Virus record (IMG/VR): IMGVR_UViG_3300026549_002532
Location: 1 to 64,000 of that record
Direction: 5' to 3' (one strand)
DNA from: a virus
Lineage: Duplodnaviria > Caudoviricetes
DNA: 64,000 bases
Shown: positions 1-64,000 of the stretch, piece by piece
How the letters are laid out: the number at the start of each line of letters is the position of its first letter
How positions within the stretch are numbered: position 1 is the first letter of the stretch
The notes under the pieces: model-generated
What the model was told of the DNA's origin: nothing
The model's database searches: none
The model's input: the letters and a program-made list of their open reading frames with translations, nothing else
Program-made: the position numbers and the translations under genes

Positions 1-489
1 TCATGGCTTGACGATGCGTCTGACGGTGTGGTTGCCATTGACGGTGGTGGCCTCGACCAGATAGACACCGGCAGGCAGGTGGCCCAGATGCAGCGTGGCG
101 TTGTCCGCATGGCACTTCTGCTCGGCCACACGCGCACCATTGGGTGCCAGTACGCGCACCAGCTCGAGCGGGCTGCTGGCAACCACGTTGACCACATCGC
201 GCACCAGCGTTGGGGTGATCATGATGCCGTCTTGCCCTTGCACTACATCATCCAGCTCACTGCTGGCGATGGTGAGCAGTGTGGGCTCATCAAGGTCGCC
301 GTAGATGACGTCGCTGACCCAGCGCACATGTTCGTTCATCCACAGGGTCTCGCCATCAATGACTGTGGCAAAATAGACACGCTTGCCCGCCTCGTCGGGG
401 TTGCCGGCGAATAATGCAAGCAATAAAACTGACTTTCTGGAATATCGACTGTCAAAAAGTGGATGAAAAGTGTGGCAGAAATGTCGCAC
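1..489 (-). CDS. Short or 5'-truncated T9SS (Por secretion) C-terminal-domain protein, host gene
   Basis: C-terminus 'LHLGHLPAGVYLVEATTVNGNHTVRRIVKP' matches the T9SS type A CTD pattern (GxYxV...K-x-x-K); no clear signal peptide, start uncertain. Confidence 0.6.
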   Translation of the reverse strand: MRHFCHTFHPLFDSRYSRKSVLLLALFAGNPDEAGKRVYFATVIDGETLWMNEHVRWVSDVIYGDLDEPTLLTIASSELDDVVQGQDGIMITPTLVRDVVNVVASSPLELVRVLAPNGARVAEQKCHADNATLHLGHLPAGVYLVEATTVNGNHTVRRIVKP

Positions 490-575
490 TGGACCCCAAA
501 AACAGCACCAGAATCAGCTCAAACAGGCAAAAAACACCCAAAAAAGCACTTTTTTCAAAAAAAAACGCCAAAAAA

Positions 576-607
576 TTTGCACAGTCCGACAAATGGCAGT
601 ACCTTTG
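576..607 (+). promoter_or_regulatory. Bacteroidetes sigma-70 promoter of the tRNA
   Basis: TTTG (576-579) - 20 nt - TACCTTTG (600-607), the canonical -33/-7 Bacteroidetes consensus, 37 nt before the tRNA. Confidence 0.8.
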
Positions 608-644
608 CATCGCTTTTCGGAAAAATAAGCCGATTGGCACAGTT

Positions 645-719
645 CGGGATGTAGCTCAGTCCGGTTAGAGTACGCGTCTGGGGGGCGTGGGGTCGCTAGT
701 TCGAATCTAGTCATCCCGA
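645..719 (+). tRNA. tRNA-Pro (anticodon GGG); probable integration site
   Basis: Acceptor stem CGGGATG/CATCCCG, D arm AGCTCAGTCCGGTTAGAGT, anticodon arm CGCGT-CTGGGGG-GCGTG, T loop GTTCGAAT; CCA not encoded. Confidence 0.95.
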
Positions 720-726
720 CTGAAGT

Positions 727-776
727 AAAAAGGTACTGAAAATTAGCAAGATAGCTAATGAATCAGTGCCTTTTTT
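727..776 (+). terminator. Hairpin/terminator after the tRNA
   Basis: AAAAAGGTACTGA...TCAGTGCCTTTTTT inverted repeat with inner ATTAGC/GCTAAT. Confidence 0.6.
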
Positions 777-862
777 CGTACCTAAATGGTACAAAAATCG
801 CCAAAAAAAAACAGCAATTTTGCAACATTTTGGTGTCATTCGCAACCCTTCGCAACATTCCA

Positions 863-1016
863 CTTGCAAGTACGCTTGCAAGTATGCTTGCAAGCAAAAA
901 CACTGGTTTTTTGCTTGTTTCAAGCGATTCTTGCCCCTCGGAATGGAGCTTGTTGCAATGGGAAAAGAGAGGAATTTGCAAGCGAAATTTGCTCAACTTG
1001 CAAGCGAACTTGCAAG
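863..1016. repeat. CTTGCAAG repeats at 12-bp periodicity (probable integrase arm-type sites)
   Basis: CTTGCAAG at 863, 875, 887 and 997, 1009; TTTGCAAG at 975. Confidence 0.7.
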
Positions 1017-1066
1017 CGCCACTCCGCAATGCGCTGATTTACTGCAAAATGCCACAAGTTTTTATT

Positions 1067-2293
1067 ATGGCAAATACAAGATTTTTTCTTGATGAGCGTG
1101 GCTCGAAAGCCGGCTCACCGTGTGTGTTGAAGGTCGCAATAGCGCATAAGCAGAAGACTGCTTACCTGTCGCTAAGCGCAAAGTTGCTCCCATCGCAGTG
1201 GGATAACGCGAAAATGAGGGTTGTCAACCATCCAGACCAGATGCTGCTGAATGTTTACGTTTCAGGCATCAAGCAGCAAGTTGACACCCTACTTCTTGAA
1301 CTGGCTCGTGATGGAAAGTTGGATTCTATGACTGCCGCTCAAATCAAGGCTCATTGTGAACTGGCACTCAACCCCGAGAAAGCTGCCGCAGAACGAAAGA
1401 AGAACTTGTTCGTGACTCGCTTCTTGAAGTTCGCCGAGAGCAAGCGAGCAAGCACCAAGCGAATTTATATGGAGACATATAAGCGCATGAAGGAGTATGC
1501 TGGTGCGAGGCTTGATGACCTCAGCTTTGAGGACATAACCAAGGAGTGGATAATCGGTTTTGACACCTATATGGAGCCACAATCGCCGTCGCGAAATGCC
1601 CGAAACATTCACCTGCGTAACATCCGTGCCGTGTTCAACGAAGCCCTTGATGATGAGATTACTACTTTCTATCCGTTCCGCCGTCTGAAGATTAAGAATG
1701 AGGCTACTCGCAAGCGCAACCTCAAAGTTGAGGACTTCCGCACGTTCATCAACTTCCCTTGCGAGAAGCACGCCCAGCAGTACCTCGACATGTTCAAACT
1801 GATGTTTATGTTGCTGGGCATCAACGCTATCGACTTGTGCAATCTCAAAGAGATTGACCATGATGGTCGCATCAACTTCCACCGTGCCAAGACTAATCGC
1901 CTTTATTCTATAAAGGTGGAGCCCGAGGCACTGGAGATCATCAACAAGTACCGCGGCGAGAACTGGCTGCTGAACATTCTCGACCGCTATGCTGATTACA
2001 AGGACTACACCAAGCGCATGAACCGAGCCTTGAAAAAGATTGGCCCGGTGAAGCGTGTGGGTCTCGGCGGCAAGAAAATATATGAGCCGCTATTCCCCGA
2101 TATATCAACGTATTGGGCGCGTCACACATGGGCGACTATCGCTGCAAGCCTTGACATTCCCCGTGACACCATTGCCCATGCTCTGGGACACGGCAACAAC
2201 ACTGTCACGGACATCTACATCGACTTTGACGAGCGCAAGGTCGATGAGGCCAACCGCAAAGTGTTGGATTGGGTTCTATATGGTAAACGTTGA
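1067..2293 (+). CDS. Tyrosine recombinase/integrase (Bacteroidetes arm-binding + SAM-like + catalytic domains)
   Basis: Likely start MANTRFFLDER at 1067; catalytic motifs 'HRAKT', 'YWARHTWATIA', 'LGHG', 'TDIYI'; adjacent to tRNA. Confidence 0.92.
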   Translation: MANTRFFLDERGSKAGSPCVLKVAIAHKQKTAYLSLSAKLLPSQWDNAKMRVVNHPDQMLLNVYVSGIKQQVDTLLLELARDGKLDSMTAAQIKAHCELALNPEKAAAERKKNLFVTRFLKFAESKRASTKRIYMETYKRMKEYAGARLDDLSFEDITKEWIIGFDTYMEPQSPSRNARNIHLRNIRAVFNEALDDEITTFYPFRRLKIKNEATRKRNLKVEDFRTFINFPCEKHAQQYLDMFKLMFMLLGINAIDLCNLKEIDHDGRINFHRAKTNRLYSIKVEPEALEIINKYRGENWLLNILDRYADYKDYTKRMNRALKKIGPVKRVGLGGKKIYEPLFPDISTYWARHTWATIAASLDIPRDTIAHALGHGNNTVTDIYIDFDERKVDEANRKVLDWVLYGKR

Positions 2294-2410
2294 CCCTACC
2301 AATCAGCTTGCCAATGACCCTGCCGATGAATATACCAATGAGTGTATCGTGCCATATTGACTATTGCCCTGCCAACGTCATAGACAATGACCTTACCAAA
2401 GACCTCACCG
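2291..2410 (+). repeat. Degenerate 12-bp tandem array (consensus about TGACCYTRCCAA) directly after the integrase stop
   Basis: TGACCCTACCAA TCAGCTTGCCAA TGACCCTGCCGA TGAATATACCAA ... ATGACCTTACCA. Confidence 0.55.
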
Positions 2411-2619
2411 CTTACATAAACCATGTGTGAAGGTAGATGACAATCTAAAATTGCAAAGCATTGAAAATCAAGCATCTTGTAACGAGCGGCAAGGTGCTTG
2501 ATTTTTTTCAATAATTTCGGCTTTATGTCGAAAAAACACTTATGCTTGTGGTCAAAGATTGTTTGTATTCATACAATCTTGTAAACTTGCGACTCCTTTT
2601 CGTCTAAAATGTCACAAGA

Positions 2620-2717
2620 CTTGCGCATCGGCTTGCGCATTGACTTGCGCAAGTTCAAGCCCAACAAGTTAAAAGGCAGATGTTTAGAAAAAACACCTGC
2701 CCTGTATGGCTTGCGCA
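2620..2717 (+). repeat. CTTGCGCA repeats at 12-bp periodicity (second arm-type array)
   Basis: CTTGCGCA at 2620, 2632, 2644 and 2710. Confidence 0.65.
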
Positions 2718-2730
2718 AGTGACGCTCTTT

Positions 2731-4749
2731 TCAATCGGTCTGCACTTTGTAGAAGTCGCCTTTGAGAAGGTTGCTCATGCCGTCCTCGGTGAAGGTGGCC
2801 GTGAGCTTGGCGCAAAGGTAGCGTTTGCCGTCGATGTGGAACAGCGAGCGGACATTGGGGATTTCATCGCAGAGGAAGGAGAAGGTGTACTTCTTCTTGC
2901 GTTCAACTTCGGTGTAGGTAGTGCGCTGCACGCCCTGGCCGTAGGCTCGGTTGTTGATGCGCAGCGACAACTGCCGTCCGCTGTAGATTATGCCCCATGT
3001 GATGGTGAGCTTGCTTGTGTCGGTGAGCACCGCCGGCACAGCGTATGAATAGGTCATGTCGAAGGTGTCCGTCCATGGGTGCGGCAGCCGAGGCTTGCAT
3101 TTGGTGTAGTCGCCCCACCAAAAGGCGACAAAGAGTTTGTCGAACACGGCACCCGACTTGTCCTGCTCGCCATTGCTCACCGAGGGGAACGCTCCGAACT
3201 GAATCACCACATCGGGGTCAACGACCTCTACACCCGGGCGCCGCCCTGTGTGTGTCTGCGAGGCGTTGGCCTCATCGTCCTCGCCGGTCTCTCCGCAGTC
3301 GAGGAACACGAGATTGCCGTAAGTGTCATCCGTCTCATCGATCCATGCCGGAACGATATTCATTTCCTCCACCTCATCGGGGTGCTCGCGGTCGAGCATC
3401 AGCGTGCCGAAGCGGTTGACGGGCACCAGTCGGCACACATTCCCCCACTTTAATGCCTCGGAGTTGATGGTGAACGGCGTGGTGCGATACTCCACACGCT
3501 TCATCACTTCGAGGACAAAGTAGGTGTCAATGTCACGCACATAGTGCAGCCCCCATTTGCCGCCCGGGTACTGGGCATAGTCGCTGCGTCCGCCGCCGGT
3601 GTCAAGCACACTGTCTTGCGGCAGGTCGCTGGCGAACAGGTCGGCGAGCGTAGCCCACTCGGTACATTTGACCGTGCCGTCGGCTCGTGTCATTCGCTCG
3701 ATGTACCATTGGGCGTTATAGATATTATCGAGGCGGTGGCCACCATCGGCGAAGCCCTGGTTGAGCATTGCCTTATAATTGCTGTCGCTATCCTCCTCGC
3801 TATTCACCTCCACGCTGAAAGCGTCAATCACCTTGTCGATACACACAAGCCCTGCACCGCTGACGTTCTCGGCAGTGACCGAGCAAGTGACCTTGTTGCG
3901 TGCGTGGTCAATGTCAAACTCCATGAGTAGGAATTTTTCAAGTTCCATGAAAAATTCATTGACCGTCCAATGAGGCAGCGCAGCCGCCCATCGGCGGTTG
4001 CTCCATGAGTACGGCAGCGTGTTGCACACAAGCAGGTACTTGTATTCAGATTGCTCCCACTTGGCGAAGTCGTAGGCGTAGCCGAGCGCGTCGCAAATCT
4101 TCTTGGTGAGCCATAGAAGATTGGGCTGAAACGAGAAGCCTTTGGTGAAGTCCGTGTCCTCGTCATCATCGCCCACTACTTTCCATTCATACTTATTGGC
4201 ACTGGCGTTCCATCGGGCGCAGTTCTGCAGATTGCCGCTATAGTTGTTCACCCACGGCAGAGCCGTATAGTCTTGCCATCGTGCCCACATTTGGGCAGGA
4301 GTCATATAGACCGCATCCTCCCAACCGGGGCGAGGTCCCGACATTCCGCCCGATGAGATATTGTCGGGGTGAATGTGTGGCCACTCGCCCAAATCCAGCT
4401 CGTCGATATAAGTTTCATCGAAGTGCGGATAGAAGTTCTGATAACTCCTTTTTTCAAGGAACTGCACCTTGACGCTTTCATTGGTGATGCCTGTGATGAC
4501 CACGGCACCCACCTTGCGGAACTTGGTGTCTTGCAGGACTGCATTGAAAAAGATTTTGTCGGTGTCAACATCTTTTCGTGTGAGGTGTCCGAACACGGCG
4601 ATGTTCTGCGGACACTCGGCAAGCGGCAGTTCAATCTCCAGCGAGTAGTCGTCCGCGTCAGTAAAGATACGGTTCTCCGAAACGTATTCTATTGACGAGC
4701 CTTTCTTCAAGGCAGCTTGCTTGCCGTCGATTTGTAGTGATATAGCCAT
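2731..4749 (-). CDS. Phage tail protein (distal tail/baseplate-type)
   Basis: 672 aa, first phage gene downstream of the tape measure; N-terminus 'ISLQIDGKQAALKKGSSIEYVSEN' is typical of Bacteroidetes siphovirus tail proteins. Confidence 0.6.
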   Translation of the reverse strand: MAISLQIDGKQAALKKGSSIEYVSENRIFTDADDYSLEIELPLAECPQNIAVFGHLTRKDVDTDKIFFNAVLQDTKFRKVGAVVITGITNESVKVQFLEKRSYQNFYPHFDETYIDELDLGEWPHIHPDNISSGGMSGPRPGWEDAVYMTPAQMWARWQDYTALPWVNNYSGNLQNCARWNASANKYEWKVVGDDDEDTDFTKGFSFQPNLLWLTKKICDALGYAYDFAKWEQSEYKYLLVCNTLPYSWSNRRWAAALPHWTVNEFFMELEKFLLMEFDIDHARNKVTCSVTAENVSGAGLVCIDKVIDAFSVEVNSEEDSDSNYKAMLNQGFADGGHRLDNIYNAQWYIERMTRADGTVKCTEWATLADLFASDLPQDSVLDTGGGRSDYAQYPGGKWGLHYVRDIDTYFVLEVMKRVEYRTTPFTINSEALKWGNVCRLVPVNRFGTLMLDREHPDEVEEMNIVPAWIDETDDTYGNLVFLDCGETGEDDEANASQTHTGRRPGVEVVDPDVVIQFGAFPSVSNGEQDKSGAVFDKLFVAFWWGDYTKCKPRLPHPWTDTFDMTYSYAVPAVLTDTSKLTITWGIIYSGRQLSLRINNRAYGQGVQRTTYTEVERKKKYTFSFLCDEIPNVRSLFHIDGKRYLCAKLTATFTEDGMSNLLKGDFYKVQTD

Positions 4750-4838
4750 ATTAAATTCGCACTTCGTGCGAGGTTTATAGTTTAGTGTTTAGAGTTTATA
4801 GAAACCACTACCGCAAAAATATAGCGGTTGAGATACTG

Positions 4839-4873
4839 CAAAAGTAACTCAACCGCTTAGACGTTGAAAAGAC
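4839..4873 (-). promoter_or_regulatory. Phage module promoter copy 1 (GTCTTTT-N20-TACTTTTG)
   Basis: Plus strand CAAAAGTA 4839-4846, AAAAGAC 4867-4873. Confidence 0.65.
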
Positions 4874-4879
4874 GAATGT

Positions 4880-5275
4880 CTAAACTCTATTAGATGCAAC
4901 TATCAAGTGTAAAATTTCAATCAATCTCTCAGCACTGCCACTTCGGAACTTCAGTGGTAGAGTTTTTATCTGTTCTTCAGTTATAAAAAAAGAGAATCCT
5001 TGTAATCTTGAAAACAGACTTTCATAGTTAATTTTAACCTGTTCTTCCATTTTTTTACTCAATGCTTCATTATTATCTTCAACAAGATGCATGTATAAAG
5101 CATCATCTCTCATTGGACCATGAGGTGCAAAAACAGTTCCCTGAGGTACTATGCATTTATCTCCGCCAGTAAACGGAGCAGCAAAATGCACAAGATATTC
5201 TAATTCCGTATCTTCTGCTACTTCAAAAACATTTTCGTCTATCTTTAAAGACTCGATATATTCACGTGTTGCCAT
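4880..5275 (-). CDS. AT-rich moron, hypothetical protein
   Basis: 131 aa, low GC, own -7 box (TATTTTTG on minus strand near 5293-5300). Confidence 0.7.
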   Translation of the reverse strand: MATREYIESLKIDENVFEVAEDTELEYLVHFAAPFTGGDKCIVPQGTVFAPHGPMRDDALYMHLVEDNNEALSKKMEEQVKINYESLFSRLQGFSFFITEEQIKTLPLKFRSGSAERLIEILHLIVASNRV

Positions 5276-5312
5276 AGGATTTTTTTATGCCACAAAAATA
5301 GTGAAAAATATT

Positions 5313-8300
5313 TTACTTGCGTCTATTTTTGGGGGATTTGTTATTCATCAACCTTTGATAATCGTCCTGCGCTTGCTTGATGCCGAGATCGCCGGTCACG
5401 GTGTTCACGGTGACAAACGGCTCGTTGAGCCTTTCATTCAAGCGAGCGAGCGTTTCACGCAGGGCTTTGTTCTCTTGAACAATGACTGTCGGGGCCTGAG
5501 ACTGCGCCAGCACTGCGGGAGCAGTGATCGTGCGGCTCACATCGGTTTGCCTCAGACTGCCGATAGTGTTTGTCCGCTGCGCATAGTCCAGCGCCTCAAT
5601 CAATGGGCGAGCCACCGGCGAGGCGAGCAGTCGCTGCGAAGCCACCCATTCCCCTGCGTGCACCACACCTGCCACCTCATCGACTCGCCCGGGACGGGTG
5701 AAGCCGCCCTCGGCGTAGCCCTGTGCCTGTGATGCCTGTTGCTGCTTCTTGATGGCGGCCACCTGCATCATTCCAGCGGCCACGGCCATAGCCGCCGCAA
5801 TCGGGGCGATGACGTAGCCCACCACCGGGATAGCCGCTGCCGATGAGTAGGCGTTGAGCGCCGCCGTTGCCGTTTGCGCCACGGCTTGGATAACTTGCAT
5901 GGCAAACAACTTGCGGTTCGCCTCGTCCTTGACTTTGGCGACCTCTTTCTGCTTCTGCTTCTCCAGTTGCTTCGTCTTGTACTTGTTGCCCTCGGCCATG
6001 CTGACCTCACGCTCGTAGCGCTTCTCAATGGCGGCAGTCTCAATCTCCATCTCAGCCTGAACCAGTGAAGAAAGCTGCGAGAAGATTGAGGACATTCCGC
6101 TGGTCAGAGCCTCAACCGACTTGGTGAGTGCCTGCCCCCCGTCACCATTGAGCCAATCGAGCAGGTCTTGGTTCCACTTCTCCAGCGCGTTGCGGTCTTC
6201 CTCGCTCCCTGCCTGGTTGTACTTCTTCTTCAGGGCGAGCTTCGCCTTTTCGTAAGCCTCATCGATGCGCAGTTTCTCTGCGGCATTGTCGCCGGCAGCC
6301 TTGACTTCGGCTTGGTACACATCATCGAGGTTGGCCATAGCCGCATTGTACTGCTCCAGATTCTCGGCTGCGTTGTTGCCGAAATACTCCTCTTTCAGTT
6401 TCTTCAGCTCGTCTTGGTGCTTCTTCTCGGCATCCTCGGTCTCCTTGCGTCGCCGCTCCATGTCCTGCATGAGCCGTTGGCGGTAGTTCGCCTCGGCTTG
6501 CAGCCGTTCCTCGGTGCCTTCCTCCTGAATTTCCACAAGAGCCCGCAGGTGGGCGAACTCGATGTTCTCCATCTGCATGTCGTAGGCTTGCTTGGAGAGT
6601 TTGCCGTCGAGGTAGTCCTGCTGCGTTTCCGCTTTCAGTTCCTCGTAGCCCTGTTTTTCATCGGCGATGCGGCGTTTCAGGTCAAGCTCGTCGCGTTTCT
6701 TCATCTCCTCGGCATATTGCGCCGATATGGTCAGCCGCTCATTCTCCGACAGGTCGGTGTGAGCCAGCTGCTTTTGATAGAACTCCGCCGTTATCTCATT
6801 CATGCGCTCGGTGTACTTCTGGTAATCAATGACCCCGGTCGCGTATGCGATACGGTTCAAAGCCTCCTGCCTCTCTCGCCACTCCTTTTCCGCCTTGAAC
6901 TTGTCAACCGTGGCGGTTGATCTGCCGCCACGTCCGCCACCATGTCCGCTGCCGCTGCCCGTAGCACCGCCGGTCGGTGTGTAGGGCGTGAAGTCCACCG
7001 TCTGGTTTTCGAGGTCTTTGGCGGAAATCTCGTATTTCTCGGCAAGCGTCTGGTTGGCCTTGTTCAAGGCTGCGATTTTGCTCTCCGTCTGCTTGCGTGC
7101 CGCGGTGGCGGCATTCGCCGCCGCCCTTGCCTGGTCCACCTTTTCGTTTTCTCTGTTATAGACCTGCTCACGCTCGCGCTGCGCCGTGTTCGACTCCCTG
7201 ATGTCTCCCAGAGCGTAGCCTTGCGCCTTTTCCCGTGCTTGCTGCTTCTTCTTGTCGGCTTGCCGCTGCACCTGTTCAGCGTGAGCCGTCTTCTTCTGCT
7301 CATCCTCACGCTGCGTTTCCAGCGTACCCTCCAGTGCCAGCAGTTCTTTCTCGTTCTCCTCAATCTTGGCGGCCGCCGCCCTCGCCCTCGCCGAAGCGAT
7401 GATGGCCGAGGTGAGGTCGCGGTACTGCTTCGCCGCCTGCCCAGTGAGAATAGCCTCGGTGGTGAGGTTTCCGAACACCGACGGGTAGAGCTGCTGCAGC
7501 CGTTTCGCCGCCTCGATGCGCTTCTCCTTTGAGAGTGCCTCGTTGGTGGCTTCCTTGTAGAGCGCTTTCAGTCGGGTAATCTCATTGGCCGAGAACTGCG
7601 CCGAAGCCTCGTCTATGTTCGTCAGCGACTGCTTCCATTTCGCCATCTCCTCGCGCTGCTCACGGAGCCTTTGGTTCGCCTCGCGCGTCTTGTTGACGAA
7701 GTGGGCGATACCGGCTATGACTGCCGATAGAATAGAGAGCAGCAGTCCCCATGGTGATGACTTCGTGAGCAGGTGGAAAGCGGTGTAGGCAGCTTTGGCC
7801 TTGCCAATCTGCCCGGTCAGCCCGAAGAAGGCCACTTTCAAGGCCAGCGTCGCCGTGGAAAGCGCCTTCATCGTCCCCTGCGAGATCACGAGCCAAGCGT
7901 AGTGCGCACGCAGGGCGATGGTGCTGGCGTTCACCGCCACCTTGTAAACCGTCCAAGAGATGGCAAACGTGATGATGGCCGCCTTGTATTTGATGATGAA
8001 ATCGACAAATACCGACATCACGCGCATGAGCGCCGAAGTGCCGCTGATAGCGTAACGCATCACCGGCATGAGTTTCTGCCCGAGCGCGGCAGCCATCTCG
8101 TTGAAGCCCTTGCGAGCCTTGTCGAGTTGGGCCTGAACCGTGTTGTTCTGCACATTGTATTCTTTCGTGACCGATGTCGCCTGGTCAAAAGCCCTTGAAG
8201 CCTCCTGCTGCTGTTTCTTCACCATGTCGATATTGCCGGCAAGTGCGGAGATCACCTGCGCCGCACGTGCTCCGTTCTCGCCCATGTCCTTGAAAACAGG

Positions 8301-9473
8301 GGCGAGAACGTCGATGTTGCCGAGTTCGTGCAGCCGTTCGAGCAACATCAGCAAACCCTCGTTGGTGTCTCGTGTCAGTGCCTCCTTGAACTTGGCTGCA
8401 TTGATGCCGGTCGCCTTGATGACCTTGTCCTGCTGCTTGAACATATCCATGACCAACTTACTGACGGCGGTCGCCGACATTTCCACCGCCTGGCCCTGCG
8501 AGTCAAGCACAGCCGCGAAGCCCATGATTTGCGGAATCGTCATCTTGGCTTGCGCTCCCACGCCCGCCATTCGCTGCGCGAAGTTGGCGAGGTATGGAGC
8601 CGACGCGGTGCAGTTCTGCGACAGCTCATTGATGACCGAGCCCACGGCAAGCAACGACTGCTCCACGCCGAGGCGTTGCTTGTCGCCGAATATGTCGGTC
8701 AGTTTGGAGAGGGTAAGCGTCGCTCCCTCGCCCAGGTCGTCAAGAGCCACATTGATTTGGTTCGCCGCCTTGACGAAGCCCAGCACGTCCTGCTCCGACT
8801 GCAAGCCGAGCCGTCCAGCTTCCTGCGCGAGTTTGTTCAAGTCCTCCCGGCTGGTTCGTGTGTCAATCTTCTTGAACTGCTCGTTCAGTTTCTCCACCTC
8901 CTCGGCTGTCATGCCCGTAAACTTGCGGACAGAGGCCATTTCAGCGTCAATGTCCGCATAGACCTGCACAGCGGCTTTGCCGGCCATGACGATGCCGGTC
9001 ACGGCGGCAGCCGCGCCCATGATACTCATCTGCCAGTCGTTGAGCACCCGATTGAAACGCTGCCATTTCGATTCAGAGAGCGTAAGTTCCCCGTTGACTT
9101 TAGCCAGTTCCTCTTTGACCAGTCGGATTTTAGCGGTGTGTGCGTTCCACGCCTCGCTGCCTCGTTCCATGTAGTCCAGCTGCCGGTTGAGTGTTTGGAG
9201 TGTCTTGTTCAGCTCTTTGGGTGTAGCACGGTCGAGGCGCAGCATGACCCGCTCCACCTGCTGTGTGGCGGTCTCGATTTCCCTCATCTGCCTACGGGTG
9301 TCGCCGAGTTCACGGCGCAGTTTCCGCAGCTCCACCTTGTTCCCTGCCATAGCCGCTTTTGCGATGGCATTCTCCAACTCCATTGCACGCTGCTTCAGCA
9401 TTTGCAGGACTTGGAGGGGTTGCTGACCGTTCACGGTCAGGTTGACCGTTGCTTGACTGTTTATGTTGCTCAT
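5313..9473 (-). CDS. Phage tail tape measure protein
   Basis: 1386 aa, Ala/Glu/Lys-rich coiled coil; TP901-type core 'ASVRKFTGMTAEEVEKLNEQFKKIDTRTSREDLNKLAQEAGRLG'. Confidence 0.92.
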   Translation of the reverse strand: MSNINSQATVNLTVNGQQPLQVLQMLKQRAMELENAIAKAAMAGNKVELRKLRRELGDTRRQMREIETATQQVERVMLRLDRATPKELNKTLQTLNRQLDYMERGSEAWNAHTAKIRLVKEELAKVNGELTLSESKWQRFNRVLNDWQMSIMGAAAAVTGIVMAGKAAVQVYADIDAEMASVRKFTGMTAEEVEKLNEQFKKIDTRTSREDLNKLAQEAGRLGLQSEQDVLGFVKAANQINVALDDLGEGATLTLSKLTDIFGDKQRLGVEQSLLAVGSVINELSQNCTASAPYLANFAQRMAGVGAQAKMTIPQIMGFAAVLDSQGQAVEMSATAVSKLVMDMFKQQDKVIKATGINAAKFKEALTRDTNEGLLMLLERLHELGNIDVLAPVFKDMGENGARAAQVISALAGNIDMVKKQQQEASRAFDQATSVTKEYNVQNNTVQAQLDKARKGFNEMAAALGQKLMPVMRYAISGTSALMRVMSVFVDFIIKYKAAIITFAISWTVYKVAVNASTIALRAHYAWLVISQGTMKALSTATLALKVAFFGLTGQIGKAKAAYTAFHLLTKSSPWGLLLSILSAVIAGIAHFVNKTREANQRLREQREEMAKWKQSLTNIDEASAQFSANEITRLKALYKEATNEALSKEKRIEAAKRLQQLYPSVFGNLTTEAILTGQAAKQYRDLTSAIIASARARAAAAKIEENEKELLALEGTLETQREDEQKKTAHAEQVQRQADKKKQQAREKAQGYALGDIRESNTAQREREQVYNRENEKVDQARAAANAATAARKQTESKIAALNKANQTLAEKYEISAKDLENQTVDFTPYTPTGGATGSGSGHGGGRGGRSTATVDKFKAEKEWRERQEALNRIAYATGVIDYQKYTERMNEITAEFYQKQLAHTDLSENERLTISAQYAEEMKKRDELDLKRRIADEKQGYEELKAETQQDYLDGKLSKQAYDMQMENIEFAHLRALVEIQEEGTEERLQAEANYRQRLMQDMERRRKETEDAEKKHQDELKKLKEEYFGNNAAENLEQYNAAMANLDDVYQAEVKAAGDNAAEKLRIDEAYEKAKLALKKKYNQAGSEEDRNALEKWNQDLLDWLNGDGGQALTKSVEALTSGMSSIFSQLSSLVQAEMEIETAAIEKRYEREVSMAEGNKYKTKQLEKQKQKEVAKVKDEANRKLFAMQVIQAVAQTATAALNAYSSAAAIPVVGYVIAPIAAAMAVAAGMMQVAAIKKQQQASQAQGYAEGGFTRPGRVDEVAGVVHAGEWVASQRLLASPVARPLIEALDYAQRTNTIGSLRQTDVSRTITAPAVLAQSQAPTVIVQENKALRETLARLNERLNEPFVTVNTVTGDLGIKQAQDDYQRLMNNKSPKNRRK

Positions 9474-9492
9474 AATTTGTTGAATTTTTCAA

Positions 9493-9527
9493 CAAAATTA
9501 GAAACGGCTATCGAGCGGTTAAAAGAC
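9493..9527 (-). promoter_or_regulatory. Phage module promoter copy 2
   Basis: CAAAATTA 9493-9500, 20 nt, AAAAGAC 9521-9527; 20 nt upstream of the tape-measure ATG. Confidence 0.7.
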
Positions 9528-9588
9528 ATCCTAACAACACAATAAAATTGTGGTTTTATCGTTTGTATATTTATAACAATCAAAGGAT

Positions 9589-10203
9589 ATGGAATCAATA
9601 TATAGCAAAGATAAATATGGAATTGTCAGGAATAGATATGGCAATTTCCACATTGGTAAATATAACTTTCGGTATCAAGGTAGGAAACCAAGGTTTGATA
9701 TGTATGGAATAACTACCAAGAAGAGAGGGATTGGAGTGAGTTCATATATTCAATGGATTGAACAAATGCTTCCAACCGATTATCCTTTTGAAATTAGTGA
9801 GGAAGTATTTAATAAAATCAACATCATCATAAGGAACAATGTGGCTGAAGTCAAAAACATTTTATCCCTTCAACCAGAACAAGAAATGAGCCATCAGTTA
9901 AACAGCAAATTCTTCATCAAAACTGATAGGTTCTATTCTGCCCATAGTATCACATTAATATCTTCAACGTCAGGTTCAGAATTTTATGATGAAATATTAA
10001 TTGGAGAAAATGAATTTCTTGAATTGAACTATATTTCTACTTCATTAACACCATCATATCATATTAACAAAGGGGAATGCTTTTATTTAAGTGATTTCAT
10101 ATTTGATTATATAAAGGAAAAGACACTTCAAACATCAGCATTGCTTAAAAACCTTTGTGCTTCTATTTACAAGCCATCCCCTTTGGATGTACCATCTCTA
10201 TAA
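9589..10203 (+). CDS. AT-rich moron, hypothetical protein
   Basis: 204 aa, very low GC, oriented against the phage genes. Confidence 0.7.
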   Translation: MESIYSKDKYGIVRNRYGNFHIGKYNFRYQGRKPRFDMYGITTKKRGIGVSSYIQWIEQMLPTDYPFEISEEVFNKINIIIRNNVAEVKNILSLQPEQEMSHQLNSKFFIKTDRFYSAHSITLISSTSGSEFYDEILIGENEFLELNYISTSLTPSYHINKGECFYLSDFIFDYIKEKTLQTSALLKNLCASIYKPSPLDVPSL

Positions 10204-10399
10204 ATAACCCGTGACATTTCTTGCAAATAGACATAAGATTTGAAAAATCATAAGCCTATAAAAGACATTGTCAACCTCGCCTATTGGCGAGCGAAATTTT
10301 CAATCCTTTGCAGGAACTTTGCCAATGTGCAACATTGTGCAAGAAAGTGAAAAAATCGAAGTGCGTAAATGGCTGAAAATCAGTCGATATTTCGACGAA

Positions 10400-12070
10400 T
10401 TTTCAGCCTCGATTTACGGAAATACACGATTTGTTAAGGATTGAAGAAATTAAAATGCTGTATATCAGCATTTTCTGGGGTACGGGGCTGCGCCCCGTTG
10501 CTGTCTGCAAAGACCCCCCGACCACCCTACGGAGCGATTTAGAAACTCGCCTTTTAGCCCGAGCGGAATGTGCGGTAAAATCGCCAATGTGAGCCGATGA
10601 ACCGAAAGGCACTTTCGGTTTCGGCGGCCCACTTTGGCTTCCGCTTTTTCCGAGATTTTCGGCGAGCCGAAAATCGTGTGACGAAATTGTGCCTCGAACT
10701 CGCTTCAAGGCTTGATTTTAGATAATCACGGCTACGGCTCGGCAGAGTTCAAGCGAGCTTGACTCTGCACTCGCCTTGCACGTGATTTGTGATTAGACGA
10801 TGTCGATGTGCGGTGGAGCGCAGGCAAGGGAGCAAGCGATTGAGGCGCAAGAGTGTGTGCAGGTGAGCCATAGGCGTTGCCCGAGAACTTGTTGAGCATT
10901 GGCTTTTGCAGTGACCGCAATCGGGTGTCAGCGCGGCGAAGCAAGCCGACCCCCGACTTGCAACGGAGAAAGCGCATGCGCTCGGGCAAACGCCGTCCAT
11001 AGCGAGCCGATAACCGCAGGTGTTACACTTTCTTGCGCCGATTGAGCGCGACGGACGCAGCCGCAGCGGAGCGGCACATCGAAATCGGGGCTTGGGGTTG
11101 GGGCATAAAACAATGTGTTTACACTTCTCTGTCCTCGCACAGCAGGTAGTGGGCATGGGCAGCGACCGGAGCAAAGAGTGAGAGTGAAACGTGCCGCAGA
11201 CCGGCGGCAGTGTGGTGCGACTGTCCTTTCCTCTTGACAGCGCAACTCGTTTGCGCGTAACGGAGAACCAATCGTGGCAGCGTGTGGCTCATCGCTGACG
11301 ACCGACCGCAGGGCGGTTTGTCAGCGATATGGCAGGAACTGCGAGCCACTTGGACCGGGCAAATGTAGTGCAGCGAATGAGTGTGTCAATGGCAGTCAGC
11401 GGCGATACCCCTTTGCGGCACGCAAAAGGCGTGGGCTTGCTTATGATGTCGAATTGGGGTTGGAGCGCAGCGCATACCCCAATATACTCGAACATCAAGA
11501 GCGAGCCGAAGCCGTGGGGTGTCGGCGCGAACAGACTGCCATGCCAGACACTTTCAGCAGCGCAACGAAATGCCGAACAGTCCAACTTGCGCCACGATTG
11601 ATGAGCGGTAAGGCGCAAAGCACATAACGCAAACAACCGCAGCGCAGCGGAGGTTGGCTTGCGTGTGAAGGCTGCCGCTTGCAAGGACACCCCATAAGCG
11701 CAGTCTTGGGGTGTCCCTGCAAGCACGAGGCCAGCCTGTTGTGCCTTGCGTCCTGTGAGCGAATGAAGTTCGTAGTGTAAAGGTCCAGAGGAAAATCAGG
11801 ACACAGAGAGGTGGTCTCAGCGCAAGCCGAGACCGCCGAGCGTCAAGCACCATGTACTGCCGACAATCAAGTGCCGAACTTTTTGTGCAGGGAGCGTAGT
11901 CCACGCCCTGCGTGCCGTGTGAGGGTGCTTTTATTTGGCAATGCTTACATTGAAACAAAGGGCGGGTTTGTGGGGTTTTCAGCGGCTCGATCCGCTGATG
12001 ATTGAGACGAAAAGGCCTCGCCTCGCGGCGAAGCCTTCACCATTAACATAAACCTTAAAAACTTCATTTC
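10400..12070 (+). other. Long ORF-less, hairpin-rich tract (candidate structured RNA or ssDNA element)
   Basis: No credible CDS over about 1.6 kb; 16/17-bp stem 11678-11723; long-range pair 10844-10852/11031-11039; GAGCCGA at 10591, 10664, 11004, 11503. Confidence 0.4.
10747..10781 (+). repeat. REP-like dispersed palindromic repeat
   Basis: 27/35 identical to the reverse complement of 23370-23404. Confidence 0.55.
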
Positions 12071-12079
12071 ATGAAAAAA

Positions 12080-12628
12080 TTATTTACCTCTTTCTTTCAG
12101 CCAAATGATGATGATTGTACCAACGAGCAGCCCTGTGAGCAGGAGCCACGGCCACCACGTCACGTCGGGAGGCTTCATGATACCCACGTTGTCACGGGCG
12201 TAATGGTCTGCCTTGTCGATTGAGCGGTGAGCCGACAGTGTGTCCACCTGTTCAGCAAGACGCGCAGCGTCGCGCTGAACGATGTCGGCTTTGCCCAATC
12301 GTGCGTGTTTGCCCCGCAGGACAACCGAGCGCAGCGTAGGTTGTACTGCACCAAGGGCAAACTGTTCAGGCAGATCCATCGCCGTGTCACCGACCATTTT
12401 GCCGATTTCAGCAAAATGGTGAGTGGGTATGATAATCTCGAAGCTGTCGATGTCGAGGGAAATGCGGCTCAACCACTGCGACCGCGAAGTGGTCGCAATG
12501 GAACTTGAGCCAGCCGCCTCGATGTCGTACTGCTCTTTCGTGGTAGCCGTGGTTTCCTTATGACTTCGGCAAGCCACGAGCAAAACCACAGCAAGCATTG
12601 CCGTGGTTGTCGCGCGTGGTGTTCTCAT
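12080..12628 (-). CDS. Lipoprotein with C-terminal TM helix; candidate unimolecular spanin
   Basis: Lipobox 'LLVAC', C-terminal 'WWPWLLLTGLLVGTIIIIWL'; directly downstream of the endolysin. Confidence 0.6.
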   Translation of the reverse strand: MRTPRATTTAMLAVVLLVACRSHKETTATTKEQYDIEAAGSSSIATTSRSQWLSRISLDIDSFEIIIPTHHFAEIGKMVGDTAMDLPEQFALGAVQPTLRSVVLRGKHARLGKADIVQRDAARLAEQVDTLSAHRSIDKADHYARDNVGIMKPPDVTWWPWLLLTGLLVGTIIIIWLKERGK

Positions 12629-13248
12629 AGTCCGAAGTGTTTAGCGATGCAGGTGCGGTGCAGTTCTACAATCTTTGCCTTGCCCTCTGGTGATGAGAGA
12701 AAATCCACGTCCTCGTGGTTGTCTTGGAACAAGTTTTCTGTCAGCACCGCAGGGCAAGCTGTGTTCTTCACCACATAGAAATTGGCTTGCCAATAGTGTT
12801 CGCTGGGGATGGAGCGGTTGCCGCGCAACCCCATGGCGATTGCGGTATCGCAAAACGATTTGGCGAGCCTCTTACTCGCTGCGGAGCATTGTCGAGCCAC
12901 ATAGACCGCGAAGCCTCGTGCTGTGTGCCACTGCCCGTCAGAACCTGCGGCGTTGACGTGGATGCTCACGTAGACGCAGTTCTGCGTGCCGAACTTTGAG
13001 CAAATTCCGTTGACGTACCGGCAACGGAGCGAAAGTTCGGTGCTGCCCGGTCGTGGCACCTCGTCGCCTGGCATATCGACAAAGACGAGCAAGCCGAGTG
13101 CTTCGAGTTGTGGCTTGAGCAGGTTGATGACTTCACGGCTGAACCTGTACTCACGGAACTTCTTATCGGGCGAGCATTTCCCCGGCACGTTGCTGCCGTG
13201 CGCCGTGCCGAGGATGACTACTTTATTGGCGGTTGTGTTCTGCATCAT
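12625..13248 (-). CDS. Endolysin, N-acetylmuramoyl-L-alanine amidase (Amidase_3)
   Basis: Zn-binding motifs 'GTAHG', 'EYRFSRE', 'SIHVNA', 'VLTENLFQDN'. Confidence 0.9.
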   Translation of the reverse strand: MMQNTTANKVVILGTAHGSNVPGKCSPDKKFREYRFSREVINLLKPQLEALGLLVFVDMPGDEVPRPGSTELSLRCRYVNGICSKFGTQNCVYVSIHVNAAGSDGQWHTARGFAVYVARQCSAASKRLAKSFCDTAIAMGLRGNRSIPSEHYWQANFYVVKNTACPAVLTENLFQDNHEDVDFLSSPEGKAKIVELHRTCIAKHFGL

Positions 13249-13727
13249 GATTTCTGAGTTGTGTATAGTCTAATTTGATTTTCTGCGACCATCACCGAGG
13301 CGGTGCAATTAAAGCCATGGTTCTGTGAAATTTCTCCAATTAGTCTAACGCTACCATTCGATGTTACTTGATCTACTTTCAAAATAGCAGTAACAGAGTA
13401 TGATAGATTGTCCGGGTTGGCATTATAGATGACCGTGGTCTTGGGGTCGTCTTTCAAAATCTGCGCAAATTGCGCCACAGTGATTTCGGTCTGCGCCTCA
13501 TCGCAAGTAACCGCCTTGTAGAGCGGTGTTCCTCTGTAGTTTTCTCCGTTAAGCATCAGCTCGTAGGCATCGGGATTGTTCTCGATGGCATACGACTTTT
13601 GCGTGTATTCCGGTGTTGTTTCGGGCGCAACATTGTGGAACTTTCCGTCGCTGCCCTTGTAGCGCAGCGACCGCTCTTCGCCCTCGGTGACTTCCTGCGG
13701 TCTGATGTTCATTACTCTCTTTTTCAT
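13245..13727 (-). CDS. Hypothetical phage protein, paralog A
   Basis: N-terminus MKKRVMNIRPQEVTEGEERSLRYKGSDGK shared with 13731-14207. Confidence 0.75.
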   Translation of the reverse strand: MKKRVMNIRPQEVTEGEERSLRYKGSDGKFHNVAPETTPEYTQKSYAIENNPDAYELMLNGENYRGTPLYKAVTCDEAQTEITVAQFAQILKDDPKTTVIYNANPDNLSYSVTAILKVDQVTSNGSVRLIGEISQNHGFNCTASVMVAENQIRLYTTQKS

Positions 13728-13730
13728 AAC

Positions 13731-14207
13731 TTATGCGTTGTTTATGAACAGTCTAATCTCATTACTTGTCTTGTTGACGTATGCGTCAATGACATCTGTC
13801 TTATTACCTGCAAGTGTTCCCTCAAGCCGCACCTCACTCAAATCCGCATGGATTTGATTGGGACGCAGCAGGACAATTCTCTCATACGAGCCGGAACCTT
13901 TGGTGCGGAAGATTATCGTTGTGTTCGGGTCGGCAACGATGATGTCAACCAGTTCGCTTGCCGAGATTTCAGTCTTTGCCTCGTCGCAGGTGTAGGCGTT
14001 GAACTTTTTCTGTCCTCCGCCTACATATTGGCCGGAGAATACGAGTTCGTAGGCATTGGGATTGTTTACGACCGCATAGGATTGTGCGGTGTTACCGCCA
14101 TCGGGTGCGATGTCGTGCATCTTTCCGTCGCTGCCTTTGTAGCGTACCGACCGCTCACCGCCATCGGTGAATTCCTGCGGTCTGATGTTCATCACTTTCT
14201 TTTTCAT
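13731..14207 (-). CDS. Hypothetical phage protein, paralog B
   Basis: N-terminus MKKKVMNIRPQEFTDGGERSVRYKGSDGK; DNA 14101-14207 resembles 13621-13727. Confidence 0.75.
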   Translation of the reverse strand: MKKKVMNIRPQEFTDGGERSVRYKGSDGKMHDIAPDGGNTAQSYAVVNNPNAYELVFSGQYVGGGQKKFNAYTCDEAKTEISASELVDIIVADPNTTIIFRTKGSGSYERIVLLRPNQIHADLSEVRLEGTLAGNKTDVIDAYVNKTSNEIRLFINNA

Positions 14208-14692
14208 TGTTCTTCGGTGTTTGTAAAGTTAATAGTGGGACGTTTTCTCTCAAGTTCTTGCTTCTTGGCCATCATCTCCATTGCCTGGGTGACGATGGCT
14301 GCGATGTCGTCTTTGTTCTTGACAATGACGTTGAAGGTGTTTGCCGCCTCGCGCAACTCCTGCTTGTCGTGCGTGCTTTCAAGCACCGACTTCCATTCGC
14401 AGAAGATGTTGAACGCGCCCATGAGCAGCGTGAAGAACGGTGCGGGCAACACGACGGAAGTCAGCACGTCGATGCAGGAAAGGCACAACATGGGGAGAAA
14501 GTACTTGGTTGCTTTCTCGGTGGTCATTTTCAATGCCCGGCTTGTTGTGACTTTACCTGCGAGTTTCGCCTTGCGCAGTCCGGCGATGAAATCGACGGTC
14601 ATCGCCAGTATCACGGCGATGTATGCGATGGCGAGCCACACGGCATGGATGTGTAGTGAGGCGTTTTTGAGTGTTTCGATAAGAAAATCCAT
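14204..14692 (-). CDS. Phage holin
   Basis: 2-3 TM segments, 'VDFIAGLRKAK...TSRALKMT.EKATKY' Bacteroidetes holin-like pattern, charged C-terminus, upstream of the amidase. Confidence 0.75.
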   Translation of the reverse strand: MDFLIETLKNASLHIHAVWLAIAYIAVILAMTVDFIAGLRKAKLAGKVTTSRALKMTTEKATKYFLPMLCLSCIDVLTSVVLPAPFFTLLMGAFNIFCEWKSVLESTHDKQELREAANTFNVIVKNKDDIAAIVTQAMEMMAKKQELERKRPTINFTNTEEQ

Positions 14693-14784
14693 AGATTTCA
14701 GTCTGATTATTTGGTTGTTAAAGAAATTGTTTGTACCTTTGTAGCATTCAAACGATAGGGCCGCTGCTCTGTCCGTATATATGG

Positions 14785-14928
14785 ATGTCGCTCTTGCTCA
14801 TCCTTGTCTTTATAGGTGTGCTCTCGCTCACCTTTTTTTGTGCCTACCGCTCGAAAATCCATTCGAAGCCCTCCGCTGTAATAGCATTGCTGACGTGGAA
14901 CGGCACGATTGGCGTGACGAGGTTTTGA
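14785..14928 (+). CDS. Possible small membrane protein (moron)
   Basis: -7 box TACCTTTG near 14733 followed by MSLLLILVFIGVLSLTFFCAYR; overlaps the 3' end of the tail-fibre gene. Confidence 0.25.
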   Translation: MSLLLILVFIGVLSLTFFCAYRSKIHSKPSAVIALLTWNGTIGVTRF

Positions 14929-16331
14929 GCCAGCAGCCTCTGCCGCTTGCGAGCCTTTTGGTTGGCGAAAGCGAGTCCATAGAGCAAGCGCACTTTGCGG
15001 TTGACAAAGTTGCCTTGTTCGTTCTTCCTCATCAGCTCCACTCTTGACTTGCCGTATGGCACATAAGGGCGACCACTACTTATGTCCGTCGCTTCGTTTA
15101 TGAAGAAGCGTGCTTCACACTGATAGTCTTCGAATTCATCAAGTTCGAGATTGTCATGAGGCAGCACTTTCTTGGAAATTTTCACTTCCTCGAGTGGCCC
15201 GAATGTGATGGTGTCGCAGTCACCGACCACATTCCAGCCTTTGCGCAGTTCGCCATGATCCTTGATGCCATTGATTTTTCTCCTGTTCCGTTTTCTTGAA
15301 TATCGGAACAGATATGGCGTGTAGCCTTGCCGCACGAGCGCGAGTGCGCCATGCAGACGCAAGGCTTCAATGCCGCGGTTGATTTCTATGGCGAGAGGGA
15401 AATAAGTCTTGTTTACGGTGTAGCCGTCGCTGCCGAACACGGCTTGCCGCAGTGCTTCCAACTGCTTGCAGTGCGCTGCAGTCATCACTCCTGCGCCATG
15501 CTGCGAGGCTGCCGAGAGAAAGAACTGCTGCAATTCTATCTCTCGCTCGCCAGTGGCGAGGTTGTAGCCGAACAGCTGTATGCCGATTCTGTTGGTGTCG
15601 ATGAGGCATACCGATGCTCCGTCGACCACAGCCCCTGCGCCTTGCACGGTGCGCATCTTGGCTTGCAGGGTGGAGATGTCGGTCTTGGCGTTGGCGAGCG
15701 ACGTGACGTGCGCCACCGTCATTGCTCCCGCCTGGCTGGTGTTGGCAGCAGCGATTGAGCAGGTGCCCAGCCCAGCGAAATCCTCACCTGTTCGCACATC
15801 GTGCTTGGTGAGGGAAAGATTAATCTTTGAGGCATTGCCTGTTCCCTGGCGAATGTCGGTCACGACATAGCCAGCCGCTTGAATCGCCGCCAACTGCCAT
15901 CCGTGCTGTTGAGCGGTGGACTGCAAGGCGGTAACCGCCGAGCGCACCTGCGGCAGCGAGGCCTGTAACGACATGATGGCTTGCACATGGCTTGCTGACA
16001 TCACCCCGGCTTGCATGTCGGTTGCCGCCGACAGCGGCACCGACGAGGTGAAGGTCGCGCCGTTGCGCAGACTTCTGCCTTTTAGTGTGAGAAACATGTG
16101 CTCCATGTCGACCATGCCGGTAGCGTGGGCGACATCATAAACGACGACGTATTGCGAGAGCATCGTTTTCCAGTCATCGAGGATTTGCCGCTCCGCGTCC
16201 GTCGATGCGGTGGCGAGCAGGTCGACAATATCTTGCAGCAGCTTGCCGACAGTCTCTGGCGAGATGGACTCCTTTTCTGTCTCGACCCGAAAAGCGGAAA
16301 CGAGTGAGGTGAGTTGTGAAATATCAATCAT
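14844..16331 (-). CDS. Tail fibre / receptor-binding-like protein
   Basis: Likely start MIDISQLTSLV at 16331; three internal repeats of 'AA..xQAGxM(T/S)AxH' with coiled segments. Confidence 0.55.
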   Translation of the reverse strand: MIDISQLTSLVSAFRVETEKESISPETVGKLLQDIVDLLATASTDAERQILDDWKTMLSQYVVVYDVAHATGMVDMEHMFLTLKGRSLRNGATFTSSVPLSAATDMQAGVMSASHVQAIMSLQASLPQVRSAVTALQSTAQQHGWQLAAIQAAGYVVTDIRQGTGNASKINLSLTKHDVRTGEDFAGLGTCSIAAANTSQAGAMTVAHVTSLANAKTDISTLQAKMRTVQGAGAVVDGASVCLIDTNRIGIQLFGYNLATGEREIELQQFFLSAASQHGAGVMTAAHCKQLEALRQAVFGSDGYTVNKTYFPLAIEINRGIEALRLHGALALVRQGYTPYLFRYSRKRNRRKINGIKDHGELRKGWNVVGDCDTITFGPLEEVKISKKVLPHDNLELDEFEDYQCEARFFINEATDISSGRPYVPYGKSRVELMRKNEQGNFVNRKVRLLYGLAFANQKARKRQRLLAQNLVTPIVPFHVSNAITAEGFEWIFER

Positions 16332-16351
16332 AATCTTTTGCGATTTTGTTG

Positions 16352-16386
16352 CAAAAGTAGATTGATACGGTTGCTCAGCAAAAGAC
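16352..16386 (-). promoter_or_regulatory. Phage module promoter copy 3
   Basis: CAAAAGTA 16352-16359, 20 nt, AAAAGAC 16380-16386. Confidence 0.7.
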
Positions 16387-16424
16387 ACGATTTTTGGCGA
16401 AAAAATTGTACCTTTGCAGCCACT

Positions 16425-16748
16425 ATGACACGAGAAGATGCGATAACTTTTTGCCGTTATTATAAAGGTGAGGATGAAAGTCCTTATTCAGACCAAAACG
16501 AATCGATGCTTTGGTTTTATGAACGTGCATGGGTATATAAAATGTTTCATGAAGATACTGATAGTTTTGGAATAATGTTGGAAGAATACTTATTCTCAGG
16601 GCTTTCAGACTTTGAGAAGTTTGATGATATACCGATAACTCTAAAGGCTTTATTGTTCAATCGTTATTGTAAGACTGCTCAATCTATGTTGTCCGCAGTA
16701 GAACCTTTCAAAAAATTTTATCATAAGTATTACACTGACCATCAATGA
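16425..16748 (+). CDS. AT-rich moron, hypothetical protein
   Basis: Own -7 box TACCTTTG just upstream; MTREDAITFCRYYKGEDESPY..., opposite orientation to the phage genes. Confidence 0.7.
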   Translation: MTREDAITFCRYYKGEDESPYSDQNESMLWFYERAWVYKMFHEDTDSFGIMLEEYLFSGLSDFEKFDDIPITLKALLFNRYCKTAQSMLSAVEPFKKFYHKYYTDHQ

Positions 16749-17179
16749 TTGCGCCCGAAATCTTTTGATAAAGCAGAACATAGGATGCCCGTGAACGAGC
16801 GTCCTATGTTGTCTTCATAGAACTCTTTGATTCGCATGACCGAAGCGTAATACTTTCGCGAGAACCAACGGCGGCGTTTGCGCTTTTTGGCACGGCCGAG
16901 ATCGCCGGAGTTTCCACGAGGCGTTTCTCTGCCGGTGCCGTAGTCCTGCCACAAGCCGTATTCGAGAAAGGCTTGTGAGAGGCCAACCTCGAAAAAGCGA
17001 CCGTCGGCACGCACCGGGAACGCCTTTGGCGATGCCAGCAGTGCGCCGGTGTCGATGACACCAAGCAGCGTGATTTGCTCCTGCCAAATCTTCAGCATGG
17101 TGTCATTGAAGCCGTTGACGAACTTCTGTCGCTGTTCAAGGGCTTGTTGCTCGGTGATGTTATTCCCACTCGTCGGCAT
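16742..17179 (-). CDS. Phage neck/tail-completion-like protein
   Basis: Basic 145-aa protein in the head-tail joining position. Confidence 0.5.
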   Translation of the reverse strand: MPTSGNNITEQQALEQRQKFVNGFNDTMLKIWQEQITLLGVIDTGALLASPKAFPVRADGRFFEVGLSQAFLEYGLWQDYGTGRETPRGNSGDLGRAKKRKRRRWFSRKYYASVMRIKEFYEDNIGRSFTGILCSALSKDFGRNH

Positions 17180-17660
17180 TGTATCTCAAATCGGTATAGA
17201 CATCGACGGCGATCTGAAAAAAAGCGCAGGCGCAGCCCGAGAAAAAATATCGGTCAATTTCGTTGAACGATATTCTCGGGTCAAGGTAGATGCACTGCTG
17301 CTCCAGTTTGGTTTTCTCCAAAATGAGCAGCGACATGAACTGGCGGAACAACTCGCGCATGGTGTCCATGCAGGTGTTGCGAGCCTTCATGTCATCAATC
17401 TTGTGGCGCATCGCCATGAACACTGTCTTCACACGGCGCGTGCGCGGTGTGTTGTTCAGCTCGGTGAAGCCGTTGGCGATGTCGCTCACGCAGACAAATG
17501 CCAGCGACTGCTGCATATTGTCAAGCGCCTCCTCGAACCCGTCCAGACCGCTGACACGGCAAAAGGTGAAATGTTCACTTTTTGCGAGGCGGTTGGTCGC
17601 GGTGAGGTGTTCAAAAAACTCGGTCGCGTTCCAGCGACCATCGGGAAACAGATTGATCAT
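17160..17660 (-). CDS. Phage head-tail joining/terminator-like protein
   Basis: Overlapping operonic gene in the connector block. Confidence 0.5.
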   Translation of the reverse strand: MINLFPDGRWNATEFFEHLTATNRLAKSEHFTFCRVSGLDGFEEALDNMQQSLAFVCVSDIANGFTELNNTPRTRRVKTVFMAMRHKIDDMKARNTCMDTMRELFRQFMSLLILEKTKLEQQCIYLDPRISFNEIDRYFFSGCACAFFQIAVDVYTDLRYNADEWE

Positions 17661-18433
17661 TTCGTTGGGAATTTACGATTTAGTTCTTCATACTCGCGTG
17701 CTTGCGCATCGAGTTCGGTGAGTGCCCGCCAAGTGTCGAGCGAGAGCACTTCTTTCTCTTTGGTGATGTCGCCTTTAGTGAGGGCACGAATTTGAGCGTT
17801 GACGGCGTTTTGCAGCATTTCATACTGCGAACCGCCGTGCTCAATCATATTGCCGTCGGCACCGCTTGCGTTGCCGGCCGGCTGAAAGAAGTGCTTGAAC
17901 ACTTTGGCGAAAAGGGCTTTGATCGAGGCGAACCAATAGAAAACAGAAACCCTTTCTTTGTCACAAAGTTGAATGTTTTCAGCATCGTAGAGCTGCTTTG
18001 CCATCTCATCGAGCAGGTTGTCCTGCTTGGTGGCTAGATAACCCTGATAGAGGTTATCGCAGACGATGAACGTCTCAAACGGCACTCCCTCGAAGTCCGA
18101 CGGCACGGCTCGGTGTCTGCCGATCCGTGCGATGCGGACGGGCATAGTCGGCAGCGTGTCAATCCAATCGAGCGAGGTAATGGCGGCGATGATTTGCGGA
18201 GCAAATATGACAAATTCGTCTTTAGCGAATTTGCAGTACCAGCCTTTGCCGTAGCGGTGCATTACCTGCATACCCGACCATCTGAACAAGCAATAAGTCT
18301 TGACTTGTTGCGATGGGAAATTCAACGAGAGCAGACCGAACAAGTAACGGAGTTGCTTGTCGGTCAAAACTTCCCATCCTGTGGGAAGTTTGAGGTCGAT
18401 GTTGACCACGGGTAAATCAGAAGAAGTAGCCAT
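17657..18433 (-). CDS. Conserved phage structural hypothetical protein
   Basis: Likely start MATSSDLPVV; translationally coupled with its neighbours. Confidence 0.6.
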   Translation of the reverse strand: MATSSDLPVVNIDLKLPTGWEVLTDKQLRYLFGLLSLNFPSQQVKTYCLFRWSGMQVMHRYGKGWYCKFAKDEFVIFAPQIIAAITSLDWIDTLPTMPVRIARIGRHRAVPSDFEGVPFETFIVCDNLYQGYLATKQDNLLDEMAKQLYDAENIQLCDKERVSVFYWFASIKALFAKVFKHFFQPAGNASGADGNMIEHGGSQYEMLQNAVNAQIRALTKGDITKEKEVLSLDTWRALTELDAQAREYEELNRKFPTK

Positions 18434-19271
18434 GCGCTTGTTTTTTGTTCTCGAAGATGGGTGGTTCAAAAAGTTTGTAGGTAGCGGATTGCCGGAACTC
18501 GGGGAATAGCGCATCGTGCTTACGCATGTAATCCACGATGTCGCGCAGCGACGGCACGTTCAGGGCGTTGCCCTGCAGTGCCGCCACCACGACCGAGCGT
18601 AACCGCTCGATGACTTGGGCGTGGCTTCGCTGCGTGAGCGAGAAGTCCCACGACATGGCGAACACCTCGTCACGGAACACGGCGAGTTGTTCCGGCGACA
18701 CATATTCCTCGGCGATGCGCTGCTCAATGTCGATGGCTTTAGTGCGCAAGCCTAAGTAGTTCGCCCACCGATGGTCGGTGAAACCGCAGAGGTTGGCGAG
18801 GTCGATAAATGGGAACAGCGTGGCGGTGAACCATCGGCGAATGGTGGTGTCGTACCATTCCGTGATGCGGAACAGGTACGCCACCAGCTGCTCTATGCAG
18901 TCGTCTCGGCTGGCTTCGAGCGAGGCGATGAGCCGTGCCACGCGGTCACGGCTTGCCGGTACCACGTTCTGGTTGCTCACAATGCCGAAGCCATTGGGCG
19001 TGAGCACCAGGTCGAGGCTCGGCACGGCACGCATCATCGCCTCATGCGTCACGACGCACGCGGCGGTGACGCGCACCGGCTCGTCGGGGTCGAGCGTGAG
19101 GAAGGTGTCGGCGAAGCCGTCACCCACGAACTGCGAGAACAGCCACCGCTCAGCGGTCTGGAGCCACGGCAGCACGCGGTCGAAAAAAGGCGTTTCGCCT
19201 CTCGCTGTGGCGAAAGCGTTGGGCAGGTATCTGCGCAACTGCTCGTCATTTGTTATCAGTCTTGTTGCCAT
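18417..19271 (-). CDS. Head-tail adaptor-like protein (DUF6712-like)
   Basis: Follows the portal; motif 'VPSLDLVLTPNGFGIVSNQNVVPASRDRV'. Confidence 0.6.
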   Translation of the reverse strand: MATRLITNDEQLRRYLPNAFATARGETPFFDRVLPWLQTAERWLFSQFVGDGFADTFLTLDPDEPVRVTAACVVTHEAMMRAVPSLDLVLTPNGFGIVSNQNVVPASRDRVARLIASLEASRDDCIEQLVAYLFRITEWYDTTIRRWFTATLFPFIDLANLCGFTDHRWANYLGLRTKAIDIEQRIAEEYVSPEQLAVFRDEVFAMSWDFSLTQRSHAQVIERLRSVVVAALQGNALNVPSLRDIVDYMRKHDALFPEFRQSATYKLFEPPIFENKKQAHGYFF

Positions 19272-20607
19272 TGTTATCGGGATTGATGGTTACACTTTTT
19301 GCATCCATGTGCTCGTCAAGTGTCGTGAGTTGTATGAACGGCACATCGACTTTGCAGCCCTGCCAGCCGTTGAAGCGTATGATCATTTGATGGACGGTGA
19401 AAAGCAGGTCGTGATACGGCTTTTGCAGGGCCTGGGCGATGGTGTAAAGCTCGCGCTTGTCGCTGCCGCTGTTGTTGGTCTGCGTCTTGCCGGGCACCGA
19501 ACCTACGAGGTTTGAGTGTACGCGCATGGTGAAGCAGACCATGTTCACGGCCTCCTGAATGTCGGTGCTCCAGTCGCCGCCCTCTTTGGTGTCGGAGTCA
19601 ATCTTGTTGATGACGACCTCGTGCTGCACCTCGCCTGTGGGAGCCACATAGAATGTGGAGAACCACACCTTGCCAGCGTTCTCAACGCCGGTGAGGAAGT
19701 CGAGGATCTGCTGTTTCTCACGGACTATGCGTTTCTGTTGCTGGTGGCGGTCGGTGATGCCCTCGGCCTTGAAAATCGAATCCCAATATTTGTTGGAGAT
19801 TTCGATTTGGTACTTGATGGGTGCGTTGTTCTTCAGTTTGGCCTCTTTCGCCATGCCGATGAGCTGCTTAATGTTGTACCACTTTCCGCGGAACAGCGAG
19901 CCGTAGTACGGTATCGGGTAATACGTGCTGTCGGGTGTAGGAACACGTGTCAGCACGGCGAACTTGCGCGACTTGGTGCGGACGCGCTTGCGCCCGTCAT
20001 CGCCGGGGATGCGTCCGAGACGAATGGCGAGGTCGCGCCACGGCGTGTTGATGTCGAGCAAGTCGATTACCTCGATGTCCTCAGGGCGTGCTACGGACTG
20101 GCGCCAGTTGGCATAGAGGATTGAGCGGATTGCGCCGTCTTTGTCCGCAGGGGAAAGTCGGCAGTAGCAAGCCTCTTTGCGGAGCAAGCGCACAATCCTC
20201 GTGCCCTCGGTGTTCAGTATGATCACCGAGACACAAAAGGCGAAGTGCTTGAAGTCCTGGCAGACCCCGAGGAAATAACTGGGCAGCGCGTTGTCGAGCA
20301 GGAAGTCCTCGACCTGCTGCTTGACCGTAGCGGTGCACGCCTCGGTGTCGTACTTCAATCCGCTGCCGTAGCACACTTCTGCATTGAACTGCTGGCAAGT
20401 GGAAAGCGTCTCATCGTCCTCAATCAGTTTGAGGATATTATAGGGCATCATGTTGTCGCCGCCCCACGGCATATAGGACAGCGACTTGTCGATGATGGTT
20501 GGCACCATATCAACATCTTCCTTGAATACCTTGCCCGAATCCACCTGAAACGCCGCCGAGGCGTTCAGCGAGGGAATGTTCTCTACACTATTAAAATTTA
20601 ACTCCAT
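19246..20607 (-). CDS. Phage portal protein
   Basis: 453 aa; 'WGGDNMMP', 'YYPIPYY', 'GVENAGK', 'SGSDKRE' typical of Bacteroidetes phage portals. Confidence 0.75.
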   Translation of the reverse strand: MELNFNSVENIPSLNASAAFQVDSGKVFKEDVDMVPTIIDKSLSYMPWGGDNMMPYNILKLIEDDETLSTCQQFNAEVCYGSGLKYDTEACTATVKQQVEDFLLDNALPSYFLGVCQDFKHFAFCVSVIILNTEGTRIVRLLRKEACYCRLSPADKDGAIRSILYANWRQSVARPEDIEVIDLLDINTPWRDLAIRLGRIPGDDGRKRVRTKSRKFAVLTRVPTPDSTYYPIPYYGSLFRGKWYNIKQLIGMAKEAKLKNNAPIKYQIEISNKYWDSIFKAEGITDRHQQQKRIVREKQQILDFLTGVENAGKVWFSTFYVAPTGEVQHEVVINKIDSDTKEGGDWSTDIQEAVNMVCFTMRVHSNLVGSVPGKTQTNNSGSDKRELYTIAQALQKPYHDLLFTVHQMIIRFNGWQGCKVDVPFIQLTTLDEHMDAKSVTINPDNNGNKTDNK

Positions 20608-20628
20608 AATTCTGCGATTTTAACACCG

Positions 20629-20663
20629 CAAAATTATGGAGTTAGATCCGATGCCTAAAAGAC
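20629..20663 (-). promoter_or_regulatory. Phage module promoter copy 4
   Basis: CAAAATTA 20629-20636, 20 nt, AAAAGAC 20657-20663. Confidence 0.7.
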
Positions 20664-20746
20664 AAGTTTATTTGTCTGATGAAGGAGATGCGCAAGCAAA
20701 AAGTTCTATTATATCTTTTTTTAAATCACGAAGAACAGCGGAATCG

Positions 20747-21400
20747 TTACGGCTTGACCATCTTGTGGTTCTCGGTTGTGCCGTCGGCGCGGGTGATGAC
20801 CATCACGTTCACGCCGCTGAAAGGCCTGTCGCTCACTGCGCCAGTGATACTGACGTACTTCACGCTCGCAACATCGGTCGCGCCGGTGGTGATCACTTCC
20901 TCAATGCCGGTGACGATTTCTTCGCCAGGCCGGCGAATTTTGAGAACGCGTGGCGCAGATGCAGATGTGGTTACGCTGTCTAAGGGAAGATAACACCGAT
21001 GAGCCGGCAATGTGCCCGTACGGCTAAGGATGAACTTGTCGCCGTAGAGCACATAGCCCGACGTAATCTCCGTGTCCTCAAGAGAGCCTTTCAGCATAGA
21101 GGTGTAATCCCAACTCGCTCTATTTGATTCGACCGTGGTGACTTCATCCATGGGAGTCTCGCTATAGAGCAGCACGCCCATCCTGCGCGGTATAAAAGGC
21201 GGATGGTCGCCATCAGACAAGAGTTCTTCGATTTGCACCTGGCCGGCGCGTGCCGTCAGCCCTATGCTGGGGAAAAGGTGGTGGTAGGTGCGGCTCTAGT
21301 CATCGATGCGCACGCCCTGGTTGTGTAGTAGTCGCTGGTCACGTTCTCGTTACGCAGCCCCACTCGCACTTGCCCGAAGGGTAGGTGATGAGCTGATTCA
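20747..21400 (-). pseudogene. 5'-degraded T9SS-CTD protein, paralog of the C-terminus of 21524-23137
   Basis: Shares 'YVLY.DKFIL...HRC.LP...APR.LKI..P...TG' and the CTD; upstream frame is broken. Confidence 0.55.
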
Positions 21401-21523
21401 TAGCACTAGATCAGTGCAAGTACTATTAAGCGGTTCGTGATTTGCATAGTAAACTATCATTTGAAAAAAAGCGGGTGCCTCAATCACAAGGCACCCACCC
21501 TTAGTTCATAAATAACATTGTCG

Positions 21524-23137
21524 TTATTTCACAACCTTCACAGTGCGGGTTGTGCCATCGCTCAGCGTCTCCACGACGATGTTAACACCCTGGAAGGGCT
21601 TATCGCCGGTCATTCCGTTCATGTTGACATACTTCACGCTGACCACATCGGCGGCGTTGATATTGTCGACACCCGTAATCACGCCACCCTCGTCGGGAAG
21701 CTTAATCTTGAGCGTGCGAGGTGCGCCGGCAGCTCCACTGCCATTGACAGTCTGCCAGGGCAGGCTGCAACGGTGAGCAGACACTATACCACGCATACTT
21801 AAGATGAACTTGTCTTCATACAACACATAGCCCCCAGAAGCATATTCATCAGCACTGCCCCACAGCAGGCTGGTTGCTCCAGGATCAATTTCACCGATGT
21901 ATTCGGTGGTGATATTGAACATGGGTTCCTCAAGATGTTCGGCATAGAGCAGCACTCCCGTATTCATGGGAATGATATCATACTCCTCAACTGTCACCTC
22001 GTCGTTTTCCACACCGGTAACCACGTAGGCCGTTACGCCTTCGGGTACTTCCAGATTGTAGGCTCCGTAGTAGGTAGCCCAGTGGTTGCGTCCGGGGTCT
22101 AACACCACGCCATGCAGGTAGGCTTTATATATGGGAGCCACAATGATGTTATATTCAGGCATAACGAAAGAGAAGGTGCCGTCGCTATTGGCAGTTACTC
22201 CAATGTCGGCATGATCGAGGATACCTTCACCGTCAATAAAAATATTCAGTCCGGTTGCGACAAAGTCTTCGGCAGGAGTCGCAGTGGGTGTCACTGTTAC
22301 CAGGGTACCTGCGGGTACGCCATCATTATCGGGCTGGTCGGTAGCGATTGTGCAATGCGCCAAGTCATTTCGAAGCGTAATCTTGTGTCTTATATCCTGG
22401 AACTCTGCGTTTATCCACACCCCATAGGGATATTCGGGCATAGTGAAGGTGTAGTTAGCAGGTAGGTCATGAGTGGCTACTAAGTCACCATCAGGATGGA
22501 AGGTTTCGCCAACCTGCGGTGCATGCTTTGGTGCCTGAGCTTCACCTCCGTTGATAATCCACTCGATGGTGATATTGTCTTTGTCACAAATGTAGCCATA
22601 ACCGGGGTTTACGGTGAGGGTCACGATATCGCCTTGAGCGGCTTCAGTCTTGTCGGCCTTAATGGTGCCGCCCTTGAAATTGCCCATATCATAGAGGATT
22701 ACAGGGCAAGGAGCATAATTGATTTGCAACTCTTGGTTAGCTATGTCGTAGATGAAGCGATAAGTGCCGTCCCCACCGATAATCATGTTGTCGCCTTCAT
22801 TTGGCTTCACACTGGTAAAGGTATAAGGAATGTTTATAGCCACATGGTCATATCCACCATTGTTAGAGCCTATCCACACACCCTCTTCAGCTCCATCAGG
22901 CACGAGGAAAAGCTTAAATTGGAATCCACTGACTGCTGAGAAATCAATGTAGAACTTGTCGGTAGAACCTTGGTACGGTCGTAATTGATAATTGTTAGAA
23001 CTCCAGCCAGGGCTGTCGTCTGTTACGCCTCCCCGCAAGTAATAGCGGTCGGCAGCGCTTGCGGCCATCGAGGTTGTCAGCATCATAGCCATCAGTGCGA
23101 AGGCTCTAAACCATTGTTTAGTAATACTTTTCGACAT
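21524..23137 (-). CDS. Secreted T9SS cargo protein (signal peptide, Ig-like repeats, CTD)
   Basis: Signal peptide ending AASA, repeated beta domains, CTD 'VSVKYVNMNGMTGDKPFQGVNIVVETLSDGTTRTVKVVK'; terminator GGGTGCCT/AGGCACCC at about 21473-21496. Confidence 0.8.
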   Translation of the reverse strand: MSKSITKQWFRAFALMAMMLTTSMAASAADRYYLRGGVTDDSPGWSSNNYQLRPYQGSTDKFYIDFSAVSGFQFKLFLVPDGAEEGVWIGSNNGGYDHVAINIPYTFTSVKPNEGDNMIIGGDGTYRFIYDIANQELQINYAPCPVILYDMGNFKGGTIKADKTEAAQGDIVTLTVNPGYGYICDKDNITIEWIINGGEAQAPKHAPQVGETFHPDGDLVATHDLPANYTFTMPEYPYGVWINAEFQDIRHKITLRNDLAHCTIATDQPDNDGVPAGTLVTVTPTATPAEDFVATGLNIFIDGEGILDHADIGVTANSDGTFSFVMPEYNIIVAPIYKAYLHGVVLDPGRNHWATYYGAYNLEVPEGVTAYVVTGVENDEVTVEEYDIIPMNTGVLLYAEHLEEPMFNITTEYIGEIDPGATSLLWGSADEYASGGYVLYEDKFILSMRGIVSAHRCSLPWQTVNGSGAAGAPRTLKIKLPDEGGVITGVDNINAADVVSVKYVNMNGMTGDKPFQGVNIVVETLSDGTTRTVKVVK

Positions 23138-23339
23138 ACAATTGTTGTTTTAGAGTTAATACTACTATTTAATTAGGGGCAAAATTACACATAATTTCAC
23201 AATTTACCCCCCGAATGTTAAATAAACCTAAATAGTATAAATTCAACAAAATTATGCAGAATGCTAATCAGACTGTTAGTGTGTTATTTAGCATGGTTCT
23301 GCTGGATTTGCAATCCAGCAGGATTGAGTATAAACATTT

Positions 23340-23540
23340 ATAATGCGCAAATTTCGGATTGCAAAATTTGTGCAAGTCGAATACAATGCCAAGCCTGCTT
23401 GAACATTCTTGAGACACAGCCAAATTTATCTAAATCCTTATACTCAAATGCGGTCGGATTACAACCACGAAGTGCTCGCGACCGAATGGGAGCCCGAAGG
23501 GCAAGCGCAATGCGCGCAGCAAATCCGACCGAACTAGAGC
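23340..23540. repeat. REP-like host intergenic element
   Basis: GTTCAAGC..GCTTG palindrome (23370-23404) plus CGGTCGGATT...AATCCGACCG inverted repeat. Confidence 0.5.
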
Positions 23541-23644
23541 CATAAACAAAGCAAATTCCCGAAAAGTCCAAACTTTTCGGGAATTTAGCGTTAAGACAAG
23601 TCTCCTTGTGTTCTTGAGACTTTATGTTCTTATGTCTTATCGGG

Positions 23645-24030
23645 TTACTCGGTGACGCGCTCCAGCCACTTCACCATGCTCCACATCACCACCATGGCGA
23701 TGAGGCAGATGACGAAGAACACGGCCCAGCACATCCACAGCGACGGCAGCTTGTTGAGCATCACCGGGCCAATCCAGATGAACAAGTTGCCCAGTGCCGT
23801 GGCACCCAGCCACAGACCCTGGCAGATGCCTTGCAGGTGCTTAGGAGCAATCTTCGACACAAACGACAAGCCCAGCGGTGAGATGAACAACTCGGCAACC
23901 GTGAGGAAGAAGTAGGTGGCAATCAGCACCCACCACTGCGACTTCATAGCTGTCTGTTGCGCCAAATCCATGGCACGGAAGTCCTCACCATTGGGATAAC
24001 CGTTGCTCATGCTCACCACAAGGTAAACAT
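23645..24030 (-). pseudogene. 3' fragment of a POT/PTR2 peptide MFS transporter
   Basis: 'YFFLTVAELFISPLGLSFVSKIAP...QGLW...ALGN' covers the last TM helices only; 5' part replaced by phage sequence. Confidence 0.8.
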
Positions 24031-24066
24031 TTTTCTTCAATCAGTGGACTTTGAGATGCGAAAAAT

Positions 24067-24300
24067 TCAGAGAAAAATTTCCAATCCGTTTACCTCGAAG
24101 ATGCAGCAAATTCGTGCCTGGCGAATTTGCCCGGAGTTGAGCAACTTGAACTGCTGCGTTCCCTTATAGAAATTGTATCGCAATGGGATGCAATTTTTCC
24201 ACTCCTGGATCTCTCCCGATTTGGTCCAGAGCTTGAGGTCGACGGGGTCGCCGGCCTTAAGCATCTTGCGTAGCGTGGATATGTGTATTGATTGTGCCAT
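24067..24300 (-). CDS. Small conserved phage protein (normally upstream of the portal)
   Basis: 77 aa, coupled to the upstream gene by stop/start overlap. Confidence 0.65.
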   Translation of the reverse strand: MAQSIHISTLRKMLKAGDPVDLKLWTKSGEIQEWKNCIPLRYNFYKGTQQFKLLNSGQIRQARICCIFEVNGLEIFL

Positions 24301-25436
24301 CAGTTGTAGGTGGGATTATAGGGTGAAGTGAAAATCCTGTCGTGGTCCACGGAGAGGTAATCAGTTTGCAGGTAGGTGCGCCTGTCTGCATACTGATAGG
24401 TGAACTTGACTGAGTTAAGTTCGCCGTCGCGGTCGTGGATCTCGCAGGTGAAGTCGGTGATCAGCACCTGCGGCATATAGGTGGGATTGTAGGAGCCGTA
24501 GGTCTCCTCGGAATAATCCTCTCGCTTGGTGGCCATCCTCACGTCGTGAGAATAGAAAAGTTGCTCAATCCACTTGGCTTGCTCGACTGTCAAGCCGGAA
24601 GTCTCGACCTCATACTCCTTCTCGTTCTGCTGGTTGTAGAACGTGGAGATGCGGTTCGTGACCGCGATTGAGCGGTCAACTTTCGGCTTGTGCGTGGTGA
24701 CCGCTTGCAGGTCACACCGCTCAAAGACGTTGAAGGCATTGCGGAAATAGAGCGAGAGCGGCGGCTCGTGCGGCTGCACATAGAATGTGAAGGCACGCGC
24801 CCCGGCATGCACGCTGTAGGCGTGAATGGTGATAGCGTCTCGCGGTCGGCCCTGCGCCGGACTTTCGACAAGCCCCATCATCACCTCGTAGGTGACTTCG
24901 AGCCGATGAACGCGGTCGTAGTTCGACGTGCCGCAGTTCTCGGTGAGTTGATAGACGCGCGGCTCGCCGCCGTCGATGCCGTCCACGCTGGCCACTACCT
25001 GGTAGCGGACGGTCTCTTGTGAGCCGGCCGCGATGAAGAAGTGCAGGAACTCCGTAGCCAGTGGCGACGTAAGTTTCCCTGCCATCGTGGTGAGGAAATT
25101 GTTGCGCAGAAACTCGCCGATGTCACCAGTGAAGTGCTGTTCAAGATACAGGACTTTGAAGGTGGCCAGGGTTTGCGTCGCGCCGTTATGCTTAACGCGC
25201 AGCGCAAACTCATCGAGCGAGATGTCGCGGTCGCGCAGGTAATACTCGATTACCGAGCGCAGGTCGTGAATGGTGATATTGTGGCCGTATGGAAAGTGCA
25301 CGGCGGAGAAGATGGTCATGTCTGGAACATCGAGCATGATCTCTGCCTCGTTGTCGTCGGTGACCGAAATGGAAATGTCGGGCACCTGCGACGAAAACAT
25401 CAGTTCGTCCAGCCGGGTATTTAATGTTGCTGCCAT
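24300..25436 (-). CDS. Phage structural hypothetical protein
   Basis: Likely start MAATLNTRL, 22 nt below promoter copy 5. Confidence 0.65.
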   Translation of the reverse strand: MAATLNTRLDELMFSSQVPDISISVTDDNEAEIMLDVPDMTIFSAVHFPYGHNITIHDLRSVIEYYLRDRDISLDEFALRVKHNGATQTLATFKVLYLEQHFTGDIGEFLRNNFLTTMAGKLTSPLATEFLHFFIAAGSQETVRYQVVASVDGIDGGEPRVYQLTENCGTSNYDRVHRLEVTYEVMMGLVESPAQGRPRDAITIHAYSVHAGARAFTFYVQPHEPPLSLYFRNAFNVFERCDLQAVTTHKPKVDRSIAVTNRISTFYNQQNEKEYEVETSGLTVEQAKWIEQLFYSHDVRMATKREDYSEETYGSYNPTYMPQVLITDFTCEIHDRDGELNSVKFTYQYADRRTYLQTDYLSVDHDRIFTSPYNPTYN

Positions 25437-25457
25437 AGTTGTTGCCTTTTGTTGGGA

Positions 25458-25492
25458 CAAAATTACTTTGCCACCGTAGGTTGGCAAAAGAC
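25458..25492 (-). promoter_or_regulatory. Phage module promoter copy 5
   Basis: CAAAATTA 25458-25465, 20 nt, AAAAGAC 25486-25492. Confidence 0.7.
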
Positions 25493-25601
25493 AACAATTC
25501 GGGTCATGTGTGTCCCTGGGTGCCTGGTGTCGGTCGCTCACGTTCCGCCATGAATGAGAAAAGCCGCATTGCTGCGGCTCTCTCGGAGTGGTGGGCGGTG
25601 C

Positions 25602-25835
25602 TTACCATTCCTCGCAAGGGGTGATAATGTCATTGCCGAAGGCTTGTTCTTCAATGTCGTAAAACTCATCGGAAAGGCTGGCAAGATACTTGAAATTCCA
25701 GCGATTTTTCTTCATCTTCAGCAGCACAGAAATCAGCTTTGAGGCATGCTTGATGTCAAGTGCGCTAATGTCCACCTTGCAGTAATAGGGGTGCAGCTTC
25801 TTCAGCAGTTCGATTTGTTTTGTTGTTGCTTTCAT
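25602..25835 (-). CDS. Small hypothetical protein
   Basis: 77 aa in an operon with the MutS-I domain gene; terminator-like hairpin near 25560-25590. Confidence 0.55.
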   Translation of the reverse strand: MKATTKQIELLKKLHPYYCKVDISALDIKHASKLISVLLKMKKNRWNFKYLASLSDEFYDIEEQAFGNDIITPCEEW

Positions 25836-25892
25836 TGTCTCGGTTGTTTTATGGTGGGCGGCTTGCGCTCGCCCACCTTGTTAGACTTCAAA

Positions 25893-26498
25893 TTACTTGC
25901 TCTCTTTCTTGGCGCTCTTGCGTGCGGCTTTCTTCTTGGGTGCGCTCTCGGTGAACTGCTGCGGCTCATCGCAAATTGCTACTCTCTTGCCGGCTCTCAC
26001 AATCTTGGGCAGGTATGTGTCGAGGCTTGCGGCAGGAAAAGCGGCTTGTTGGGCGGTGATGTCCTTTGCGCTTGTACGGGTGAGGGTGATGCCTAAAACT
26101 TCGCTCAATGTCTTTGCATCATCGGCAAAAGAACCATAAAAATCGCCCATGCGGAAAAGCAAAAGTGTGTCGGGGTGCTTGTGCTTCATGGCTTCAAAAG
26201 CCTTTGCCAGTGCGCTCTGCTCGGCGGCTTGCTCGGCTTCGGGTGCTGCGCTCTCCTGCGGTGCGGCTTGCTCGGCTTGTGCCTTGCTTGCCTCAACGTC
26301 AGCCATCAATTTTGTGTAAATAGCTTTGGGCAGGATTGCACCGCTGCGCTTGCGCAATAGGAAACAATAGCGTAACGCCTTGATGGGCTGGGCGAAGAAA
26401 AATTCATCGCTCTTGGTGTTCTCACTGAGGCGGTAAACGTGCCACATTTGGCTACCGCTCTTAACTTCTCGCTTGCTTGCTAAAATCAAATTTGCCAT
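25893..26498 (-). CDS. Stand-alone MutS domain I (mismatch-binding) protein
   Basis: 'HPDTLLLFRMGDFY..F.DDA...L.ITLT...A.FP...LDTYLPKIVRAGKRVAICD' is the MutS N-terminal motif; no ATPase domain. Confidence 0.8.
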   Translation of the reverse strand: MANLILASKREVKSGSQMWHVYRLSENTKSDEFFFAQPIKALRYCFLLRKRSGAILPKAIYTKLMADVEASKAQAEQAAPQESAAPEAEQAAEQSALAKAFEAMKHKHPDTLLLFRMGDFYGSFADDAKTLSEVLGITLTRTSAKDITAQQAAFPAASLDTYLPKIVRAGKRVAICDEPQQFTESAPKKKAARKSAKKESK

Positions 26499-26547
26499 AA
26501 TGGTAGAATTTAGAAATTTATGAATAGTGTTATTAACTCGGTGCTTG

Positions 26548-26826
26548 TTATTGCTCGCAATAGACATTGCAGTAACTAACTTGTGTACCTTGCGACATAG
26601 CCATTTGTGCGGCTTGCTCGCTTGCCTCATCAGCCGTGCTTGCCTCGACTTGGAAAGTGTGTACCTCATTATCGAAGTCAACCACATCAACCGTGAAATT
26701 ATTGAGTGCGGTAGAGCGGTAAGCTTTTTTACAAACTCTGCTCTCGGCTGCGGCAGAAGTGAAAAAGTACGATGTGTTGTAAGGAGCTGTCATAACTGTA
26801 TGAATTTTTAGGAGTGAATAAATCAT
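26548..26826 (-). CDS. Small hypothetical protein
   Basis: First gene below the 26881-27017 hairpin. Confidence 0.6.
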   Translation of the reverse strand: MIYSLLKIHTVMTAPYNTSYFFTSAAAESRVCKKAYRSTALNNFTVDVVDFDNEVHTFQVEASTADEASEQAAQMAMSQGTQVSYCNVYCEQ

Positions 26827-26880
26827 TGATTACGTATATCGCGTATAAGCTTTTTACGGAACTTTATAAAGTGAGGCAGG

Positions 26881-27018
26881 AAAGTGACCGGCAGCAAGGC
26901 TTGCCCAAAAATTTTCTTCCCGTAGGGCTTGCCATTTTTCGGGCGCAACCCTAAAAATTGAAGAGAAATTTTGGAGCAACTTGTATAGCCTTGCAGAGAA
27001 CGGCTGCCCTTAACTTTG
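26881..27018. promoter_or_regulatory. Long imperfect hairpin containing a -7 box (Frpo/ssDNA-promoter-like)
   Basis: AAAGT/ACTTT, GGCAG/CTGCC, GCAAGGCT/AGCCTTGC, CCAAAAATTT/AAATTTTGG and TAGGG/CCCTA nested pairs; TAACTTTG in the right arm. Confidence 0.55.
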
Positions 27019-27273
27019 TGACGGAAAAACTAATACAGGGCGATAGCAGTAATCAATTATTCACCTAAAAATCGTTATGGCGGCTCCCCACATCGTGCCA
27101 CTTCTGTAGCACCCGAGAGCAGATAAAACAAAGCAAGGAGAAGAACGGTGCCAGCCGTTTCCTCTCCTTACCCTGAAAAAATAGAACTGCCACCGGCAGT
27201 TTCTATAAAACAAAAAGGGTGAGCCATTGCTGACCCACCCACGGCTACGAAAGCCAAAGTTAAAATTTAGCGG

Positions 27274-27699
27274 TTATTTGTTGCGATAGTCGATGTCGCC
27301 GATTACATCCTCTGGTGTATAGTCGGCAGGAAAATCCTTTGTCAAGATAAAGTGCCACACATGAGACTTGCCACCCATTCCGCCAAAGCCTCCGCTCTCG
27401 GTGATGATGATAGCGTCCTTGTATTCCCAGCCACGCTTTGCCATGTAAGCGAAAACGCTCATGGGTGAGGCAAACGAATACTTCTTGTCGCGGCTGCTGT
27501 CGTAGATCCAGCCGTTGGCATACTTGGCCTTTTCGGCGATGCCGAAGTCAACCAATGCGTTCACGTCTTGCTTGAACAGGTTGTACTGGACGCACATCAC
27601 TTCGCAGTACACTTTCACTTTCTCGGTGCTCTCGCTCGTTTGAGCGTTGGCAGCTATGCCCATGACGCACAGTGCCAGGATAAGCATTACTTTCTTCAT
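27274..27699 (-). CDS. Secreted hypothetical protein
   Basis: Signal peptide MKKVMLILALCVMGIAANA. Confidence 0.75.
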   Translation of the reverse strand: MKKVMLILALCVMGIAANAQTSESTEKVKVYCEVMCVQYNLFKQDVNALVDFGIAEKAKYANGWIYDSSRDKKYSFASPMSVFAYMAKRGWEYKDAIIITESGGFGGMGGKSHVWHFILTKDFPADYTPEDVIGDIDYRNK

Positions 27700-27707
27700 A
27701 GTCGGTA

Positions 27708-28493
27708 TTATTTAATGGTGTTGTATTCTGTCTTCATTTCGGGCATGATGTCGAGCATACGCGAATATTCAGCCTTGACTTCGGCATTTGCGCCAGTCGA
27801 AGCCGGAGCAAGTTGCCGCTTCATCATCTTCATTGATTGAGATGGTGCTGAACTTGAGCCGGTGTATTTAGCGTAGCTGATAAAATACACCACTTGCGAG
27901 TTCATCGTTTCTAACTGTAAGATGATGATGTACTGCTTGTCTGCACTTAAAAAGCCGAAATAATTATTCTCCTCATCCTTTGTGACGTAGATATAACGCT
28001 CAGCCATGAAGCTGACAAGTTCATCCATACTAACAGATGTAATAGGAATAATGACGGACGAGAGAGTTAACGCCGAGTTTGTAAACGAATAACCGACGAT
28101 TGAAACAGGGTATTTACCAGTGTACAGAAGGATTTTGTCGGTTTCACTTGCCAAAGTGTAACCCGACATAAAACTCTTAACCGTAGATTTGCTCGCGCCA
28201 AATTGTAGGCACGGAATCTCATAAGTGTTGTACTTGGGAGTGACCGTGACCTTGAACGACTTGTTGCCGTTGCGAATGTAGGTCTCGCCTACATGCTCGG
28301 CCTTAACGCCAGCCGTCGAAACGCTTGCGATAAGCTCGTTGTCCGAAGTCCAGCCAGTGCTGCCGCCCGGGATTGAATACACACTGCCAACTGCCAAAGT
28401 TTGGTTTGAGTAGTTTGGCTCATCGTTATCGCTGCCGCATGAAGCAATAGCCAGCGGCAAGATAAGCAACGTGAGTAAAAGTAGTTTCTTCAT
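27708..28493 (-). CDS. Lipoprotein with Ig-like domain
   Basis: Likely start MKKLLLLTLLILPLAIASC (lipobox) followed by GSDNDEP. Confidence 0.75.
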   Translation of the reverse strand: MKKLLLLTLLILPLAIASCGSDNDEPNYSNQTLAVGSVYSIPGGSTGWTSDNELIASVSTAGVKAEHVGETYIRNGNKSFKVTVTPKYNTYEIPCLQFGASKSTVKSFMSGYTLASETDKILLYTGKYPVSIVGYSFTNSALTLSSVIIPITSVSMDELVSFMAERYIYVTKDEENNYFGFLSADKQYIIILQLETMNSQVVYFISYAKYTGSSSAPSQSMKMMKRQLAPASTGANAEVKAEYSRMLDIMPEMKTEYNTIK

Positions 28494-28535
28494 AATACAA
28501 ACGTTTTTGAAGGTGAAACATCTGTTAATTGTTGG

Positions 28536-28570
28536 CAAAGGTATGGCCCAAAAGTGCGCTCTATCTGCAC
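28536..28570 (-). promoter_or_regulatory. Promoter with palindromic operator A (putative WYL site)
   Basis: GTGCGCTCTATCTGCAC 28554-28570, 10 nt from the -7 box (CAAAGGTA 28536-28543). Confidence 0.7.
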
Positions 28571-28833
28571 AGCAAAAAATATTTTCAAAAAAAAGTGGCA
28601 AGGTCGGTTTATTTCCGTCCCTGCCATGATGCAGATAGAGACCGCAAGGGTTGTTAAATCTTTTTGATTTGTAGTTTGAACAAATCAGTCTTTCTACCGT
28701 TGAAAGTGTAGCCGATGCCAAACGAGAAATTGAAACGGCGTTTCTTTTTCTCGGTTGTAACTTCACTTGATCTGTGCTGCTCGATTACAGCAAAATTTGG
28801 TTGGGCGTTTGTTGGTTCCATGATTCACTATTG

Positions 28834-29547
28834 TTAATCGTTACAATACTTTATTAACATCGCATACATCATTTCATACAATCCTAATGAAATGAGTGTT
28901 GTGGCATCACCATCGTGATCAATTCCTACCGTTGCAGTCCTATCATGTGTCAATACTAAATTTATCATAGTTCCCAAATATGCTGCTTCTGCCGCAACGC
29001 GGTCGAGAGTTTCCCACTCCTCGCCGTCATTATATATTTTTGCCTTGGGATTTGCCCCTAGTTTGAGCAGACGCTCCATTTCTTTTACCTGCAATTTACA
29101 CACAGCGACATATAGGTCAATGTCGAGCTGTGTTGCACCAAACTTCGTGAGTTGAGATTTGTCTTTAATCCAGAACACGTCTTCTATAGATGCGTCTGTT
29201 TCATCGCTATAGATAAAACCTGCACCGCTTTGACCATAGTCAATGTATGGGATTTCGTCGTCGAATGAAAAGTTGCTGAACTTGTCGATGAGGATTTGTT
29301 TGATTTCTTCATTGAGCTTCAGCGTTTCGCGCACTTTTTCCACATAGCCGGATTGCCATCCTTCGGGTTGTTGAATGGCACGCTCTACCGACATGGTGAT
29401 GAAGTGCAACGGAATATACACACTCCATGTGTAAAGTGCCGGCATCGGTTCGCCATCGGGAATGGTGGCAAGCGTTTTCCGCAACCTTTCTGGAGCCGTA
29501 TTAAGCAATGCGAAAGCGATTTCTCGAATTTTATCTTGAAAAATCAT
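28834..29547 (-). CDS. Hypothetical protein (ankyrin-like segment)
   Basis: 237 aa, 'ERLLKLGANPKAK'. Confidence 0.7.
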   Translation of the reverse strand: MIFQDKIREIAFALLNTAPERLRKTLATIPDGEPMPALYTWSVYIPLHFITMSVERAIQQPEGWQSGYVEKVRETLKLNEEIKQILIDKFSNFSFDDEIPYIDYGQSGAGFIYSDETDASIEDVFWIKDKSQLTKFGATQLDIDLYVAVCKLQVKEMERLLKLGANPKAKIYNDGEEWETLDRVAAEAAYLGTMINLVLTHDRTATVGIDHDGDATTLISLGLYEMMYAMLIKYCND

Positions 29548-29564
29548 GAGTTATATTTTTGCCG

Positions 29565-29599
29565 CAAAGATATGGCTCAAAAGTGCGCTCTATCTGCAC
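29565..29599 (-). promoter_or_regulatory. Promoter with palindromic operator B
   Basis: GTGCGCTCTATCTGCAC 29583-29599, 10 nt from CAAAGATA 29565-29572. Confidence 0.7.
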
Positions 29600-29638
29600 A
29601 ACATAGAAAAAATGCACTGTTTAATAAAATTTTCAGCG

Positions 29639-30130
29639 TTAGTACATTGTTTGAGTGTCGCAATCACCTGACGGGGGCAATGGCAAGCCACGACCATCAA
29701 CCATAGTTAGCGGAGTGTAGCCGTCACGAAGTGCGTTTGTGTATTCGGCAAAAGCATAGATGTAATGCCCATTGTGCGCTTGCTCGACTGCGAGTTTGAA
29801 CCATTCGACATATTCGGGATCTCGACCGAGTGCAAATCGGGAGAGTTCCCGATATTCCTCGATGATGCGCAAAGCGTTTTCATGAGGAGTCATGTCGGAA
29901 TAATCCCACGGCAGATTGCAGTTGTGCGTCAATACGGCCAATTCATTATCGGTTGTATCGCAGAACAAACCGCAATCTTTCCAAGAGTTTTGCTTCACGG
30001 TTAGCCAACAGCGATAGCCAGCACCGTTTGGACTGATGTAAGCACAAACACGGAATTTCTCATAGCCTAGTTTATGAAGCTCGGCTACAGTATCGAAATA
30101 TTTGACAAACTGTTTATGATAATCCTCCAT
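29639..30130 (-). CDS. Hypothetical protein
   Basis: Likely start MEDYHKQF; last gene of the defence operon. Confidence 0.65.
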   Translation of the reverse strand: MEDYHKQFVKYFDTVAELHKLGYEKFRVCAYISPNGAGYRCWLTVKQNSWKDCGLFCDTTDNELAVLTHNCNLPWDYSDMTPHENALRIIEEYRELSRFALGRDPEYVEWFKLAVEQAHNGHYIYAFAEYTNALRDGYTPLTMVDGRGLPLPPSGDCDTQTMY

Positions 30131-30135
30131 AGTGT

Positions 30136-30654
30136 TTATGCGATTAGTTGGCATAGGCACGTGGCGAGCAGGACTACCTGCGGTAGTGATGGCAGCGACG
30201 TGTCGGTGCGGTTAGCGAGGTAAGTGTCAACGAGGACTTTGCGAAGCTGTTGGGCGGTAGCCGGCTCTTTCATCAGCTCGAAAAGTTCGTGGTCAATCTC
30301 TGCGCACTTGTAGAAGTTACGCAGGGTGGAGATGGCATAACTACTGGGCGAGTTGCCCGGAACACGGGGAACGAGCCGCCAGAACGGCTCACCGCTCATG
30401 TGGTAGTACGGCATCCCGATATTGGGCTTGAAGTGAGCGATGTGACGCGTGTAGCGCAAATCGTTCAACTTGAAAGCCGTGAGCAGAGCCTCGCTCAGCT
30501 CAATCTGAGGCGAGCGAATGATGCCGCACTCCACCAGGTCGATGACTGCCAACAGCAGCAGCGGCTTGTGCGGTGCCAGCTGCCCACCTTTCTTGTTCAC
30601 CGAAAGGTGGTCAAAGCACTGCAGATAATATGCCAAACCCTTATCGCCCATCAT
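30136..30654 (-). CDS. SBD/McrA-N-like modified-DNA-binding domain without a nuclease domain
   Basis: 'APHKPLLLLAVIDL...PYYHMSGEPFWRL' resembles the N-terminal domain of phosphorothioate-dependent HNH endonucleases; ATGA overlap with the helicase stop. Confidence 0.6.
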   Translation of the reverse strand: MMGDKGLAYYLQCFDHLSVNKKGGQLAPHKPLLLLAVIDLVECGIIRSPQIELSEALLTAFKLNDLRYTRHIAHFKPNIGMPYYHMSGEPFWRLVPRVPGNSPSSYAISTLRNFYKCAEIDHELFELMKEPATAQQLRKVLVDTYLANRTDTSLPSLPQVVLLATCLCQLIA

Positions 30655-33600
30655 TCAACGTCCTCAATCGCGACATCATACTTGATGTCCTCGGTACGGG
30701 TCAATTCGATGTTATCAGCGGTAGATGTATCATCGTTGGTGAAAAATCGGTTGTTTTGACCGATTTTCCAACCGTTCAAGAAACCGCCATCGGGGTAGAT
30801 TGAAAGTTTCTTTCCTGCAAAAGAAATCGTCAACTCGCGCCAATGCGTGAGCGTGCGACGCTCTTGCGACACGATGGGTTGAAGTGTGCCCTCGTACCTG
30901 TCGCCATGCTTGTCGTTGAAGTCTTCAAGCCAGCGCTCTGCAATATCTTTGAGATATTGGTCACGCAGATAGCTACCGGCAAGTGCGGCTTGAATACTTG
31001 GTTTCATATTCGGCTCGTCGTACTTCTCAATCTTGAATGAGAGTGAGAAGTCTTTGCCGATTAGTTTGACAAAGTGTTCCACAGTCTGCAGGGCAAGTAC
31101 GATGGCAAGCACGCTTTTGAGGTGTTCGTCCTGATAGAACACTTCAATCTTTCCCTTGTGCTGCTTGCAGTGTGCGAGGAACTGCTCAACAATCCCCTGG
31201 GCATTCTCTTGAATGATTGCGCCCAAAGTCTTTGAGTTGATATTGCGTGAGCGGTTTCCGCTAAGTCTGAAAATCTTGGTGGTCGGTTTCGGTGACGTGT
31301 CAACCGAAACGGCATTGATGGCCGGATTTTCAACCTGTGCGCAATACATCGTTTCGTTAGCCCATTTGTCGTTGAGTGAAGCAAATTCGGCATTGTTGGT
31401 CACATAGAGCAGACCATCAATGTAAGCGATAGGATAAACGCCCTTTGCCGCAAAAGGATTGTCGAATATCTTCACATCTTTTGTCCAGCCCTTGATGGCT
31501 TGCACCATCTGGATGATGGGCACATTCATGGGCGCATGGCCCTCGGCAGCGATGCAGAATGTGGGTTCAAGCCCTCGACCGGCGAAGTTGTTGAGGTGCT
31601 GGCCACGCCAACTGTTTTCAGCATCGCTGTAGTTCCATGTCGAGAAGTCATTGGTGACAAACAATGTCGGTGCGGTGCTTGCCTTTCTGAAAGCACGCTC
31701 CAGCTCTTGAATCGACAATTCATGAGCGTTGGGCAGCAGCGCGGCGATTTCTTTAGGCAGATTTTCAGCCGATTCTTCTTCCTCCTGAATCCACGCAAGC
31801 GCCAAATCAATGTCGATATATTTCATAAATCGCAAAGTGAACTTGTCAAGGATTACATCCTTTGTGTTGCGCTGCTTGGCTTCAAGCAACATTCGCTTTG
31901 CGATTTTCACGACTGCGTTCATGATAACCACGCTCGACAACTGATTGGCATAACCCGCGCCGCCGGGGTTGGTGTCGAACACGCAGAGGTGGCCGTTGGG
32001 CATGATGGCGAAGTCCACCGCTCCGCGCTCTTTGCCGAGGTGTTCGACAAGTGCTTGGGTAAACACCACGCCCAGCGTGAACAACAAGTTGGTTTCGGCA
32101 TCACGCTCCGAGATCCAACTGTTGCTTCCCTTGTGGCGCAAACGGATTTCGGCAAAATCGGTTTGGATTAGTCCACCAATGATGACGTTTCTTCTGATTA
32201 AAGATGGGTCATAAGAGCCGTGGCATGGTCTGCGCTGCCCCACATCTTTTCCGCTGATGACGTAGTGGAAACGAGGCTTGTCCGGGTCGCGTGGGAAGAC
32301 GGGATTCATGTCATGCGGCAGTTTCAGCGGATTCTCGCGGTCAGCGACTTCCGTCTCTATCACCGCACGACCGCATCGCTGGCAGTAGCAATAGCCGAAG
32401 CCCTGTCCCTCGTTGTAGTAGAGAATCTTGGCATAGCCCGTGTCGCGGTTGCTTCTCACCGAGAACAAGTGCGGGTCTTTCGGGCCCGAAGTCCAGTCAT
32501 CGGTGTCGATGAGCTGTGCGCTGACATGGGTATAGACATTGTTGTCAAGGATGCGCGTCTTGTCCTCATTGATGTCGGGCATGAAAGCCGCAGGCTGAAT
32601 GAGCGTCAATGCCTTATCGTCATTCACCGGCCAGTTTATCATGTGGTCGAGTGCGTTGGCATCATCAATGACGGTCTTGTTTCGGTTATGATAGATTTGC
32701 ATGAATACCCTCGCGTCCTGGTACTGGCTTGACGTTTGCACGCCACGCACGGTGTAAACGACACCATCAACGACTACCGCATTGCCGGGCGCATATTGTG
32801 CGATGGCCTCGCGCAGCGAGTAGGTCGGATTAGATGAGCTTGAACTGTTCACGTAGTCACGTTTGCCGCTGGGGTCAAGGTCAAGCGACAGCACGTTGAC
32901 CGGCATATTGGCATTCGGCGAGAAGCGATGCGTTGCCCAATAGGTAATCAAGCGAGCGTTCAACTCGTCGAAATATTGCCATTTTAACTTGTTGCGGAAT
33001 CTTGTGTTGGTCGCCGTGCGCAGAGCCACCGCATAGTCTTCGAGTTTGAGACTCAACTCGGAGTAGCAACGGCGGTTGTGCTCTGCCGCTTTTTGCACCA
33101 CATAGTTCAACTGCCCCTCAAAGATGGTGCCATCGAGCAATGCGGTCAACCCGCTGCGTAAGTCTCCGCTCAACGGCTCGGAGCATTTGCGATTGAACAA
33201 TTCATACATTGTGCCCTCGGGTTCTCCCAGCATCTGGTCGGGGCTAACGGTAGCATTGTTTTGGTCAACGATTTCTTTGAAGCCACTTGGGGTGGCCTCG
33301 ATGCGGAATGGCGTGAAGTAGTCCACTACCTTTTGGTTGAGACTACCGCCATGTGCGCCCTCGGTGAAAACTCCAAAGGCACGCACGAGGAATGAGTTGA
33401 CGTGACGCTGCACCACTTGCGGACTTTTCAGATCGACCGACGGCACTTCGACGGGTCGGCTGATAATAGTCGGGATAGGATTATACAATGTGCGCAGACC
33501 GATAGCGTCAGAGCCGCACAAGGTGATGCACACGCTGCGCACTTTGTTGTTACGTCCGCTTCGTCCGGCACGCTGCTTGTAGTTCGACGGCATGGGTGGC

Positions 33601-36600
33601 ACCGAACTCAACATCACCACTTCAAGATTGCCCAGGTCAACACCCATTTCCATCGTTGTCGAGCAAGCGAGAATGTTAATCAAGTGCTTCTTGAAGTCAA
33701 GCTGCATTTTTCTCGCAATCGCCTTATCGACTTGGGCGGTATGCTCTGCCTGAATGAACAGTTTGGGAATAAGGTGGATTGAATACAGGCGGTCGGCAAA
33801 CACGCCGTCGTTTCCCCACAGGTTGTGCTCATAGAGCAGCTTGCGATTTTCTTTTGCCCACGCTTCGAGTTTTTCGGGCGTGGGTTCACCGCTTGCCGAG
33901 CCATGATAATATGGATATGGCGCCCAGTGTTCATGCAAATTCTCGTCAAGGTCAACCGGGATGCCACCCGAAAGATAGGGCGAGAAGTGTTTGAAGTTAT
34001 TCTCGATGGGACGCAGGCTGAATGTGTGACGGTCGGCACTGTCGCTGGTCGTGTCACACAGATACACGTTCTCATAGAGCTTGAAACTGATGTTGGTGAG
34101 ATTCATACGAAGCACATCACCGCGCTCGGGAACGTGCCTTGCGTCGTCCTCATCGTAGTTCGTGGCCGTTTCCAGAATCTTGTTCTCGGGCACTTGAACG
34201 GTCTCCCACAGGGCATCGACCACATTGCTGATGCTGTCGAAATATTCGTTATAGGCATCGTTCAATGTCATGGTGTTGTCGTCGCGCACAATGAGCTGGC
34301 ACAAGTAGCGTGCCACACGCGACTGCGTGAGTTTGCCCTCCTCCATCACAGGCTTGCGGGCCGGACGGCGACGCGGCCTCTCGGTGGCGAAACGCTGGCA
34401 CTTGAAGATGTCGATGGGGTCGGTGTCGTTGATGCGCAGGAAGAACGACTGGTTACTCCTGATGTTGTAGTCAATGAACACTTGAATGAGATTGCGCCAA
34501 TCTTCGAGGGTGATGGTGTTCGCCTCATTCTCCATGAGTTCATTGAACTGCTCCACGGCTTTCGGCAGTTCCTTGATGTTCATGAGCTGCGGGTAGCAGG
34601 TCTGGAACAAGCCCATCGTCTCGAACGATGCCGCCGAGGTGAGGTGCTTTGCCAAGTACATCATCATGATGCTTTGCACATATCGCCTGACGATGATGTC
34701 GGGGATTGTGCCGTCGTCGTTCAGCTCGTCGCTGTCGCTCGACCGTTTGATGAATTGCGAGCAGAATGTTGTGCAATGGCGGTCGTTTTTCAGCAGTTCG
34801 GCAATCTCCATCCACGAGATGCTGTCTTTGAGCTTTGCCCTTTCTTTCTTGCGCTGCTGGAACAATGCCTCATATTCATCGGATTCATCGTCATATTGAC
34901 GCATTTTCTTCGTCAACTCGTCCACAATCTTCTTCTGTTTCTCGGCCTCGGCTTTGCGGCGGCACAATTCGGTGTAGATGGTGCTGTATAGCCACATCCT
35001 TTCTTGCTCAAGGTTTTGCTTGAGCGTGGCTTTGGCGGCTGCCTGACGGCTATCGACAAAGCTGATGAATTGCTGTCCGTCATGTAACATAATCGAGCCA
35101 TCGGTGGGCGGCTCGGCTTTGTCGAGCTGGTCAAGCACCGATGGAGCGAGCAGACGGCTGATGAAGTCGGCCGACAAGCGGAACTTCATCATTCGGGTGT
35201 CTTCCAGATTGCCCGAAGCGTCGTTCTCCATGTCTTTCTCGTTGGTGCGTGCGCGCGACTGCTTGCTGTTGCAATAGGGGCAACGGCACTGGGTGTTGCC
35301 CACCACGTGCCACTCTCCGGGCTTGATTTCTCCGGGCTGCACTTGGATGAGTTGGTCGCCATCGACCTTGAACTTCACATTGTTATCGCCATGGTTGTTT
35401 GCCTGGTTCGACAATGCGAAGATAATGTATTTCAAGTCACCGTCCTCATCGTCGGGGTCGGGCAAGTCGAACATATCGCTGTCATCGGTAGCGACTGACT
35501 TGTATTTCCAGTCGTTGGTGTCAACCATGCCCACTGCCACATATTCGCCGCAATTCTTGCAGCGGCTCAACTCCAGCAGCGGCACTTCGTTGCCGTCGTT
35601 GGGTGTTTGCGTATAGATGCGGAACGAGCCGTCGGCGTGCTCGGTCAAGCGCACAAACAAGCCATTGTTGGGCACGCGGTAGAAATAATGCACTTTGAGC
35701 TTCATGTCGGGCACAGGTTGTCCTGCGGCACGATAGCGCACTTCCTCTCGCTCGCACATTTCATCGACGAGCCGAAGCTGTGTTTCAACATCTGTGGTCT
35801 CGGGGAACAACTCATTCAGCGGAACAAAATCTTTGGCGAAGATGGTTTTCCAGCGTTGCTCGTCTTCGCCATGCGGAATGTTGTCCTCGCCCACGCGCTT
35901 GCCGCCTATCACCTCAACTTGCTTGGTGCTCAGTCCTGTTATGCCGGCGATGAATTTGCGCAGTTTCTTGGTTTCTTCTTTGGCTTTCTCCGGGTCGTCG
36001 GTGTTGCCGAAAGTTGCCGATGAAGTGGCAAAGCGCACATCGGCGGCGTCCACATTGAAAGCCAGCAACACACGGCGCAGCAGCAATGCCAACTCGGCGG
36101 CGCCCGCACCGGTGTAGGTGTGGGTCTCGTCGATGGCCACCCAGCGCAGACTTTGCTGCTTGGGGTCGATGAGCGCCGCGTCGGTGCCACGAAGCAGGAT
36201 GTATTCGAGCATCGTTGGGTTAGTGAGCAGGATGTCGGGCGGTGTCTGCCGCACCTGTCTGCGGGTATAGAGCATTTTGCCGAAACGGTATTTCGTCTCG
36301 CCGGTCGCCTCGTCAACATATTCGCCACGCAGCTGCTTGATGCGTGCGCGAAGTCGGTTGGCCTCGGTTGAATTGTCATCGGCTTTCGGCTCGTTCTCGG
36401 GAAGGTCGCCATTATACACCGTGTAGGTGAGATTGGTGCCTTCGAGCAGTTGTTCCAGTCGCTCTTTCTGGTCTTCCATGAGCGCGTTGAGCGGATAGAG
36501 GAAGATGGCCTTGATGGTGCGGCTTTGCACCACATCACCAGCTCCTTGTTGCAGCAGGTCATAGACCAACGGCAACATGAAGCACTCGGTCTTACCCGAA

Positions 36601-36977
36601 CCTGTGCCCGTGGTCACACAGATTGACTTGGGCTTCTGCTCGCCCTTTATCTCAACCGTGCGGCGCAGCAGGTTGTCCCACGATAGATACTGGTGCTCGT
36701 AGGGGGCGTAATACTTGCCTTTTGGCAAGATCTTGCGCCACAGGTTGCCCACGATGGCCTCGGCCTCGGCAGCCGTCACGCTGTGCACGGGCAGGTAGCT
36801 GTTCATGCACTGCACCACCGGCTCGGCGTTGTGGGGAGCGAACAGGTCGCCAATCAGCTTGCGCAGTTGCGCGATGTAGCTGGCCTGGCTGTCGTTGCTT
36901 GACTCACCGCACCACATCGAGAGCATGGTTTTCTCGACTGCGATGCGATTATTTTTATATAACTCGGCAAAGTTCAT
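30651..36977 (-). CDS. druE: Giant SF2 helicase with DUF1998/MZB-type C-terminal region; Druantia DruE-like
   Basis: 2108 aa; TGTGSGKT, YPLNALMEDQ, PPDILLTNPTMLE, DETH, STTMEMGVDLG, QRAGRSGR, 'FDTNPGGAGY'. Confidence 0.75.
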   Translation of the reverse strand: MNFAELYKNNRIAVEKTMLSMWCGESSNDSQASYIAQLRKLIGDLFAPHNAEPVVQCMNSYLPVHSVTAAEAEAIVGNLWRKILPKGKYYAPYEHQYLSWDNLLRRTVEIKGEQKPKSICVTTGTGSGKTECFMLPLVYDLLQQGAGDVVQSRTIKAIFLYPLNALMEDQKERLEQLLEGTNLTYTVYNGDLPENEPKADDNSTEANRLRARIKQLRGEYVDEATGETKYRFGKMLYTRRQVRQTPPDILLTNPTMLEYILLRGTDAALIDPKQQSLRWVAIDETHTYTGAGAAELALLLRRVLLAFNVDAADVRFATSSATFGNTDDPEKAKEETKKLRKFIAGITGLSTKQVEVIGGKRVGEDNIPHGEDEQRWKTIFAKDFVPLNELFPETTDVETQLRLVDEMCEREEVRYRAAGQPVPDMKLKVHYFYRVPNNGLFVRLTEHADGSFRIYTQTPNDGNEVPLLELSRCKNCGEYVAVGMVDTNDWKYKSVATDDSDMFDLPDPDDEDGDLKYIIFALSNQANNHGDNNVKFKVDGDQLIQVQPGEIKPGEWHVVGNTQCRCPYCNSKQSRARTNEKDMENDASGNLEDTRMMKFRLSADFISRLLAPSVLDQLDKAEPPTDGSIMLHDGQQFISFVDSRQAAAKATLKQNLEQERMWLYSTIYTELCRRKAEAEKQKKIVDELTKKMRQYDDESDEYEALFQQRKKERAKLKDSISWMEIAELLKNDRHCTTFCSQFIKRSSDSDELNDDGTIPDIIVRRYVQSIMMMYLAKHLTSAASFETMGLFQTCYPQLMNIKELPKAVEQFNELMENEANTITLEDWRNLIQVFIDYNIRSNQSFFLRINDTDPIDIFKCQRFATERPRRRPARKPVMEEGKLTQSRVARYLCQLIVRDDNTMTLNDAYNEYFDSISNVVDALWETVQVPENKILETATNYDEDDARHVPERGDVLRMNLTNISFKLYENVYLCDTTSDSADRHTFSLRPIENNFKHFSPYLSGGIPVDLDENLHEHWAPYPYYHGSASGEPTPEKLEAWAKENRKLLYEHNLWGNDGVFADRLYSIHLIPKLFIQAEHTAQVDKAIARKMQLDFKKHLINILACSTTMEMGVDLGNLEVVMLSSVPPMPSNYKQRAGRSGRNNKVRSVCITLCGSDAIGLRTLYNPIPTIISRPVEVPSVDLKSPQVVQRHVNSFLVRAFGVFTEGAHGGSLNQKVVDYFTPFRIEATPSGFKEIVDQNNATVSPDQMLGEPEGTMYELFNRKCSEPLSGDLRSGLTALLDGTIFEGQLNYVVQKAAEHNRRCYSELSLKLEDYAVALRTATNTRFRNKLKWQYFDELNARLITYWATHRFSPNANMPVNVLSLDLDPSGKRDYVNSSSSSNPTYSLREAIAQYAPGNAVVVDGVVYTVRGVQTSSQYQDARVFMQIYHNRNKTVIDDANALDHMINWPVNDDKALTLIQPAAFMPDINEDKTRILDNNVYTHVSAQLIDTDDWTSGPKDPHLFSVRSNRDTGYAKILYYNEGQGFGYCYCQRCGRAVIETEVADRENPLKLPHDMNPVFPRDPDKPRFHYVISGKDVGQRRPCHGSYDPSLIRRNVIIGGLIQTDFAEIRLRHKGSNSWISERDAETNLLFTLGVVFTQALVEHLGKERGAVDFAIMPNGHLCVFDTNPGGAGYANQLSSVVIMNAVVKIAKRMLLEAKQRNTKDVILDKFTLRFMKYIDIDLALAWIQEEEESAENLPKEIAALLPNAHELSIQELERAFRKASTAPTLFVTNDFSTWNYSDAENSWRGQHLNNFAGRGLEPTFCIAAEGHAPMNVPIIQMVQAIKGWTKDVKIFDNPFAAKGVYPIAYIDGLLYVTNNAEFASLNDKWANETMYCAQVENPAINAVSVDTSPKPTTKIFRLSGNRSRNINSKTLGAIIQENAQGIVEQFLAHCKQHKGKIEVFYQDEHLKSVLAIVLALQTVEHFVKLIGKDFSLSFKIEKYDEPNMKPSIQAALAGSYLRDQYLKDIAERWLEDFNDKHGDRYEGTLQPIVSQERRTLTHWRELTISFAGKKLSIYPDGGFLNGWKIGQNNRFFTNDDTSTADNIELTRTEDIKYDVAIEDVE

Positions 36978-36995
36978 ATATCGTAGTTTATGTGG

Positions 36996-39527
36996 TTACT
37001 GAATTATTTCCTCGGCAAACCGCTCGAAGCCGTCAAGGTCTTCGTCGGTGAGTTCGTCGCCGCGCAGTTCGAGCAGCGGCTTGCGGATTTGCTCCTCGAA
37101 GTCTCGCTTCGAGAGCCGACGCAGGGGCATGAATACGAAGAAGTACATATTGTGCTTCACGGCTTGCCGGAAGCAGTCGAGCACCGAAATGTAGTCATAT
37201 TCTTCGGCCCATGTGTCTGTATCATTCATCAGGGGGAAACGGCAGGTCAGCGACTTGGCGTTTCGCAGGTCTTGGAAGATGATGCCCCAGCGGTCGCGCA
37301 CGGCGGCATCATTGTAGTCCACGTCAATCGGCTCGGTGCCCTCGGCGTAGTTCCAGAACAGGAACCGCTCGTCGTCGGCTGGCTTCTCACCCTTTTTGTT
37401 GCCGAAAACCAAGTACAGAAAATCGGGCGCGAGCGCGTCGAGTGCCGTGGCAGGGTATCTCATGCCTTTCTCCCATGCCGCCAGTGCCGCCATGCCTTTG
37501 TCGGGATTGCCACTGATGTTGATAAACGGCTCGGCAAACAAGCCGGCGAGGTTGCCGCACGAGTAGTAACGGTAACCTTGACGGCTGAAATCGGCGATGG
37601 CCACGCGGCGGCGGTAGATGACCGGCAGGTTCAGTTGCTCGCCGTCGTCAAGATAGTTGATTACCTTGCCATCAAGATACACCTCTTTAATCAGCGTGGG
37701 ACGAAAGACTTCCACCTCGGCGCTGCCGATGTGCAACGTCACGGTGGGGCGCAACGGCTCGAAGTCAAGCGGGATTTCATCTTGCTTGACGGCCTCGGTC
37801 ACGCTGCCGTCGTCGCCGATGGTGGCGTAACGGATGGCGCAATTGTAGAAGTCGCGCACGATGGGCTGCGCCCCGTCAAGGCGTGGCAGGTAGCAAGCCT
37901 CAAAGTTGGGCAGTTGCCGCCCTTTCACGGTGAGGCGCAGCGTGACTTTGCCGTATGGCGGTCGGCTGTCGGCCGTCCATTCGGTGAAGTACGCGCCTTG
38001 CTTGTATTCCAGCAGCTCAATCTCGGTGTCTTCATCGGGATTGGCCCGGGTGATATCGTCTTTGGTGGCGAAGTGGCGGGCTATCACGTCGTCGCTGCCG
38101 AAAATGAGCGGCAGCAGTTCCTCGTCGCCATACTTTTCGTCAATCCACTTCACATAGCCGCCGTCCTTATAGTGGATGGTGTCGTGGTAGAGCCGTGTGG
38201 CGATGCGGTCATAGCCCTGGCGGTTGTAGAGCGTCAGCTCACGGTCGCCGCTTGTGAGTGTGGCTTTGTCGTAGATGAGATACCAGCCCCACGGCTCGCT
38301 CTTGCCGTGACGCTTCGAGCGGAACGGCTTGAACTCCACCGGCTCGCTGGTCGAGGCGAGGTGCAGGTGCCACTGGCCGCTGAACACCACGGCGGTTTCG
38401 CGCTGGGCGTTCTGCAGGCTCGTCCATTGGTCAACGCTGCCACTGATGCGCCACAGCTGCAGCAGGTCAGGCGAAGCCTCACGCTGCAACTCATATTCCT
38501 TGCCGTTATTGTCCATGGCCACGATTGCCAGACTGTCGAACTGTGCCGTGGGCACATCGCCGCAGTTGGCAGAACGTTCCACACCTACGGCCACAAAGCC
38601 GGTTTCCTCATCGCCGGTGTTGGAGAAGGTGATGGGCGCATGGCTCCAGTCCACATCGGCCACGGCATTGCCACCGTGCAGAAAGCGCACTCCCACCTTG
38701 AGCGATTTCAGTTGCTCGGGGTGCGCAATGCCCCACAACGACATGCGGTCGTAGCGCAGGTATTGGTGCAAGCCGCCGCGCACTTCCTCGGGGCGCAGCC
38801 ACAGGCGCAGCGTGCGCGACATGGCGGTGTAGCCCGGGGCGTTGGTGATGACCCATTCCAGACGGAACTTGTCACGCAGCACCTTGTCGTTGGCGGTGCG
38901 CATGGCGGTCACGAAGCGGGTCACCTCGCTGCCGCCGGCAAGGTCTTCGTCGTTGAACGGCAGTTTGCCGTTCAGGATTTCCTGCATATAGTCGTGCAGA
39001 CTGTGCCGCTTCACGCTCTGGCGGAAACTGATGGCGCGTGAAGCGTCCTCGATGTTTTCGAGGGTGTAATCGTCGTGGTGGTAGATGCGGCACAGTGCTT
39101 TGAGGAAGCGCAGCTTGTCGTTGCGCCCCAACTCATGGCGAATGGCGAGGCCGCCCAGCACGTAGGCCGAGTAGAGCCAACGGCGGTTGCCGCCCTCGTC
39201 GCTATAGACGAGTCGCCGCCAAGCGAAGCCCGACGTTTTCCAAGCGGTTTCGAGCTTGATGTCGGGGCGAGCGTCGAGTAGCGGACACGAGTTGCCGCTT
39301 TGATAGCGCCGCTTGTACCACTCGGCGAGATAGACAAGCAGTGCTGCGGCCCACGGCTGCTCACCATGCAGCCTGTCGGTGCTTTGGGCGGTGACTGCCG
39401 TCTCCAGCTCGCCAAACTCGCTTGCGCTCAACCGCAGCTGCCACACCCAGGGGCGTGCGGCGTCGAGCGCGGCGATTTTTGCAGTCAGTTCGCTGCTCAG
39501 TCTTCCATCTTTGTTGCTATCTCCCAT
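36996..39527 (-). CDS. DruH-like (STY4851/ECs_5259-type) partner of the helicase
   Basis: About 843 aa directly upstream of DruE; N-terminal 'LLVYLAEWYKRRY' and 'LGGL' recall the DruH N-terminal motif. Confidence 0.55.
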   Translation of the reverse strand: MGDSNKDGRLSSELTAKIAALDAARPWVWQLRLSASEFGELETAVTAQSTDRLHGEQPWAAALLVYLAEWYKRRYQSGNSCPLLDARPDIKLETAWKTSGFAWRRLVYSDEGGNRRWLYSAYVLGGLAIRHELGRNDKLRFLKALCRIYHHDDYTLENIEDASRAISFRQSVKRHSLHDYMQEILNGKLPFNDEDLAGGSEVTRFVTAMRTANDKVLRDKFRLEWVITNAPGYTAMSRTLRLWLRPEEVRGGLHQYLRYDRMSLWGIAHPEQLKSLKVGVRFLHGGNAVADVDWSHAPITFSNTGDEETGFVAVGVERSANCGDVPTAQFDSLAIVAMDNNGKEYELQREASPDLLQLWRISGSVDQWTSLQNAQRETAVVFSGQWHLHLASTSEPVEFKPFRSKRHGKSEPWGWYLIYDKATLTSGDRELTLYNRQGYDRIATRLYHDTIHYKDGGYVKWIDEKYGDEELLPLIFGSDDVIARHFATKDDITRANPDEDTEIELLEYKQGAYFTEWTADSRPPYGKVTLRLTVKGRQLPNFEACYLPRLDGAQPIVRDFYNCAIRYATIGDDGSVTEAVKQDEIPLDFEPLRPTVTLHIGSAEVEVFRPTLIKEVYLDGKVINYLDDGEQLNLPVIYRRRVAIADFSRQGYRYYSCGNLAGLFAEPFINISGNPDKGMAALAAWEKGMRYPATALDALAPDFLYLVFGNKKGEKPADDERFLFWNYAEGTEPIDVDYNDAAVRDRWGIIFQDLRNAKSLTCRFPLMNDTDTWAEEYDYISVLDCFRQAVKHNMYFFVFMPLRRLSKRDFEEQIRKPLLELRGDELTDEDLDGFERFAEEIIQ

Positions 39528-40231
39528 GTCGGTCCTTTGTAGCGGTTGCGTAATTCTTTCAATGTCATGGTGCCGTTTTCGCCGCGGTGGATCATCGAGT
39601 GGCAGTTGCTGCACAGCGGCACCAGGTCGGTGAGCGGGTTCACCTCATGCTCGCCGTCGTAGGTAGAGATAGGCTTCATGTGATGCACCTCAATGAAGCG
39701 TGTGCCGGCTTCGCCGTACAGCGCCTCGAAGTCCATGCCGCAGCACTGGCACTGGTAGCCGTAGTGGGCGAGGCAAGCCTTGCGCAGTTCTGGATTGCGC
39801 CAGGCTCGCTCCGTTTCGATATGTTTCTTCGTGCCCTCGGTCAGCTCACGGGGCTGTGGCTCGGGCGGTGCCGGTGGCGGTGTGGGTTTCGCCTTTTTCT
39901 TGGCGGGAAACTTCTCCTGGAAGTATTTCGTCTGCAAGAAAGCGGCGTACATCTTCAACGCTTGCGAGAGGCGGCTGCCGCTGGCGGTGTTCGCCTCACG
40001 CAAGGCGGGGTCGGTCTGCACACGCGAGCGAGCGTCTTCAAGTGCACGGCGGTCGCGGAGCGCATACACCTCGGCGCACTGCACGCCGAAGTAGATGCGC
40101 AGCACCTGCGGCAACTGCTGCTCGGCATACTCCATCAGGCCGTCCACATCGCCCGTGTGGGTCGCCTCCAAAAACTCACGGAACCTCGGGCGCAAGTTCT
40201 CAGCCGTGTATTTCTTTTCCTCGCTCGCCAT
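39497..40231 (-). CDS. HNH endonuclease (McrA-like)
   Basis: 'RNPELRKACLAHYGYQCQCC...IEVHHMKP...LVPLCSNCHSMIH'. Confidence 0.9.
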   Translation of the reverse strand: MASEEKKYTAENLRPRFREFLEATHTGDVDGLMEYAEQQLPQVLRIYFGVQCAEVYALRDRRALEDARSRVQTDPALREANTASGSRLSQALKMYAAFLQTKYFQEKFPAKKKAKPTPPPAPPEPQPRELTEGTKKHIETERAWRNPELRKACLAHYGYQCQCCGMDFEALYGEAGTRFIEVHHMKPISTYDGEHEVNPLTDLVPLCSNCHSMIHRGENGTMTLKELRNRYKGPTWEIATKMED

Positions 40232-40241
40232 GATAATTAAT

Positions 40242-41480
40242 TTATCGACATATTGCGTTTCGACAATTATTTATGATTTGTTTAATTTTATCATTATCCA
40301 ACCCCATAAATTTCAGAATGCAACAAAGCAAAAGAATACGTAGTTTCTTGAAATGCTGGAGCAATTCTCTACCGTCAACAACATTTTCTTTCTTTCCAAT
40401 TGGCAGAAGATGCGAATAATGATTTCTTGAATCTACAATTTCGTTTATTGCATCATCGCCAAAATCAACTTTGTTGATGCTATTAAATTCTGAACATAAA
40501 TTCCTCAAAATGATATTAAGTTTCTTATTATCTTCTATAAAGCGACAATAATAACCCTCAATGGCTTGAACAACGGCTAAAAAATTAGCACTAGAGAAGA
40601 CATGTGTGTTACCTATGCTAGATATGAGATGACTTCGTATTTGGTAAATATCTTTAGGTTCTTGAAACCATTTAGTAATTACTTTCTGATAATTATCTTC
40701 TAAGATTTTGTAATCAAAAAGATAATATTCACCATTTAATTTTGGCGAATATTCTTTTCTGAAAAAATTATGAAGTAGAATGATTTTAGAACTATTTTCT
40801 TCTTCACATAGGCTGATATTTTTACATTGCACCTGTGATAACGTTGCAATCGACAAAAATTGTTCAAATTGTCCATTTATATTCAAAACTTCTTGTATGC
40901 TAATTTTGTCATCAGGCTTTATAATGAAATCCGTCCTTTGCTCGACAATCATTCGCACTCGTTGTCTTTCTGTATTTAACAGCGCTTTTGGTTGTAGCGT
41001 AATCGAAACAGTATCGACTTTTGTCGTAATAGCAAAGTTGTCATCGTAGTTATTTGTGATTCTGTCCCACGTTTGGTTATCCTTCAAAAAATAAGATATT
41101 ATACTCGGGCAATACCAAAGTGAAAGTTCATCAAATTGCACAGTTGCTTTAGTGAAAACCATTTCCTCTAAAGAATCAATGTGCTTGCCTATAATTACAT
41201 AACAAACACTAAATTTTAATAAAGAGAATGAGCAATTTGAATGCCATGATAATGAAGAAAAGCAATCTATTAAAGTGATGTCTTTACCATCTGAAGACTC
41301 TCCCCAGATTATGGGTTGCCGTCTATCAGAATTAAACATTGCTAAGTCATCGTCATAAAAACTGCCGATGAGCTCAAGCTTAATAGATTCAGTTGGTATA
41401 TAATTCACTATTCCCGCAATTTTTTTATCTTCGTTGTCGGGAAGCCACCAAATACCTCTTATCTCGATTTGTTCTGTCAT
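40242..41480 (-). CDS. ApeA-like HEPN domain anti-phage protein
   Basis: N-terminus 'IRGIWWLPD...GIVNY...KLELIGSF' (ApeA NTD) and HEPN RX4H motif 'RNHYSH'; AT-rich. Confidence 0.75.
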   Translation of the reverse strand: MTEQIEIRGIWWLPDNEDKKIAGIVNYIPTESIKLELIGSFYDDDLAMFNSDRRQPIIWGESSDGKDITLIDCFSSLSWHSNCSFSLLKFSVCYVIIGKHIDSLEEMVFTKATVQFDELSLWYCPSIISYFLKDNQTWDRITNNYDDNFAITTKVDTVSITLQPKALLNTERQRVRMIVEQRTDFIIKPDDKISIQEVLNINGQFEQFLSIATLSQVQCKNISLCEEENSSKIILLHNFFRKEYSPKLNGEYYLFDYKILEDNYQKVITKWFQEPKDIYQIRSHLISSIGNTHVFSSANFLAVVQAIEGYYCRFIEDNKKLNIILRNLCSEFNSINKVDFGDDAINEIVDSRNHYSHLLPIGKKENVVDGRELLQHFKKLRILLLCCILKFMGLDNDKIKQIINNCRNAICR

Positions 41481-41487
41481 CGTCTTT

Positions 41488-42453
41488 TTATAGTTTCTTG
41501 ATAATAGGCTTAAAGAACTTGATAAAACGCTCGGTATAGTCCTTATACCAAACGAATATATCTTGATACTGTTTGGGGTCGGTGAAGTCGCTATTCAAGC
41601 GATAAAGGTCAATGCTTGATGTCTTTTTGCCATCAAGTCGCCGCCAATCAAGGGTAGCACCTATTGATGCTTCGGCATTTTCCTTATGTGTTAGCAGGGC
41701 ATCAAAAAATTTCTTGTCCGGGTCATCAGAAATCCACAGTTGTATGGCAACTTTATTCTCTCTTGAATTTACAGTGAGATTGATTTGGAAATTGGCACGG
41801 CCTATTGCTATGCTCATCCAATGGTCGCGTGACGGACGGTGTGGGCGGAAATGACTTGATGGATTGTTGTCCATAAATTCCCTGAAAGCAGTCCAAAAGC
41901 TCAATTTGGCATTTTGCCCATCAGTATAGTTGTCTGATGCGTTTTTGGTTGAATTCCGCACATCTCTTGACCAGTCGTTGGGCTTGGCGATGACATTAAA
42001 TCTCGGTGCCACATCGCCACTTGTACCAATCTTCAATAGTTGGATTTCAATGCCGAAGAAATTGAAGTCACTATCGGTGATGCGGTTGAGCCAGTCGATG
42101 GCGGCACGGTGTTCCTCGGTGAATCGCTCGGCAATCCAGATGATGGTCACAGCATCAAGACCGGCAGCATAGGTGAGGATTTGTCCGAGGTGGTTGTGGT
42201 CAGTTTTTTCAAGTTGGTTCTCGATGAGAACATAGTGGTCATTGCTGGAGTCCTTGCATAAAATGTCGGCACGGAAAGGTCCGACAGGTTTCTCCTGCGA
42301 TTCAACCACAAGTTCCGACAGACCGATTGACTCGGCAAGTTGAGCGATATTCTTTTCCTCGGCAAGCCACGGAGTGAAGTCGCTCGCCTCATTGTCCCAG
42401 CAGTCTCGCAAAGGAACAATCTCTATATTTGATAAATTCAGTTTCGTTGCCAT
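41488..42453 (-). CDS. NucS-like PD-(D/E)xK endonuclease fused to DUF4268
   Basis: 'EASDFTPWL', 'GPFRADIL', 'IENQLEKTDHNHLGQILTYAAG'. Confidence 0.8.
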   Translation of the reverse strand: MATKLNLSNIEIVPLRDCWDNEASDFTPWLAEEKNIAQLAESIGLSELVVESQEKPVGPFRADILCKDSSNDHYVLIENQLEKTDHNHLGQILTYAAGLDAVTIIWIAERFTEEHRAAIDWLNRITDSDFNFFGIEIQLLKIGTSGDVAPRFNVIAKPNDWSRDVRNSTKNASDNYTDGQNAKLSFWTAFREFMDNNPSSHFRPHRPSRDHWMSIAIGRANFQINLTVNSRENKVAIQLWISDDPDKKFFDALLTHKENAEASIGATLDWRRLDGKKTSSIDLYRLNSDFTDPKQYQDIFVWYKDYTERFIKFFKPIIKKL

Positions 42454-42457
42454 AGAT

Positions 42458-43237
42458 TCATATTTTATTCATGTCTATACTAATGCCTGCATTTTTCATC
42501 TCTTTTGCAAGTTGAAATTTCCATGAGTCATTTTTATCTATTGAGACATATAAAACACCTGAAAGATCACTGGGAATTTCAACACCATCTTGCACAAGTG
42601 CGCAAACTCTGTTGCGACCTAATCTTGCATAAAGATACCCATGCTCAAAAATCACATTTTGGCGTGCACGAGGCTTCAATGTTGCATTATCTTCATTGAC
42701 AGAACCTCTATCGCAATTAGTGTATATTACAACTCCAAAATCAGCATCTGACAATTCTTCAAATTTCTCAATTATGGTTTTACCAGAATTAGGTTGCTCT
42801 TTTAGAATTATAGGTTCGCACTCCAACTTTTCAAGAAAACGTGCAACTTTCTCAATATACTCTTCATTGTGTCCATGAACAATGAAGACTTTTGTTGTTC
42901 CAGTTGAGTTTTTTATAGGGGAACTTTTAACTTCCACGGAATCAACAATTTTATTTAACGCATTTAATATGCCTAAAATTTCTTGAATAATTTGAGGACG
43001 ATAGCAGTATTTTTCAAACCTTACAAATAGGTCTCTAACTTCTTGCTCATAAGAACCTACCTTGATACAAGATAAATAAAGATTAACAAGTCCTTTCCAA
43101 TCTGCATAAGCCTTGCTATCTTTCAAAGTATAAGCCGTGTATGTTCTAATGACACCTCTTTGTGGAGGAACAAAAGAAATACCTTCACGAATTTCATCAC
43201 CTGTACGAATAAGTTCGTCTAATGTAATATTACTCAT
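42458..43237 (-). CDS. TIR-like domain protein (CAP12/PycTIR family)
   Basis: 'KVFIVHGH', 'GKTIIEKFE', 'RARQNVIFEHG', 'IPSDLSGV'. Confidence 0.85.
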   Translation of the reverse strand: MSNITLDELIRTGDEIREGISFVPPQRGVIRTYTAYTLKDSKAYADWKGLVNLYLSCIKVGSYEQEVRDLFVRFEKYCYRPQIIQEILGILNALNKIVDSVEVKSSPIKNSTGTTKVFIVHGHNEEYIEKVARFLEKLECEPIILKEQPNSGKTIIEKFEELSDADFGVVIYTNCDRGSVNEDNATLKPRARQNVIFEHGYLYARLGRNRVCALVQDGVEIPSDLSGVLYVSIDKNDSWKFQLAKEMKNAGISIDMNKI

Positions 43238-45750
43238 TTATTCCATTGATTGAATGTGGGATTCGATAAACTCTTGCTCAAACATATCAAGGCCATACTT
43301 CAAATAGAGCTGGCGGTCGATGTCTGATATTGACCGTGACCAGTCTATATCAGAGTTGTCTGTGAAGTCCTGAATTGGAACATATGCCCATACAGCTGGT
43401 GGGGTATGTTGCGTGATTTTTAAGGTACCCACTAGGCATCTTAAAAATTTAGTTCTTAGATATTTCGCGCAATTAATCGCCTCTTTTTCTGTGTCAAAAG
43501 CACCAATACTAATAAATGTTGATGTGGCAGAATCCCCTGGCTTACCAATTTCAGACTTGCCAATTATTCGTGCTGGCACTGGATTGCCTACAGTTCCAGC
43601 GGCTCCGTCTGCCTCAGAAATAAAGACTTTATGTTTTTCTATATTGTTGTTTTTAGGATAACGAGGAGATAAGTATTTTCTAAAAACATATTTCCAAACA
43701 CGATTAGAGCCAACAAGACCTAAAATGCGATAAAAATCACTTTCATTATCAACAATATCATGAAATACGTATGGCAGGGCTTCAATCGTTGATGTTTTAA
43801 GCTCGTATTCCTCGTTCGGACCTAATTCAGTTACGGCAGGGCGTTTAGATTGAATGTATCTTAAGCGATCCATTGCGCTGTTCGGAAAATCAGTCAAAAA
43901 AATGTCATTAAATTTTAAATCAGATCTTCCTCCAAACACTAATGATTTAAGACTCTCCGAATCTTTGAGATCAAATTTTGAAGCAATTCCTCTTAGAGTA
44001 TCATTTGGGAGAAATTTTTTTATAGGGGAGTATTGAGCATTTGCATTGCGCAAAATGATTACAATACCGCCATTAATACTCACACTTGGGAAACAAACGC
44101 TTGAGTCTTGAGAAAAAAATGCAACTCTAAGATGAGGATCGTTTAACATTTTTTGATTCCATATTGCAGGTGTAAGACCTGCATTAAATAAGAATCTAGC
44201 TGGCGAAATCAGAGTATATAAATCGCACAATGCTTCAGCCAAATTATAGAAATAATGATAAACTGGAGCTTGGCGATTATTTACATTATTAGTTTCTTGA
44301 TATGGTGGGTTGCCCACTACAGCATCAAAATTTATCATAGCTTTACTTGTTGTGCCATTCCAATATCCGAGAGACTTAATTGCTGCTACAAGACCGTCTT
44401 TGTCTGTTTTGGCACGTTCAATTAGTTTATCTGCTTTAATATTTAGTTTTTTGTCAGGTTCACGGAAGCCCATAAGGGTGCGACGTGTGATGCTCGCCGC
44501 CATCGGGGTGTTGCAAATCACGTAGATGTTTTTGCCCACCACGTCGTCCCACGCGGCTTGCTCCTCGCCAACCGAGAGGTTGTCGATGGGGTTGTCAAGC
44601 AAGCCCACCTCCTCGTAATACTTCAACAGGCGGCGGTACATCGTGTAGGTGACATAGAGCGGATAAAGCCCCGTCTTGGAATTAATCTCCAGCACACGCG
44701 AGGCGATGCCTTCGCCCTCGGCAATCTTGTGGAACACGTTCTCGGTCACGTCGCCGTGGTCCACAAAGCGAGGCTCGGTGGTGTCGATAAACTCGACCAC
44801 GTTGCCGTCCTCGTCGAGCACGGCTCGCTGGTTGTCGCCGTCGAACTTCTCGTTGAAGAAACAGTAGCCGCCCAATGTGTCGCTCATGTGCATATTCACC
44901 ACGCGCCACGGGGTGAGCACCGTCTCCTTGTCGGGATTGTGGAAGGTAGAGAATATCCAGGCGATGCGCTTGATGCGGTCGTCGATGTGCATCGAGTCGG
45001 CCTCACGGGCAAGGGCACGGATGCGCTTGCCGGCAGCGGTGAACACCGCCGGATTGTAGCACTTCTTGAACTGGTTGAACTTTTGCTTGGTCACGCCACG
45101 GGGCATGAACTCTTCCCATGAGGCGGGATCGACCAGCGATGTGAAGTTGTCGATGGTGATGCCGGTGTCCTCGTCGTCGAGCTTGGCACCGTAGATGAGC
45201 AGCGGTATGCGCAGCGAGATGCCGCGCAAGATGGTGATGCGCTTGTCGCGCTCGTCGCGTTTTTTCTTCTTCTCGGCACGCTCACGCTCCAGCTCGGCAC
45301 GTTCCTCGGGCGTAAGATCTGCTTCAGCTTCCTTGCCTTTCTTGCGAGCCTCACGCATCTTCTGGCGGATTTCGGCACGCTTTTCTTCCAATTTCTTGCG
45401 TTGCTCAGGGGTGAGGTTGTCAATATCCAGGGCCGAAGCCTTTTTGGGCTTTTCCATGTTGGTAGTCTTGGCAATCTCAGCTCCCAGCTCATTCAGCTCT
45501 TTCAACTCGTCGCCGGCGATGTCGAGCAATGCGTCCACATCGTAGAGGCTGGTGTCGTTGAAGCCGTTGCGCACCACGCGGTCAACATAGACCTGCTGCA
45601 AGCGACCGAACAGTTCTTCGGCATCATAATCCACCATCTTGCCACCTTTCAGCGAGATGACGTTGCAATATTGCAGGAACTCATCCATGTTGAGGATGTC
45701 CTGCTGCCTGTCGGTGGTGGTGGCGCTGCGCTTCTCCTTTTGGGTGAGAG
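43238..45750 (-). CDS. Eco57I-type N6-adenine methyltransferase/TRD half of a frameshifted helicase-MTase fusion
   Basis: 'VLEINSKTGLYP' (motif I) and 'FDAVVGNPPYQ' (motif IV); joins the helicase ORF via a frameshift near 45750. Confidence 0.8.
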
Positions 45751-47204
45751 GCGAATTTTGCGGTCTCGGCGATGGCATTGAGGGTGCGCTCAGGCGCGAA
45801 GTCGAAGACGTAGCACTCGGTCTTCATCTTGCCCTCGCTGTTGATGTAGGGCGACTGCACACGGAAGATGGTCTGCATATAAGTGGCCGCCGAAGTGGTG
45901 TCGCTGCCTTTCATGTAGAAGACGGCAGTCCACGGTTTCACGGTCACGCCGGTAGTCAGGCGACCGCAGGAGATGGTGATGGTGCTGGTGGCTTCGGGGC
46001 GGTCGCCGATGGCACTAAGCACCGCGTCGAGGGCGTTGGAGCGTGTCTCGTCGTCATCACCGTCACCAGCCACATTCTTGATGGTGAAACGCTTGAAAAT
46101 GCGGTGCTTTTCGAGCAACGCTTTCATGGCCTTGGCCTCTTTAACGCCCGGCACGACCCACAGGGTGTGACGGAAGCTACGACGGAAGGCATCAGTTGAA
46201 TAAGGATAGTTGTTGCTATCGTCTTTTGTGCAAAGCAAGTCAAGGAACGAAAGTACATCGTCCTCATGTACGAAACGGCCTACATGTTCGGGCGAAGGAA
46301 GATCTGCGAGGTCTGCTTTCTTGTTGCCCGTCCACACACGGAAAAACTCACTAAACTTGAACGTCTGACCCTCCTCAACATAGCCGCTGACGAGCTTACC
46401 GAGGTCATAGGTGTATATGTTCATACGCGGCAGTTCAGCGTAGGGGTTGGGTTCGCCCGGGTACTTCTTGTCCCACTCGCGTTTGGCTCGCTGTTCCTTG
46501 GTGTAGTCCCAAGTGTAGATTTCGCTGTCCTCGAAGTCCTCGTAGAGGTTGAACGGCGTGCCCGAGAGGTGGAGCAACTTGGTGCGCTCTTTGGTGAGCC
46601 ATTGGTCAATCACTCGCTTGCCAAGCGCGGTGCGCGTGCCCTCGTGCGCCTCGTCCACCACAACCAGGTCCCAGTTGGTTTTGAGGATGTCCTGTTTCAA
46701 CTGCTCATCGTTGTCGCCGCCAACGAGCGTGGAACGGCGCAGGTACTGCATCGACACGAAGAACACCAGGCGGCATTTGCCGTCGGTCACACGGCGATTG
46801 AGGCTGTAGAAGTCGCCGCTCGACTCATCATCGGTGCGTGTGGCATAGCGATAGTCGGTGCCATCGAAGATTTTCTTGAAATCCTCGTGCCAGCCCTTAT
46901 CCACCACGGGGCGGTGGGTGACGATGAGCGTGCGCTTCACGCCCATGCGCCGTGCCAGTTCAAGGGCGCACAGTGTCTTGCCGAAGCGCATCTTGGCGTT
47001 CCACAAGAACTGGCGGAACTTGTCGAGCGGAGTGTAGGTGCGGTCTTCACTTCGGCCTGTGCTGGTGCAGAACTGCCTCAACGCTTTAGTGATGGCCTCA
47101 ACCTGCTCGGGTCGAAACTCGATGGCTTCAACGGTCTCGTCGCCAAACAAGCTGTCGCTCTTGGGTTTGCCTTGATATTGTCCAAACGTTTGATATGTTT
47201 CCAT
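45681..47204 (-). CDS. ResIII-type SF2 helicase, N-terminal half of the fusion
   Basis: 'NAKMRFGKT', 'VVDEAH', 'LSGTP', 'QTIFRVQ'; ends in nonsense-like residues after the frameshift. Confidence 0.8.
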   Translation of the reverse strand: METYQTFGQYQGKPKSDSLFGDETVEAIEFRPEQVEAITKALRQFCTSTGRSEDRTYTPLDKFRQFLWNAKMRFGKTLCALELARRMGVKRTLIVTHRPVVDKGWHEDFKKIFDGTDYRYATRTDDESSGDFYSLNRRVTDGKCRLVFFVSMQYLRRSTLVGGDNDEQLKQDILKTNWDLVVVDEAHEGTRTALGKRVIDQWLTKERTKLLHLSGTPFNLYEDFEDSEIYTWDYTKEQRAKREWDKKYPGEPNPYAELPRMNIYTYDLGKLVSGYVEEGQTFKFSEFFRVWTGNKKADLADLPSPEHVGRFVHEDDVLSFLDLLCTKDDSNNYPYSTDAFRRSFRHTLWVVPGVKEAKAMKALLEKHRIFKRFTIKNVAGDGDDDETRSNALDAVLSAIGDRPEATSTITISCGRLTTGVTVKPWTAVFYMKGSDTTSAATYMQTIFRVQSPYINSEGKMKTECYVFDFAPERTLNAIAETAKFASHPKGEAQRHHHRQAAGHPQHG

Positions 47205-47215
47205 ACTTCCGTTTA

Positions 47216-48313
47216 TTATTTGTTTACCTTTTTACTTTTATTCTCGTTGATCACGTCGAGGAATTTCTGCTGACGTGTTCCTTTGTCCTTGAAACTTTGG
47301 TTGGTCAGATTGTCACGATGCAGGTCAATCTTTCCGATAAAGTCCTTGATGCGGCACAGCCGCTCACGGGGCTTGATGTTCTCGGGTTTCAGGGCTTCGA
47401 GGACATCTTCGTCGGGGAACAGGCTTGCCGACTGCTCGGCCTTGATTTTCTTAATCTCAGCATCGGTCTTTTCGGTCGGGTCGTAGCCCGGCAAGCCGTA
47501 TTTCAAGCCGTCCATCTGCCACAAGTTCCACGAAATGATATAGGCCGCGCCTTTCATTTCGCCCTCGCCAAGCAGCGTGTCGAACTTGTCGAAGTAAAAC
47601 TCCATAAAGGTGACAAACAACGCCTCGCGAGCGAGGAGCAGGTTGTCGCCTTGCCACTCGAAGCCGTAGGTGGCACGCAGGGCAATCTTTGCCCACAGCA
47701 GCCACTCGGCAGAGGTGGTGGTGTTCTGCCCCACAACAATAAGCTTGCGGTCGAGCAAGCCGATGCGGTGGCGCAGGTTGCGGATGGGTTCACCGCTCAC
47801 GGTGTCGTAGCGGCTCACGAGGTACGGGGCTTCACCGCAGGTGATTTCAATACGGCGTGCGGCGACGTAATCTTTCCACGTCTTGCCCTCGGTGTCGGGG
47901 AACACGATGTCGCCCTCGGTTTCAATCCACTCATGGGGATTGTCGGGGTCAGGGCGGTTGAACACGTCGGGGCGCCCGAACCACGCCTCATCGACGAGGT
48001 TGTTCTGTGCGTTGCACACCCACGATGGGGTGAACACCTCGGCCTTGTCCTTGACGCGCCGCGTCTGTTCTTCGAGCGACTTGCGGGCGCGAGGGCGCAC
48101 AATTTCGCCATTGTCGCCAGTGACTGCCTCAATGGTGATGGGGTCGGAAAAACCATAACCGGCTCCTCGCTCGGCGTAGGAGTCGGTTGCCCAATAGATG
48201 TTCTCTTGGGTGGTATGGTCTTTGAGAAGCCGCTGAAAACTTTCGGGATAGTTTTCGGCTAACCAGTTCTCTCGGATGTCAACAGGTATGTCTAATGGTT
48301 TCTTTTTCGCCAT
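47216..48313 (-). CDS. R-M associated methyltransferase-like protein (SAM-binding half)
   Basis: 'AEVFTPSWV', 'EITCGEAPY', 'YGFEWQGDNL'; no NPPY motif. Confidence 0.7.
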   Translation of the reverse strand: MAKKKPLDIPVDIRENWLAENYPESFQRLLKDHTTQENIYWATDSYAERGAGYGFSDPITIEAVTGDNGEIVRPRARKSLEEQTRRVKDKAEVFTPSWVCNAQNNLVDEAWFGRPDVFNRPDPDNPHEWIETEGDIVFPDTEGKTWKDYVAARRIEITCGEAPYLVSRYDTVSGEPIRNLRHRIGLLDRKLIVVGQNTTTSAEWLLWAKIALRATYGFEWQGDNLLLAREALFVTFMEFYFDKFDTLLGEGEMKGAAYIISWNLWQMDGLKYGLPGYDPTEKTDAEIKKIKAEQSASLFPDEDVLEALKPENIKPRERLCRIKDFIGKIDLHRDNLTNQSFKDKGTRQQKFLDVINENKSKKVNK

Positions 48314-48324
48314 ATTTTATATTG

Positions 48325-49323
48325 TTATCTCATGCCTAAGCGTTCCATTTCGAACACCATTCCAAAGATGTACATTGCTTGCATGAACTCCAGAGTTTCA
48401 TCACTATGATAGAAATTGTTTTTGTCAATTTTATCCTCAGAGTGTAATAATGCTAATGCTTGGAACTGCGCATTCAATTTTTTAGCGGCCTCGGTGTCAT
48501 AGCCAATTCCAATTATGTCAAGCACATATTCGTCCATGGCATAAACTCCACGAGGCTCAAGTAGAGTTTGAGGTATGCCCTTTTTTTGCAAGCTATCCCA
48601 GTCAATATGCCAATGATATACTGCTCCAATACCTGCATAGATAGGCCACAGGTACCATACTAAAGGGAATAATGCGTCTTTATGGGTTTTTCCACGTTCC
48701 AATAGTTCTTGCCTTAATGCTAAACAAGTGCGTTTCTTTTCGACCATTATCTCTGGAATATGGGGCATTTTCTCGTTAGGCTCGAGAATTCCCATTCTTC
48801 TTGCTTCAGAGATAATGTTCATAGCCATTGCTATATCATTGTCGCGACGTTTGATTTTGCCAGATTCTTGAGCTTCGCGAACAGATTGTCTCAACACTTC
48901 TGCCTCTTTGCTATCTCCCACATTATTCTTGAAGATGTCGCAGAATTGAAATGCCTCTTCAAAATGCCCCATATTTTTGTATGAGGCGATAACGCCTCTA
49001 ATGGCATTAGCATAGTTGTTGTCCAGCTGATATGCCATAAGAAAGGCTTTGTTTGCCTCGATATGGTTGCCTTGTTGCCCATATATAGAAGCCATATTGA
49101 CCCAAGACTCTTTGTAGTCTGGGGCGATTGAAAGTGATTCGTTGAAGAGGGCTATTGCATCATCAAGCTGTCCAATTTGCAATGCACTAACTGCCAATGT
49201 GTGGCACCAAATTGGGCAGGATTTATCACATTCTTGTGGGCATGAGTCTCCTGGGCAATCTATTTGTCCATCAGAGTCACGCCAACAAACGCCTTTTTTC
49301 TTTAAGAAATCAAATAATCCCAT
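48325..49323 (-). CDS. Tetratricopeptide repeat protein
   Basis: TPR-like helices 'AIALFNESLSIAPDY..SWVN.ASIY...G...EA...F..AYQLD'; AT-rich. Confidence 0.7.
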   Translation of the reverse strand: MGLFDFLKKKGVCWRDSDGQIDCPGDSCPQECDKSCPIWCHTLAVSALQIGQLDDAIALFNESLSIAPDYKESWVNMASIYGQQGNHIEANKAFLMAYQLDNNYANAIRGVIASYKNMGHFEEAFQFCDIFKNNVGDSKEAEVLRQSVREAQESGKIKRRDNDIAMAMNIISEARRMGILEPNEKMPHIPEIMVEKKRTCLALRQELLERGKTHKDALFPLVWYLWPIYAGIGAVYHWHIDWDSLQKKGIPQTLLEPRGVYAMDEYVLDIIGIGYDTEAAKKLNAQFQALALLHSEDKIDKNNFYHSDETLEFMQAMYIFGMVFEMERLGMR

Positions 49324-49332
49324 AATTCCAGT

Positions 49333-50361
49333 TTATTTATCGGTGCTTTCTGCTTGCACTGGTGTGTATATTTCATAGAGCTTTTTCACTTTCTCAGCAA
49401 TTTGGGTTCGATAGTCTTCGGGAGCGATGACTTCGAGGTCGGGGCCGAAGGAGAGAATCTGCTGCTCCAGCTCCAGGTTGGGGCGCACCTCGATGGAGAA
49501 GATGCACTGCTTACGGTCAACCACCTTTTGCGACGGGTGTAGCGGCTTGCTCTCCAAGTAGGGATAGCGCATAGGATTGGCGCGGAGCATGATGGACTGC
49601 GCCGTTTTGTGCCGATGAACGGTGACGCCCACCACATCGTCGAAATGGTGGTCAAAGTCTATCTCGGTGTTGATGTAGTATTCCACACCGGGCATCGGCT
49701 CAAGGCTCACGATGCGGTCGAGGGCGAGGTTGGTAATCTCGCCGGTGGCATCGTTGCGCCCAAAGGCGAACCAGCGGTTGTTGTACTGCTTCAGGTAATA
49801 AGGATGGACGACAAACTCAATGTCACGGCCACCGTTCTTATAGGTGTGATAGCTGATTTTGAGCACTTTGTGGGCGGTGACGGCATCAATAATCTGCCCT
49901 AAGTATTCCAGCCCTTTGAGTAAGGGGTTCTGCTCAAAGCACACCACACCGGCACTCTTGCCGTCGAGGTTGAAGCGGCATTCGAGGTTGGTAATCACCT
50001 CCTCGATCCATTCATATTGCGACAAGCCGCGGAAACGGGTCAGCATGATGACAACTTGCTGCAGCTGCTGCGCCTCGGCCTGGCTCAGCGGTTGCTGATT
50101 GATGCTGAAGCTCGGGTCGGCATAGCGGTAGTAAACCCGCTTGCCGTCGCGGTGCTTCTCTAGTTCGATTCCATAGCTGTCTTCCATGAAATTGATGTCG
50201 TCGAAAATTTGCCTGCGACTCACACCGCCCTTGATGTTGTAGTCAATAAGGGCTTGCTCGCACGCACTGATGAGGTCGTCGATATAGAAGCGTCGATGGG
50301 TGTTGCGGAAACATGCATCGAGCGTGCGGTAACGAATATTTGCGTTCTTATTTATCGGCAT
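49333..50361 (-). CDS. WYL-domain transcriptional regulator
   Basis: N-terminal HTH 'RRQIFDDINFM', WYL 'HPYYLKQYNNRWF...LALDRI', WCX C-terminus. Confidence 0.92.
   Translation of the reverse strand: MPINKNANIRYRTLDACFRNTHRRFYIDDLISACEQALIDYNIKGGVSRRQIFDDINFMEDSYGIELEKHRDGKRVYYRYADPSFSINQQPLSQAEAQQLQQVVIMLTRFRGLSQYEWIEEVITNLECRFNLDGKSAGVVCFEQNPLLKGLEYLGQIIDAVTAHKVLKISYHTYKNGGRDIEFVVHPYYLKQYNNRWFAFGRNDATGEITNLALDRIVSLEPMPGVEYYINTEIDFDHHFDDVVGVTVHRHKTAQSIMLRANPMRYPYLESKPLHPSQKVVDRKQCIFSIEVRPNLELEQQILSFGPDLEVIAPEDYRTQIAEKVKKLYEIYTPVQAESTDK
49343..49359. promoter_or_regulatory. Operator-like palindrome inside the WYL 3' end
   Basis: GTGC-TTTCTGCTT-GCAC, same GTGC-N9-GCAC geometry as sites A-D. 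Confidence 0.4.
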
Positions 50362-50553
50362 ATTGTTCTTGCTACTTTTTTCGCAGGCTCAATAAGATTG
50401 AAAATCTTATTGTAACAACCTACAAAGTTACTAAATTATATTTTATATAAAGTGTGGTTATTTCGAAAATGTGGAAAACTTGCACGAAAAATCGCCGAAA
50501 GCCGCATTTTCAAAGCTATTTGAGCCCGTTTTCAGCGATTTTTTGAGCGAAAA

Positions 50554-51333
50554 TCACTTCAACTCGTCGCCCCACATGAAGTATGCAATCCACCTTTCGG
50601 CTCCGTCGGGATTGAGCAACGAGAAAAACAAGGCGGGATTCTGGTCTTCGCCGCCGTCAGTGAAGTATTTCGCTTCGGTCTCGGGTTTGAGACGGAACTT
50701 GCGCAGCTCACTGCCGCTGAAGAAAGTGATGGTCTCAATCGGCTTGAGGTCGTATTTCCCGGGTTGGCATAACTCGTCGCCAAGCATGCCAATCTCCACG
50801 GCAAGCGACTGGTTGGGCTGCAAGTTCGCCAAGTGTGATTGAGTGAGTGGCACGTTTACATTAGTGCCCTCAACGGTGAGGCTGGCCAGCTCCACCTTGT
50901 GGGCGGGCGGCAGGTTGTTCTCGTCAATGTCGTAGTCCCAGAGCCACAGTTTGCCTTTCACATCTGTTATCGGCTCGTCGAAAATGTGTGCATCGGTCAG
51001 GTGCCAGTAGTAGAGCTTATCATCATTGCTCTCACCGGCAGCCCAGATGCTGCGGGCGTTGTCCTTATCGATGCGCTCCACGGTGACGTAGCCGATGATG
51101 GCGTTGCCCGGCATATCGGGGAAGTCGGGCAGGTTGCCGAAAATCTGTTCGTTGAATATTTCCTGCACCCACTCGATGGGTTCGTTATTCATCATGCGCT
51201 CAGAGGTTTTCTTACTGGTGTGAATGAGGATGCGGCCCGGCAGTCGCTTGGGTTGCCAAGTGCGGTTTTCAACGTCTTTGATACCAGCAACGATTAACGA
51301 AGCCCACGGTTGCTGAACTGATAAAACTTTCAT
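50554..51333 (-). CDS. ASCH domain protein
   Basis: 'MKVLSVQQPWASLIVAGIKDVENRTW'. Confidence 0.85.
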   Translation of the reverse strand: MKVLSVQQPWASLIVAGIKDVENRTWQPKRLPGRILIHTSKKTSERMMNNEPIEWVQEIFNEQIFGNLPDFPDMPGNAIIGYVTVERIDKDNARSIWAAGESNDDKLYYWHLTDAHIFDEPITDVKGKLWLWDYDIDENNLPPAHKVELASLTVEGTNVNVPLTQSHLANLQPNQSLAVEIGMLGDELCQPGKYDLKPIETITFFSGSELRKFRLKPETEAKYFTDGGEDQNPALFFSLLNPDGAERWIAYFMWGDELK

Positions 51334-51376
51334 ATTTGAAGCAGTTTTTTGAGGGGAATAATCCATTTAACTGCCG

Positions 51377-51411
51377 CAAAGGAAAAACCTAACTGTGCGC
51401 TCTATCTGCAC
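51377..51411 (-). promoter_or_regulatory. Promoter with palindromic operator C
   Basis: GTGCGCTCTATCTGCAC 51395-51411, 10 nt from CAAAGGAA 51377-51384. Confidence 0.7.
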
Positions 51412-51481
51412 AGCAAAAACTTTTTTTCAAGAAAAGCACAAAAAAAACACTCAAAGAGCGATTTCTGTGCAGCCAATATAT

Positions 51482-51682
51482 AAAAAAGCGCAAACTGCGC
51501 ATTATACAAATTGAAGGTCTTAGGACAAACCTAGCAGTCGATAATGATAGCAGTTCACGCCTATGCGGCGAGAACCACTATACTTCCGTGACTGCTTAAA
51601 ATTGAAAGTGTCCTAAGTTCTCAATTTGTCAGGAGTATAATGTTCCCTTGTTTCCTCGATGTCTGTCAAACTTGACGTTTGA
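51482..51682 (-). ncRNA. Candidate structured small RNA
   Basis: -7 box TAATTTTG (51688-51695), nested stems CTTAGGAC/GTCCTAAG and AGCAGTC/GACTGCT, terminator GCGCA-AAC-TGCGC followed by T6. Confidence 0.4.
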
Positions 51683-51734
51683 CGCTGCAAAATTAGGAAA
51701 ATTTTTCTAATTGGCAGGTGATTACGAGGAAATT

Positions 51735-52475
51735 TCAACTGTTGAGCGGATAGTTGCACGTAAGCAACAGTTTCGCTCTGGGTGCTTTGCCCGACTTGTT
51801 AAACACGCTCGGGTAGAGAACCAGCTCGTCATCGTTGGGGCGTTGCTCCCAAAGAATGTCGCAGCCTTTGTTCCAGAGGAAAGACTTCGACTGCTGGCCG
51901 CAAATGACGGTGAACCGCTCAAAGTCTCTGAGAAGTCCGTCATTTTCGAGCGCACAACCAGCGAGCGTGCCGGTAAGCTCGAAGGTGATGTTGCCTCCTC
52001 GCGATGCGAAGCGATAGAACTTTTCATTCACTGGAATGACAAGTTCTTCGTCGTGGCGGAAAGCATAGGGCAGTTTGGCATGAAACACATGACTGGGGAT
52101 GTCATCCGCGTCATACGGACTGCGAAGCTCCTTGCCCAGTGGTGTGTCAAACTCATGAGCTTTGGTCAGCAAGACTGAAGGCTCATGGACGGCAGCCCAC
52201 TGGCTCTCGGTGCCATCGGCTTTGGCCAGCACATCGACGAAGCCGACACACTTGCCGGTAGGCAGGTCGGCGGTCGGCGGCAGGTTGCCGAACAGTTGAT
52301 GGTTGTTGACTGCCTGGAACCATTCCAAAGGAACGTCAGACATCAAGAAACATGGGAGCGCATAGATGTAAAGGCGGCATCCCTTTGAGAAATGGTCGCC
52401 GAAGATCGCATTTCTCAAGCCTCGTACAAGCATTGTAGCGAAAGGCTGCTGAATGAAAAGATTTCTTGTTTCCAT
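51735..52475 (-). CDS. Divergent ASCH-like paralog
   Basis: 'NLFIQQPFATMLVRG', 'PLEWFQAVNNHQLFGNLP' parallel the 50554 protein. Confidence 0.65.
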   Translation of the reverse strand: METRNLFIQQPFATMLVRGLRNAIFGDHFSKGCRLYIYALPCFLMSDVPLEWFQAVNNHQLFGNLPPTADLPTGKCVGFVDVLAKADGTESQWAAVHEPSVLLTKAHEFDTPLGKELRSPYDADDIPSHVFHAKLPYAFRHDEELVIPVNEKFYRFASRGGNITFELTGTLAGCALENDGLLRDFERFTVICGQQSKSFLWNKGCDILWEQRPNDDELVLYPSVFNKSGKAPRAKLLLTCNYPLNS

Positions 52476-52534
52476 TACAGTTTTTTAGTTGGTTTAACTT
52501 TCCCCCTCTTTAGTTTGGGGGCTAACCAAAACTG

Positions 52535-52569
52535 CAAAAGTGGGCATAAACAGTGCAGCCTATCTGCAC
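52535..52569 (-). promoter_or_regulatory. Promoter with palindromic operator D
   Basis: GTGCAG-CCTAT-CTGCAC 52553-52569 (perfect inverted repeat), 10 nt from CAAAAGTG 52535-52542. Confidence 0.7.
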
Positions 52570-52664
52570 TTCAAAAATAATTTCTTATCGCCGGTTTTGC
52601 TTGCAAAATGCCAATATTTTGAAAGCAAATTACATACCAATGCCGTGAATGTGACATTTTTTCA

Positions 52665-54302
52665 CTACAGTACGCCACTACTGCTGATGCTGAAAGCATT
52701 GCGGTAAGGGAACTTCTCGCAGCCGATGTAGAGGGTGTCGAAAGCGTCGGTGCCATCGGTGCGGTGTTCGAGCAGGTTCTCCTCGTTTTCCGCGAGTTTT
52801 TCGCCGCCTTTGTCCTTTCGGAAGCCGTTGCGCCCACGAACTACTCCTGCCGTTTGAATGGCAAGGATCAGGTCGTCGTTGTTTTGGCGGTTGAACATCG
52901 GCATGAGCCGTTGTTTACCGGCAAAACCCTGGTTGATGAGCAGGTACTTCTCATCGTGGCGCATGGGATTTCCGAGGTTGATGTCCTCCACCTGCCAGCC
53001 GTGCCGCTCGAACTCGTGGCACACCACCCAGTGGAAGTCCTGCTCGTTGACGGCATAGTTGCCGCCGAGCGCGGTACTGTCGTAGTAATAGACCACGACC
53101 TTGCATTGGTGGTGGGCGTAGTAGCGGCAAAAGTCGTCAATGAGCGCAGGTATCTTGCGCTCGAACTTCGTGTAGAACGACTTGATGACGTTGAGCCGTC
53201 GGCCTGTTGGCTGCCCGGCCACAATCCAATTGATGTTGGCATTGTAGTCCATGCCGATGCAAATGGGCGCAAACGGGTTCAAGTCCTTGTCGGCTCGGCA
53301 GTCGAGTTGGGCCTCGTTGAAGTCGTAGCCCAGACTGTCAAGGTATTCAAAATCGCTGGCGTTGTACTTGTGGCCCTCACGCATCGACGAATAGAAGCCG
53401 TCTTTGGCGATGCCTATTCGTTGACAAAGTATTGACGTTTGGAAAGTCTTTGGCGTGAGGTCGCGCTTCATCTGTTTGATGTAACTTTCGCCCAGTAGTT
53501 GTAGATTTTCAATGCTGCTGTATTCTTTGTAATACACCGCCACGGAGCGCATTTTGTTCAAGTCCTTATCGAGCCGTCGCAGATAAGTTCTAAGGTGCTT
53601 CGGCACGGTCGCGCCCTGCGCATTATAAGCACGGATGCGCTCTTTGACTTTCCAAATCTCATAGATAGTGGCCTTTATCGTCTCGATTAAGTCCACGTCC
53701 ATCTTATCTTGATAGTGGAGAAACCACGAGCCTTTTTGCGTCTGCGGCATATCGCTCAAAATCATGACAGAATGATTAAACGAGTGATGCCCGAAGTAAG
53801 ACTTGATGCCGCCGTTCGCCGGTAGCGTCTCATCTTTAAGCCGTTCATAATCTATGAACTTGGCCTCGTCAATGAGCAGCCATGAGAGCGTGAGCGAGTT
53901 GGAGCTGCCCGGTCGGTCTTGCGAAATGATAATGGCGCAAGAGCCGTTGTAGAACGTGATGACGTGCTCATATTCGGCAGGCTCGATGATGGGCTTGCCG
54001 AAAGACTTGGGCGGTCGCCGTCCAATCACATAGTGAACACCTCTGATATAGCCCCATCGTTTCCACGCGGCGAGCAAGCCCGGGATGGTGTTCGTCAGTC
54101 CGTGCTTGTAGGTCGGCACCACGATGCCGCCTGTTGAGCCGGCCATGCGTTGCATATTACGCAACACAAAAGGCGAGGCGATAGAGTCGGTCTTGCCTGT
54201 GCGTCGCCCTGCGACAATGACCGTTGTATTGGCACCAATCAACTGCGTCAGTCGCTGCGGCGTATTAAAGTATATTTGTTTCTTGGGATTTTCCATCTTC
54301 AA
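52665..54302 (-). CDS. Terminase large subunit
   Basis: Walker A 'AGRRTGKT', Walker B 'LIDEAK', nuclease acidic motifs 'GMDYNA' and 'DGTDAFD'. Confidence 0.88.
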   Translation of the reverse strand: MKMENPKKQIYFNTPQRLTQLIGANTTVIVAGRRTGKTDSIASPFVLRNMQRMAGSTGGIVVPTYKHGLTNTIPGLLAAWKRWGYIRGVHYVIGRRPPKSFGKPIIEPAEYEHVITFYNGSCAIIISQDRPGSSNSLTLSWLLIDEAKFIDYERLKDETLPANGGIKSYFGHHSFNHSVMILSDMPQTQKGSWFLHYQDKMDVDLIETIKATIYEIWKVKERIRAYNAQGATVPKHLRTYLRRLDKDLNKMRSVAVYYKEYSSIENLQLLGESYIKQMKRDLTPKTFQTSILCQRIGIAKDGFYSSMREGHKYNASDFEYLDSLGYDFNEAQLDCRADKDLNPFAPICIGMDYNANINWIVAGQPTGRRLNVIKSFYTKFERKIPALIDDFCRYYAHHQCKVVVYYYDSTALGGNYAVNEQDFHWVVCHEFERHGWQVEDINLGNPMRHDEKYLLINQGFAGKQRLMPMFNRQNNDDLILAIQTAGVVRGRNGFRKDKGGEKLAENEENLLEHRTDGTDAFDTLYIGCEKFPYRNAFSISSSGVL

Positions 54303-54906
54303 GGGTGTCGGGTGGGAATAGTGCGTTTTCTTCGAGGTCGGCTTCCTCGAACTCGATATCCTCTATGTCGATATTCTCGGCCTGGTACTTATGCAGCAGC
54401 TCCGCAATTCGCTCATTGAGGTTAGGCATGGGTTTGATGCCGAGCACTGTCGGGTCGTCGGTGGCGGTGAAGGGCTGCACCACGATCAGGTCATACGGCA
54501 CGGCTTGCTCGTCTTCAAGGTCAACACGGTTGAACTTGGCGTAAGAGCTGGCCGCCTTTTCCATTGTCTTCGAGTCCTTGCGGCTCTTTGCCATCTGATA
54601 CGTCTCCAGTATCATCTCGTTGAAGCGATAGCGGTGGAAATCGCGCGTCGCTTGCGAGAGGTGCGGCAGCAGTGCCTTGACAATGGCAAGGTCGCTGTAG
54701 GCTTGGGTCTTATTGATGCCATGGCGTGAGATGGCGTTATCGACAAACTGGCGGTCTTTAGCGTCGGGATTGGAGAGAAACCAGTTGTATTCCTCACGAA
54801 TACGCAGCACCCGAAGCACGATTGCCTCGGTGTACTTCTGCCGCAGCTCGTCCTCACTGGTGAACAGGTCGAGGCGGCAAGCGTCTATGGGCTTCAACTG
54901 ATGCAT
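54265..54906 (-). CDS. Probable terminase small subunit
   Basis: Helical 213-aa protein overlapping the terL start. Confidence 0.45.
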   Translation of the reverse strand: MHQLKPIDACRLDLFTSEDELRQKYTEAIVLRVLRIREEYNWFLSNPDAKDRQFVDNAISRHGINKTQAYSDLAIVKALLPHLSQATRDFHRYRFNEMILETYQMAKSRKDSKTMEKAASSYAKFNRVDLEDEQAVPYDLIVVQPFTATDDPTVLGIKPMPNLNERIAELLHKYQAENIDIEDIEFEEADLEENALFPPDTLEDGKSQETNIL

Positions 54907-54909
54907 AGT

Positions 54910-55185
54910 TTATTCGTCGTCTTCCATGTCAAGCAGGTTGCGATGCACATTGTCGATGGCAAGCGGTGAACCCACCTGCGCCAACATCATTTCCTGGTGC
55001 AGGAGTTTCACTTTTGAGCCGGCCTTGCCACGAAGGTAACGTTGGCTCACCTCGGTAGAGCGGTTGCCAATGTCTTCCCTCAGGATTTCGGCAGGAATAC
55101 CGAGTATTACTGCCATGTCCGAAATCTTCAAGTAGATGGAAGCGAATTGTTCGACTTGCGTCAGTTGTTCTTCAGTGTAGGTCAT
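54910..55185 (-). CDS. Small phage protein (HTH-like)
   Basis: 91 aa in the packaging operon. Confidence 0.6.
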   Translation of the reverse strand: MTYTEEQLTQVEQFASIYLKISDMAVILGIPAEILREDIGNRSTEVSQRYLRGKAGSKVKLLHQEMMLAQVGSPLAIDNVHRNLLDMEDDE

Positions 55186-55700
55186 AACGTCAATTTTTGA
55201 GCTAACAGGTCGTTCAGGGGAACGGAATGATTGCGGATTAAATCTTCAATTTGGGTGTGCAAAGTGATGAACAATTCGGGGTCGGTCGTGACCACAGCAC
55301 TCTCGCTTCTGTTACCTCGTGTTAGATTTTGAGATGTGATGATGCTCACCACTTCGCCACGCTCGCTGCGTACCAGCAGCACCTTGCTGTGGTTGTCTGC
55401 AAGGTAGGTGGTGGTGATAACCTGCGTGATGAACGCCCACAGTTTGAGCGTCTTGTTGGTGGCCTTGTGGTCGAGCACGAGGTTGAACCGAGTGACGAGG
55501 CCGGACTTCTCGATGAAGAACAATCGGCGAATGAACTCCTCGCTGATTGAGAATGAGGTCTGCCACACCTCGGACTTGCCGAGTTGTTGCAGCACCCAGT
55601 CGAGCACGTCCGCCACCTGCAAGGCGTTAGAGAGATAAGCCTGATAGGGCTTTTCTCGCAGTGGCTTCAAAAAATCTTCTATTGAGGCACTACGTTTCAT
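55182..55700 (-). CDS. Phospholipase D-family (single HKD) nuclease-like protein
   Basis: 'NHSKVLLV...SIITSQNLT' = HxK...S.N PLD motif. Confidence 0.7.
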   Translation of the reverse strand: MKRSASIEDFLKPLREKPYQAYLSNALQVADVLDWVLQQLGKSEVWQTSFSISEEFIRRLFFIEKSGLVTRFNLVLDHKATNKTLKLWAFITQVITTTYLADNHSKVLLVRSERGEVVSIITSQNLTRGNRSESAVVTTDPELFITLHTQIEDLIRNHSVPLNDLLAQKLTL

Positions 55701-55846
55701 CTATTTGAAGTAATTTTGCAGCGTTAATGAGAGGTCTAACGAGTGGGGCGACCACGCCTATTCGTATTCGTCTGTTTTTACAGAGGCTTCTCACATCGGC
55801 GGCAGGTGAGTCCTGGCCGTTTTTTCATGTACTATAGATGCCTGTA

Positions 55847-56563
55847 TTACAATATTTCCAACTCTTTGAGGTCCGCGGTGAGCTTGTCGGTGGGATTGAT
55901 AACCTTGCTGTAAAGCGCGAGGATCTGGGCTTTCAGTTCCTCGCTGGGCTTTTTGGCGTAGCGTCCTTTGGCAAGGTTAATCATGCGCACCGCCTTACGG
56001 CTTTCCTCACGGGCTTCATTCTCCATGACCGCTGCGCCGTCTGTGCCGGTGTAGTGGTCGTAGGTCTCCCAGTTCGAGTGGAGCTTCTTGTCGAGGTCGA
56101 TAAGTTCTTTAAGGAACGGATAACGGTCACAGTCGCGAGCCGGATTATCCTCTGTCGATAGCGAGCGCAACTTCAAGTGCAGTTCGCGCATCCGTTGCAC
56201 AATGCCCAGGTTCTCGACATAGAGAGCCTGAATCTCATCGGGCAGCAGGTCGTGGTCATCACGCTTGCCCTGTTTGAAACTCTCGCCGGTGTTGGGGGTC
56301 AAAACTTTTTTGGCAATCACGTTTACCTGTGATTGCATCTCCTCAACCTGCGCGTGCGTGAGCTTCTGCAAGCGGAACGAAAGTCGTTTCTGCAACTGGC
56401 GTTCAATGAACTCGGCGTTACGCCGCGGGTTCGCCATCAGATTGCGGTACTGGATTTGATTGCCCGTGAGTTGTAGCAAGTAGAGTGCTCCTTTGGCGTA
56501 GTCGCGCTGCTCATGGGGCAAGTACAGCCAATCTTGAATTTCTTTCGTAAACTCTTGGTTCAT
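55847..56563 (-). CDS. Hypothetical phage protein
   Basis: 238 aa helical, operonic. Confidence 0.65.
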   Translation of the reverse strand: MNQEFTKEIQDWLYLPHEQRDYAKGALYLLQLTGNQIQYRNLMANPRRNAEFIERQLQKRLSFRLQKLTHAQVEEMQSQVNVIAKKVLTPNTGESFKQGKRDDHDLLPDEIQALYVENLGIVQRMRELHLKLRSLSTEDNPARDCDRYPFLKELIDLDKKLHSNWETYDHYTGTDGAAVMENEAREESRKAVRMINLAKGRYAKKPSEELKAQILALYSKVINPTDKLTADLKELEIL

Positions 56564-57200
56564 AGCTTATTATTCACATTTGAAAAGAATATGAGATTCT
56601 TGTTATAGCCTTGAAGCAGTTTCTTCATGGCGAGCAAAGTCTGTCCTGTGGTCACAAAGTCATCAAAAACTATGATGTTAGGCTCTTTCGGCAAGATATT
56701 CAGTTCAAAAACCGCGTTCACCCGCTGCTTTGTGTGGCAAAACGCCACATCCTCGTAGAACGGAATATCGAGCTGCCGCCCAATCTCCTCACTGATGAGC
56801 GTGGCGAAGTTCTTCACTTTGTGCCTACGTTTGGGCGAGGTGCAGATGCACCAGCCGCCCTTATCGAGGTGGAAGCCCAACATCTCCCTAATGACCGGCA
56901 CGATGCTGTCGGCAAAGAACCGCACCATGTCGGGGTCGGCCTTGATGTCGGTGAGTGTTCTGCCGTACACCGACTTCTGCCAGATGGAAACGAAGTTCAC
57001 ATTCGAGCGGCGCGTCAAGCGCAGTTTGTAGGAGAAATCACACCTTGCCTCGATGGATTTGTCCCACGACTTGCGCTTCTGCACGGCAAACAAATCCTTT
57101 TGTTGGGCGCGGCTCTGGGGTGCAGCGTCGCCGCCGGAATGAAAGTCGAGGGAACTGAGGTCGCTTACAGGAAAGGTCATGTCGCGCAAGACCTCTCCCA
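56560..57200 (-). CDS. Phosphoribosyltransferase (ComF-like type I PRTase)
   Basis: PRPP-binding loop 'IIVFDDFVTTGQT'; 'SPKRRH'; start uncertain. Confidence 0.8.
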
Positions 57201-57248
57201 TATCGACGGCAGCACCCTCGACCCGCGAGTGACTGTCAGCCATTCCGG

Positions 57249-58034
57249 TTAAGGATTGGCCGCAGCCGCTTGTTTCCAATCGGCGATTCTCTCGGTGAAC
57301 TCGTCAGCCGCCATGGTGTAGTCACCTGCGTTGGCAGCGACTATCTGCTCATAGACCGCCTCCACCTCTGCCGGTGTCTTGTTGGTGTCCTCGGCAACAG
57401 CGATGAACAAGTCATCGAAATTGTCCGTCGTGTAAACGGTGCCGTTGTACTCGATGGCGGCAGTCGAGGCCTGTTCAGGCTGGATGCTTCCGTCCTCGGT
57501 CTCAATCTTGCCGTAGTAGAACGGAGCGGGGCATTCGTCGGTGGCCTCCACCGAGAGCGTGGTGCTGGTCGTTCCCGTCGGGCCTTGCCCGAGGTCTTGC
57601 GCCACGGTCGATTTGACGAGCCATGCGTCGCTGCCGACCACGCGGAACTTGCCCGGCACGGTCTCGACGAGATAGACGCAATCGTTGTTGTTGACGTAAG
57701 CGGCGAGCGCCGAAGCGTCCACACCCACGCCCGGGTGAACAGCGGTCAGCTTGTTCAGCTGCGTCATCGAGGGGTATTCACCCTGCGCCTCGCTGGTGAG
57801 CTGCGACTTGTCGGGCAGGATGTCGATATACTTCCAAGTGGCATCGGCTGCCAAAACGAAATTGCCGACGTAAGCGGCGGTGGTCAGTCGCCCGCGGTTG
57901 TCATGTGCGAGCGTGGGCCACTTGACGATTTGGTCTTTGCCGATGTAGTAGATGCGGCGCTTGATGCCGGGGAGCTCGGGAGTTCCCTGACACCAAGCGA
58001 GCGATTTCAATATACTGGTACAATTCGTTGCCAT
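57249..58034 (-). CDS. Major tail (tube) protein-like
   Basis: Follows the capsid gene; beta-rich core 'PGIKRRIYY...SKSQLTSEAQGE...' with an acidic C-terminal extension. Confidence 0.5.
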   Translation of the reverse strand: MATNCTSILKSLAWCQGTPELPGIKRRIYYIGKDQIVKWPTLAHDNRGRLTTAAYVGNFVLAADATWKYIDILPDKSQLTSEAQGEYPSMTQLNKLTAVHPGVGVDASALAAYVNNNDCVYLVETVPGKFRVVGSDAWLVKSTVAQDLGQGPTGTTSTTLSVEATDECPAPFYYGKIETEDGSIQPEQASTAAIEYNGTVYTTDNFDDLFIAVAEDTNKTPAEVEAVYEQIVAANAGDYTMAADEFTERIADWKQAAAANP

Positions 58035-58066
58035 GTTTTTACTTCGTGATTAGTGGTGAATGACTA

Positions 58067-59035
58067 TTAGGCTGCCAGTTCGATGACTTTGAGCTTTCGG
58101 TAGTCGATGGACTCGAACTGCACGCCGAAGAACATGGTGGCGATGTACGAGAGTATGAACGGCTCGTACTCCTTGACCATGACGCTCTCCACGTCGCCCA
58201 TCTGGTCGTAACCCACGAGCATGTTGCTCTTGGGCGTGACGTGGATGAACTTCGAGTCGGCCTTGTTGAACAGCGGCACGATGTGGAGCTTGCCGTTGCT
58301 GCCCTCCACGGTGTTCTGCCCGAACTGGTTGTAGTAGTTGATACCGGCATGGGTGAGCAGCATGGCCTCGTTGTACTTGTCGGCGAAGTCCTGCGAGCAG
58401 TACATGTTCAGCTCCTGGGCACGCAGACGTGGGTCGAGCGAGTAGAGGATTTCCTTTGCGATGTCGAGCGCGTTGGCGGTGGTGATTTCCTCGGTGAGCT
58501 TCATGTAGTTCTTGTTGGCCACGCTGATCTTGTCGGCGGCGATTTCAGCAGCGGTGATGGTGTCGAAGCCGTCGAACAGGTCTTTGGTGGTGTCGCCGCT
58601 TGCGTTGCGTACACCGCTCCAAATAGCGTCATTAAGGCTTTCCGAAAGCCCTTTGGCGATGAGCGTGAGCACATGGAGCGCCGTGGGTGCCTGCATCTGG
58701 CCGTCACCTTTGGTGGCCGCCATGTAGCCGAGAATGGTGGATGCTGCGGAGTTCGGCTCGAACTTGCAGTGCACGGAGCCCATGAACGTCTCAAGGGTTC
58801 TGTATTCCACATTGAGATTGAAGTCGGTGGAGCGCGAGGGCTTGTAGGGCCCGAACTGCGCGTTGCCGCTGATGGCTCCCACGTTTTCCTTGTAGCGGAT
58901 GCTGGGGCGAGGAGTCATGTGCTGGATGGTGTCCTGGCACCCGATGATGGGCTGCATGAGCAGTTCGGGTCGCCACTTGGTGGCGGCCTCCTGGAACTGC
59001 TCCAGCGAGGGGGTGATGTTGAGTTGTCCTGCCAT
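58067..59035 (-). CDS. Major capsid protein
   Basis: 322 aa directly after protease/scaffold; HK97-like size and P-loop-region pattern. Confidence 0.7.
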   Translation of the reverse strand: MAGQLNITPSLEQFQEAATKWRPELLMQPIIGCQDTIQHMTPRPSIRYKENVGAISGNAQFGPYKPSRSTDFNLNVEYRTLETFMGSVHCKFEPNSAASTILGYMAATKGDGQMQAPTALHVLTLIAKGLSESLNDAIWSGVRNASGDTTKDLFDGFDTITAAEIAADKISVANKNYMKLTEEITTANALDIAKEILYSLDPRLRAQELNMYCSQDFADKYNEAMLLTHAGINYYNQFGQNTVEGSNGKLHIVPLFNKADSKFIHVTPKSNMLVGYDQMGDVESVMVKEYEPFILSYIATMFFGVQFESIDYRKLKVIELAA

Positions 59036-59063
59036 ATTACTTTGAGATTAGAGATGAGCGAAT

Positions 59064-60149
59064 TTAGGGAACTTGGTTGAACAGCTTCTTGGCGTTGTTC
59101 ACCTTGTCGGCGAACACGTCAAAGGGAGACTTGGCGGTCTGTTGCGGAGCATCGACCACCACTTGTGACTTTTCGGCAGGGTTGGCTTTCAATGCCTGAA
59201 CCTGCTCGGCGAGTTCGGTGTTGCGCTTGTCGCGGTCAGCGATGGCACGCTCAACGGCGAGCGCTTGCTCTGCGGTGAGCTTCACACCGTCCTCGCCCAC
59301 AGCGAAGCCCTCGATGTTGAGGACTTCGCCAAGGAGCGAAAGGGACTGGAGCATGGTTGCGGATGGTTTGAGTGTTGGGGAAGATGGATGATTATTTTCG
59401 TTATGACTAGCTTTTTCTTTCATTTCAGCTTGGGGATTTCCGGCGGATATTTGTTCGTGTTCGGCCTCCTTGGCGGACTTGAACAGCGAGGCAATGGCAG
59501 CGATGAAACGCTCGATGAGCGTCTCATTGCGGCTGTAGGCTGTGGGTATGTTCGGAATGGGCATACCGGCAGCCGCCATCGCCGAAGCCACCGCGTCGGT
59601 GAGCACCGGCTTGGTCTCGCCCAGGTCGGTGATCTCATCGACAAAGCCCCAGGCCTTCGCCTCTTTAGCGGTGAGCCAGCCGCCTACTCGCATGAGGTCG
59701 AGCAGGTCGGCCTCGGGCTTGCTGCACTTGGCCGAATACATCGCGGCAACATTGTTGTCGAGTTTGTTGAGGTCTCGGATTGCCGCCTCGCAGTTGTCGC
59801 GGACAGTTGCGAGCTGGTCGGCATTCAGGCTTCCCCACTCGAAAAACTCCGCGCTGCACTTGTGCACGAGGTACATGGCCGATGCGTCGATGCTGATGTG
59901 CCTGGCACCGAGCGAAGCGATGGTCGCGGCACTGGCATTCATGCCCACGAAGTGGACGGTGACATCGCCATGACGTTTGAACGCCGAGGCGATGGAGATG
60001 GCGGTCGCCAGCGAACCGCCGAGGCTGTCGATAAGCACGTGGACCGGCTTGCCCTCGTTCTTGGCAAGCACATAGTCCACATAGTCGCGGTCGAAGTCGT
60101 AGCCTCCGACGTAGCCTTTGAGGTGGAGATTGTATTTAGTCTGTGGCAT
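59064..60149 (-). CDS. Clp-type head maturation protease with scaffold tail
   Basis: 'IDSLGGS', 'NASAATIASLG', 'YLVHK', 'WLTAKEAKAWGFVDEI'; coiled-coil C-terminus. Confidence 0.88.
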   Translation of the reverse strand: MPQTKYNLHLKGYVGGYDFDRDYVDYVLAKNEGKPVHVLIDSLGGSLATAISIASAFKRHGDVTVHFVGMNASAATIASLGARHISIDASAMYLVHKCSAEFFEWGSLNADQLATVRDNCEAAIRDLNKLDNNVAAMYSAKCSKPEADLLDLMRVGGWLTAKEAKAWGFVDEITDLGETKPVLTDAVASAMAAAGMPIPNIPTAYSRNETLIERFIAAIASLFKSAKEAEHEQISAGNPQAEMKEKASHNENNHPSSPTLKPSATMLQSLSLLGEVLNIEGFAVGEDGVKLTAEQALAVERAIADRDKRNTELAEQVQALKANPAEKSQVVVDAPQQTAKSPFDVFADKVNNAKKLFNQVP

Positions 60150-60169
60150 AATCGTACTGATTTTTGCCA

Positions 60170-60204
60170 CAAAATTATAAAGGTGCAAGTGCCGCATAAA
60201 AGAC
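60170..60204 (-). promoter_or_regulatory. Phage module promoter copy 6
   Basis: CAAAATTA 60170-60177, 20 nt, AAAAGAC 60198-60204. Confidence 0.7.
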
Positions 60205-60266
60205 AGGAAAATATACCCTCTGTTTCAGATATTATTTTTACCTTTGCAGTCTAATAGATGCAAAAT

Positions 60267-61673
60267 ATGGCTGAAAATCAGAACATAGAGTACAAAGAAT
60301 CGTGGCGCGACGAATATCTGAAATGGATATGCGGCTTCGCCAATGCGCAAGGTGGCAGGATATACATCGGTATTGCCGACGATCAGAAAGTCGTGGGTGT
60401 CAGCAATTCCCACCGCTTGCTGGAAGATATACCCAACAAGATTGTAACAACGCTCGGCATCGTGTGTGATGTCAACCTGCTGGAGCGCGAAGGCAAAGAC
60501 GTTATCGAGATAGTCGTTGAACCGAGCAATATGCCCATCGCATATAAAGGCGAGTATCACATACGCAGCGGTGCGACCAAGCAGCAGTTGCGTGGCGTAG
60601 CCCTGCAGCAGTTCATCCTGAAGAAAATGGGCTTGTCGTGGGATGAGATTCCTACCGAGGTTGGGATTGACAAAATCGACCGTATAGCCATAGAATATTT
60701 CTTGCGCAAAGGTATCTTCCACAAACGCCTCAGTCCTGAAGCCATCAATTATACGACCGAAGAAGTATTGCAGAACCTGCAACTAATCAACGATGAGGGA
60801 AAACTTAAAAATGCCGCATTGTTGCTGTTCGGCAAAGACCCACAACGCCATTTTGTCTCGGCTATATTCCGCATAGGTCGTTTTGGCGGAGAAAACAATG
60901 ATTTGCTATCCCAAGACACTATTGAAGGGAATATTCTTCAGATGGGTGACAAAGTGGTCGAAATCCTAAAGAACAAGTATCTCATTTCTCCAATTCATTA
61001 TGAGGGAATGGTAAGGGTCGAGACGCTTGAAATTCCCGAAGATGCCCTACGAGAGATATTGTATAATGCTATTTGCCACAAGGAGTACACAGGCGCACAT
61101 ATCCAAATGCGCGTTTATAATGACCGCATCACTATATGGAATCAAGGTGGATTGCCATTCGGTGTTACCATTGACTCTCTTATGGAACAACACTCCTCTC
61201 ACCCTCGCAACAAAAATATTGCCAACACATTCTTCAAAGCCGGTTTCATTGAGGCTTGGGGTCGTGGTATCGGGAAAGTTAACGATGAATTCAAGAAAGC
61301 TAACCTACCTCTGCCGAAGTATGAGGAGCGAGAAGGTGGTTTTATGGTGACAATACAACGTCCTGAAAATGTGCGCAATATGTTTTCAGGCCCCTCAAGC
61401 ACTCCCCAAGTACCCCCCGAGTACCCCCCAAGTACCCCCCAAGTTGACAATCTTGTTTCACGAATGGGAACGGAATACTTATCAATAACTGAATTGTTAA
61501 ACTTGATGGGACTTCGTGACCGCAAATATTTCAGAGCAAATTTCTTAACGCCAGCCATTGAAAAAGGATTTGTCGAGCTGGAAATTCCTGGGCAGATACG
61601 AAATCCGAAACAACGTTACAGATTAACAGGATTAGGTCTGGGCTATCATGGATTTATGAAAGGAGCAAAATAA
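60267..61673 (+). CDS. AlbA_2 (Schlafen-like) + HATPase + HTH protein, moron
   Basis: 'ENQNIEYKESW...ICGFANAQGGRIYIG', 'ALREILYNAICHKEY', 'PRNKNIANTF...IEAWGRGI'; own -7 box near 60239. Confidence 0.85.
   Translation: MAENQNIEYKESWRDEYLKWICGFANAQGGRIYIGIADDQKVVGVSNSHRLLEDIPNKIVTTLGIVCDVNLLEREGKDVIEIVVEPSNMPIAYKGEYHIRSGATKQQLRGVALQQFILKKMGLSWDEIPTEVGIDKIDRIAIEYFLRKGIFHKRLSPEAINYTTEEVLQNLQLINDEGKLKNAALLLFGKDPQRHFVSAIFRIGRFGGENNDLLSQDTIEGNILQMGDKVVEILKNKYLISPIHYEGMVRVETLEIPEDALREILYNAICHKEYTGAHIQMRVYNDRITIWNQGGLPFGVTIDSLMEQHSSHPRNKNIANTFFKAGFIEAWGRGIGKVNDEFKKANLPLPKYEEREGGFMVTIQRPENVRNMFSGPSSTPQVPPEYPPSTPQVDNLVSRMGTEYLSITELLNLMGLRDRKYFRANFLTPAIEKGFVELEIPGQIRNPKQRYRLTGLGLGYHGFMKGAK
61409..61444 (+). 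repeat. 11-bp tandem repeat AGTACCCCCCR x3 inside the CDS
   Basis: Units start at 61409, 61420 and 61431. Confidence 0.7.
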
Positions 61674-61803
61674 TGACCGAATAAAAGCCGTGTGGGTCGT
61701 TATGACCTCACGGCTTAATTTTTGTGGGTTGTCGGATGCTCACGTTTCGTTGCAAAAAAAGGCGAGGCTTTTACACCTCACCCCGAAGCGAAAGCCTCAG
61801 TGG

Positions 61804-62466
61804 CTAATCGCGGAAGACATAGCCATTCCAGAAAGTGAAGCCATCCAAGAAAATATCTCTTGCGAAAGCCTTGATGTCAAAGTAATTACGCAGGTACGAG
61901 GGCATCTCAGCGTAATAGCCGCAATCCTCGGCAAGCTGCTCGGCGTAATCTTCTTCGCTGTCGAACTTTCCGCAATAGGCCTCACGGAACTCATAAAAGA
62001 GATTGTCGCCGTCAGTGTAACTGCCGTACTTGCAATCAAGGAAAGCCTCGAAAGCCTCCTGCTCATCCTCATCAAGCCCGGCGAACTCGCGTACATTGTC
62101 GAAATCCTGTTCTGTGAAAGAGCCCTCGCGGTAGAACTGACCCGGGAATCCCATGTAATCTTGGAACATGTACTCCGGATCCTGCTCAAAGCGGTGAATC
62201 CAGCGGCAGACCATCATGAACTCCTCGTAATCGGCGCAAGCCTCGATGGAGACCCATGCTCCGCGCAGCGACCCCGAGGCGTATGCCCCGTATGACCCCA
62301 CGTAGATAGCCGCTACTTCCTCATCGGGGTGAGCGATGAACTGCTCCAAATCCACTTCCTCAACCCCGTAGGGATTGTTGATGTTCTCGACAGCCTTTAC
62401 AGGCTCTTGTGCCTGGGTGCTTTGAGCACCGCTCGCAACTTCTGAAAATTTGTGATTTTTCTCCAT
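61804..62466 (-). CDS. ardA: Antirestriction protein ArdA
   Basis: 'AIYVGSYGAYASGSLRGAWVSI', 'EYMFQDY', 'FDSEEDYAE', 'YFDIKAFARD'; very acidic DNA-mimic composition. Confidence 0.85.
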   Translation of the reverse strand: MEKNHKFSEVASGAQSTQAQEPVKAVENINNPYGVEEVDLEQFIAHPDEEVAAIYVGSYGAYASGSLRGAWVSIEACADYEEFMMVCRWIHRFEQDPEYMFQDYMGFPGQFYREGSFTEQDFDNVREFAGLDEDEQEAFEAFLDCKYGSYTDGDNLFYEFREAYCGKFDSEEDYAEQLAEDCGYYAEMPSYLRNYFDIKAFARDIFLDGFTFWNGYVFRD

Positions 62467-62537
62467 GACAGTGAAAAATTTATTGTGAAACAATCGAGTG
62501 AACTTGTAATCGCTCTTATTTGAGCTTTTACACTGCC

Positions 62538-62696
62538 TGCAAAGTGCGACGGCGAACACTTAGCAAGGATTGACCGAAAAAAATTACCCCTCGCGGGCCC
62601 GAAAAATTTTAGCCGGCACGGTCTCAAATTTTTTCATTTTTTTCGACCGTCAACATCGCCTGTCCTTGCGTGTTAAGACGGTGCATTAACTTTGCA
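62538..62696. promoter_or_regulatory. Long imperfect hairpin with -33/-7 boxes (Frpo/ssDNA-promoter-like)
   Basis: TGCAAAGT/ACTTTGCA and GCAAGGA/TCCTTGC pairs, A-tract/T-tract core; TTG-N19-TAACTTTG in the right arm. Confidence 0.6.
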
Positions 62697-62699
62697 GCG

Positions 62700-63430
62700 T
62701 AAAAGCCAAAAAGAGCCGATGCCCACAAGGAGCGAGTGTGCAGCGATAGATTTTGTCATGGAGAGCGCAGCAATCACATCAAGAAGTGAGCGATTGCGTC
62801 CAACAAAGCACCGGCCATGAGGCGTAAAGCCGAGAACACAATCCCGAAGGAGAACAATGAAGGTGTGGATTGGGGCAGTCGCCCACCCGAGGAAGTGCCG
62901 CTGCGTGGGGGCGTTCGCTGCACGCACCCAGTGCGCCACGGAGCACTCCATTGAGCGCAGTCGCCGATTAGTTCAGAAAGTCTGCCGTTCACCGCATTGA
63001 GCAGAGGAGTACACCAAGATACAAGGGCAACCGAGTCAGTAAGCGAGGGTTCAAGGAGCAGGATTCAATGCACGCCGCCGAGCCGATTAGAACCAAGATG
63101 GGCAGGAAGCCGAGGCTTTTCCGCAATACGGCAGACTGACAGCGACAATCAATGAGAGCCGTGATATTGCGTAAAGTAGGCGAAGAATAGCCGAGCGGTG
63201 ATGATTGTGTGCGTCCATTACGCTTTGCCCGACACCATTCCATAGTTACACAACGACATCAAGGCAATCAGCAAGAGACTTGGACGGCTCCACGGAATGG
63301 CTGCTCCGCCACCAGTCACGTGCCACATCGGGTGAGGATGAATCACTTATTGCCCACCGATGATGATAAAAAGGCGACGGCAAGCGTTTCCCAACGACTG
63401 CCGCCTAAAGTAAAAAGGTATTTCTTTGTA
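62700..63430 (+). other. Long ORF-less structured tract (candidate ncRNA)
   Basis: Starts just below TAACTTTG; 10-bp long-range pair 62979-62988/63128-63137; GAGCCGA at 62713 and 63080. Confidence 0.4.
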
Positions 63431-63450
63431 TGAAAAAAATCTACATAGTT

Positions 63451-63879
63451 CTATCTGGTGATGCTGCATGGGATTAACGCTTTCTGCGCGTAGAGCGTGA
63501 TTTCGACCGTCCAGACCGCAGGATCGCCGTTAGGCGTTCCTGTGTCGCGCGTGACTTTCACGATAGGTCGGGGCTTCTCACGCTGCCCGATGATGTACGA
63601 CTGGCCATTGCAGTCGGTGACGATGTAGGCGACGTGCCGCTGCAGCGGCAAGGCATCGAGGGTCTTGAAGCGCAGAGTGACCTGCTCAATCCTGCCGTTG
63701 TTGTTATAGATGGATTCCGCCTCGCAGGTGGGCACGCCGCAGAACGCGATAGGTGTAATGTCGGTGAACACGCCCACAGGAATACCGGCGAGGTGCTTAT
63801 ACATTATCTCACGCTGCAAATTCACCGAAGGCACATGCCCGATGAATTTGATGCCCGGAAGTGATTGAGTCTGTCTCAT
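63451..63879 (-). CDS. Phage hypothetical protein
   Basis: 142 aa, co-oriented with the structural genes. Confidence 0.6.
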   Translation of the reverse strand: MRQTQSLPGIKFIGHVPSVNLQREIMYKHLAGIPVGVFTDITPIAFCGVPTCEAESIYNNNGRIEQVTLRFKTLDALPLQRHVAYIVTDCNGQSYIIGQREKPRPIVKVTRDTGTPNGDPAVWTVEITLYAQKALIPCSITR

Positions 63880-64000
63880 AAAACTGTGGAACTTTTTGGA
63901 AAGTGTGGAATATTTTGGAAAGTGTGGAGAACTCTGCTGTTTTTGGGGTACTTTGTCACGTGGCTATAACTTTTATTAACGGAATTAAGATTTGTAAACA

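Follow-up and report, generated by a model that had tools for sequence, protein, structure and literature searches.

A bipartite motif with exact spacing, GTCTTTT-N20-TAnTTTTG, has been kept in many hundreds of related prophages from Muribaculaceae, Prevotellaceae, and Bacteroidaceae, where it nearly always lies 5′ of a core late gene and 3′ of a non-core gene. A newly recognized feature is that most copies reside inside a palindrome, which either brings the spacer and the −7 box into pairing with the start-codon region (class 1) or makes a terminator-like hairpin (class 2). Judged from its sequence, the motif probably represents a class of promoters confined to a single large, uncharacterised family of siphovirus-like Bacteroidales prophages, in which a −33 box read by a phage factor would restart late transcription at cargo junctions and the palindrome would act as an insulator; we give this explanation as a whole a probability of about 60%. 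To our knowledge, almost nothing is known about promoter classes and late-gene control in temperate Bacteroidales phages, and no paper describing the motif was found in the literature.

The DNA analyzed (the window) comprises bases 1–64,000 of a 76,675-bp IMG/VR provirus. A pattern search of these 64,000 nt returned exactly six matches, all on the minus strand, reproducing the six sites with exact 20-nt spacing that a preliminary description had placed at 4839, 9493, 16352, 20629, 25458, and 60170. None of 100 dinucleotide-preserving shuffles of the window matched the bipartite motif, so that the chance expectation for the six copies is zero, and tolerating two mismatches added just one match in the window, a dubious one on the plus strand. 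GTCTTTT by itself is not enriched (12 seen versus 10.5 expected in the window), and the signal therefore lies in the bipartite arrangement. Outside the window, the same provirus carries a seventh exact copy at 73763–73797 and an eighth at 76355–76389, the 3′ box of which is TATCTTTG. The window copies and their hairpins are as follows:

4839..4873, minus strand: motif copy 1, before a 672-aa gene (2731–4749) with an 89-nt leader
4823–4857: class 2 hairpin of copy 1, arms flanking the −7 box (−22.2 kcal/mol, z −4.0)
9493..9527, minus strand: motif copy 2, before the tape measure gene (5313–9473), with a weak hairpin (z −2.3)
16352..16386, minus strand: motif copy 3, before a 495-aa core gene (14844–16331)
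16321–16368: hairpin of copy 3, taking in the ATG (−15.1 kcal/mol, z −3.75)
20629..20663, minus strand: motif copy 4, before the portal gene (19246–20607)
20594–20649: hairpin of copy 4, 20 bp, spacer and −7 box paired with the start-codon region (−29.5 kcal/mol, z −8.1; covariation in alignment A2)
25458..25492, minus strand: motif copy 5, before 378-aa and 77-aa core genes (24300–25436 and 24067–24300)
60170..60204, minus strand: motif copy 6, before the ClpP-type head protease gene (59064–60149)
60140–60173: hairpin of copy 6, taking in the ATG (z −2.8)

The proximity to an ATG claimed for five copies was measured as 19–21 nt after the last G of the motif; at the 4839 copy, the ATG of the 2731–4749 gene follows after 89 nt. 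Annotation confirmed the earlier assignments of the tape measure, the portal, and the protease, the last as a ClpP-type head protease, and gave no support to a tail fibre at 14844–16331 or a host fragment in the block at 20.7–24 kb. The core late genes downstream of the motif (head protease, portal, tape measure, and an endolysin-containing unit) support the proposal that separate late-gene blocks are each preceded by a copy. The endolysin (12625–13248) belongs to the unit headed by copy 3, and the head protease is the first gene of the block 52665–60149, which runs from head genes to the large terminase.

Upstream of the six motifs, the nearest gene edges (4880, 9589, 16425, 20747, 25602, and 60258) are 7 to 110 nt away, and none of the six neighbours has a homologue in four complete relatives, in agreement with the claim that cargo adjoins every window copy. 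The cargo and the left end of the prophage comprise the following features:

758..2293, plus strand: Bacteroidetes-type tyrosine integrase, left end of the prophage
4880..5275, minus strand: 131-aa cargo gene between the tape measure gene and copy 1, with a generic −7 box at 5293–5300
9589..10203, plus strand: divergent 204-aa cargo gene, 62 nt upstream of copy 2
16425..16748, plus strand: divergent 107-aa cargo gene, 39 nt upstream of copy 3, with a −7 box at 16409–16416
20747..24040, minus strand: cargo block before the portal promoter, with 121-aa, 94-aa (plus strand), 537-aa, and 144-aa genes
25602..52475, minus strand: variable island between the large terminase and copy 5
60258..61673, plus strand: divergent cargo gene with Schlafen/AlbA_2, HATPase_c_4, and Fic-like C-terminal domains

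The variable island encodes a MutS-I protein, a DruH-like protein with a 2108-aa helicase, ApeA/HEPN, an Eco57I-type methylase, a WYL protein, and ASCH proteins. The defence system in this slot, the largest, differs among all relatives examined: BREX, a type III restriction-modification system, a type II restriction enzyme, or a helicase/MzaC-like protein. Copy 5 forms the downstream edge of this island, and a motif occupies the same position in all five complete genomes. The block at 20747..24040 has no homologue in four relatives and is missing, as is its promoter, from the relatives L009–L011 (95% nucleotide identity), the 204-aa gene has no family match and no homologue in relatives, and the gene at 60258..61673 was found in no compared relative, being unique to this genome. 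Cargo also carries its own signals: generic −7 boxes without GTCTTTT precede the 131-aa, 107-aa, 537-aa, AlbA, and WYL cargo genes, including a box at 23180–23187 within the 20747..24040 block and the promoter TACCTTTG at 60239–60246 before the gene at 60258..61673.

Alignment of related prophages places variable genes on the upstream side of the motif, as had been predicted. In five complete genomes, core genes carry the motif in 19 of 37 cases after a non-core neighbour versus 5 of 68 after a core neighbour, a comparison that depends on crude gene calls and phylogenetically non-independent sites. Of 73 relatives, 72 carry the promoter at the junction before the 495-aa gene, and the variable DNA inserted just upstream of it measures 0 to 3.5 kb. 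The statement that the motif marks every module and every cargo slot was nevertheless too broad, as roughly one in two junctions from cargo to core lacks the motif in the five genomes, several inserts in relatives are without one, and so are the accessory genes at 10.4–14.7 kb of the window. The idea of a pre-existing landing pad also fails at the portal junction, where the motif occurs in none of 43 relatives without an insert versus 89 of 98 with one; in a relative with 95% nucleotide identity, the cargo and the promoter are gone along with the first 13 codons of the portal gene.

Eighty relatives found through the portal (1.09 Mb) yielded 164 forward and no reverse matches to a relaxed pattern, of which 160 have exact N20 spacing, and the spacers between the boxes vary freely among relatives. 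Five carrier genomes of 2.7–3.8 Mb each contain one co-oriented cluster of 3–6 matches spanning 6–50 kb, and the three stray matches outside these clusters consist of the same or family-like sequence. Across 121 genomes of the same host family, scattered matches amount to ~0.65 per genome versus 0.48 for a reversed-pattern control. The claim of phage specificity is thus upheld, with clusters restricted to the prophage family and host chromosomes carrying the motif at about chance level only. Cultured carriers include Xylanibacter ruminicola (strain D31d), Prevotella spp., and Duncaniella muris (DSM 103720).

The 3′ box, carried by all eight copies, is the Bacteroidota sigma-A −7 element TAnnTTTG, and the 5′ box, (T)GTCTTTT, lies at about −40 to −33, occupying the place of the usual −33 TTTG. 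A logo built from 197 non-redundant sites displays T or C ahead of GTC, C after TTTG, G at the two variable −7 positions in 5% and 0% of sites, and an A five bases past the final G of the −7 box in 78%; it agrees with the TAHHTTTG box of Flavobacterium, which spans −12 to −5 (PMC6847099). Transcription most likely starts about 5 nt after the −7 box, at this conserved A. The canonical −33 TTTG, expected about 19 nt upstream of the −7 box, is replaced by TTTT, with the completing G in 15% of the 197 sites and in two of the six window copies, and an invariant GTC extension precedes it instead. GTCTTTT is likewise invariant in 80 of 80 unique sequences anchored solely on the −7 box nearest the portal ATG. 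The extended element at the −33 position that was proposed earlier is therefore supported, as is a host-type −7 box.

These sites could instead be ordinary strong host-type promoters, in which GTCTTTT is the lineage’s −33 or UP-like variant read by host sigma-A with no phage factor and the lysogen is silenced by other means, such as the hairpins or a repressor acting elsewhere; we regard this as unlikely. The −7 box is fully canonical and the TTTT of the box sits where a host −33 TTTG would, but just the small minority of sites noted above has the G that would complete it. The −33 element is weakly conserved among Bacteroidota promoters in general (PMC6847099), a point in favour of a lineage variant, but an 8-base box invariant at fixed spacing in at least 190 diverged sites, and at chance level only in host promoters, is under a constraint exceeding that of a generic −33. 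P_BfP1E6, a Bacteroides phage promoter used as a strong expression part, is reported to be constitutive in phage-free cells, so that host RNA polymerase alone might suffice here as well; constitutive expression of lysis and virion genes would, however, harm the lysogen. Host-type promoters would also fit the outcome of the search for a cognate factor, as Pfam searches of the conserved early genes identified no activator or sigma-like protein, and a structural model of a conserved 166-aa protein (pLDDT 93.5) gave no significant fold match; its similarities to three-helix DNA-binding domains were all weak (Z up to 5.5).

It is improbable that TGTCTTTT is the operator of a phage repressor, rather than an activator site, that blocks sigma region 4 at all late promoters in lysogeny. 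The box does overlap the −33 position and accompanies every late unit and none of the cargo promoters, and the record contains a cI-like HTH gene at 66576–66998, but a single asymmetric 8-mer with no dyad partner would be unusual for HTH repressors. The avoidance of the canonical −33 G also argues against an operator, as it suggests that the promoter is weak without help.

Folding predicts hairpins, with z from −2.3 to −8.1, at every window copy except copy 5 (25458), which has no significant one (z −0.19). Perfect inverted repeats of at least 9 nt occur at 32% of sites versus 2.9% of permuted pairs, and spacer positions 22–24 pair with ATG +4 to +6 in 65–74% of 201 sites versus 38–42% after permutation. 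The pairing is supported by covariation: in alignment A2, helix 1 is 93.5% paired, with compensatory changes in 6 of 11 pairs and a covariation score of 0.365 versus 0.133 for shuffled alignments, a value reached by 0 of 500 shuffles, and the class 2 alignment has compensatory changes in 8 of 11 pairs. At the class 2 site at 73763, a 17-bp stem is followed by UUUUG, and in the class 2 alignment the stem is followed by TTTTTT or TTTATT; at most class 1 sites, the U run is weak or absent, and many hairpins are without a U-tract. As the predicted start falls downstream of the 5′ arm, only read-through RNA could fold the hairpin. Mean folding energies are −16.3 kcal/mol for the real sequences, −10.5 kcal/mol for chimeras, and −2.8 kcal/mol for the 3′ part alone, and the start codon is predicted to be unpaired at 0.28 in read-through RNA versus 0.51 in promoter-started RNA. 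Sites with a divergent upstream neighbour offer no evident target for an insulator.

The conserved, covarying hairpins that hide the start codon or resemble terminators, together with a conserved single-stranded box fixed 13–14 nt before the 5′ arm, could also be read as an RNA-level unit, in which GUCUUUU and the hairpin leader are transcribed from further upstream and opened by a phage RNA-binding protein, as Mu Com acts on mom mRNA. This reading is slightly less probable still than an operator, as it leaves the perfect TAHHTTTG consensus and the N20 spacing typical of −33/−7 promoters unexplained, and the 76.7-kb record contains no credible small CxxC...CxxC (zinc-ribbon) ORF for a Com-like protein. 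At three window sites, moreover, a divergent gene starts just 39–62 nt upstream of the motif, leaving no intergenic room for another promoter, which argues for a promoter rather than an RNA element. The possibility that the copies share no function and arose by chance or by recent duplication of one sequence is refuted by the shuffles and by divergent spacers and family-wide conservation, since, although the 4839, 73763, and 76355 copies are true paralogues with homologous leaders (the homology between 4839 and 73763 covering promoter, leader, and gene start), the remaining copies combine unrelated spacers with invariant boxes, in the record and among relatives.

In the favoured explanation of a private late promoter, host RNA polymerase with its primary sigma factor would read the canonical −7 box TAnnTTTG, and transcription would begin at the conserved A to give an A-rich leader of 15–18 nt. 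The (T)GTCTTTT box, 20 nt upstream of the −7 box, would most likely be read by a phage-encoded factor, in the manner of T4 MotA; under such control, the virion and lysis genes would stay off during lysogeny and later be activated together. As the copies stand at accessory-DNA junctions within the late genes, each downstream core block would be restarted regardless of upstream content, which may let the family carry defence islands of 10–25 kb within its late region. The palindrome would be centred on the start site, so that promoter-started RNA would have the 3′ arm alone and be unstructured, whereas read-through RNA from cargo would have both arms and form the hairpin, which would either hide the start codon (class 1) or, with its loop containing the −7 box, resemble an intrinsic terminator (class 2). 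The palindrome probably blocks transcripts entering from cargo in this way and would thereby insulate the late genes. More tentatively, and with some doubt, this promoter-inside-hairpin insulator and the private −33 box, read by a phage protein that is possibly the 166-aa protein, may make up a portable unit, with promoter-started RNA open to translation and read-through RNA either terminated or masked at its start codon; if true, the family could carry large swappable defence islands in its virion-gene region with late expression undisturbed.

The motif provides a simple sequence signature by which late units, and the limits of cargo and defence slots, can be recognized in hundreds of prophages from gut and rumen, and the proposed explanation would account for 10–25 kb defence islands amid structural genes. 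For engineering in Bacteroides and Prevotella, the motif is also a candidate orthogonal promoter that may come with a matching factor, and the palindrome points to a compact design in which translation of an RNA depends on the promoter from which it originates.

Among known systems, the Bacteroidota primary-sigma promoter (−33 TTTG/−7 TAnnTTTG) shares the identical −7 box, two variable positions also without G, a conserved A at the expected start, and a short A-rich leader without a Shine–Dalgarno sequence; it differs in having the −33 TTTG instead of the longer, invariant (T)GTCTTTT at a fixed N20, clusters of which are confined to one prophage family. T4 middle promoters, which are read with the help of MotA and AsiA, join a MotA box at −30 to a host −10 box. 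They likewise keep the host downstream element while exchanging the upstream one for a phage-specific box at a fixed distance, and, like the P2 Ogr and Mu C late promoters to which the likeness is looser, they occur in multiple copies heading phage gene blocks; no MotA, AsiA, Ogr, or C homologue, nor any other cognate factor, was identified here. The upstream repeats that define P_BfP1E6 are reportedly different from the motif. As compared by description, P_BfP1E6 is a Bacteroides phage promoter likewise built on host −7 logic, but reportedly constitutive without the phage, unlike the phage-factor-dependent promoter proposed here.

The class 1 hairpins would hide the start codon, as in the Mu Com/mom system, and the class 2 hairpins, most clearly at 73763 and in the class 2 alignment, resemble intrinsic terminators in their GC-rich stems followed by a T run; unlike in both, the 5′ arm here precedes the predicted transcription start. 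The morons of lambdoid phages and P2/P4-like defence hotspots offer a further parallel: accessory genes that have promoters of their own separate core genes found side by side in relatives, and one slot carries a different defence system per genome. In contrast to both, the slots described here lie inside the late region, one of them between the large terminase and the portal block, and their downstream boundary is a dedicated, family-specific putative promoter embedded in a hairpin.

The sequence belongs to a siphovirus-like prophage whose host is a member of the Bacteroidales. A pattern search finds the bipartite motif GTCTTTT-N20-TAnTTTTG six times in the window, always on the minus strand, at 4839, 9493, 16352, 20629, 25458 and 60170, which confirms the six copies with exact spacing of the preliminary description; the motif is also found across a large prophage family. 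None of 100 shuffles of the window yielded a match, and tolerating two mismatches adds one further match, dubious and on the plus strand. GTCTTTT by itself is not enriched in the window, so it is the bipartite arrangement that carries the signal. Downstream of the motif, the ATG starts after 19-21 nt in five copies and after 89 nt in the 4839 copy. The window covers bases 1-64000 of a 76,675-bp IMG/VR provirus, and two additional copies were located beyond it:

Genome 73763-73797: seventh motif copy, exact.
Genome 76355-76389: eighth motif copy, with TATCTTTG as its 3' box.

Both reside in the remnant of a second, related prophage in tandem, at genome 67338-76675 (L008:5338-14675, L008 denoting the part of the record that includes the stretch beyond the window). 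The integrase in this remnant is a paralogue at 70% identity, and the tape measure is represented by a 197-aa fragment (96% identity). There are also two promoter-plus-N-terminus copies derived from the 672-aa gene, of which one is broken by a stop and an insertion of ~60 nt, and PA14 / InlB-B-repeat and CarboxypepD_reg-like proteins.

Judged by sequence, the 3' box of the motif is the -7 element of Bacteroidota primary-sigma promoters, for which the consensus TAHHTTTG at -12 to -5 has been described (PMC6847099). The logo of 197 non-redundant sites in relatives shows nearly no G at the two variable -7 positions, a C after TTTG, and an A-rich leader; at the predicted start site, five bases past the G, the base is A in 78% of cases. 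By TAHHTTTG numbering, GTCTTTT lies at -39 to -33 and is preceded by T (88%) or C, which places its TTTT at the position of the host -33 TTTG. Since the G that completes TTTG is present in only 15% of the 197 sites, the motif consists of a host-type -7 box and a different, longer box at the -33 position. The earlier reading of the motif as a phage-specific late promoter is largely right, with the correction that the 3' box is nothing other than the host's own -7 element. Within the leader of the 4839 copy, at window 4814-4821 (minus strand), there is a second -7-like box, TATTTTTG; it lies 17 nt downstream of the TTTG in the first one, so that tandem promoters are possible.

A portal search recovered related stretches, 230 of them from viral contigs and 229 from genomes; the host genomes with portal matches belong to Muribaculaceae, Prevotellaceae/Prevotella/Xylanibacter and Bacteroidaceae, and cultured isolates are among them. 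A relaxed pattern applied to the 80 viral loci (1.09 Mb) matched 164 times in the forward and 0 times in the reverse direction relative to the portal, with exact N20 spacing in 160 of the 164 matches and unrelated spacers. When circularity was avoided by anchoring sites solely on the -7-like box closest to the portal ATG, all 80 unique sequences had an unchanged GTCTTTT. Complete viral relatives carry 3-6 co-oriented copies each, and five carrier genomes (2.7-3.8 Mb) each hold one co-oriented cluster of 3-6 matches spanning 6-50 kb, along with three stray matches in the five that are the same or family-like in sequence. Scattered matches in 121 genomes from the host family of one carrier amount to ~0.65 per genome, three recognisable clusters excluded, versus 0.48 for a reversed-pattern control, and host chromosomes therefore show no use of the motif beyond chance; its density in the prophage is about one copy per 10 kb. 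A scan of the whole collection with a 14-base pattern gave mostly single matches among the matches listed.

Followed in minus-strand reading order, the prophage is arranged as below.

66576-66998, plus strand: cI-like HTH gene among the early genes, first in this order and ahead of the first motif.
Head block, after a motif: ClpP-type head protease, then eight core genes, the last being the large terminase-like gene at 52665-54302.
After the terminase: 27-kb variable island, motif, 378-aa and 77-aa genes, 3.3 kb of cargo (variable, non-core genes), motif.
Continuing from that motif: portal and four core genes, divergent small gene, motif, 495-aa gene and endolysin-holding unit.
Last stretch: divergent gene, motif, tape measure, 131-aa gene, motif, 672-aa gene, integrase.
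758-2293, plus strand: integrase, at the end of the order.

The portal assignment is supported by matches to annotated portals, the best of which is to an uncultured phage at 31% identity. This gene order is unusual for a siphovirus: the block from the head protease to the large terminase (52665-60149) lies upstream of the portal (19246-20607) at a distance of tens of kb, and the separation is kept in 5 of 5 complete genomes. Most core proteins, among them the 672-aa, 495-aa, 378-aa, 322-aa, 166-aa and 142-aa proteins, had no match in PHROGs or Pfam, and no near relative was found among deposited phages, megablast returning one 120-bp match.

All-against-all comparison of the record and four complete relatives nearly always places a core gene downstream of the motif and a genome-unique gene, often on the opposite strand, upstream of it. 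The motif is carried by 19 of 37 core genes with a non-core upstream neighbour versus 5 of 68 with a core neighbour (odds ratio 13, p 7e-7, from crude gene calls and sites that are not independent). Two junctions could be compared across loci with and without inserted DNA:

77-aa gene to portal, no insert (gap <60 nt): motif in 0 of 43.
77-aa gene to portal, insert present (gap 62-5567 nt): motif in 89 of 98.
145-aa to 495-aa gene, no insert (gap 60-130 nt, promoter only): motif in 35 of 36.
145-aa to 495-aa gene, insert present (gap 148-3540 nt): motif in 37 of 37.

No locus has a gap below 60 nt at the 145-aa/495-aa junction, so that the promoter is present there in 72 of 73 loci overall. 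Both patterns therefore exist: the 495-aa junction has a standing promoter upstream of which variable DNA builds up, and the portal junction has one solely in loci with an insert. In relatives L009-L011, at ~95% nucleotide identity to the window, 3.5 kb of cargo is absent along with the promoter and portal codons 1-13; in relatives L089 and L090 the cargo differs and homology to the window restarts within the promoter spacer. Cargo genes themselves have generic -7 boxes without GTCTTTT. The preliminary description had the motif marking every module and every cargo slot, which is an overstatement: roughly half of the cargo-to-core junctions are without it, as are the accessory genes at window 10.4-14.7 kb. 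Variable genes do adjoin it on the upstream side in the record and four relatives, a link that is strong and not universal, and the proposed cassette-like landing slot fits the 495-aa junction and fails at the portal junction, where the promoter occurs only with cargo.

The island upstream of the 25458 copy (window 25602-52475) encodes a DruH-like protein with a helicase, an Eco57I-type methylase, ApeA/HEPN and a WYL protein. The equivalent slot in four relatives (among loci L169-L181) holds, respectively, BREX (BrxC, PglX, PglZ), a type III restriction-modification system, a type II restriction enzyme and a helicase/MzaC-like protein. The island is a defence hotspot embedded in the late region, with the large terminase on one side and the portal-proximal genes on the other. 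Two cargo promoters (window 28536-28577 and 29565-29606, minus strand) share a near-identical upstream segment, TGTGCAGATAGAGCGCACTTTTG, which holds a GTGC-N9-GCAC dyad ahead of the -7 boxes and looks like a common operator. Elsewhere in the cargo, a 537-aa protein and an adjoining 144-aa protein (window 21524-23137 and 20747-21181, minus strand) are paralogues with 48% identity, and neither has a family match in Pfam, PHROGs or PADLOC.

In relatives, two small core genes always follow the replication genes and precede the first late promoter; in the record they are:

Genome 64003-64503 (L008:2003-2503), minus strand: 166-aa gene.
Genome 63451-63879 (L008:1451-1879), minus strand: 142-aa gene.

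The 166-aa family comprises 320 representative clusters and belongs to no Pfam family. Its protein model, of high confidence (pLDDT 93.5), matched nothing in Foldseek at E up to 0.001, and a wide structural search gave chance-level Z scores up to 5.5, to three-helix DNA-binding domains in the C-terminal half. Searching for a reader of GTCTTTT by profile against solved structures gave no match, and the protein atlas returned unnamed viral clusters only; distant homologues were seen on contigs too short to reach late promoters. The 166-aa protein is a candidate for the reader and nothing more. GTCTTTT promoters may instead need no phage factor, in line with the Bacteroides phage promoter P_BfP1E6, reported as constitutive, or GTCTTTT may be a repressor site. 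A near-motif, GTCTTTC-N20-TAATTTTG, is found at genome 64520-64554, ahead of the 166-aa gene.

A reading at the RNA level was also considered, with GUCUUUU and a hairpin forming a protein-controlled leader, but it leaves the TAHHTTTG consensus unexplained, and the 76,675-bp record contains no Com-like zinc-ribbon ORF. At three window sites, a divergent gene starts 39-62 nt upstream of the motif, where the intergenic space is too small for another promoter; this spacing and the -33/-7 geometry favour a promoter over an RNA element, and promoter activity is predicted. An upstream terminator is not a general part of the unit, since only 10 of 155 sites, and none in the window, have a strict terminator-like hairpin just 5' of GTCTTTT.

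With the motif read as a promoter, the majority of its copies lie within a palindrome extending across the predicted start site, a feature that had escaped the preliminary description. In class 1, which has short leaders, ATG positions -3 to +6 form pairs with spacer positions 21-31, a stretch that takes in the TA of the -7 box, and an inner stem is frequent in the leader; the hairpin of the portal copy has 20 consecutive pairs (-29.5 kcal/mol, z -8.1). In class 2, to which the copies at 4839, 73763 and 76355 belong together with a group in relatives, the -7 box forms part of the loop between two GC-rich arms, and a T run follows the stem, as in an intrinsic terminator.

Evidence that the pairing is selected comes from repeats, covariation, energy and accessibility. 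Perfect repeats of at least 9 nt occur at 32% of 197 sites versus 2.9% of permuted pairs, and across all 201 short-leader sites the variable positions 22-24 are complementary to codon 2 in 65-74% of cases versus 38-42% after permutation. In an alignment of 32 sequences, picked by leader length and left-arm type and not by pairing, the outer helix is 93.5% paired with compensatory changes in 6 of 11 pairs, and the covariation score is 0.365, a value reached in 0 of 500 shuffles, versus 0.133 in shuffled data, with slid controls at or below 0.085; the class 2 alignment has compensatory changes in 8 of 11 pairs. Counts of start-site-spanning pairs in minimum-energy folds did not separate real sites from chimeras and gave way to tests of energy, accessibility and covariation. 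The folding energy averages -16.3 kcal/mol for real sites, -10.5 for chimeras in which the left half comes from a different site, and -2.8 for the stretch that promoter-begun RNA would contain. The predicted unpaired probability of the start codon is 0.28 in read-through RNA, arriving from upstream of the motif, and 0.51 in promoter-begun RNA.

In Bacteroidota, where Shine-Dalgarno pairing is absent, start-codon structure has been reported to tune initiation (PMC6847099). The hairpin would act solely on transcripts from upstream, and the late genes would be insulated from cargo transcription. We infer this insulator role; the 25458 copy, which has no hairpin, counts against it, and the benefit of an insulator next to a divergent upstream neighbour is unclear.

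No description of the motif was found in the literature, nor any paper in which GTCTTTT appears together with a Bacteroid* promoter, and the hairpin design, with its proposed function, is likewise undescribed. The motif is a new variant of two known kinds, namely the phage-specific promoter classes and the moron and defence hotspots.

Follow-up and report, generated by a model that had tools for sequence, protein, structure and literature searches.

A predicted WYL operator in fixed register with the -7 box heads promoters of anti-phage islands in Bacteroidales

Little is understood of how defence islands are switched on, also in Bacteroidales, the order that dominates gut and rumen. The prophage region analysed here (the window: positions 1 to 64,000 of virus record IMGVR_UViG_3300026549_002532, 64,000 nucleotides in full) belongs to a record of 76.7 kb. 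A reading of its sequence alone (the sequence-only reading) proposed that a WYL-type regulator encoded in the window controls four scattered promoters through one shared inverted repeat. We asked whether the repeat is an operator, whether the WYL protein is its likely binder and what such an arrangement would mean.

The coordinates given for the pattern GTGC-N9-GCAC, four sites and a fifth match, were reproduced exactly. Their bare count is a weak signal, as approximately 1.7 matches are expected by chance in the window and 5 of 100 shuffles reach five matches. Four of the matches, sites A to D (Table 1), lie on the minus strand and read GTGCAGATAG(AGC/GCT)GCAC; three are the same 17-mer, one differs at three positions, and site D is the perfect palindrome that it was said to be. 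Each is followed, after exactly 10 nt, by a Bacteroidetes -7 box, and the claimed distance was thus exact at all four sites. A 47-nt weight matrix, which was trained on 108 independent, unrelated metagenome sites, scored sites A to D at 35.5–48.9 bits; the next-best position in the window scored -6.2, and the maximum across 20 shuffles was 3.9. The arms are arranged as 6-N5-6 in the window and reach up to 8 bp in the metagenome consensus. An orthologue of site D was found in the sister prophage G022. The spacers of sites A and B are identical at 9 of 10 positions, indicating that these two sites are a recently copied promoter cassette. The operator as an RNA hairpin was ruled out for sites A to D, since all four lie upstream of the -7 box and are therefore untranscribed from their own promoters; an Rfam search of 26–54 kb returned no match.

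Table 1. Positions of the predicted operators, promoters and genes discussed in the text
Feature	Position	Strand	Details
Operator site A	28554..28570	-	41.0 bits; 10-nt spacer; -7 box TACCTTTG at 28536-28543; upstream of p261 and p141
Operator site B	29583..29599	-	43.3 bits; 10-nt spacer; -7 box TATCTTTG at 29565-29572; upstream of p237
Operator site C	51395..51411	-	GTGCAGATAGAGCGCAC; 48.9 bits; 10-nt spacer; -7 box TTCCTTTG at 51377-51384; upstream of the ASCH gene
Operator site D	52553..52569	-	GTGCAGATAGGCTGCAC, perfect 6-N5-6 palindrome; 35.5 bits; 10-nt spacer; -7 box CACTTTTG at 52535-52542; upstream of p246
Decayed operator (fifth match)	49343..49359	-	GTGCAAGCAGAAAGCAC; last WYL codons, encoding V-Q-A-E-S-T; TAA stop only 7 nt away; ACTGGAAT instead of -7 box
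Inverted copy of operator core	28630..28640	+	11-mer TGCAGATAGAG; approximately 60 nt upstream of site A; 13/17 operator match with flanks
WYL regulator gene	49333..50361	-	342 aa; wHTH (predicted), WYL and WCX domains; Pfam, AlphaFold2 and Foldseek
Nearest promoter of WYL gene	50390..50430	-	TAACTTTG at 50423-50430; without operator
Stem after that promoter	50390-50412	-	10 bp; CAATAAGATT-TTC-AATCTTATTG
ASCH270	50554..51366	-	ASCH-domain gene; Pfam ASCH 5.6e-7; likely true start 51333
p246, target of site D	51735..52475	-	ASCH-like paralogue; 33% identity to ASCH270 over 144 aa; G022 orthologue 79%
p237, target of site B	28834..29547	-	no family match; weak ankyrin-repeat lead
Target unit of site A	27274..28493	-	lipoprotein p261 (27708-28493) and p141 (27274-27699); terminator at 27217-27240 ends the unit
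AlbA_2/HATPase_c_4 protein	60258-61673
XRE-type repressor	66576-66998 of the record

The gene named as the regulator does encode a WYL domain (PF13280; E = 7.6e-12, 45.5 bits, cut-off 21.8) and a C-terminal WCX domain (PF25583; E = 7.2e-11, 42.7 bits, cut-off 23.9) according to Pfam. Residues 1–140 had no match in Pfam or PDB sequence searches; in the AlphaFold2 model (pLDDT 81), residues 5–80 are predicted to form three helices and a two-stranded wing. Foldseek alignments of the model, spanning approximately 350 columns when gaps are counted, were obtained with DriD (8tp8, 7e-14), PafBC (9fnd, 7e-13), BrxR (7qfz, 3e-8) and CapW (7tb6, 6e-8). These matches support placing the regulator in the wHTH-WYL-WCX fold class, with the wHTH part predicted. 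A single-sequence search of the PDB with the WYL protein gave no match, and in a profile search the BrxR match was confined to the WYL part (7qfz, E = 4e-4; 7t8k, 0.018); no significant full-length similarity to BrxR was found by PDB sequence and profile searches. The nearest promoter of the WYL gene has no operator, and site C lies 1 kb upstream; most relatives have an operator in their own promoter. Therefore, any self-control in the window would have to act via site C before the ASCH gene. No terminator was detected ahead of the WYL gene, so that transcripts from site C may span both the ASCH gene and the regulator gene. The stem following the nearest promoter is retained in G022 by way of a change in each arm, and three genomic loci (L130, L131 and L236) carry stems of different sequence at the equivalent place.

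The fifth match is present in the last WYL codons as described, but it is decayed and lacks a -7 box. The equivalent place in 24 relatives is occupied by an operator, 10 nt and a -7 box, which often starts with the TAA stop codon of the WYL gene. Judged from this comparison, the fifth match is a decayed homologue of the relatives' operator–promoter inside the WYL stop region, not a working copy. The half-site reported near site A is real as well, its 11-mer being expected 0.02 times per window by chance; this inverted copy may be a remnant or may serve as an auxiliary half-site.

Whether the register holds beyond the window was assessed upstream of homologous Bacteroidales WYL genes, a check that the sequence-only reading had put forward. 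Allowing 8–12 nt between operator and -7 box, we found 55 own promoters among 66 related WYL genes. In 54 of the 55, the palindrome RYGMAR-AWAGR-YTKCRY (6-N5-6) lies exactly 10 nt before a TAnnTTTG -7 box, and the sequence of the 10-nt spacer varies among these promoters. The operators fall into classes that track the WYL clades (GTGCA, GCGAAA, GCGCAA, GCGAAG-ATACG and ACGAAC); in a quick IQ-TREE phylogeny with SH-aLRT support, the WYL protein of the window falls in the GTGCA clade (100% support). The sister prophage G022 has kept site D and has three further sites, though its WYL protein is only 49% identical. Further operators in the relatives head defence operons, i.e., type I R-M (HsdM), BrxA, Pif1, AAA_15 ATPases and a reverse transcriptase. 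No site was present within 10 kb of L131, which at 69% identity is the closest homologue from a genome.

We then considered the distribution of the motif in whole genomes, and in those covered it was not equally common regardless of WYL. In five host genomes (2.5–3.8 Mb), all 10 exact matches lay in the WYL island and none elsewhere, and a reversed control pattern had no match in the same five genomes. Five more genomes exhibited the same clustering together with a few matches without promoter context, of which those retrieved were intragenic. Among 301 Bacteroidales genomes spread evenly over the order, a full-length family WYL was encoded in 15 of 21 module-positive genomes compared with 47 of the 280 others (odds ratio 12.4, p = 2.3e-7). 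In 12 genomes of this co-occurrence set, 21 of 32 sites were located within 7.2 kb of a WYL gene. Approximately 47 of the 62 WYL-positive sampled genomes had no match to the strict pattern, whose limited sensitivity makes this comparison one-sided. A metagenome scan for the GTGCA-type module yielded at least 120 short loci, and 40 of the 120 listed encode a clade-I WYL, counts that are biased towards the motif because the loci were selected by the motif itself. Nearly all of these matches were true promoter contexts, and in 4 of the 40 clade-I loci the module stood immediately 5' of the WYL start codon. No other regulator was common to the module-bearing loci.

The proposed link between the WYL regulator and the four sites is upheld by comparative evidence of five kinds: the register, the clade-matched operator class, the confinement to islands, the co-occurrence and the metagenome loci. 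We consider it quite probable from these comparisons that the wHTH-WYL-WCX regulator uses the 17-bp palindrome as its operator.

Another protein might bind the palindrome, with the WYL gene as a mere neighbour; the prophage XRE-type repressor, an HTH_17 protein, the AlbA_2/HATPase_c_4 protein and a host factor were considered. The first three do occur in the record, the operator-free promoter nearest to the WYL gene would fit such a binder, and in one WYL subclade an XRE gene of 66–73 aa adjoins the WYL gene upstream. However, this small XRE is missing from the record, from G022 and from genomic loci L130–L200, and it has no BLAST match to the XRE of the prophage. The prophage repressor region contains no GTGC-N9-GCAC match, the motif is found with the WYL gene also in chromosomal islands that have no phage backbone, and a binder other than WYL is at odds with operator classes that follow the WYL tree. 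We regard this explanation as unlikely. A LexA-like SOS box was also rejected, as the known Bacteroidetes motifs, GGA-N5-TCC and CTAA-N5-TTAG (PMC8565304), differ from the operator.

Similarly improbable is that the 17-mer has no dedicated binder and is inherited baggage of a portable promoter cassette copied together with its cargo. Sites A and B, which are alike over approximately 45 nt including the spacer, and the long flanks that downstream sites of other islands have in common would suit such copying. However, flanks and 10-nt spacer differ between sites A/B, C and D and between families, whereas the palindrome and its spacing stay constant; both half-sites change jointly between WYL clades, and the palindrome is kept even in operators that overlap WYL codons. 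Finally, a widespread phage palindrome unrelated to WYL is highly improbable: the core TTCTGTGCAG-N5-CTGCACAGAA does occur in many gut phage contigs of approximately 90 kb (more than 119 viral loci, a large share of them from a small number of redundant phage families, with a WYL gene in none of approximately 30 tested records), but these palindromes lie outside the 10-nt register to a -7 box, adding the -7 box to the pattern leaves only 5 viral loci, and 14 fixed bases searched against redundant contigs make chance matches expected.

ASCH270 homologues (67% and 59% identity) adjoin, on the upstream side, WYL homologues (66% and 68%) at two genomic loci (L194 and L236), and the order operator, ASCH, WYL also occurs in G042 contig 9; by this gene order, ASCH270 is a conserved upstream partner of the WYL subclade of the window. 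No family was found for p237, p261, p141 and p246 in Pfam, PHROGs and PADLOC, and a protein atlas gave leads only, namely Ig-like/Big_2 for the lipoprotein p261 and weak ankyrin-like matches for p237. Among viral contigs, p246 had a relative only in the sister prophage, and p237 and p261 had none. At module-headed loci elsewhere, an acidic Cys-rich protein of approximately 80 aa recurs. Downstream of the WYL gene, the window encodes a type II methyltransferase, an Eco57I-type methylase, a TIR protein, ApeA and Druantia III DruH/DruE. Thus the regulator is encoded at the head of a defence island, and operators lie in island promoters both in the window and in relatives. The sequence-only reading had seen in the four targets a possible undescribed module of their own. 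Its novelty stands in that no paper in the literature searched describes the module, and nothing was found there on island-wide WYL control in Bacteroidales; but the same operator heads known defence systems elsewhere, and therefore the window is an instance of a family-wide regulon, here with unknown cargo, rather than a stand-alone module.

As for the mechanism, we infer binding, ligand and direction of control alike. A WYL dimer would bind two GTGCAG-like half-sites 5 bp apart; with 10 nt between its end and the -7 box, the operator covers the place where a Bacteroidetes -33 element would be. By analogy with DriD, PafBC and CapW, from which an ssDNA or nucleic-acid ligand of the WYL domain is deduced (PMC9186387, PMC11804915, PMC11662680), the WYL domain may sense ssDNA arising from phage infection, prophage induction or DNA damage. 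One sensor would couple four otherwise unrelated prophage cargo units (p246; ASCH270; p237; the lipoprotein pair), and a transcript from site C would probably extend beyond ASCH270 to the WYL gene and to the 20-kb defence operon that follows it.

Considering the fold match and the unvarying distance at which the operator covers the -33 position, we lean towards activation in the manner of DriD and PafBC, in which the regulator would replace the missing -33 contact. The operator centre A-R-A-W-A-G sits where TTTG would be. The -7 boxes are near consensus; therefore, these promoters might be active even with no activator bound. Repression that the signal lifts, as in BrxR and CapW, is a less probable reading of substantial weight, and mixed or other control modes account for the remainder. 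Returning to activation, we tentatively propose a regulator triggered by ssDNA, similar to DriD and PafBC, that is fitted to Bacteroidetes -33/-7 promoters and whose portable cassette could recruit any gene (defence system, prophage moron, ASCH or lipoprotein gene) to a regulon induced by infection or damage; the last codons of the regulator would, in many members, contain the cassette of the next gene, with the stop codon opening the -7 box.

These comparisons of sequences support the view that a WYL operator–promoter design governs whole anti-phage islands in gut and rumen Bacteroidales. If this is true, a short recognisable cassette would mark each gene under the WYL sensor of an island and would serve as a cheap finder of new infection- or damage-induced genes; the candidates would be the two ASCH-like proteins, p237 and the surface lipoprotein and, elsewhere, the small Cys-rich protein. 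In addition, the rigid spacing would offer a direct test of WYL activation with the unusual Bacteroidetes sigma factor, and the prophage would run its cargo genes on the same control circuit as chromosomal islands.

Among known systems, BrxR, a repressor of BREX and defence islands (E. fergusonii pEFER and Acinetobacter; 7qfz, 7t8k), belongs to the same predicted fold class as the protein of the window. In BrxR boxes, a 5-bp spacer separates the arms of an inverted repeat, and the pEFER island has two such boxes (PMC9122601); the operators of the window are likewise inverted repeats with a 5-bp spacer. In the relatives, operators stand immediately before defence genes, BrxA and type I R-M among them. 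However, the sequence similarity is confined to the WYL domain, and Pfam is blind to the N-terminal domain of the window protein. The arms measure 10–11 bp for BrxR and 6–8 bp here, and the pEFER BrxR box lies downstream of the -10 element, whereas the operators here lie upstream of the core promoter element at a fixed distance. Up to 4–5 sites occur per island here in contrast to the two pEFER boxes, and the nearest promoter of the window regulator is site-free. CapW, the CBASS-associated repressor (7tb5, 7tb6, 9c5g), is a sensor of ssDNA that controls an immune operon (PMC11662680). It shares the fold class with a weak sequence-profile match (E = 2e-3), and it has one site and one divergent operon, whereas several sites are present here.

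The best full-length structural matches are the ssDNA-activated activators DriD of Caulobacter (8tp8, 9pfq) and PafBC of mycobacteria (9fnd). Their regulons comprise chromosomal DNA-damage genes, in contrast to the mobile defence cargo here, and the promoter type here is the Bacteroidetes -33/-7 type, unlike theirs, with -7 boxes close to consensus. In promoters regulated by DriD, which have no -35 element, the regulator site lies across the -35 position, always equally far from -10 (PMC13004042). Similarly, the distance from site to box is fixed here, at 10 nt for all four window sites and for 54 of the 55 own promoters, and the operator covers the -33 position.

All five GTGC-N9-GCAC matches claimed in the sequence-only reading are present at their positions in the window, and its 10-nt register was reproduced: read along the minus strand, all four 17-bp operators (sites A-D) have the same downstream layout, exactly 10 nt and then a TAnnTTTG-like box, the Bacteroidetes -7 element (Bayley et al. 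2000). Three of the 17-mers are identical and the fourth differs at three positions. Cassettes A and B are near-identical over ~45 nt, with 9/10 positions shared in the 10-nt spacer; because this stretch, spacer included, is common to both, the complete operator-promoter module has, judged from sequence, been duplicated recently inside this prophage. The spacers of sites C and D differ. With a weight matrix built from 108 unrelated metagenome sites, the four sites scored 35-49 bits, the next window position -6 and shuffles ≤3.9; therefore, the window holds exactly four sites of this kind. An inverted copy of the 11-nt operator core lies ~60 nt upstream of site A, matching at 13/17 positions including flanks and having a poor -7-like box. 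It may be what remains of a flipped cassette, or it may serve as an auxiliary half-site.

Features of the window and of the record that contains it
Feature	Position (strand)	Remark
Tail tape-measure gene	5313-9473	
Inverted operator-core copy	28630-28640 (+)	
Site A	28554 (-)	cassette 28536-28575; unit p261 + p141
Site B	29583 (-)	cassette 29565-29604; target p237
TPR protein gene	48325-49323	332 aa; directly after WYL gene
Fifth match	49343-49359	last WYL codons
WYL gene	49333-50361 (-)	342 aa
Nearest WYL promoter	50390-50430 (-)	
ASCH270	50554-51366 (-)	ASCH-domain gene
Site C	51395 (-)	
Site D	52553 (-)	target p246
Large terminase gene	52665-54296	
Clp-type head protease gene	59064-60197	
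XRE repressor, HTH_17 protein, integrase	65.9-68.4 kb of record	beyond window

Queries with the window WYL protein and with its orthologue in sister prophage G022 (49% identical) retrieved 64 homologous loci from Bacteroidales genomes. Identity is ~30% for most of the homologues, yet their own promoters keep the same architecture. The motif expected upstream of WYL orthologues was recovered: 55 such promoters were located by a search that tolerated spacers of 8-12 nt, and 54 have the motif ending exactly 10 nt ahead of the -7 box, with differing spacer sequences. The motifs were GCGAAA-ATAGA-TTTCGC, GCGCAA-ATAGA-TTGCGC, GCGAAG-ATACG-TTTCGC or ACGAAC-N5-GTTCGT, and operator class tracks clades on a tree of 63 proteins. 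The window, L130, L131, L194, G022 and Saprospiraceae L132 form one clade (100% SH-aLRT) with GTGCA-type half-sites. The same islands carry one to four more same-strand copies at the heads of the next operons, which encode YhcG nuclease, AAA_15 ATPases, type I R-M, Pif1 helicase or a fusion of a reverse transcriptase with a conflict-type kinase domain. No site was found within 10 kb in L131, the closest genomic homologue (69% identical). In G043, L199:6026-6637 (-) encodes a 203-aa protein that matches the family's N-terminal domain only (37% over 134 aa). The gene has an operator-promoter of its own (GCGCAAAAAGACTGCAT, 10 nt, TAACTTTG) plus a second, divergent site, and the protein may be a shortened relative that only binds DNA.

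We then considered whole genomes. Exact matches to the GCGAAA type in five host genomes (2.5-3.8 Mb) fell inside the WYL island in 10/10 cases, and a reversed control pattern gave zero matches in the same genomes. A looser pattern in five further genomes again gave island clusters plus scattered matches; those of the latter that were inspected lay inside genes without promoter context. One of these five, G042, has a second WYL paralogue (66% identical to that of the window) directly preceded by an ASCH270 homologue (67% identical), itself preceded by GTGCAGATAGACTGCAC, 10 nt and TATATTTG, i.e., the operator-ASCH-WYL arrangement of site C; on that contig, one more site follows after 19 kb. In an order-level sample of 301 genomes drawn evenly from Bacteroidales, the operator-plus-box pattern occurred in 21 genomes (32 sites vs 5 reversed-control hits). 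A full-length family WYL was present in 15/21 of these vs 47/280 other genomes (odds ratio 12.4, p = 2.3e-7), and 21 sites in 12 genomes lay 19 to 7217 nt from a WYL gene. The strict pattern was unmatched in many WYL-positive genomes of this sample. These searches indicate a WYL-linked distribution rather than a motif equally common regardless of WYL; i.e., it is not spread through genomes irrespective of the regulator.

The pattern GTGCARAWAG-N3-GCAC, 10 nt, TNNNTTTG matched at least 120 metagenome loci. Among the 120 listed, nearly all lie in promoter contexts, the next gene starting 20-60 nt downstream. Of these mostly short loci, 40/120 encode a WYL homologue (29-68% identity to the window protein), as do 24/57 of those ≥8 kb; both counts are biased towards the motif by which the loci were selected, and the genome searches are unbiased in that respect. 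First genes behind the sites, among the loci listed, include an ~80-aa acidic Cys/Asp-rich protein starting MGLFDFLF, the most frequent (15 loci, e.g., L230:4787-5059, L214, L217, L249, L252 and L283), HsdM (13), the WYL gene itself (4), BrxA (3), Pif1 (3), a methylase-HATPase fusion and a 1229-aa Schlafen/AlbA_2 protein. The window TPR protein likewise opens with MGLFDFL and contains a stretch rich in Cys. No family could be matched.

WYL frames of clade I, which includes the window's protein, often end ...V-Q-K-D-C-T-x-x-x-stop, in which the codons GTG CAG AAA GAC TGC AC form the operator; after 10 nt, the TAA stop codon starts the -7 box, e.g., TAACTTTG or TAAATTTG. The coding sequence thus appears to hold the regulator's own putative binding site for the next operon. 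Such 3' ends include L236, L250, L262, L271, L194 and L125; L194, G022 and, in the order-level sample, G100, G104, G136 and G227 were selected independently of the motif. An operator-like match lies ≤45 nt from the stop in 25 of 41 distinct clade-I 3' ends, and 24 of these 25 have a -7-type box 10 nt on, the exception being the window. Its fifth match, GTGCAAGCAGAAAGCAC, is in the last WYL codons as proposed, with only 7 nt to TAA, then ACTGGAAT. Therefore, from the relatives' embedded operator-promoters and these deviations, the fifth match is homologous to them but decayed, with no -7 box in register. In the window, only 9 nt separate the WYL gene from the next gene, and the two form one fused unit.

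An AlphaFold2 model of the WYL protein (pLDDT 81) matched DriD (7e-14), PafBC (7e-13), BrxR (3e-8) and CapW (6e-8) over ~350 columns including gaps. We lean towards control by activation, because the spacing is invariant across lineages with diverged spacers, the operator centre lies where a -33 TTTG would be expected, and the two best structural matches, DriD and PafBC, are activators. The sites of these activators extend over -35, always equally far from -10, and the promoters concerned lack a -35 element (PMC13004042). Repression is a somewhat less probable alternative: BrxR and CapW, to date the only two WYL regulators linked to defence that have been tested, are repressors (PMC9122601, PMC11662680), BrxR boxes likewise have a 5-bp spacer, and the window -7 boxes are near consensus. 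By analogy with the family, ssDNA would be the signal.

A different regulator, e.g., an XRE protein, is an unlikely binder of the operator. The prophage XRE has no BLAST match to the small XRE encoded ahead of WYL in one subclade, and the small XRE was not found in the record, G022 or genomic loci L130-L200. No factor other than the WYL protein is shared by every locus with the operator family. Bacteroidetes LexA-like boxes are different motifs, and palindromes of ~90-kb gut phages were rejected, as the records tested have no WYL gene, and the palindromes are out of the 10-nt register and were lost once a -7 box was required. In the small XRE subclade (L250, L277, L220, L309, L303, L268 and L213), a 66-73 aa XRE-type HTH protein is encoded directly upstream of WYL; the promoter of this operon has no operator, and a divergent operator-promoter ~420-450 nt from the WYL start points the opposite way. 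The gut phage palindrome, TTCTGTGCAG-N5-CTGCACAGAA, has perfect 10-bp arms (L010, L037, L054, L082 and ~40 other IMG/VR loci); it is intergenic, surrounded by small genes of early type, and the phages have direct terminal repeats.

Upstream of the WYL start codon, a 192-nt gap contains TAACTTTG and no operator. Downstream of this promoter is a 10-bp stem, CAATAAGATT-TTC-AATCTTATTG, retained in G022 through a change on both arms (GATA/TATC; L125:12330-12385); in L130, L131 and L236 this place is taken by stems whose sequences differ. The stem of the window resembles a hairpin in a 5' leader more than a site for protein binding, and possibly affects WYL mRNA stability or translation. Terminators were located before site C and after p141, and no terminator-like site was found in the ASCH270-WYL gap; therefore, site C may also drive WYL and, behind it, the long operon.

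The 76.7-kb IMG/VR record, of which the window is the first 64 kb, is classed as a provirus. Its 25-kb cargo region, all on the minus strand, lies between the terminase gene and the next G022-shared block (from ~27.2 kb down) and reads p246 (ASCH-like), ASCH270, WYL regulator, TPR protein, type II methyltransferase, ResIII helicase, Eco57I-type methylase, CAP12/Pycsar-type TIR protein, DUF4268, ApeA-HEPN, HNH, Druantia III DruH, DruE, two small genes, p237, and lipoprotein p261 with p141. G022 (26091-30737) is without the units behind sites A and B (window 27200-30100), its slot holding DUF2130 and an 804-aa protein; behind its WYL gene are a type I R-M system and a 1230-aa DEAD helicase with its own operator. 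Compared between window and G022, both cargo-region ends appear as swappable slots.

The literature searched on WYL with Bacteroides, defence islands or promoters yielded no account of the Bacteroidales family, the fixed-register cassette or multi-promoter islands, and the sole joint match mentions a WYL gene in passing. BrxR, with two boxes in pEFER, is the known precedent for inverted-repeat boxes of a WYL regulator within a defence island. Novel in the window are the GTGCA class, the location in a prophage, an ASCH partner conserved ahead of the WYL gene, the nearest WYL promoter without an operator, and the relic of a coding-embedded operator.

Follow-up and report, generated by a model that had tools for sequence, protein, structure and literature searches.

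A conserved HNH nuclease gene in Druantia type III-like loci and an adjacent stand-alone sulfur-binding domain in a prophage defence island

Results

Layout of the locus

The window, by which we mean the whole stretch of 64,000 nt analysed here, is a prophage, with genes for a tape measure protein, a large terminase and a head protease; its IMG/VR record is classed as a complete provirus. The prophage was assigned to rumen Bacteroidales. Its middle is occupied by a defence island with the following genes:

43238..47204, minus strand: type IIG/ISP-like helicase-methyltransferase gene (ResIII and Eco57I; PADLOC REase_MTase_IIG)
42458-43237, minus strand: TIR gene (Pfam/PADLOC)
41488-42453, minus strand: DUF4268 gene (Pfam/PADLOC)
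40242-41480, minus strand: ApeA/HEPN gene (Pfam/PADLOC)
39497..40231, minus strand: HNH nuclease gene, 244 aa (PF01844; EcoKMcrA, 6ghc)
36996..39527, minus strand: DruH-like gene, 843 aa, ATG at 39527 (DruH3; YjiT_fam on the N-terminus)
30651..36977, minus strand: YprA-like helicase of the DruE3 type, with predicted nuclease-like modules at its C-terminus, 2108 aa (PDLC00036, DEAD, Helicase_C)
30136..30654, minus strand: stand-alone sulfur-binding domain (SBD), a predicted phosphorothioate (PT)-DNA reader, 172 aa (SBDHga, 8h0l)
29639..30130, minus strand: hypothetical gene, 163 aa from the ATG at 30130 (or from a GTG at 30160)

The five ORFs of 29639-40231, in the order HNH, DruH-like, DruE, SBD-like and hypothetical, all lie on the minus strand and have the positions and overlaps given in the initial annotation: the HNH stop overlaps the druH start by 31 nt (39497-39527), and the TGA of DruE and the ATG of SBD share an ATGA (30654-30651). 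The tight spacing from which an operon had been proposed is equally real, but it is not peculiar to these genes. Every junction in the array that begins with the type IIG-like gene and ends with the hypothetical one is a gap of 0-18 nt or an overlap, and because such spacing runs through the whole array the ATGA junction by itself carries little information. No Bacteroidetes -7 box was found on the coding strand from 43279 to 29572, which is compatible with a single transcript. The TIR-DUF4268-ApeA cargo (40242..43237; PADLOC models PDC-S35, PDC-S11 and PDC-S58) is AT-rich, with a GC content of 0.32-0.45 versus 0.60 for HNH and druH, and is an insertion that separates the HNH gene from the type IIG-like gene. 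The latter is itself split in the window by a frameshift near 45732-45754; intact orthologues of 1307-1349 aa are present in two related loci (L006 and L043).

The DruE and DruH-like proteins

The 2108-aa helicase is a full-length DruE3. It matches the PADLOC DruE3 model PDLC00036 (E 2.7e-266) over positions 3-2021 of 2023, contains the Pfam domains DEAD and Helicase_C, and aligns (E 6.4e-80) with PDB entry 9tu7, a DEAD/DEAH box helicase of 2108 aa that we take to be a DruE. As to the zinc-binding module (MZB/DUF1998) and the C-terminal PLD-type nuclease modules expected of DruE, Pfam PF09369 gave no match; the alignment with 9tu7 includes the C-terminal Cys cluster (CxxC...C-H) and an H-x-R-E-L-T motif, and the PADLOC match reaches the end of the model. 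Identity to the canonical DruE3 of other Bacteroidota is ~25%.

The 843-aa protein had been called DruH-like, and similarity to DruH is indeed present, although it is limited to the N-terminal YjiT_N domain. Residues 57-179 are all that matches PADLOC DruH3 (E 1.1e-6) or NCBIfam YjiT_fam (E 4.2e-7; its 28 bits fall short of the cut-off of 150), and hhalign to canonical DruH proteins from two Bacteroidota loci (E 2.8e-5 and 2.2e-4) aligns the N-terminus only, so that membership in DruH is based on ~130 residues. The protein has more than 300 homologues. Its structural model (pLDDT 82) has a helical N-terminus, a beta-rich centre and a mixed C-terminus, a predicted architecture that resembles the published description of DruH; a Foldseek search with the model, against a PDB copy without any DruH structure, returned meaningless matches (TM 0.08).

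The HNH nuclease and its genomic partners

The HNH gene encodes an intact nuclease of the McrA type (244 aa), with a beta-beta-alpha-metal motif and a zinc-binding Cys pair on each side of it. A helical N-terminal domain (~1-105) is followed by a proline-rich linker and the McrA-type HNH domain (~130-225), which is recognised by PF01844 (E 3.8e-8) and whose best solved relative is the HNH domain of EcoKMcrA (6ghc, E 1e-5). Family members are 34-74% identical to the window protein and retain the catalytic and zinc residues without exception: across 22 of them CxxC, HH, N and CxxCH..H are invariant (C161, C164, H183, H184, C207, N209, C210, H211 and H215). In the model (pLDDT 85) the HNH domain has the fold of those of McrA, Cap5 and ScoMcrA; the N-terminal domain found no match in the PDB with the model and none in Pfam.

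The claim that this gene is co-conserved with the helicase stands. Of 84 loci with a related DruH-like gene, 79 have it, as do 49 of the 50 with at least 8 kb of DNA upstream of druH. In 61 of the 79, which amount to 20 of 25 DruH clusters (counted at 90% identity), the distance from its stop codon to the druH start is between -130 and +10 nt. In the other five clusters it lies 0.4-5 kb from druH, with an unrelated 1273-aa nuclease-like gene between, and the type IIG-like gene is the closer of the two. Another two Druantia III lineages also have this HNH: in one (L131) HNH, a 997-aa DruH and DruE follow each other with 4-nt overlaps, and in the other (L144) the order is DruH' (1067 aa), DruE', HNH', where DruE' is 26% identical to the window DruE, the match of HNH' to the family HMM runs from end to end (E 1.6e-42) and the DNA upstream of druH is cut off. 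Thus, one HNH family accompanies three DruE lineages in two gene orders. It was not found in canonical DruE3 loci of other Bacteroidota or in long-DruH relatives, and as the 84 loci belong mostly to one Bacteroidales lineage, the synteny may partly reflect shared descent. The composition seen is therefore not DruH and DruE only, HNH being a conserved third gene. HNH-druH-druE is a seemingly undescribed three-gene variant of Druantia III, and it is common in gut and rumen Bacteroidales.

A second candidate partner of HNH is the type IIG-like gene, a conserved upstream neighbour in 49 of the same 50 loci. Its product has no recognised nuclease domain, with ResIII beginning at residue 24, and it could thus be the true partner of HNH, which would then be the nuclease subunit of this helicase-methyltransferase, with Druantia merely adjoining an R-M system. 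The distance between the two genes falls to 2-275 nt in several clusters, and in cluster 1 the inserted gene stands before druH, leaving HNH close to the type IIG-like gene. However, HNH overlaps druH in 20 of the 25 clusters, with up to 5.7 kb of unrelated defence genes separating it from the type IIG-like gene, in the window among others; L131 has HNH-druH-druE with no type IIG-like gene detected upstream; HNH' of L144 follows druE, in a locus truncated upstream of druH; and the window HNH is intact although its type IIG-like neighbour is frameshifted. We regard this pairing as improbable.

A stand-alone sulfur-binding domain beside a cargo hotspot

As initially annotated, the 172-aa protein is a true SBD that lacks a nuclease. 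It matches the solved SBDHga (8h0l) with E 3.1e-12, and its cavity residues H29, K30, M81, P82 and H85 correspond to H25, K26, L75, P76 and H79 of SBDHga, in the arrangement known for SBDs (His-Lys on helix A2; a hydrophobic residue, Pro and His on helix A4); of these, H29, K30 and P82 do not vary among 23 family members. With PF26340 (DNA-SBD_ScoMcrA) as the domain type tested, both homology to a solved SBD and the sulfur cavity were found. Assignment as a PT-dependent restriction endonuclease (NF045808) was rejected: only the N-terminal part of that model matches (E 1.7e-6; 27.4 bits against a cut-off of 180), and no nuclease domain was found in the 172 aa with Pfam and NCBIfam profiles. The protein carries an extra conserved hydrophobic C-terminal tail, and the stand-alone form of ~170 aa is conserved in 39 clusters. 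Nearly all known SBDs have an HNH domain in cis, according to a survey that dropped sequences shorter than 200 aa as truncated (PMC10602919), which is why this family is absent from it. Relatives in Bacteroidota have frames of ~330 aa whose C-terminal halves show an HNH-like motif.

The initial annotation had tentatively joined HNH, DruH, DruE and SBD into one modification-sensing Druantia subtype of four genes, in which SBD would read PT-DNA and direct an HNH nuclease split from it. The two proteins do match successive parts of the SBD-HNH enzyme model NF045808 (positions 6-138 and 150-227), and the cis arrangement of other SBDs, the ~330-aa relatives and the lack of a -7 box within the array all accord with such a partnership. 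Moreover, the separate Druantia III lineage of L144 shows an 8-nt overlap between the HNH' stop and the SBD start, and two of the four types of cargo found upstream of SBD are Druantia kinds, both with HNH (the other two being type I-like R-M kinds), so that a functional SBD-HNH tie may exist. Nevertheless, the joint conservation claimed for HNH and SBD holds for the former and fails for the latter. SBD follows druE only in the window, in its 87% relative and in one distant locus (L122), where a WYL regulator and a PD-(D/E)XK nuclease of its own accompany it, and it is missing from 23 of the 25 DruH clusters that retain HNH. At other loci this SBD (71-82% identical) comes after type I-like R-M helicase genes, and no HNH gene intervenes. 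The blastn homology of the window, L006, L144 and L126/L148 starts exactly at the SBD start codon: past it they share a 352-aa gene, a 141-aa gene and a MutS-I cassette, and the cargo upstream of it differs. This breakpoint indicates that SBD is the first backbone gene beside a variable-cargo hotspot. As SBD tracks the backbone, the split-reader subtype is not supported, and a single four-gene system appears to us an unlikely account of the locus, even if SBD and HNH may cooperate in trans.

In five different contexts SBD and the stop of the defence gene upstream of it overlap; it is therefore probably expressed, and probably co-transcribed, with whatever cargo lies upstream. The position after druE is taken in sister loci by GmrSD, McrBC, SNF2, UvrD-like or DUF1848 genes, with -4 to +28 nt between the two, the GmrSD or McrBC genes following at 1-12 nt or by a 4-nt overlap. 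The hypothetical gene of the window, which matches nothing in Pfam, PADLOC, NCBIfam or Atlas, was not found after SBD in L006, L144, L126 or L001; a contig from one sheep-gut run has SBD and this gene, ~93% alike, with unlike DNA on both sides. It is variable cargo and no conserved part of a system.

Discussion

Taken as a whole, the locus is best described, in our view with reasonable though far from full confidence, as a three-gene HNH-druH-druE Druantia III beside a stand-alone SBD that is a hotspot-side backbone gene. The DruH-DruE pair of E. coli, Druantia type III-A, was reportedly described by Doron in 2018. The window system resembles it in its full-length YprA-like helicase of the DruE3 type, with a putative Zn-binding cluster and putative nuclease-like modules at the C-terminus (PMC13192584; 10.64898/2026.05.13.724758), in the large partner directly upstream with its YjiT_N domain and beta-rich centre, and in its location within a mobile element among other defence systems. 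It differs in that the 843-aa partner aligns to DruH over ~130 residues only, in the conserved third gene (HNH), which mostly overlaps druH, and in the type IIG-like gene as a constant upstream neighbour.

An HNH nuclease genetically linked to Druantia III has a parallel in ZorE, the HNH nickase of Zorya II. Work in E. coli that addressed the roles of DruH and DruE linked Druantia III to ZorE through recruitment independent of ZorAB, and ZorE is a published example of an HNH that acts on the DNA intermediates DruE produces (PMC13192584). Unlike ZorE, the window HNH gene lies inside the operon, overlapping druH, with ApeA, DUF4268, TIR and type IIG-like genes rather than ZorA/ZorB as neighbours, and its product has a different N-terminal domain with no DUF8245 match. 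PADLOC ZorE matches to it cover the HNH motif only (E 5.5e-5). ZorE itself (DUF8245 plus HNHc, with zorA/zorB) was accordingly rejected as its identity, given a motif-only match and no ZorAB neighbours. By analogy with Druantia III of E. coli, DruH would sense infection, and DruE would load on exposed ssDNA, unwind it and cut via its C-terminal nuclease modules; the McrA-type HNH, presumably coupled in translation to druH, would in addition nick or cleave the DNA intermediates that DruE exposes. HNH-Druantia III might then be the hard-wired counterpart of the ZorAB-independent recruitment of ZorE.

Some defence islands pair a system blocked by DNA hypermodification with a type IV enzyme, for example BREX with BrxU/GmrSD. 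Hypermodified T4 DNA is unaffected by Druantia III (10.64898/2026.05.13.724758). GmrSD and McrBC follow druE in sister loci, and the window SBD stands in the same position; unlike BrxU/GmrSD, it has no effector domain of its own, and its complementarity with Druantia would hold by analogy. Like the PT-dependent type IV enzymes ScoMcrA/SprMcrA (SBD-HNH) and Hga (SBD-PD-(D/E)XK), it is homologous to SBDHga and keeps the cavity and several backbone contacts (PMC6224610, PMC7470945, PMC10602919), and the HNH of the operon is of the McrA type, as in ScoMcrA-type enzymes; unlike ScoMcrA and Hga, it has no nuclease in cis and belongs to a conserved ~170-aa family with a hydrophobic tail. Judged by position and fold, the likeliest role of SBD, though one less probable than not, would be that of a type IV-like arm that depends on modification and senses foreign DNA carrying phosphorothioates, with cleavage in trans; this would parallel GmrSD/McrBC in the sister loci.

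Alternatively, SBD could serve counter-defence or self-protection, occupying PT sites and thereby masking them from Ssp, Dnd and SBD-HNH enzymes of the host, or marking DNA as self for adjacent translocases. It is a backbone gene kept whatever the cargo, it lacks a nuclease, and the MutS-I cassette lies ~3 kb downstream on the same strand; SspE depends on PT in host DNA (PMC9646914). On the other side, the overlaps with defence genes in five contexts and the pairing of distant members with a PD-(D/E)XK nuclease and WYL regulator fit poorly, and DndC was not found in one related host genome, an incomplete MAG. Such protection seems rather unlikely to us.

Finally, the ~170-aa SBD with its hydrophobic tail could be a portable PT-DNA adaptor that docks onto the upstream helicase-nuclease, be it DruE/HNH, HsdR or a DEAD-box helicase. 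This is a long shot relative to the sensing-arm role. If it were true, the Druantia-HNH machinery of the window would be turned against PT-modified invaders, and one reader would retarget several unrelated defence motors.

Organization of the array and its island

The initial annotation described five tightly packed ORFs between 29639 and 40231 as one operon, and this layout was confirmed, with all five on the minus strand.

Genes of the array
40231-39497, minus strand: HNH protein, 244 aa
39527-36996, minus strand: DruH-like protein, 843 aa; ATG at 39527, 31 nt inside the HNH gene
36977-30651, minus strand: DruE helicase, 2108 aa
30654-30136, minus strand: sulfur-binding domain (SBD)-like protein, 172 aa; its own ATG and the DruE stop form ATGA
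30130-29639, minus strand: hypothetical protein, 163 aa; 5 nt past the SBD stop

The tight packing continues upstream of the HNH gene, where ApeA/HEPN, DUF4268, and TIR genes are spaced at 0 to 10 nt, with a gene for a type IIG/ISP-like helicase-methyltransferase (the type IIG-like gene) beyond them. As this is a trait of the whole island, short gaps and overlaps are no special evidence for a link between any single pair of genes. The type IIG-like gene, the HNH gene, druH, and druE form a fixed frame with three cargo slots around it. The source record is a 76.7-kb IMG/VR provirus that occurs in public runs of bovine, goat, and sheep gut metagenomes, and genes for a tape measure protein, a large terminase, and a head protease flank the island on either side.

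Within the island, the coding strand has -7 boxes of the Bacteroidetes type (TAnnTTTG) only at 29565-29572 and 43279-43286 (minus strand; consensus matches only), positions compatible with a single transcript that spans the TIR through hypothetical genes and with a second unit beginning at a 237-aa gene. A strong terminator-like hairpin, again a consensus match only, lies at 27217-27240, 3' of a 141-aa gene. Scans for sigma-70 promoters and terminators gave nothing informative inside the operon. Contigs of a bovine gut metatranscriptome run have short matches to druE, the SBD gene, and neighboring genes; as RNA-library contigs these are no proof of transcription, and the uncovered parts carry no meaning.

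DruE and its DruH-like partner

The helicase is a full-length DruE3 (PADLOC PDLC00036, E = 2.7e-266, model positions 3-2021 of 2023). It also matches, at E = 6.4e-80, the solved 2108-aa helicase PDB 9tu7, presumably a DruE, and both its Cys cluster and its C-terminal H-x-R-E-L-T motif align with that protein. The 843-aa partner matches DruH3 (E = 1e-6) and the YjiT family (E = 4e-7) over residues 57-179 only, and when profiles were compared with canonical DruH from two further loci of Bacteroidota, the N-terminal 110-120 residues alone aligned again (E = 2.8e-5 and 2.2e-4). Its predicted model has a helical N terminus, a long beta-rich center, and a mixed C terminus, an architecture resembling that published for E. 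coli DruH (PMC13192584). A Foldseek search of this model against the PDB returned multi-domain matches at a meaningless TM of 0.08, including clostridial neurotoxin chains, in which no similarity was read; the DruH structures of PMC13192584 were absent from the PDB copy searched. The protein is named DruH-like here.

The DruH-like family comprises more than 300 clusters and was found on 245 metagenome stretches. Under-annotation of the clade is probable, as the PADLOC DruH model matches the partner over only ~130 of 1100 positions. Searching genome contigs with DruE recovered a single close relative, a Prevotellaceae MAG, and the DruH profile found no close one among viral contigs.

A dedicated HNH gene in a Druantia III variant

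The HNH protein links a confidently modeled helical N-terminal domain, for which no relative was found in the PDB or the Atlas, through a proline-rich linker to a McrA-type HNH domain. The catalytic and zinc-binding residues are invariant in a family whose members are 34-74% identical to the window protein; among viral contigs, its profile retrieved only unrelated phage HNH domains.

The association of this gene with druH-druE, as the initial annotation had proposed, is borne out in a set of 84 loci, representing 25 DruH clusters at 90% identity, whose DruH is 39-73% identical to that of the window. An HNH of the same family is present in 79 of the 84, and in 49 of the 50 with at least 8 kb of upstream sequence. 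Its stop codon falls between -130 and +10 nt of the druH start in 61 of these 79 loci (20 of 25 clusters), a 16-nt overlap being typical; in the other 5 clusters, 0.4-5 kb separate it from druH downstream. In the largest of these clusters, the interval holds an inserted gene of 1273-1593 aa (L057:5778-9599, L082:4814-9595) that encodes a CoiA-like nuclease domain, DUF6035, DUF7830, and WG repeats and may be a single-gene defense candidate.

Two further lineages carry the family. One locus, L131, encodes HNH-DruH (997 aa)-DruE with 4-nt overlaps. In the L144/L145 lineage the order is DruH' (1067 aa)-DruE' (2024 aa)-HNH'; here DruE' is only 26% identical to the window DruE, and HNH' fits the HNH family HMM end to end (E = 1.6e-42). 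An HNH of this family is lacking from the canonical DruE3 loci in other Bacteroidota and from long-DruH relatives. That the family recurs with three lineages of DruE, and in two gene orders, speaks for a functional connection rather than common descent alone. A Rosetta-stone idea, namely that an HNH is fused in the extra N-terminal region of the 1130-1740-aa DruH-like relatives, was discarded: aligning the HNH family to three such proteins by hhalign gave nothing (E = 0.4-0.6), and neither Pfam nor PADLOC placed an HNH in these relatives.

The HNH might instead belong to the type IIG-like gene, which is upstream in 49 of the 50 loci with enough sequence and has no recognizable nuclease domain of its own. 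We consider this improbable: the HNH gene overlaps druH, whereas its distance to the type IIG-like gene reaches 5.7 kb, filled with unrelated cargo; no type IIG-like match was detected upstream of the HNH gene in L131; and in the window the HNH gene is intact, but the type IIG-like gene has a frameshift near 45732-45754. The window gene reads as 45681-47204 (frame -3) and then 43238-45778 (frame -1), with GC dropping from 0.57 to 0.47 across it; its orthologues in L006 (the window's 87% relative) and L043 are single ORFs of 1307 and 1349 aa. The switch of frame may reflect a frameshift, pseudogene status, or a fault in the assembly.

Published accounts (YprA survey; structural preprints) give Druantia III two components, DruH and DruE, and divide it into subtypes III-A and III-B. 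How it destroys phage DNA is disputed among 2026 preprints, which attribute the cutting to DruE, DruH, or a borrowed ZorE; Druantia III is reported to recruit the ZorE of Zorya II independently of ZorAB (2026 preprint, PMC13192584). In the literature we found no description of a three-gene Druantia III, the sole Druantia-HNH link being ZorE of Zorya II. In contrast to the two-gene system as described, the window clade has three genes, with the HNH gene fused into the operon. This variant of Druantia III, with an HNH gene of its own, is a robust result and apparently new.

The SBD protein and the slot after druE

The 172-aa protein is a true SBD, the reader domain of phosphorothioate DNA (E = 3.1e-12 to SBDHga, PDB 8h0l). 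The sulfur cavity of SBDHga, formed by H25, K26, L75, P76, and H79 (PMC10602919), corresponds to H29, K30, M81, P82, and H85 in the window protein; H29, K30, and P82 are invariant among 23 family members. This stand-alone family has a conserved hydrophobic C-terminal tail, ...VLLASCLCQLIA, of ~13-19 residues ending in -LIA (window 30136-30200) and missing in members of 149-150 aa, which might act as membrane anchor, docking peptide, or degron. The published SBD census dropped all sequences below 200 aa as presumed truncations (PMC10602919), and it is through this filter that the family escaped description. Neither the provirus nor the related MAG yielded a DndC; as the MAG is incomplete, this absence is weak.

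The initial annotation was half right: the Druantia III variant with its dedicated HNH stands, but the SBD, read there as part of Druantia, is a separate gene of the prophage-family backbone and is not co-conserved with the helicase. Besides the window, it follows druE in only two cases among the 25 clusters, L006 (identical to L046) and L122. In L122 (18909-21528), a WYL/WCX regulator, a 176-aa stand-alone SBD, and a PD-(D/E)XK nuclease lie downstream of druE, the SBD start and stop each overlapping the adjacent gene; this unit looks like a split form of an Hga-type phosphorothioate-dependent enzyme. Close homologues, 71-82% identical, occur elsewhere: L003 has one behind a type I HsdR gene, L126 and L148 have one behind the gene for a 1230-aa DEAD-box helicase of a type I-like array, and in L144 it comes next to HNH' of the other Druantia lineage, on its downstream side. 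A more distant homologue follows a UvrD-like helicase gene (L127). In L001 (1550-10450), a distant 149-aa SBD comes after pairs of DUF6339 and C5 DNA methyltransferase genes, then an AAA_5 gene and a 778-aa gene of no known family; this array may be another system with a stand-alone SBD.

By blastn, homology among the window, L006, L144, L126, and L148 begins within ~10 nt of the SBD start codon, with unrelated DNA upstream, and extends downstream through a 352-aa gene, the 141-aa gene, and a MutS-I cassette. Thus, the SBD gene is the first backbone gene beside a hotspot with exchanged cargo. The cassette encodes a MutS domain I-only protein with an N-terminal extension (window 25893-26690, L144:13820-14428, L126:13903-14541), likewise backbone.

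The 163-aa hypothetical gene was assigned to no family, had no Atlas match, is unlike the small ORFs after the SBD in other loci, and is absent from those related loci that could be read. An 8.8-kb sheep-gut contig (run X16, record 18) carries the SBD and hypothetical genes at ~93% likeness (window 29639-30637) and diverges exactly at 29639 and at ~30637, with unlike DNA on both sides; hence, the pair can move as one unit into different surroundings.

In sister loci, genes starting 1-28 nt past the druE stop or overlapping druE by 4 nt define the slot after druE, which is dominated by modification-dependent (type IV) enzymes.

Occupants of the slot after druE
GmrSD, two families: 22 loci
McrB, then McrC: 9 loci
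SNF2, ResIII, UvrD-like, or DUF1848: remaining tightly spaced cases

Hypermodified T4 DNA is reportedly not acted on by Druantia III (10.64898/2026.05.13.724758), and a type IV partner would therefore be complementary. As a phosphorothioate reader fits the type IV theme of the slot, we give the largest share to a role for the SBD as a type IV-like sensing arm, itself without a nuclease. The pairing of SBD and HNH in trans, as first proposed, is possible but finds no support in co-occurrence, and the SBD may also have a counter-defense role.

Implications

The stand-alone SBD family may represent a new way of using phosphorothioate reading, in trans-acting restriction or in counter-defense. The locus, with its three cargo slots, is useful for mining new defense genes in gut Bacteroidales. 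The HNH-druH-druE clade is large and natural, and the contribution of an HNH to DruH-DruE can be addressed with it in a clean genetic setting; it suggests that the partnership of Druantia with ZorE in E. coli reflects a general need.
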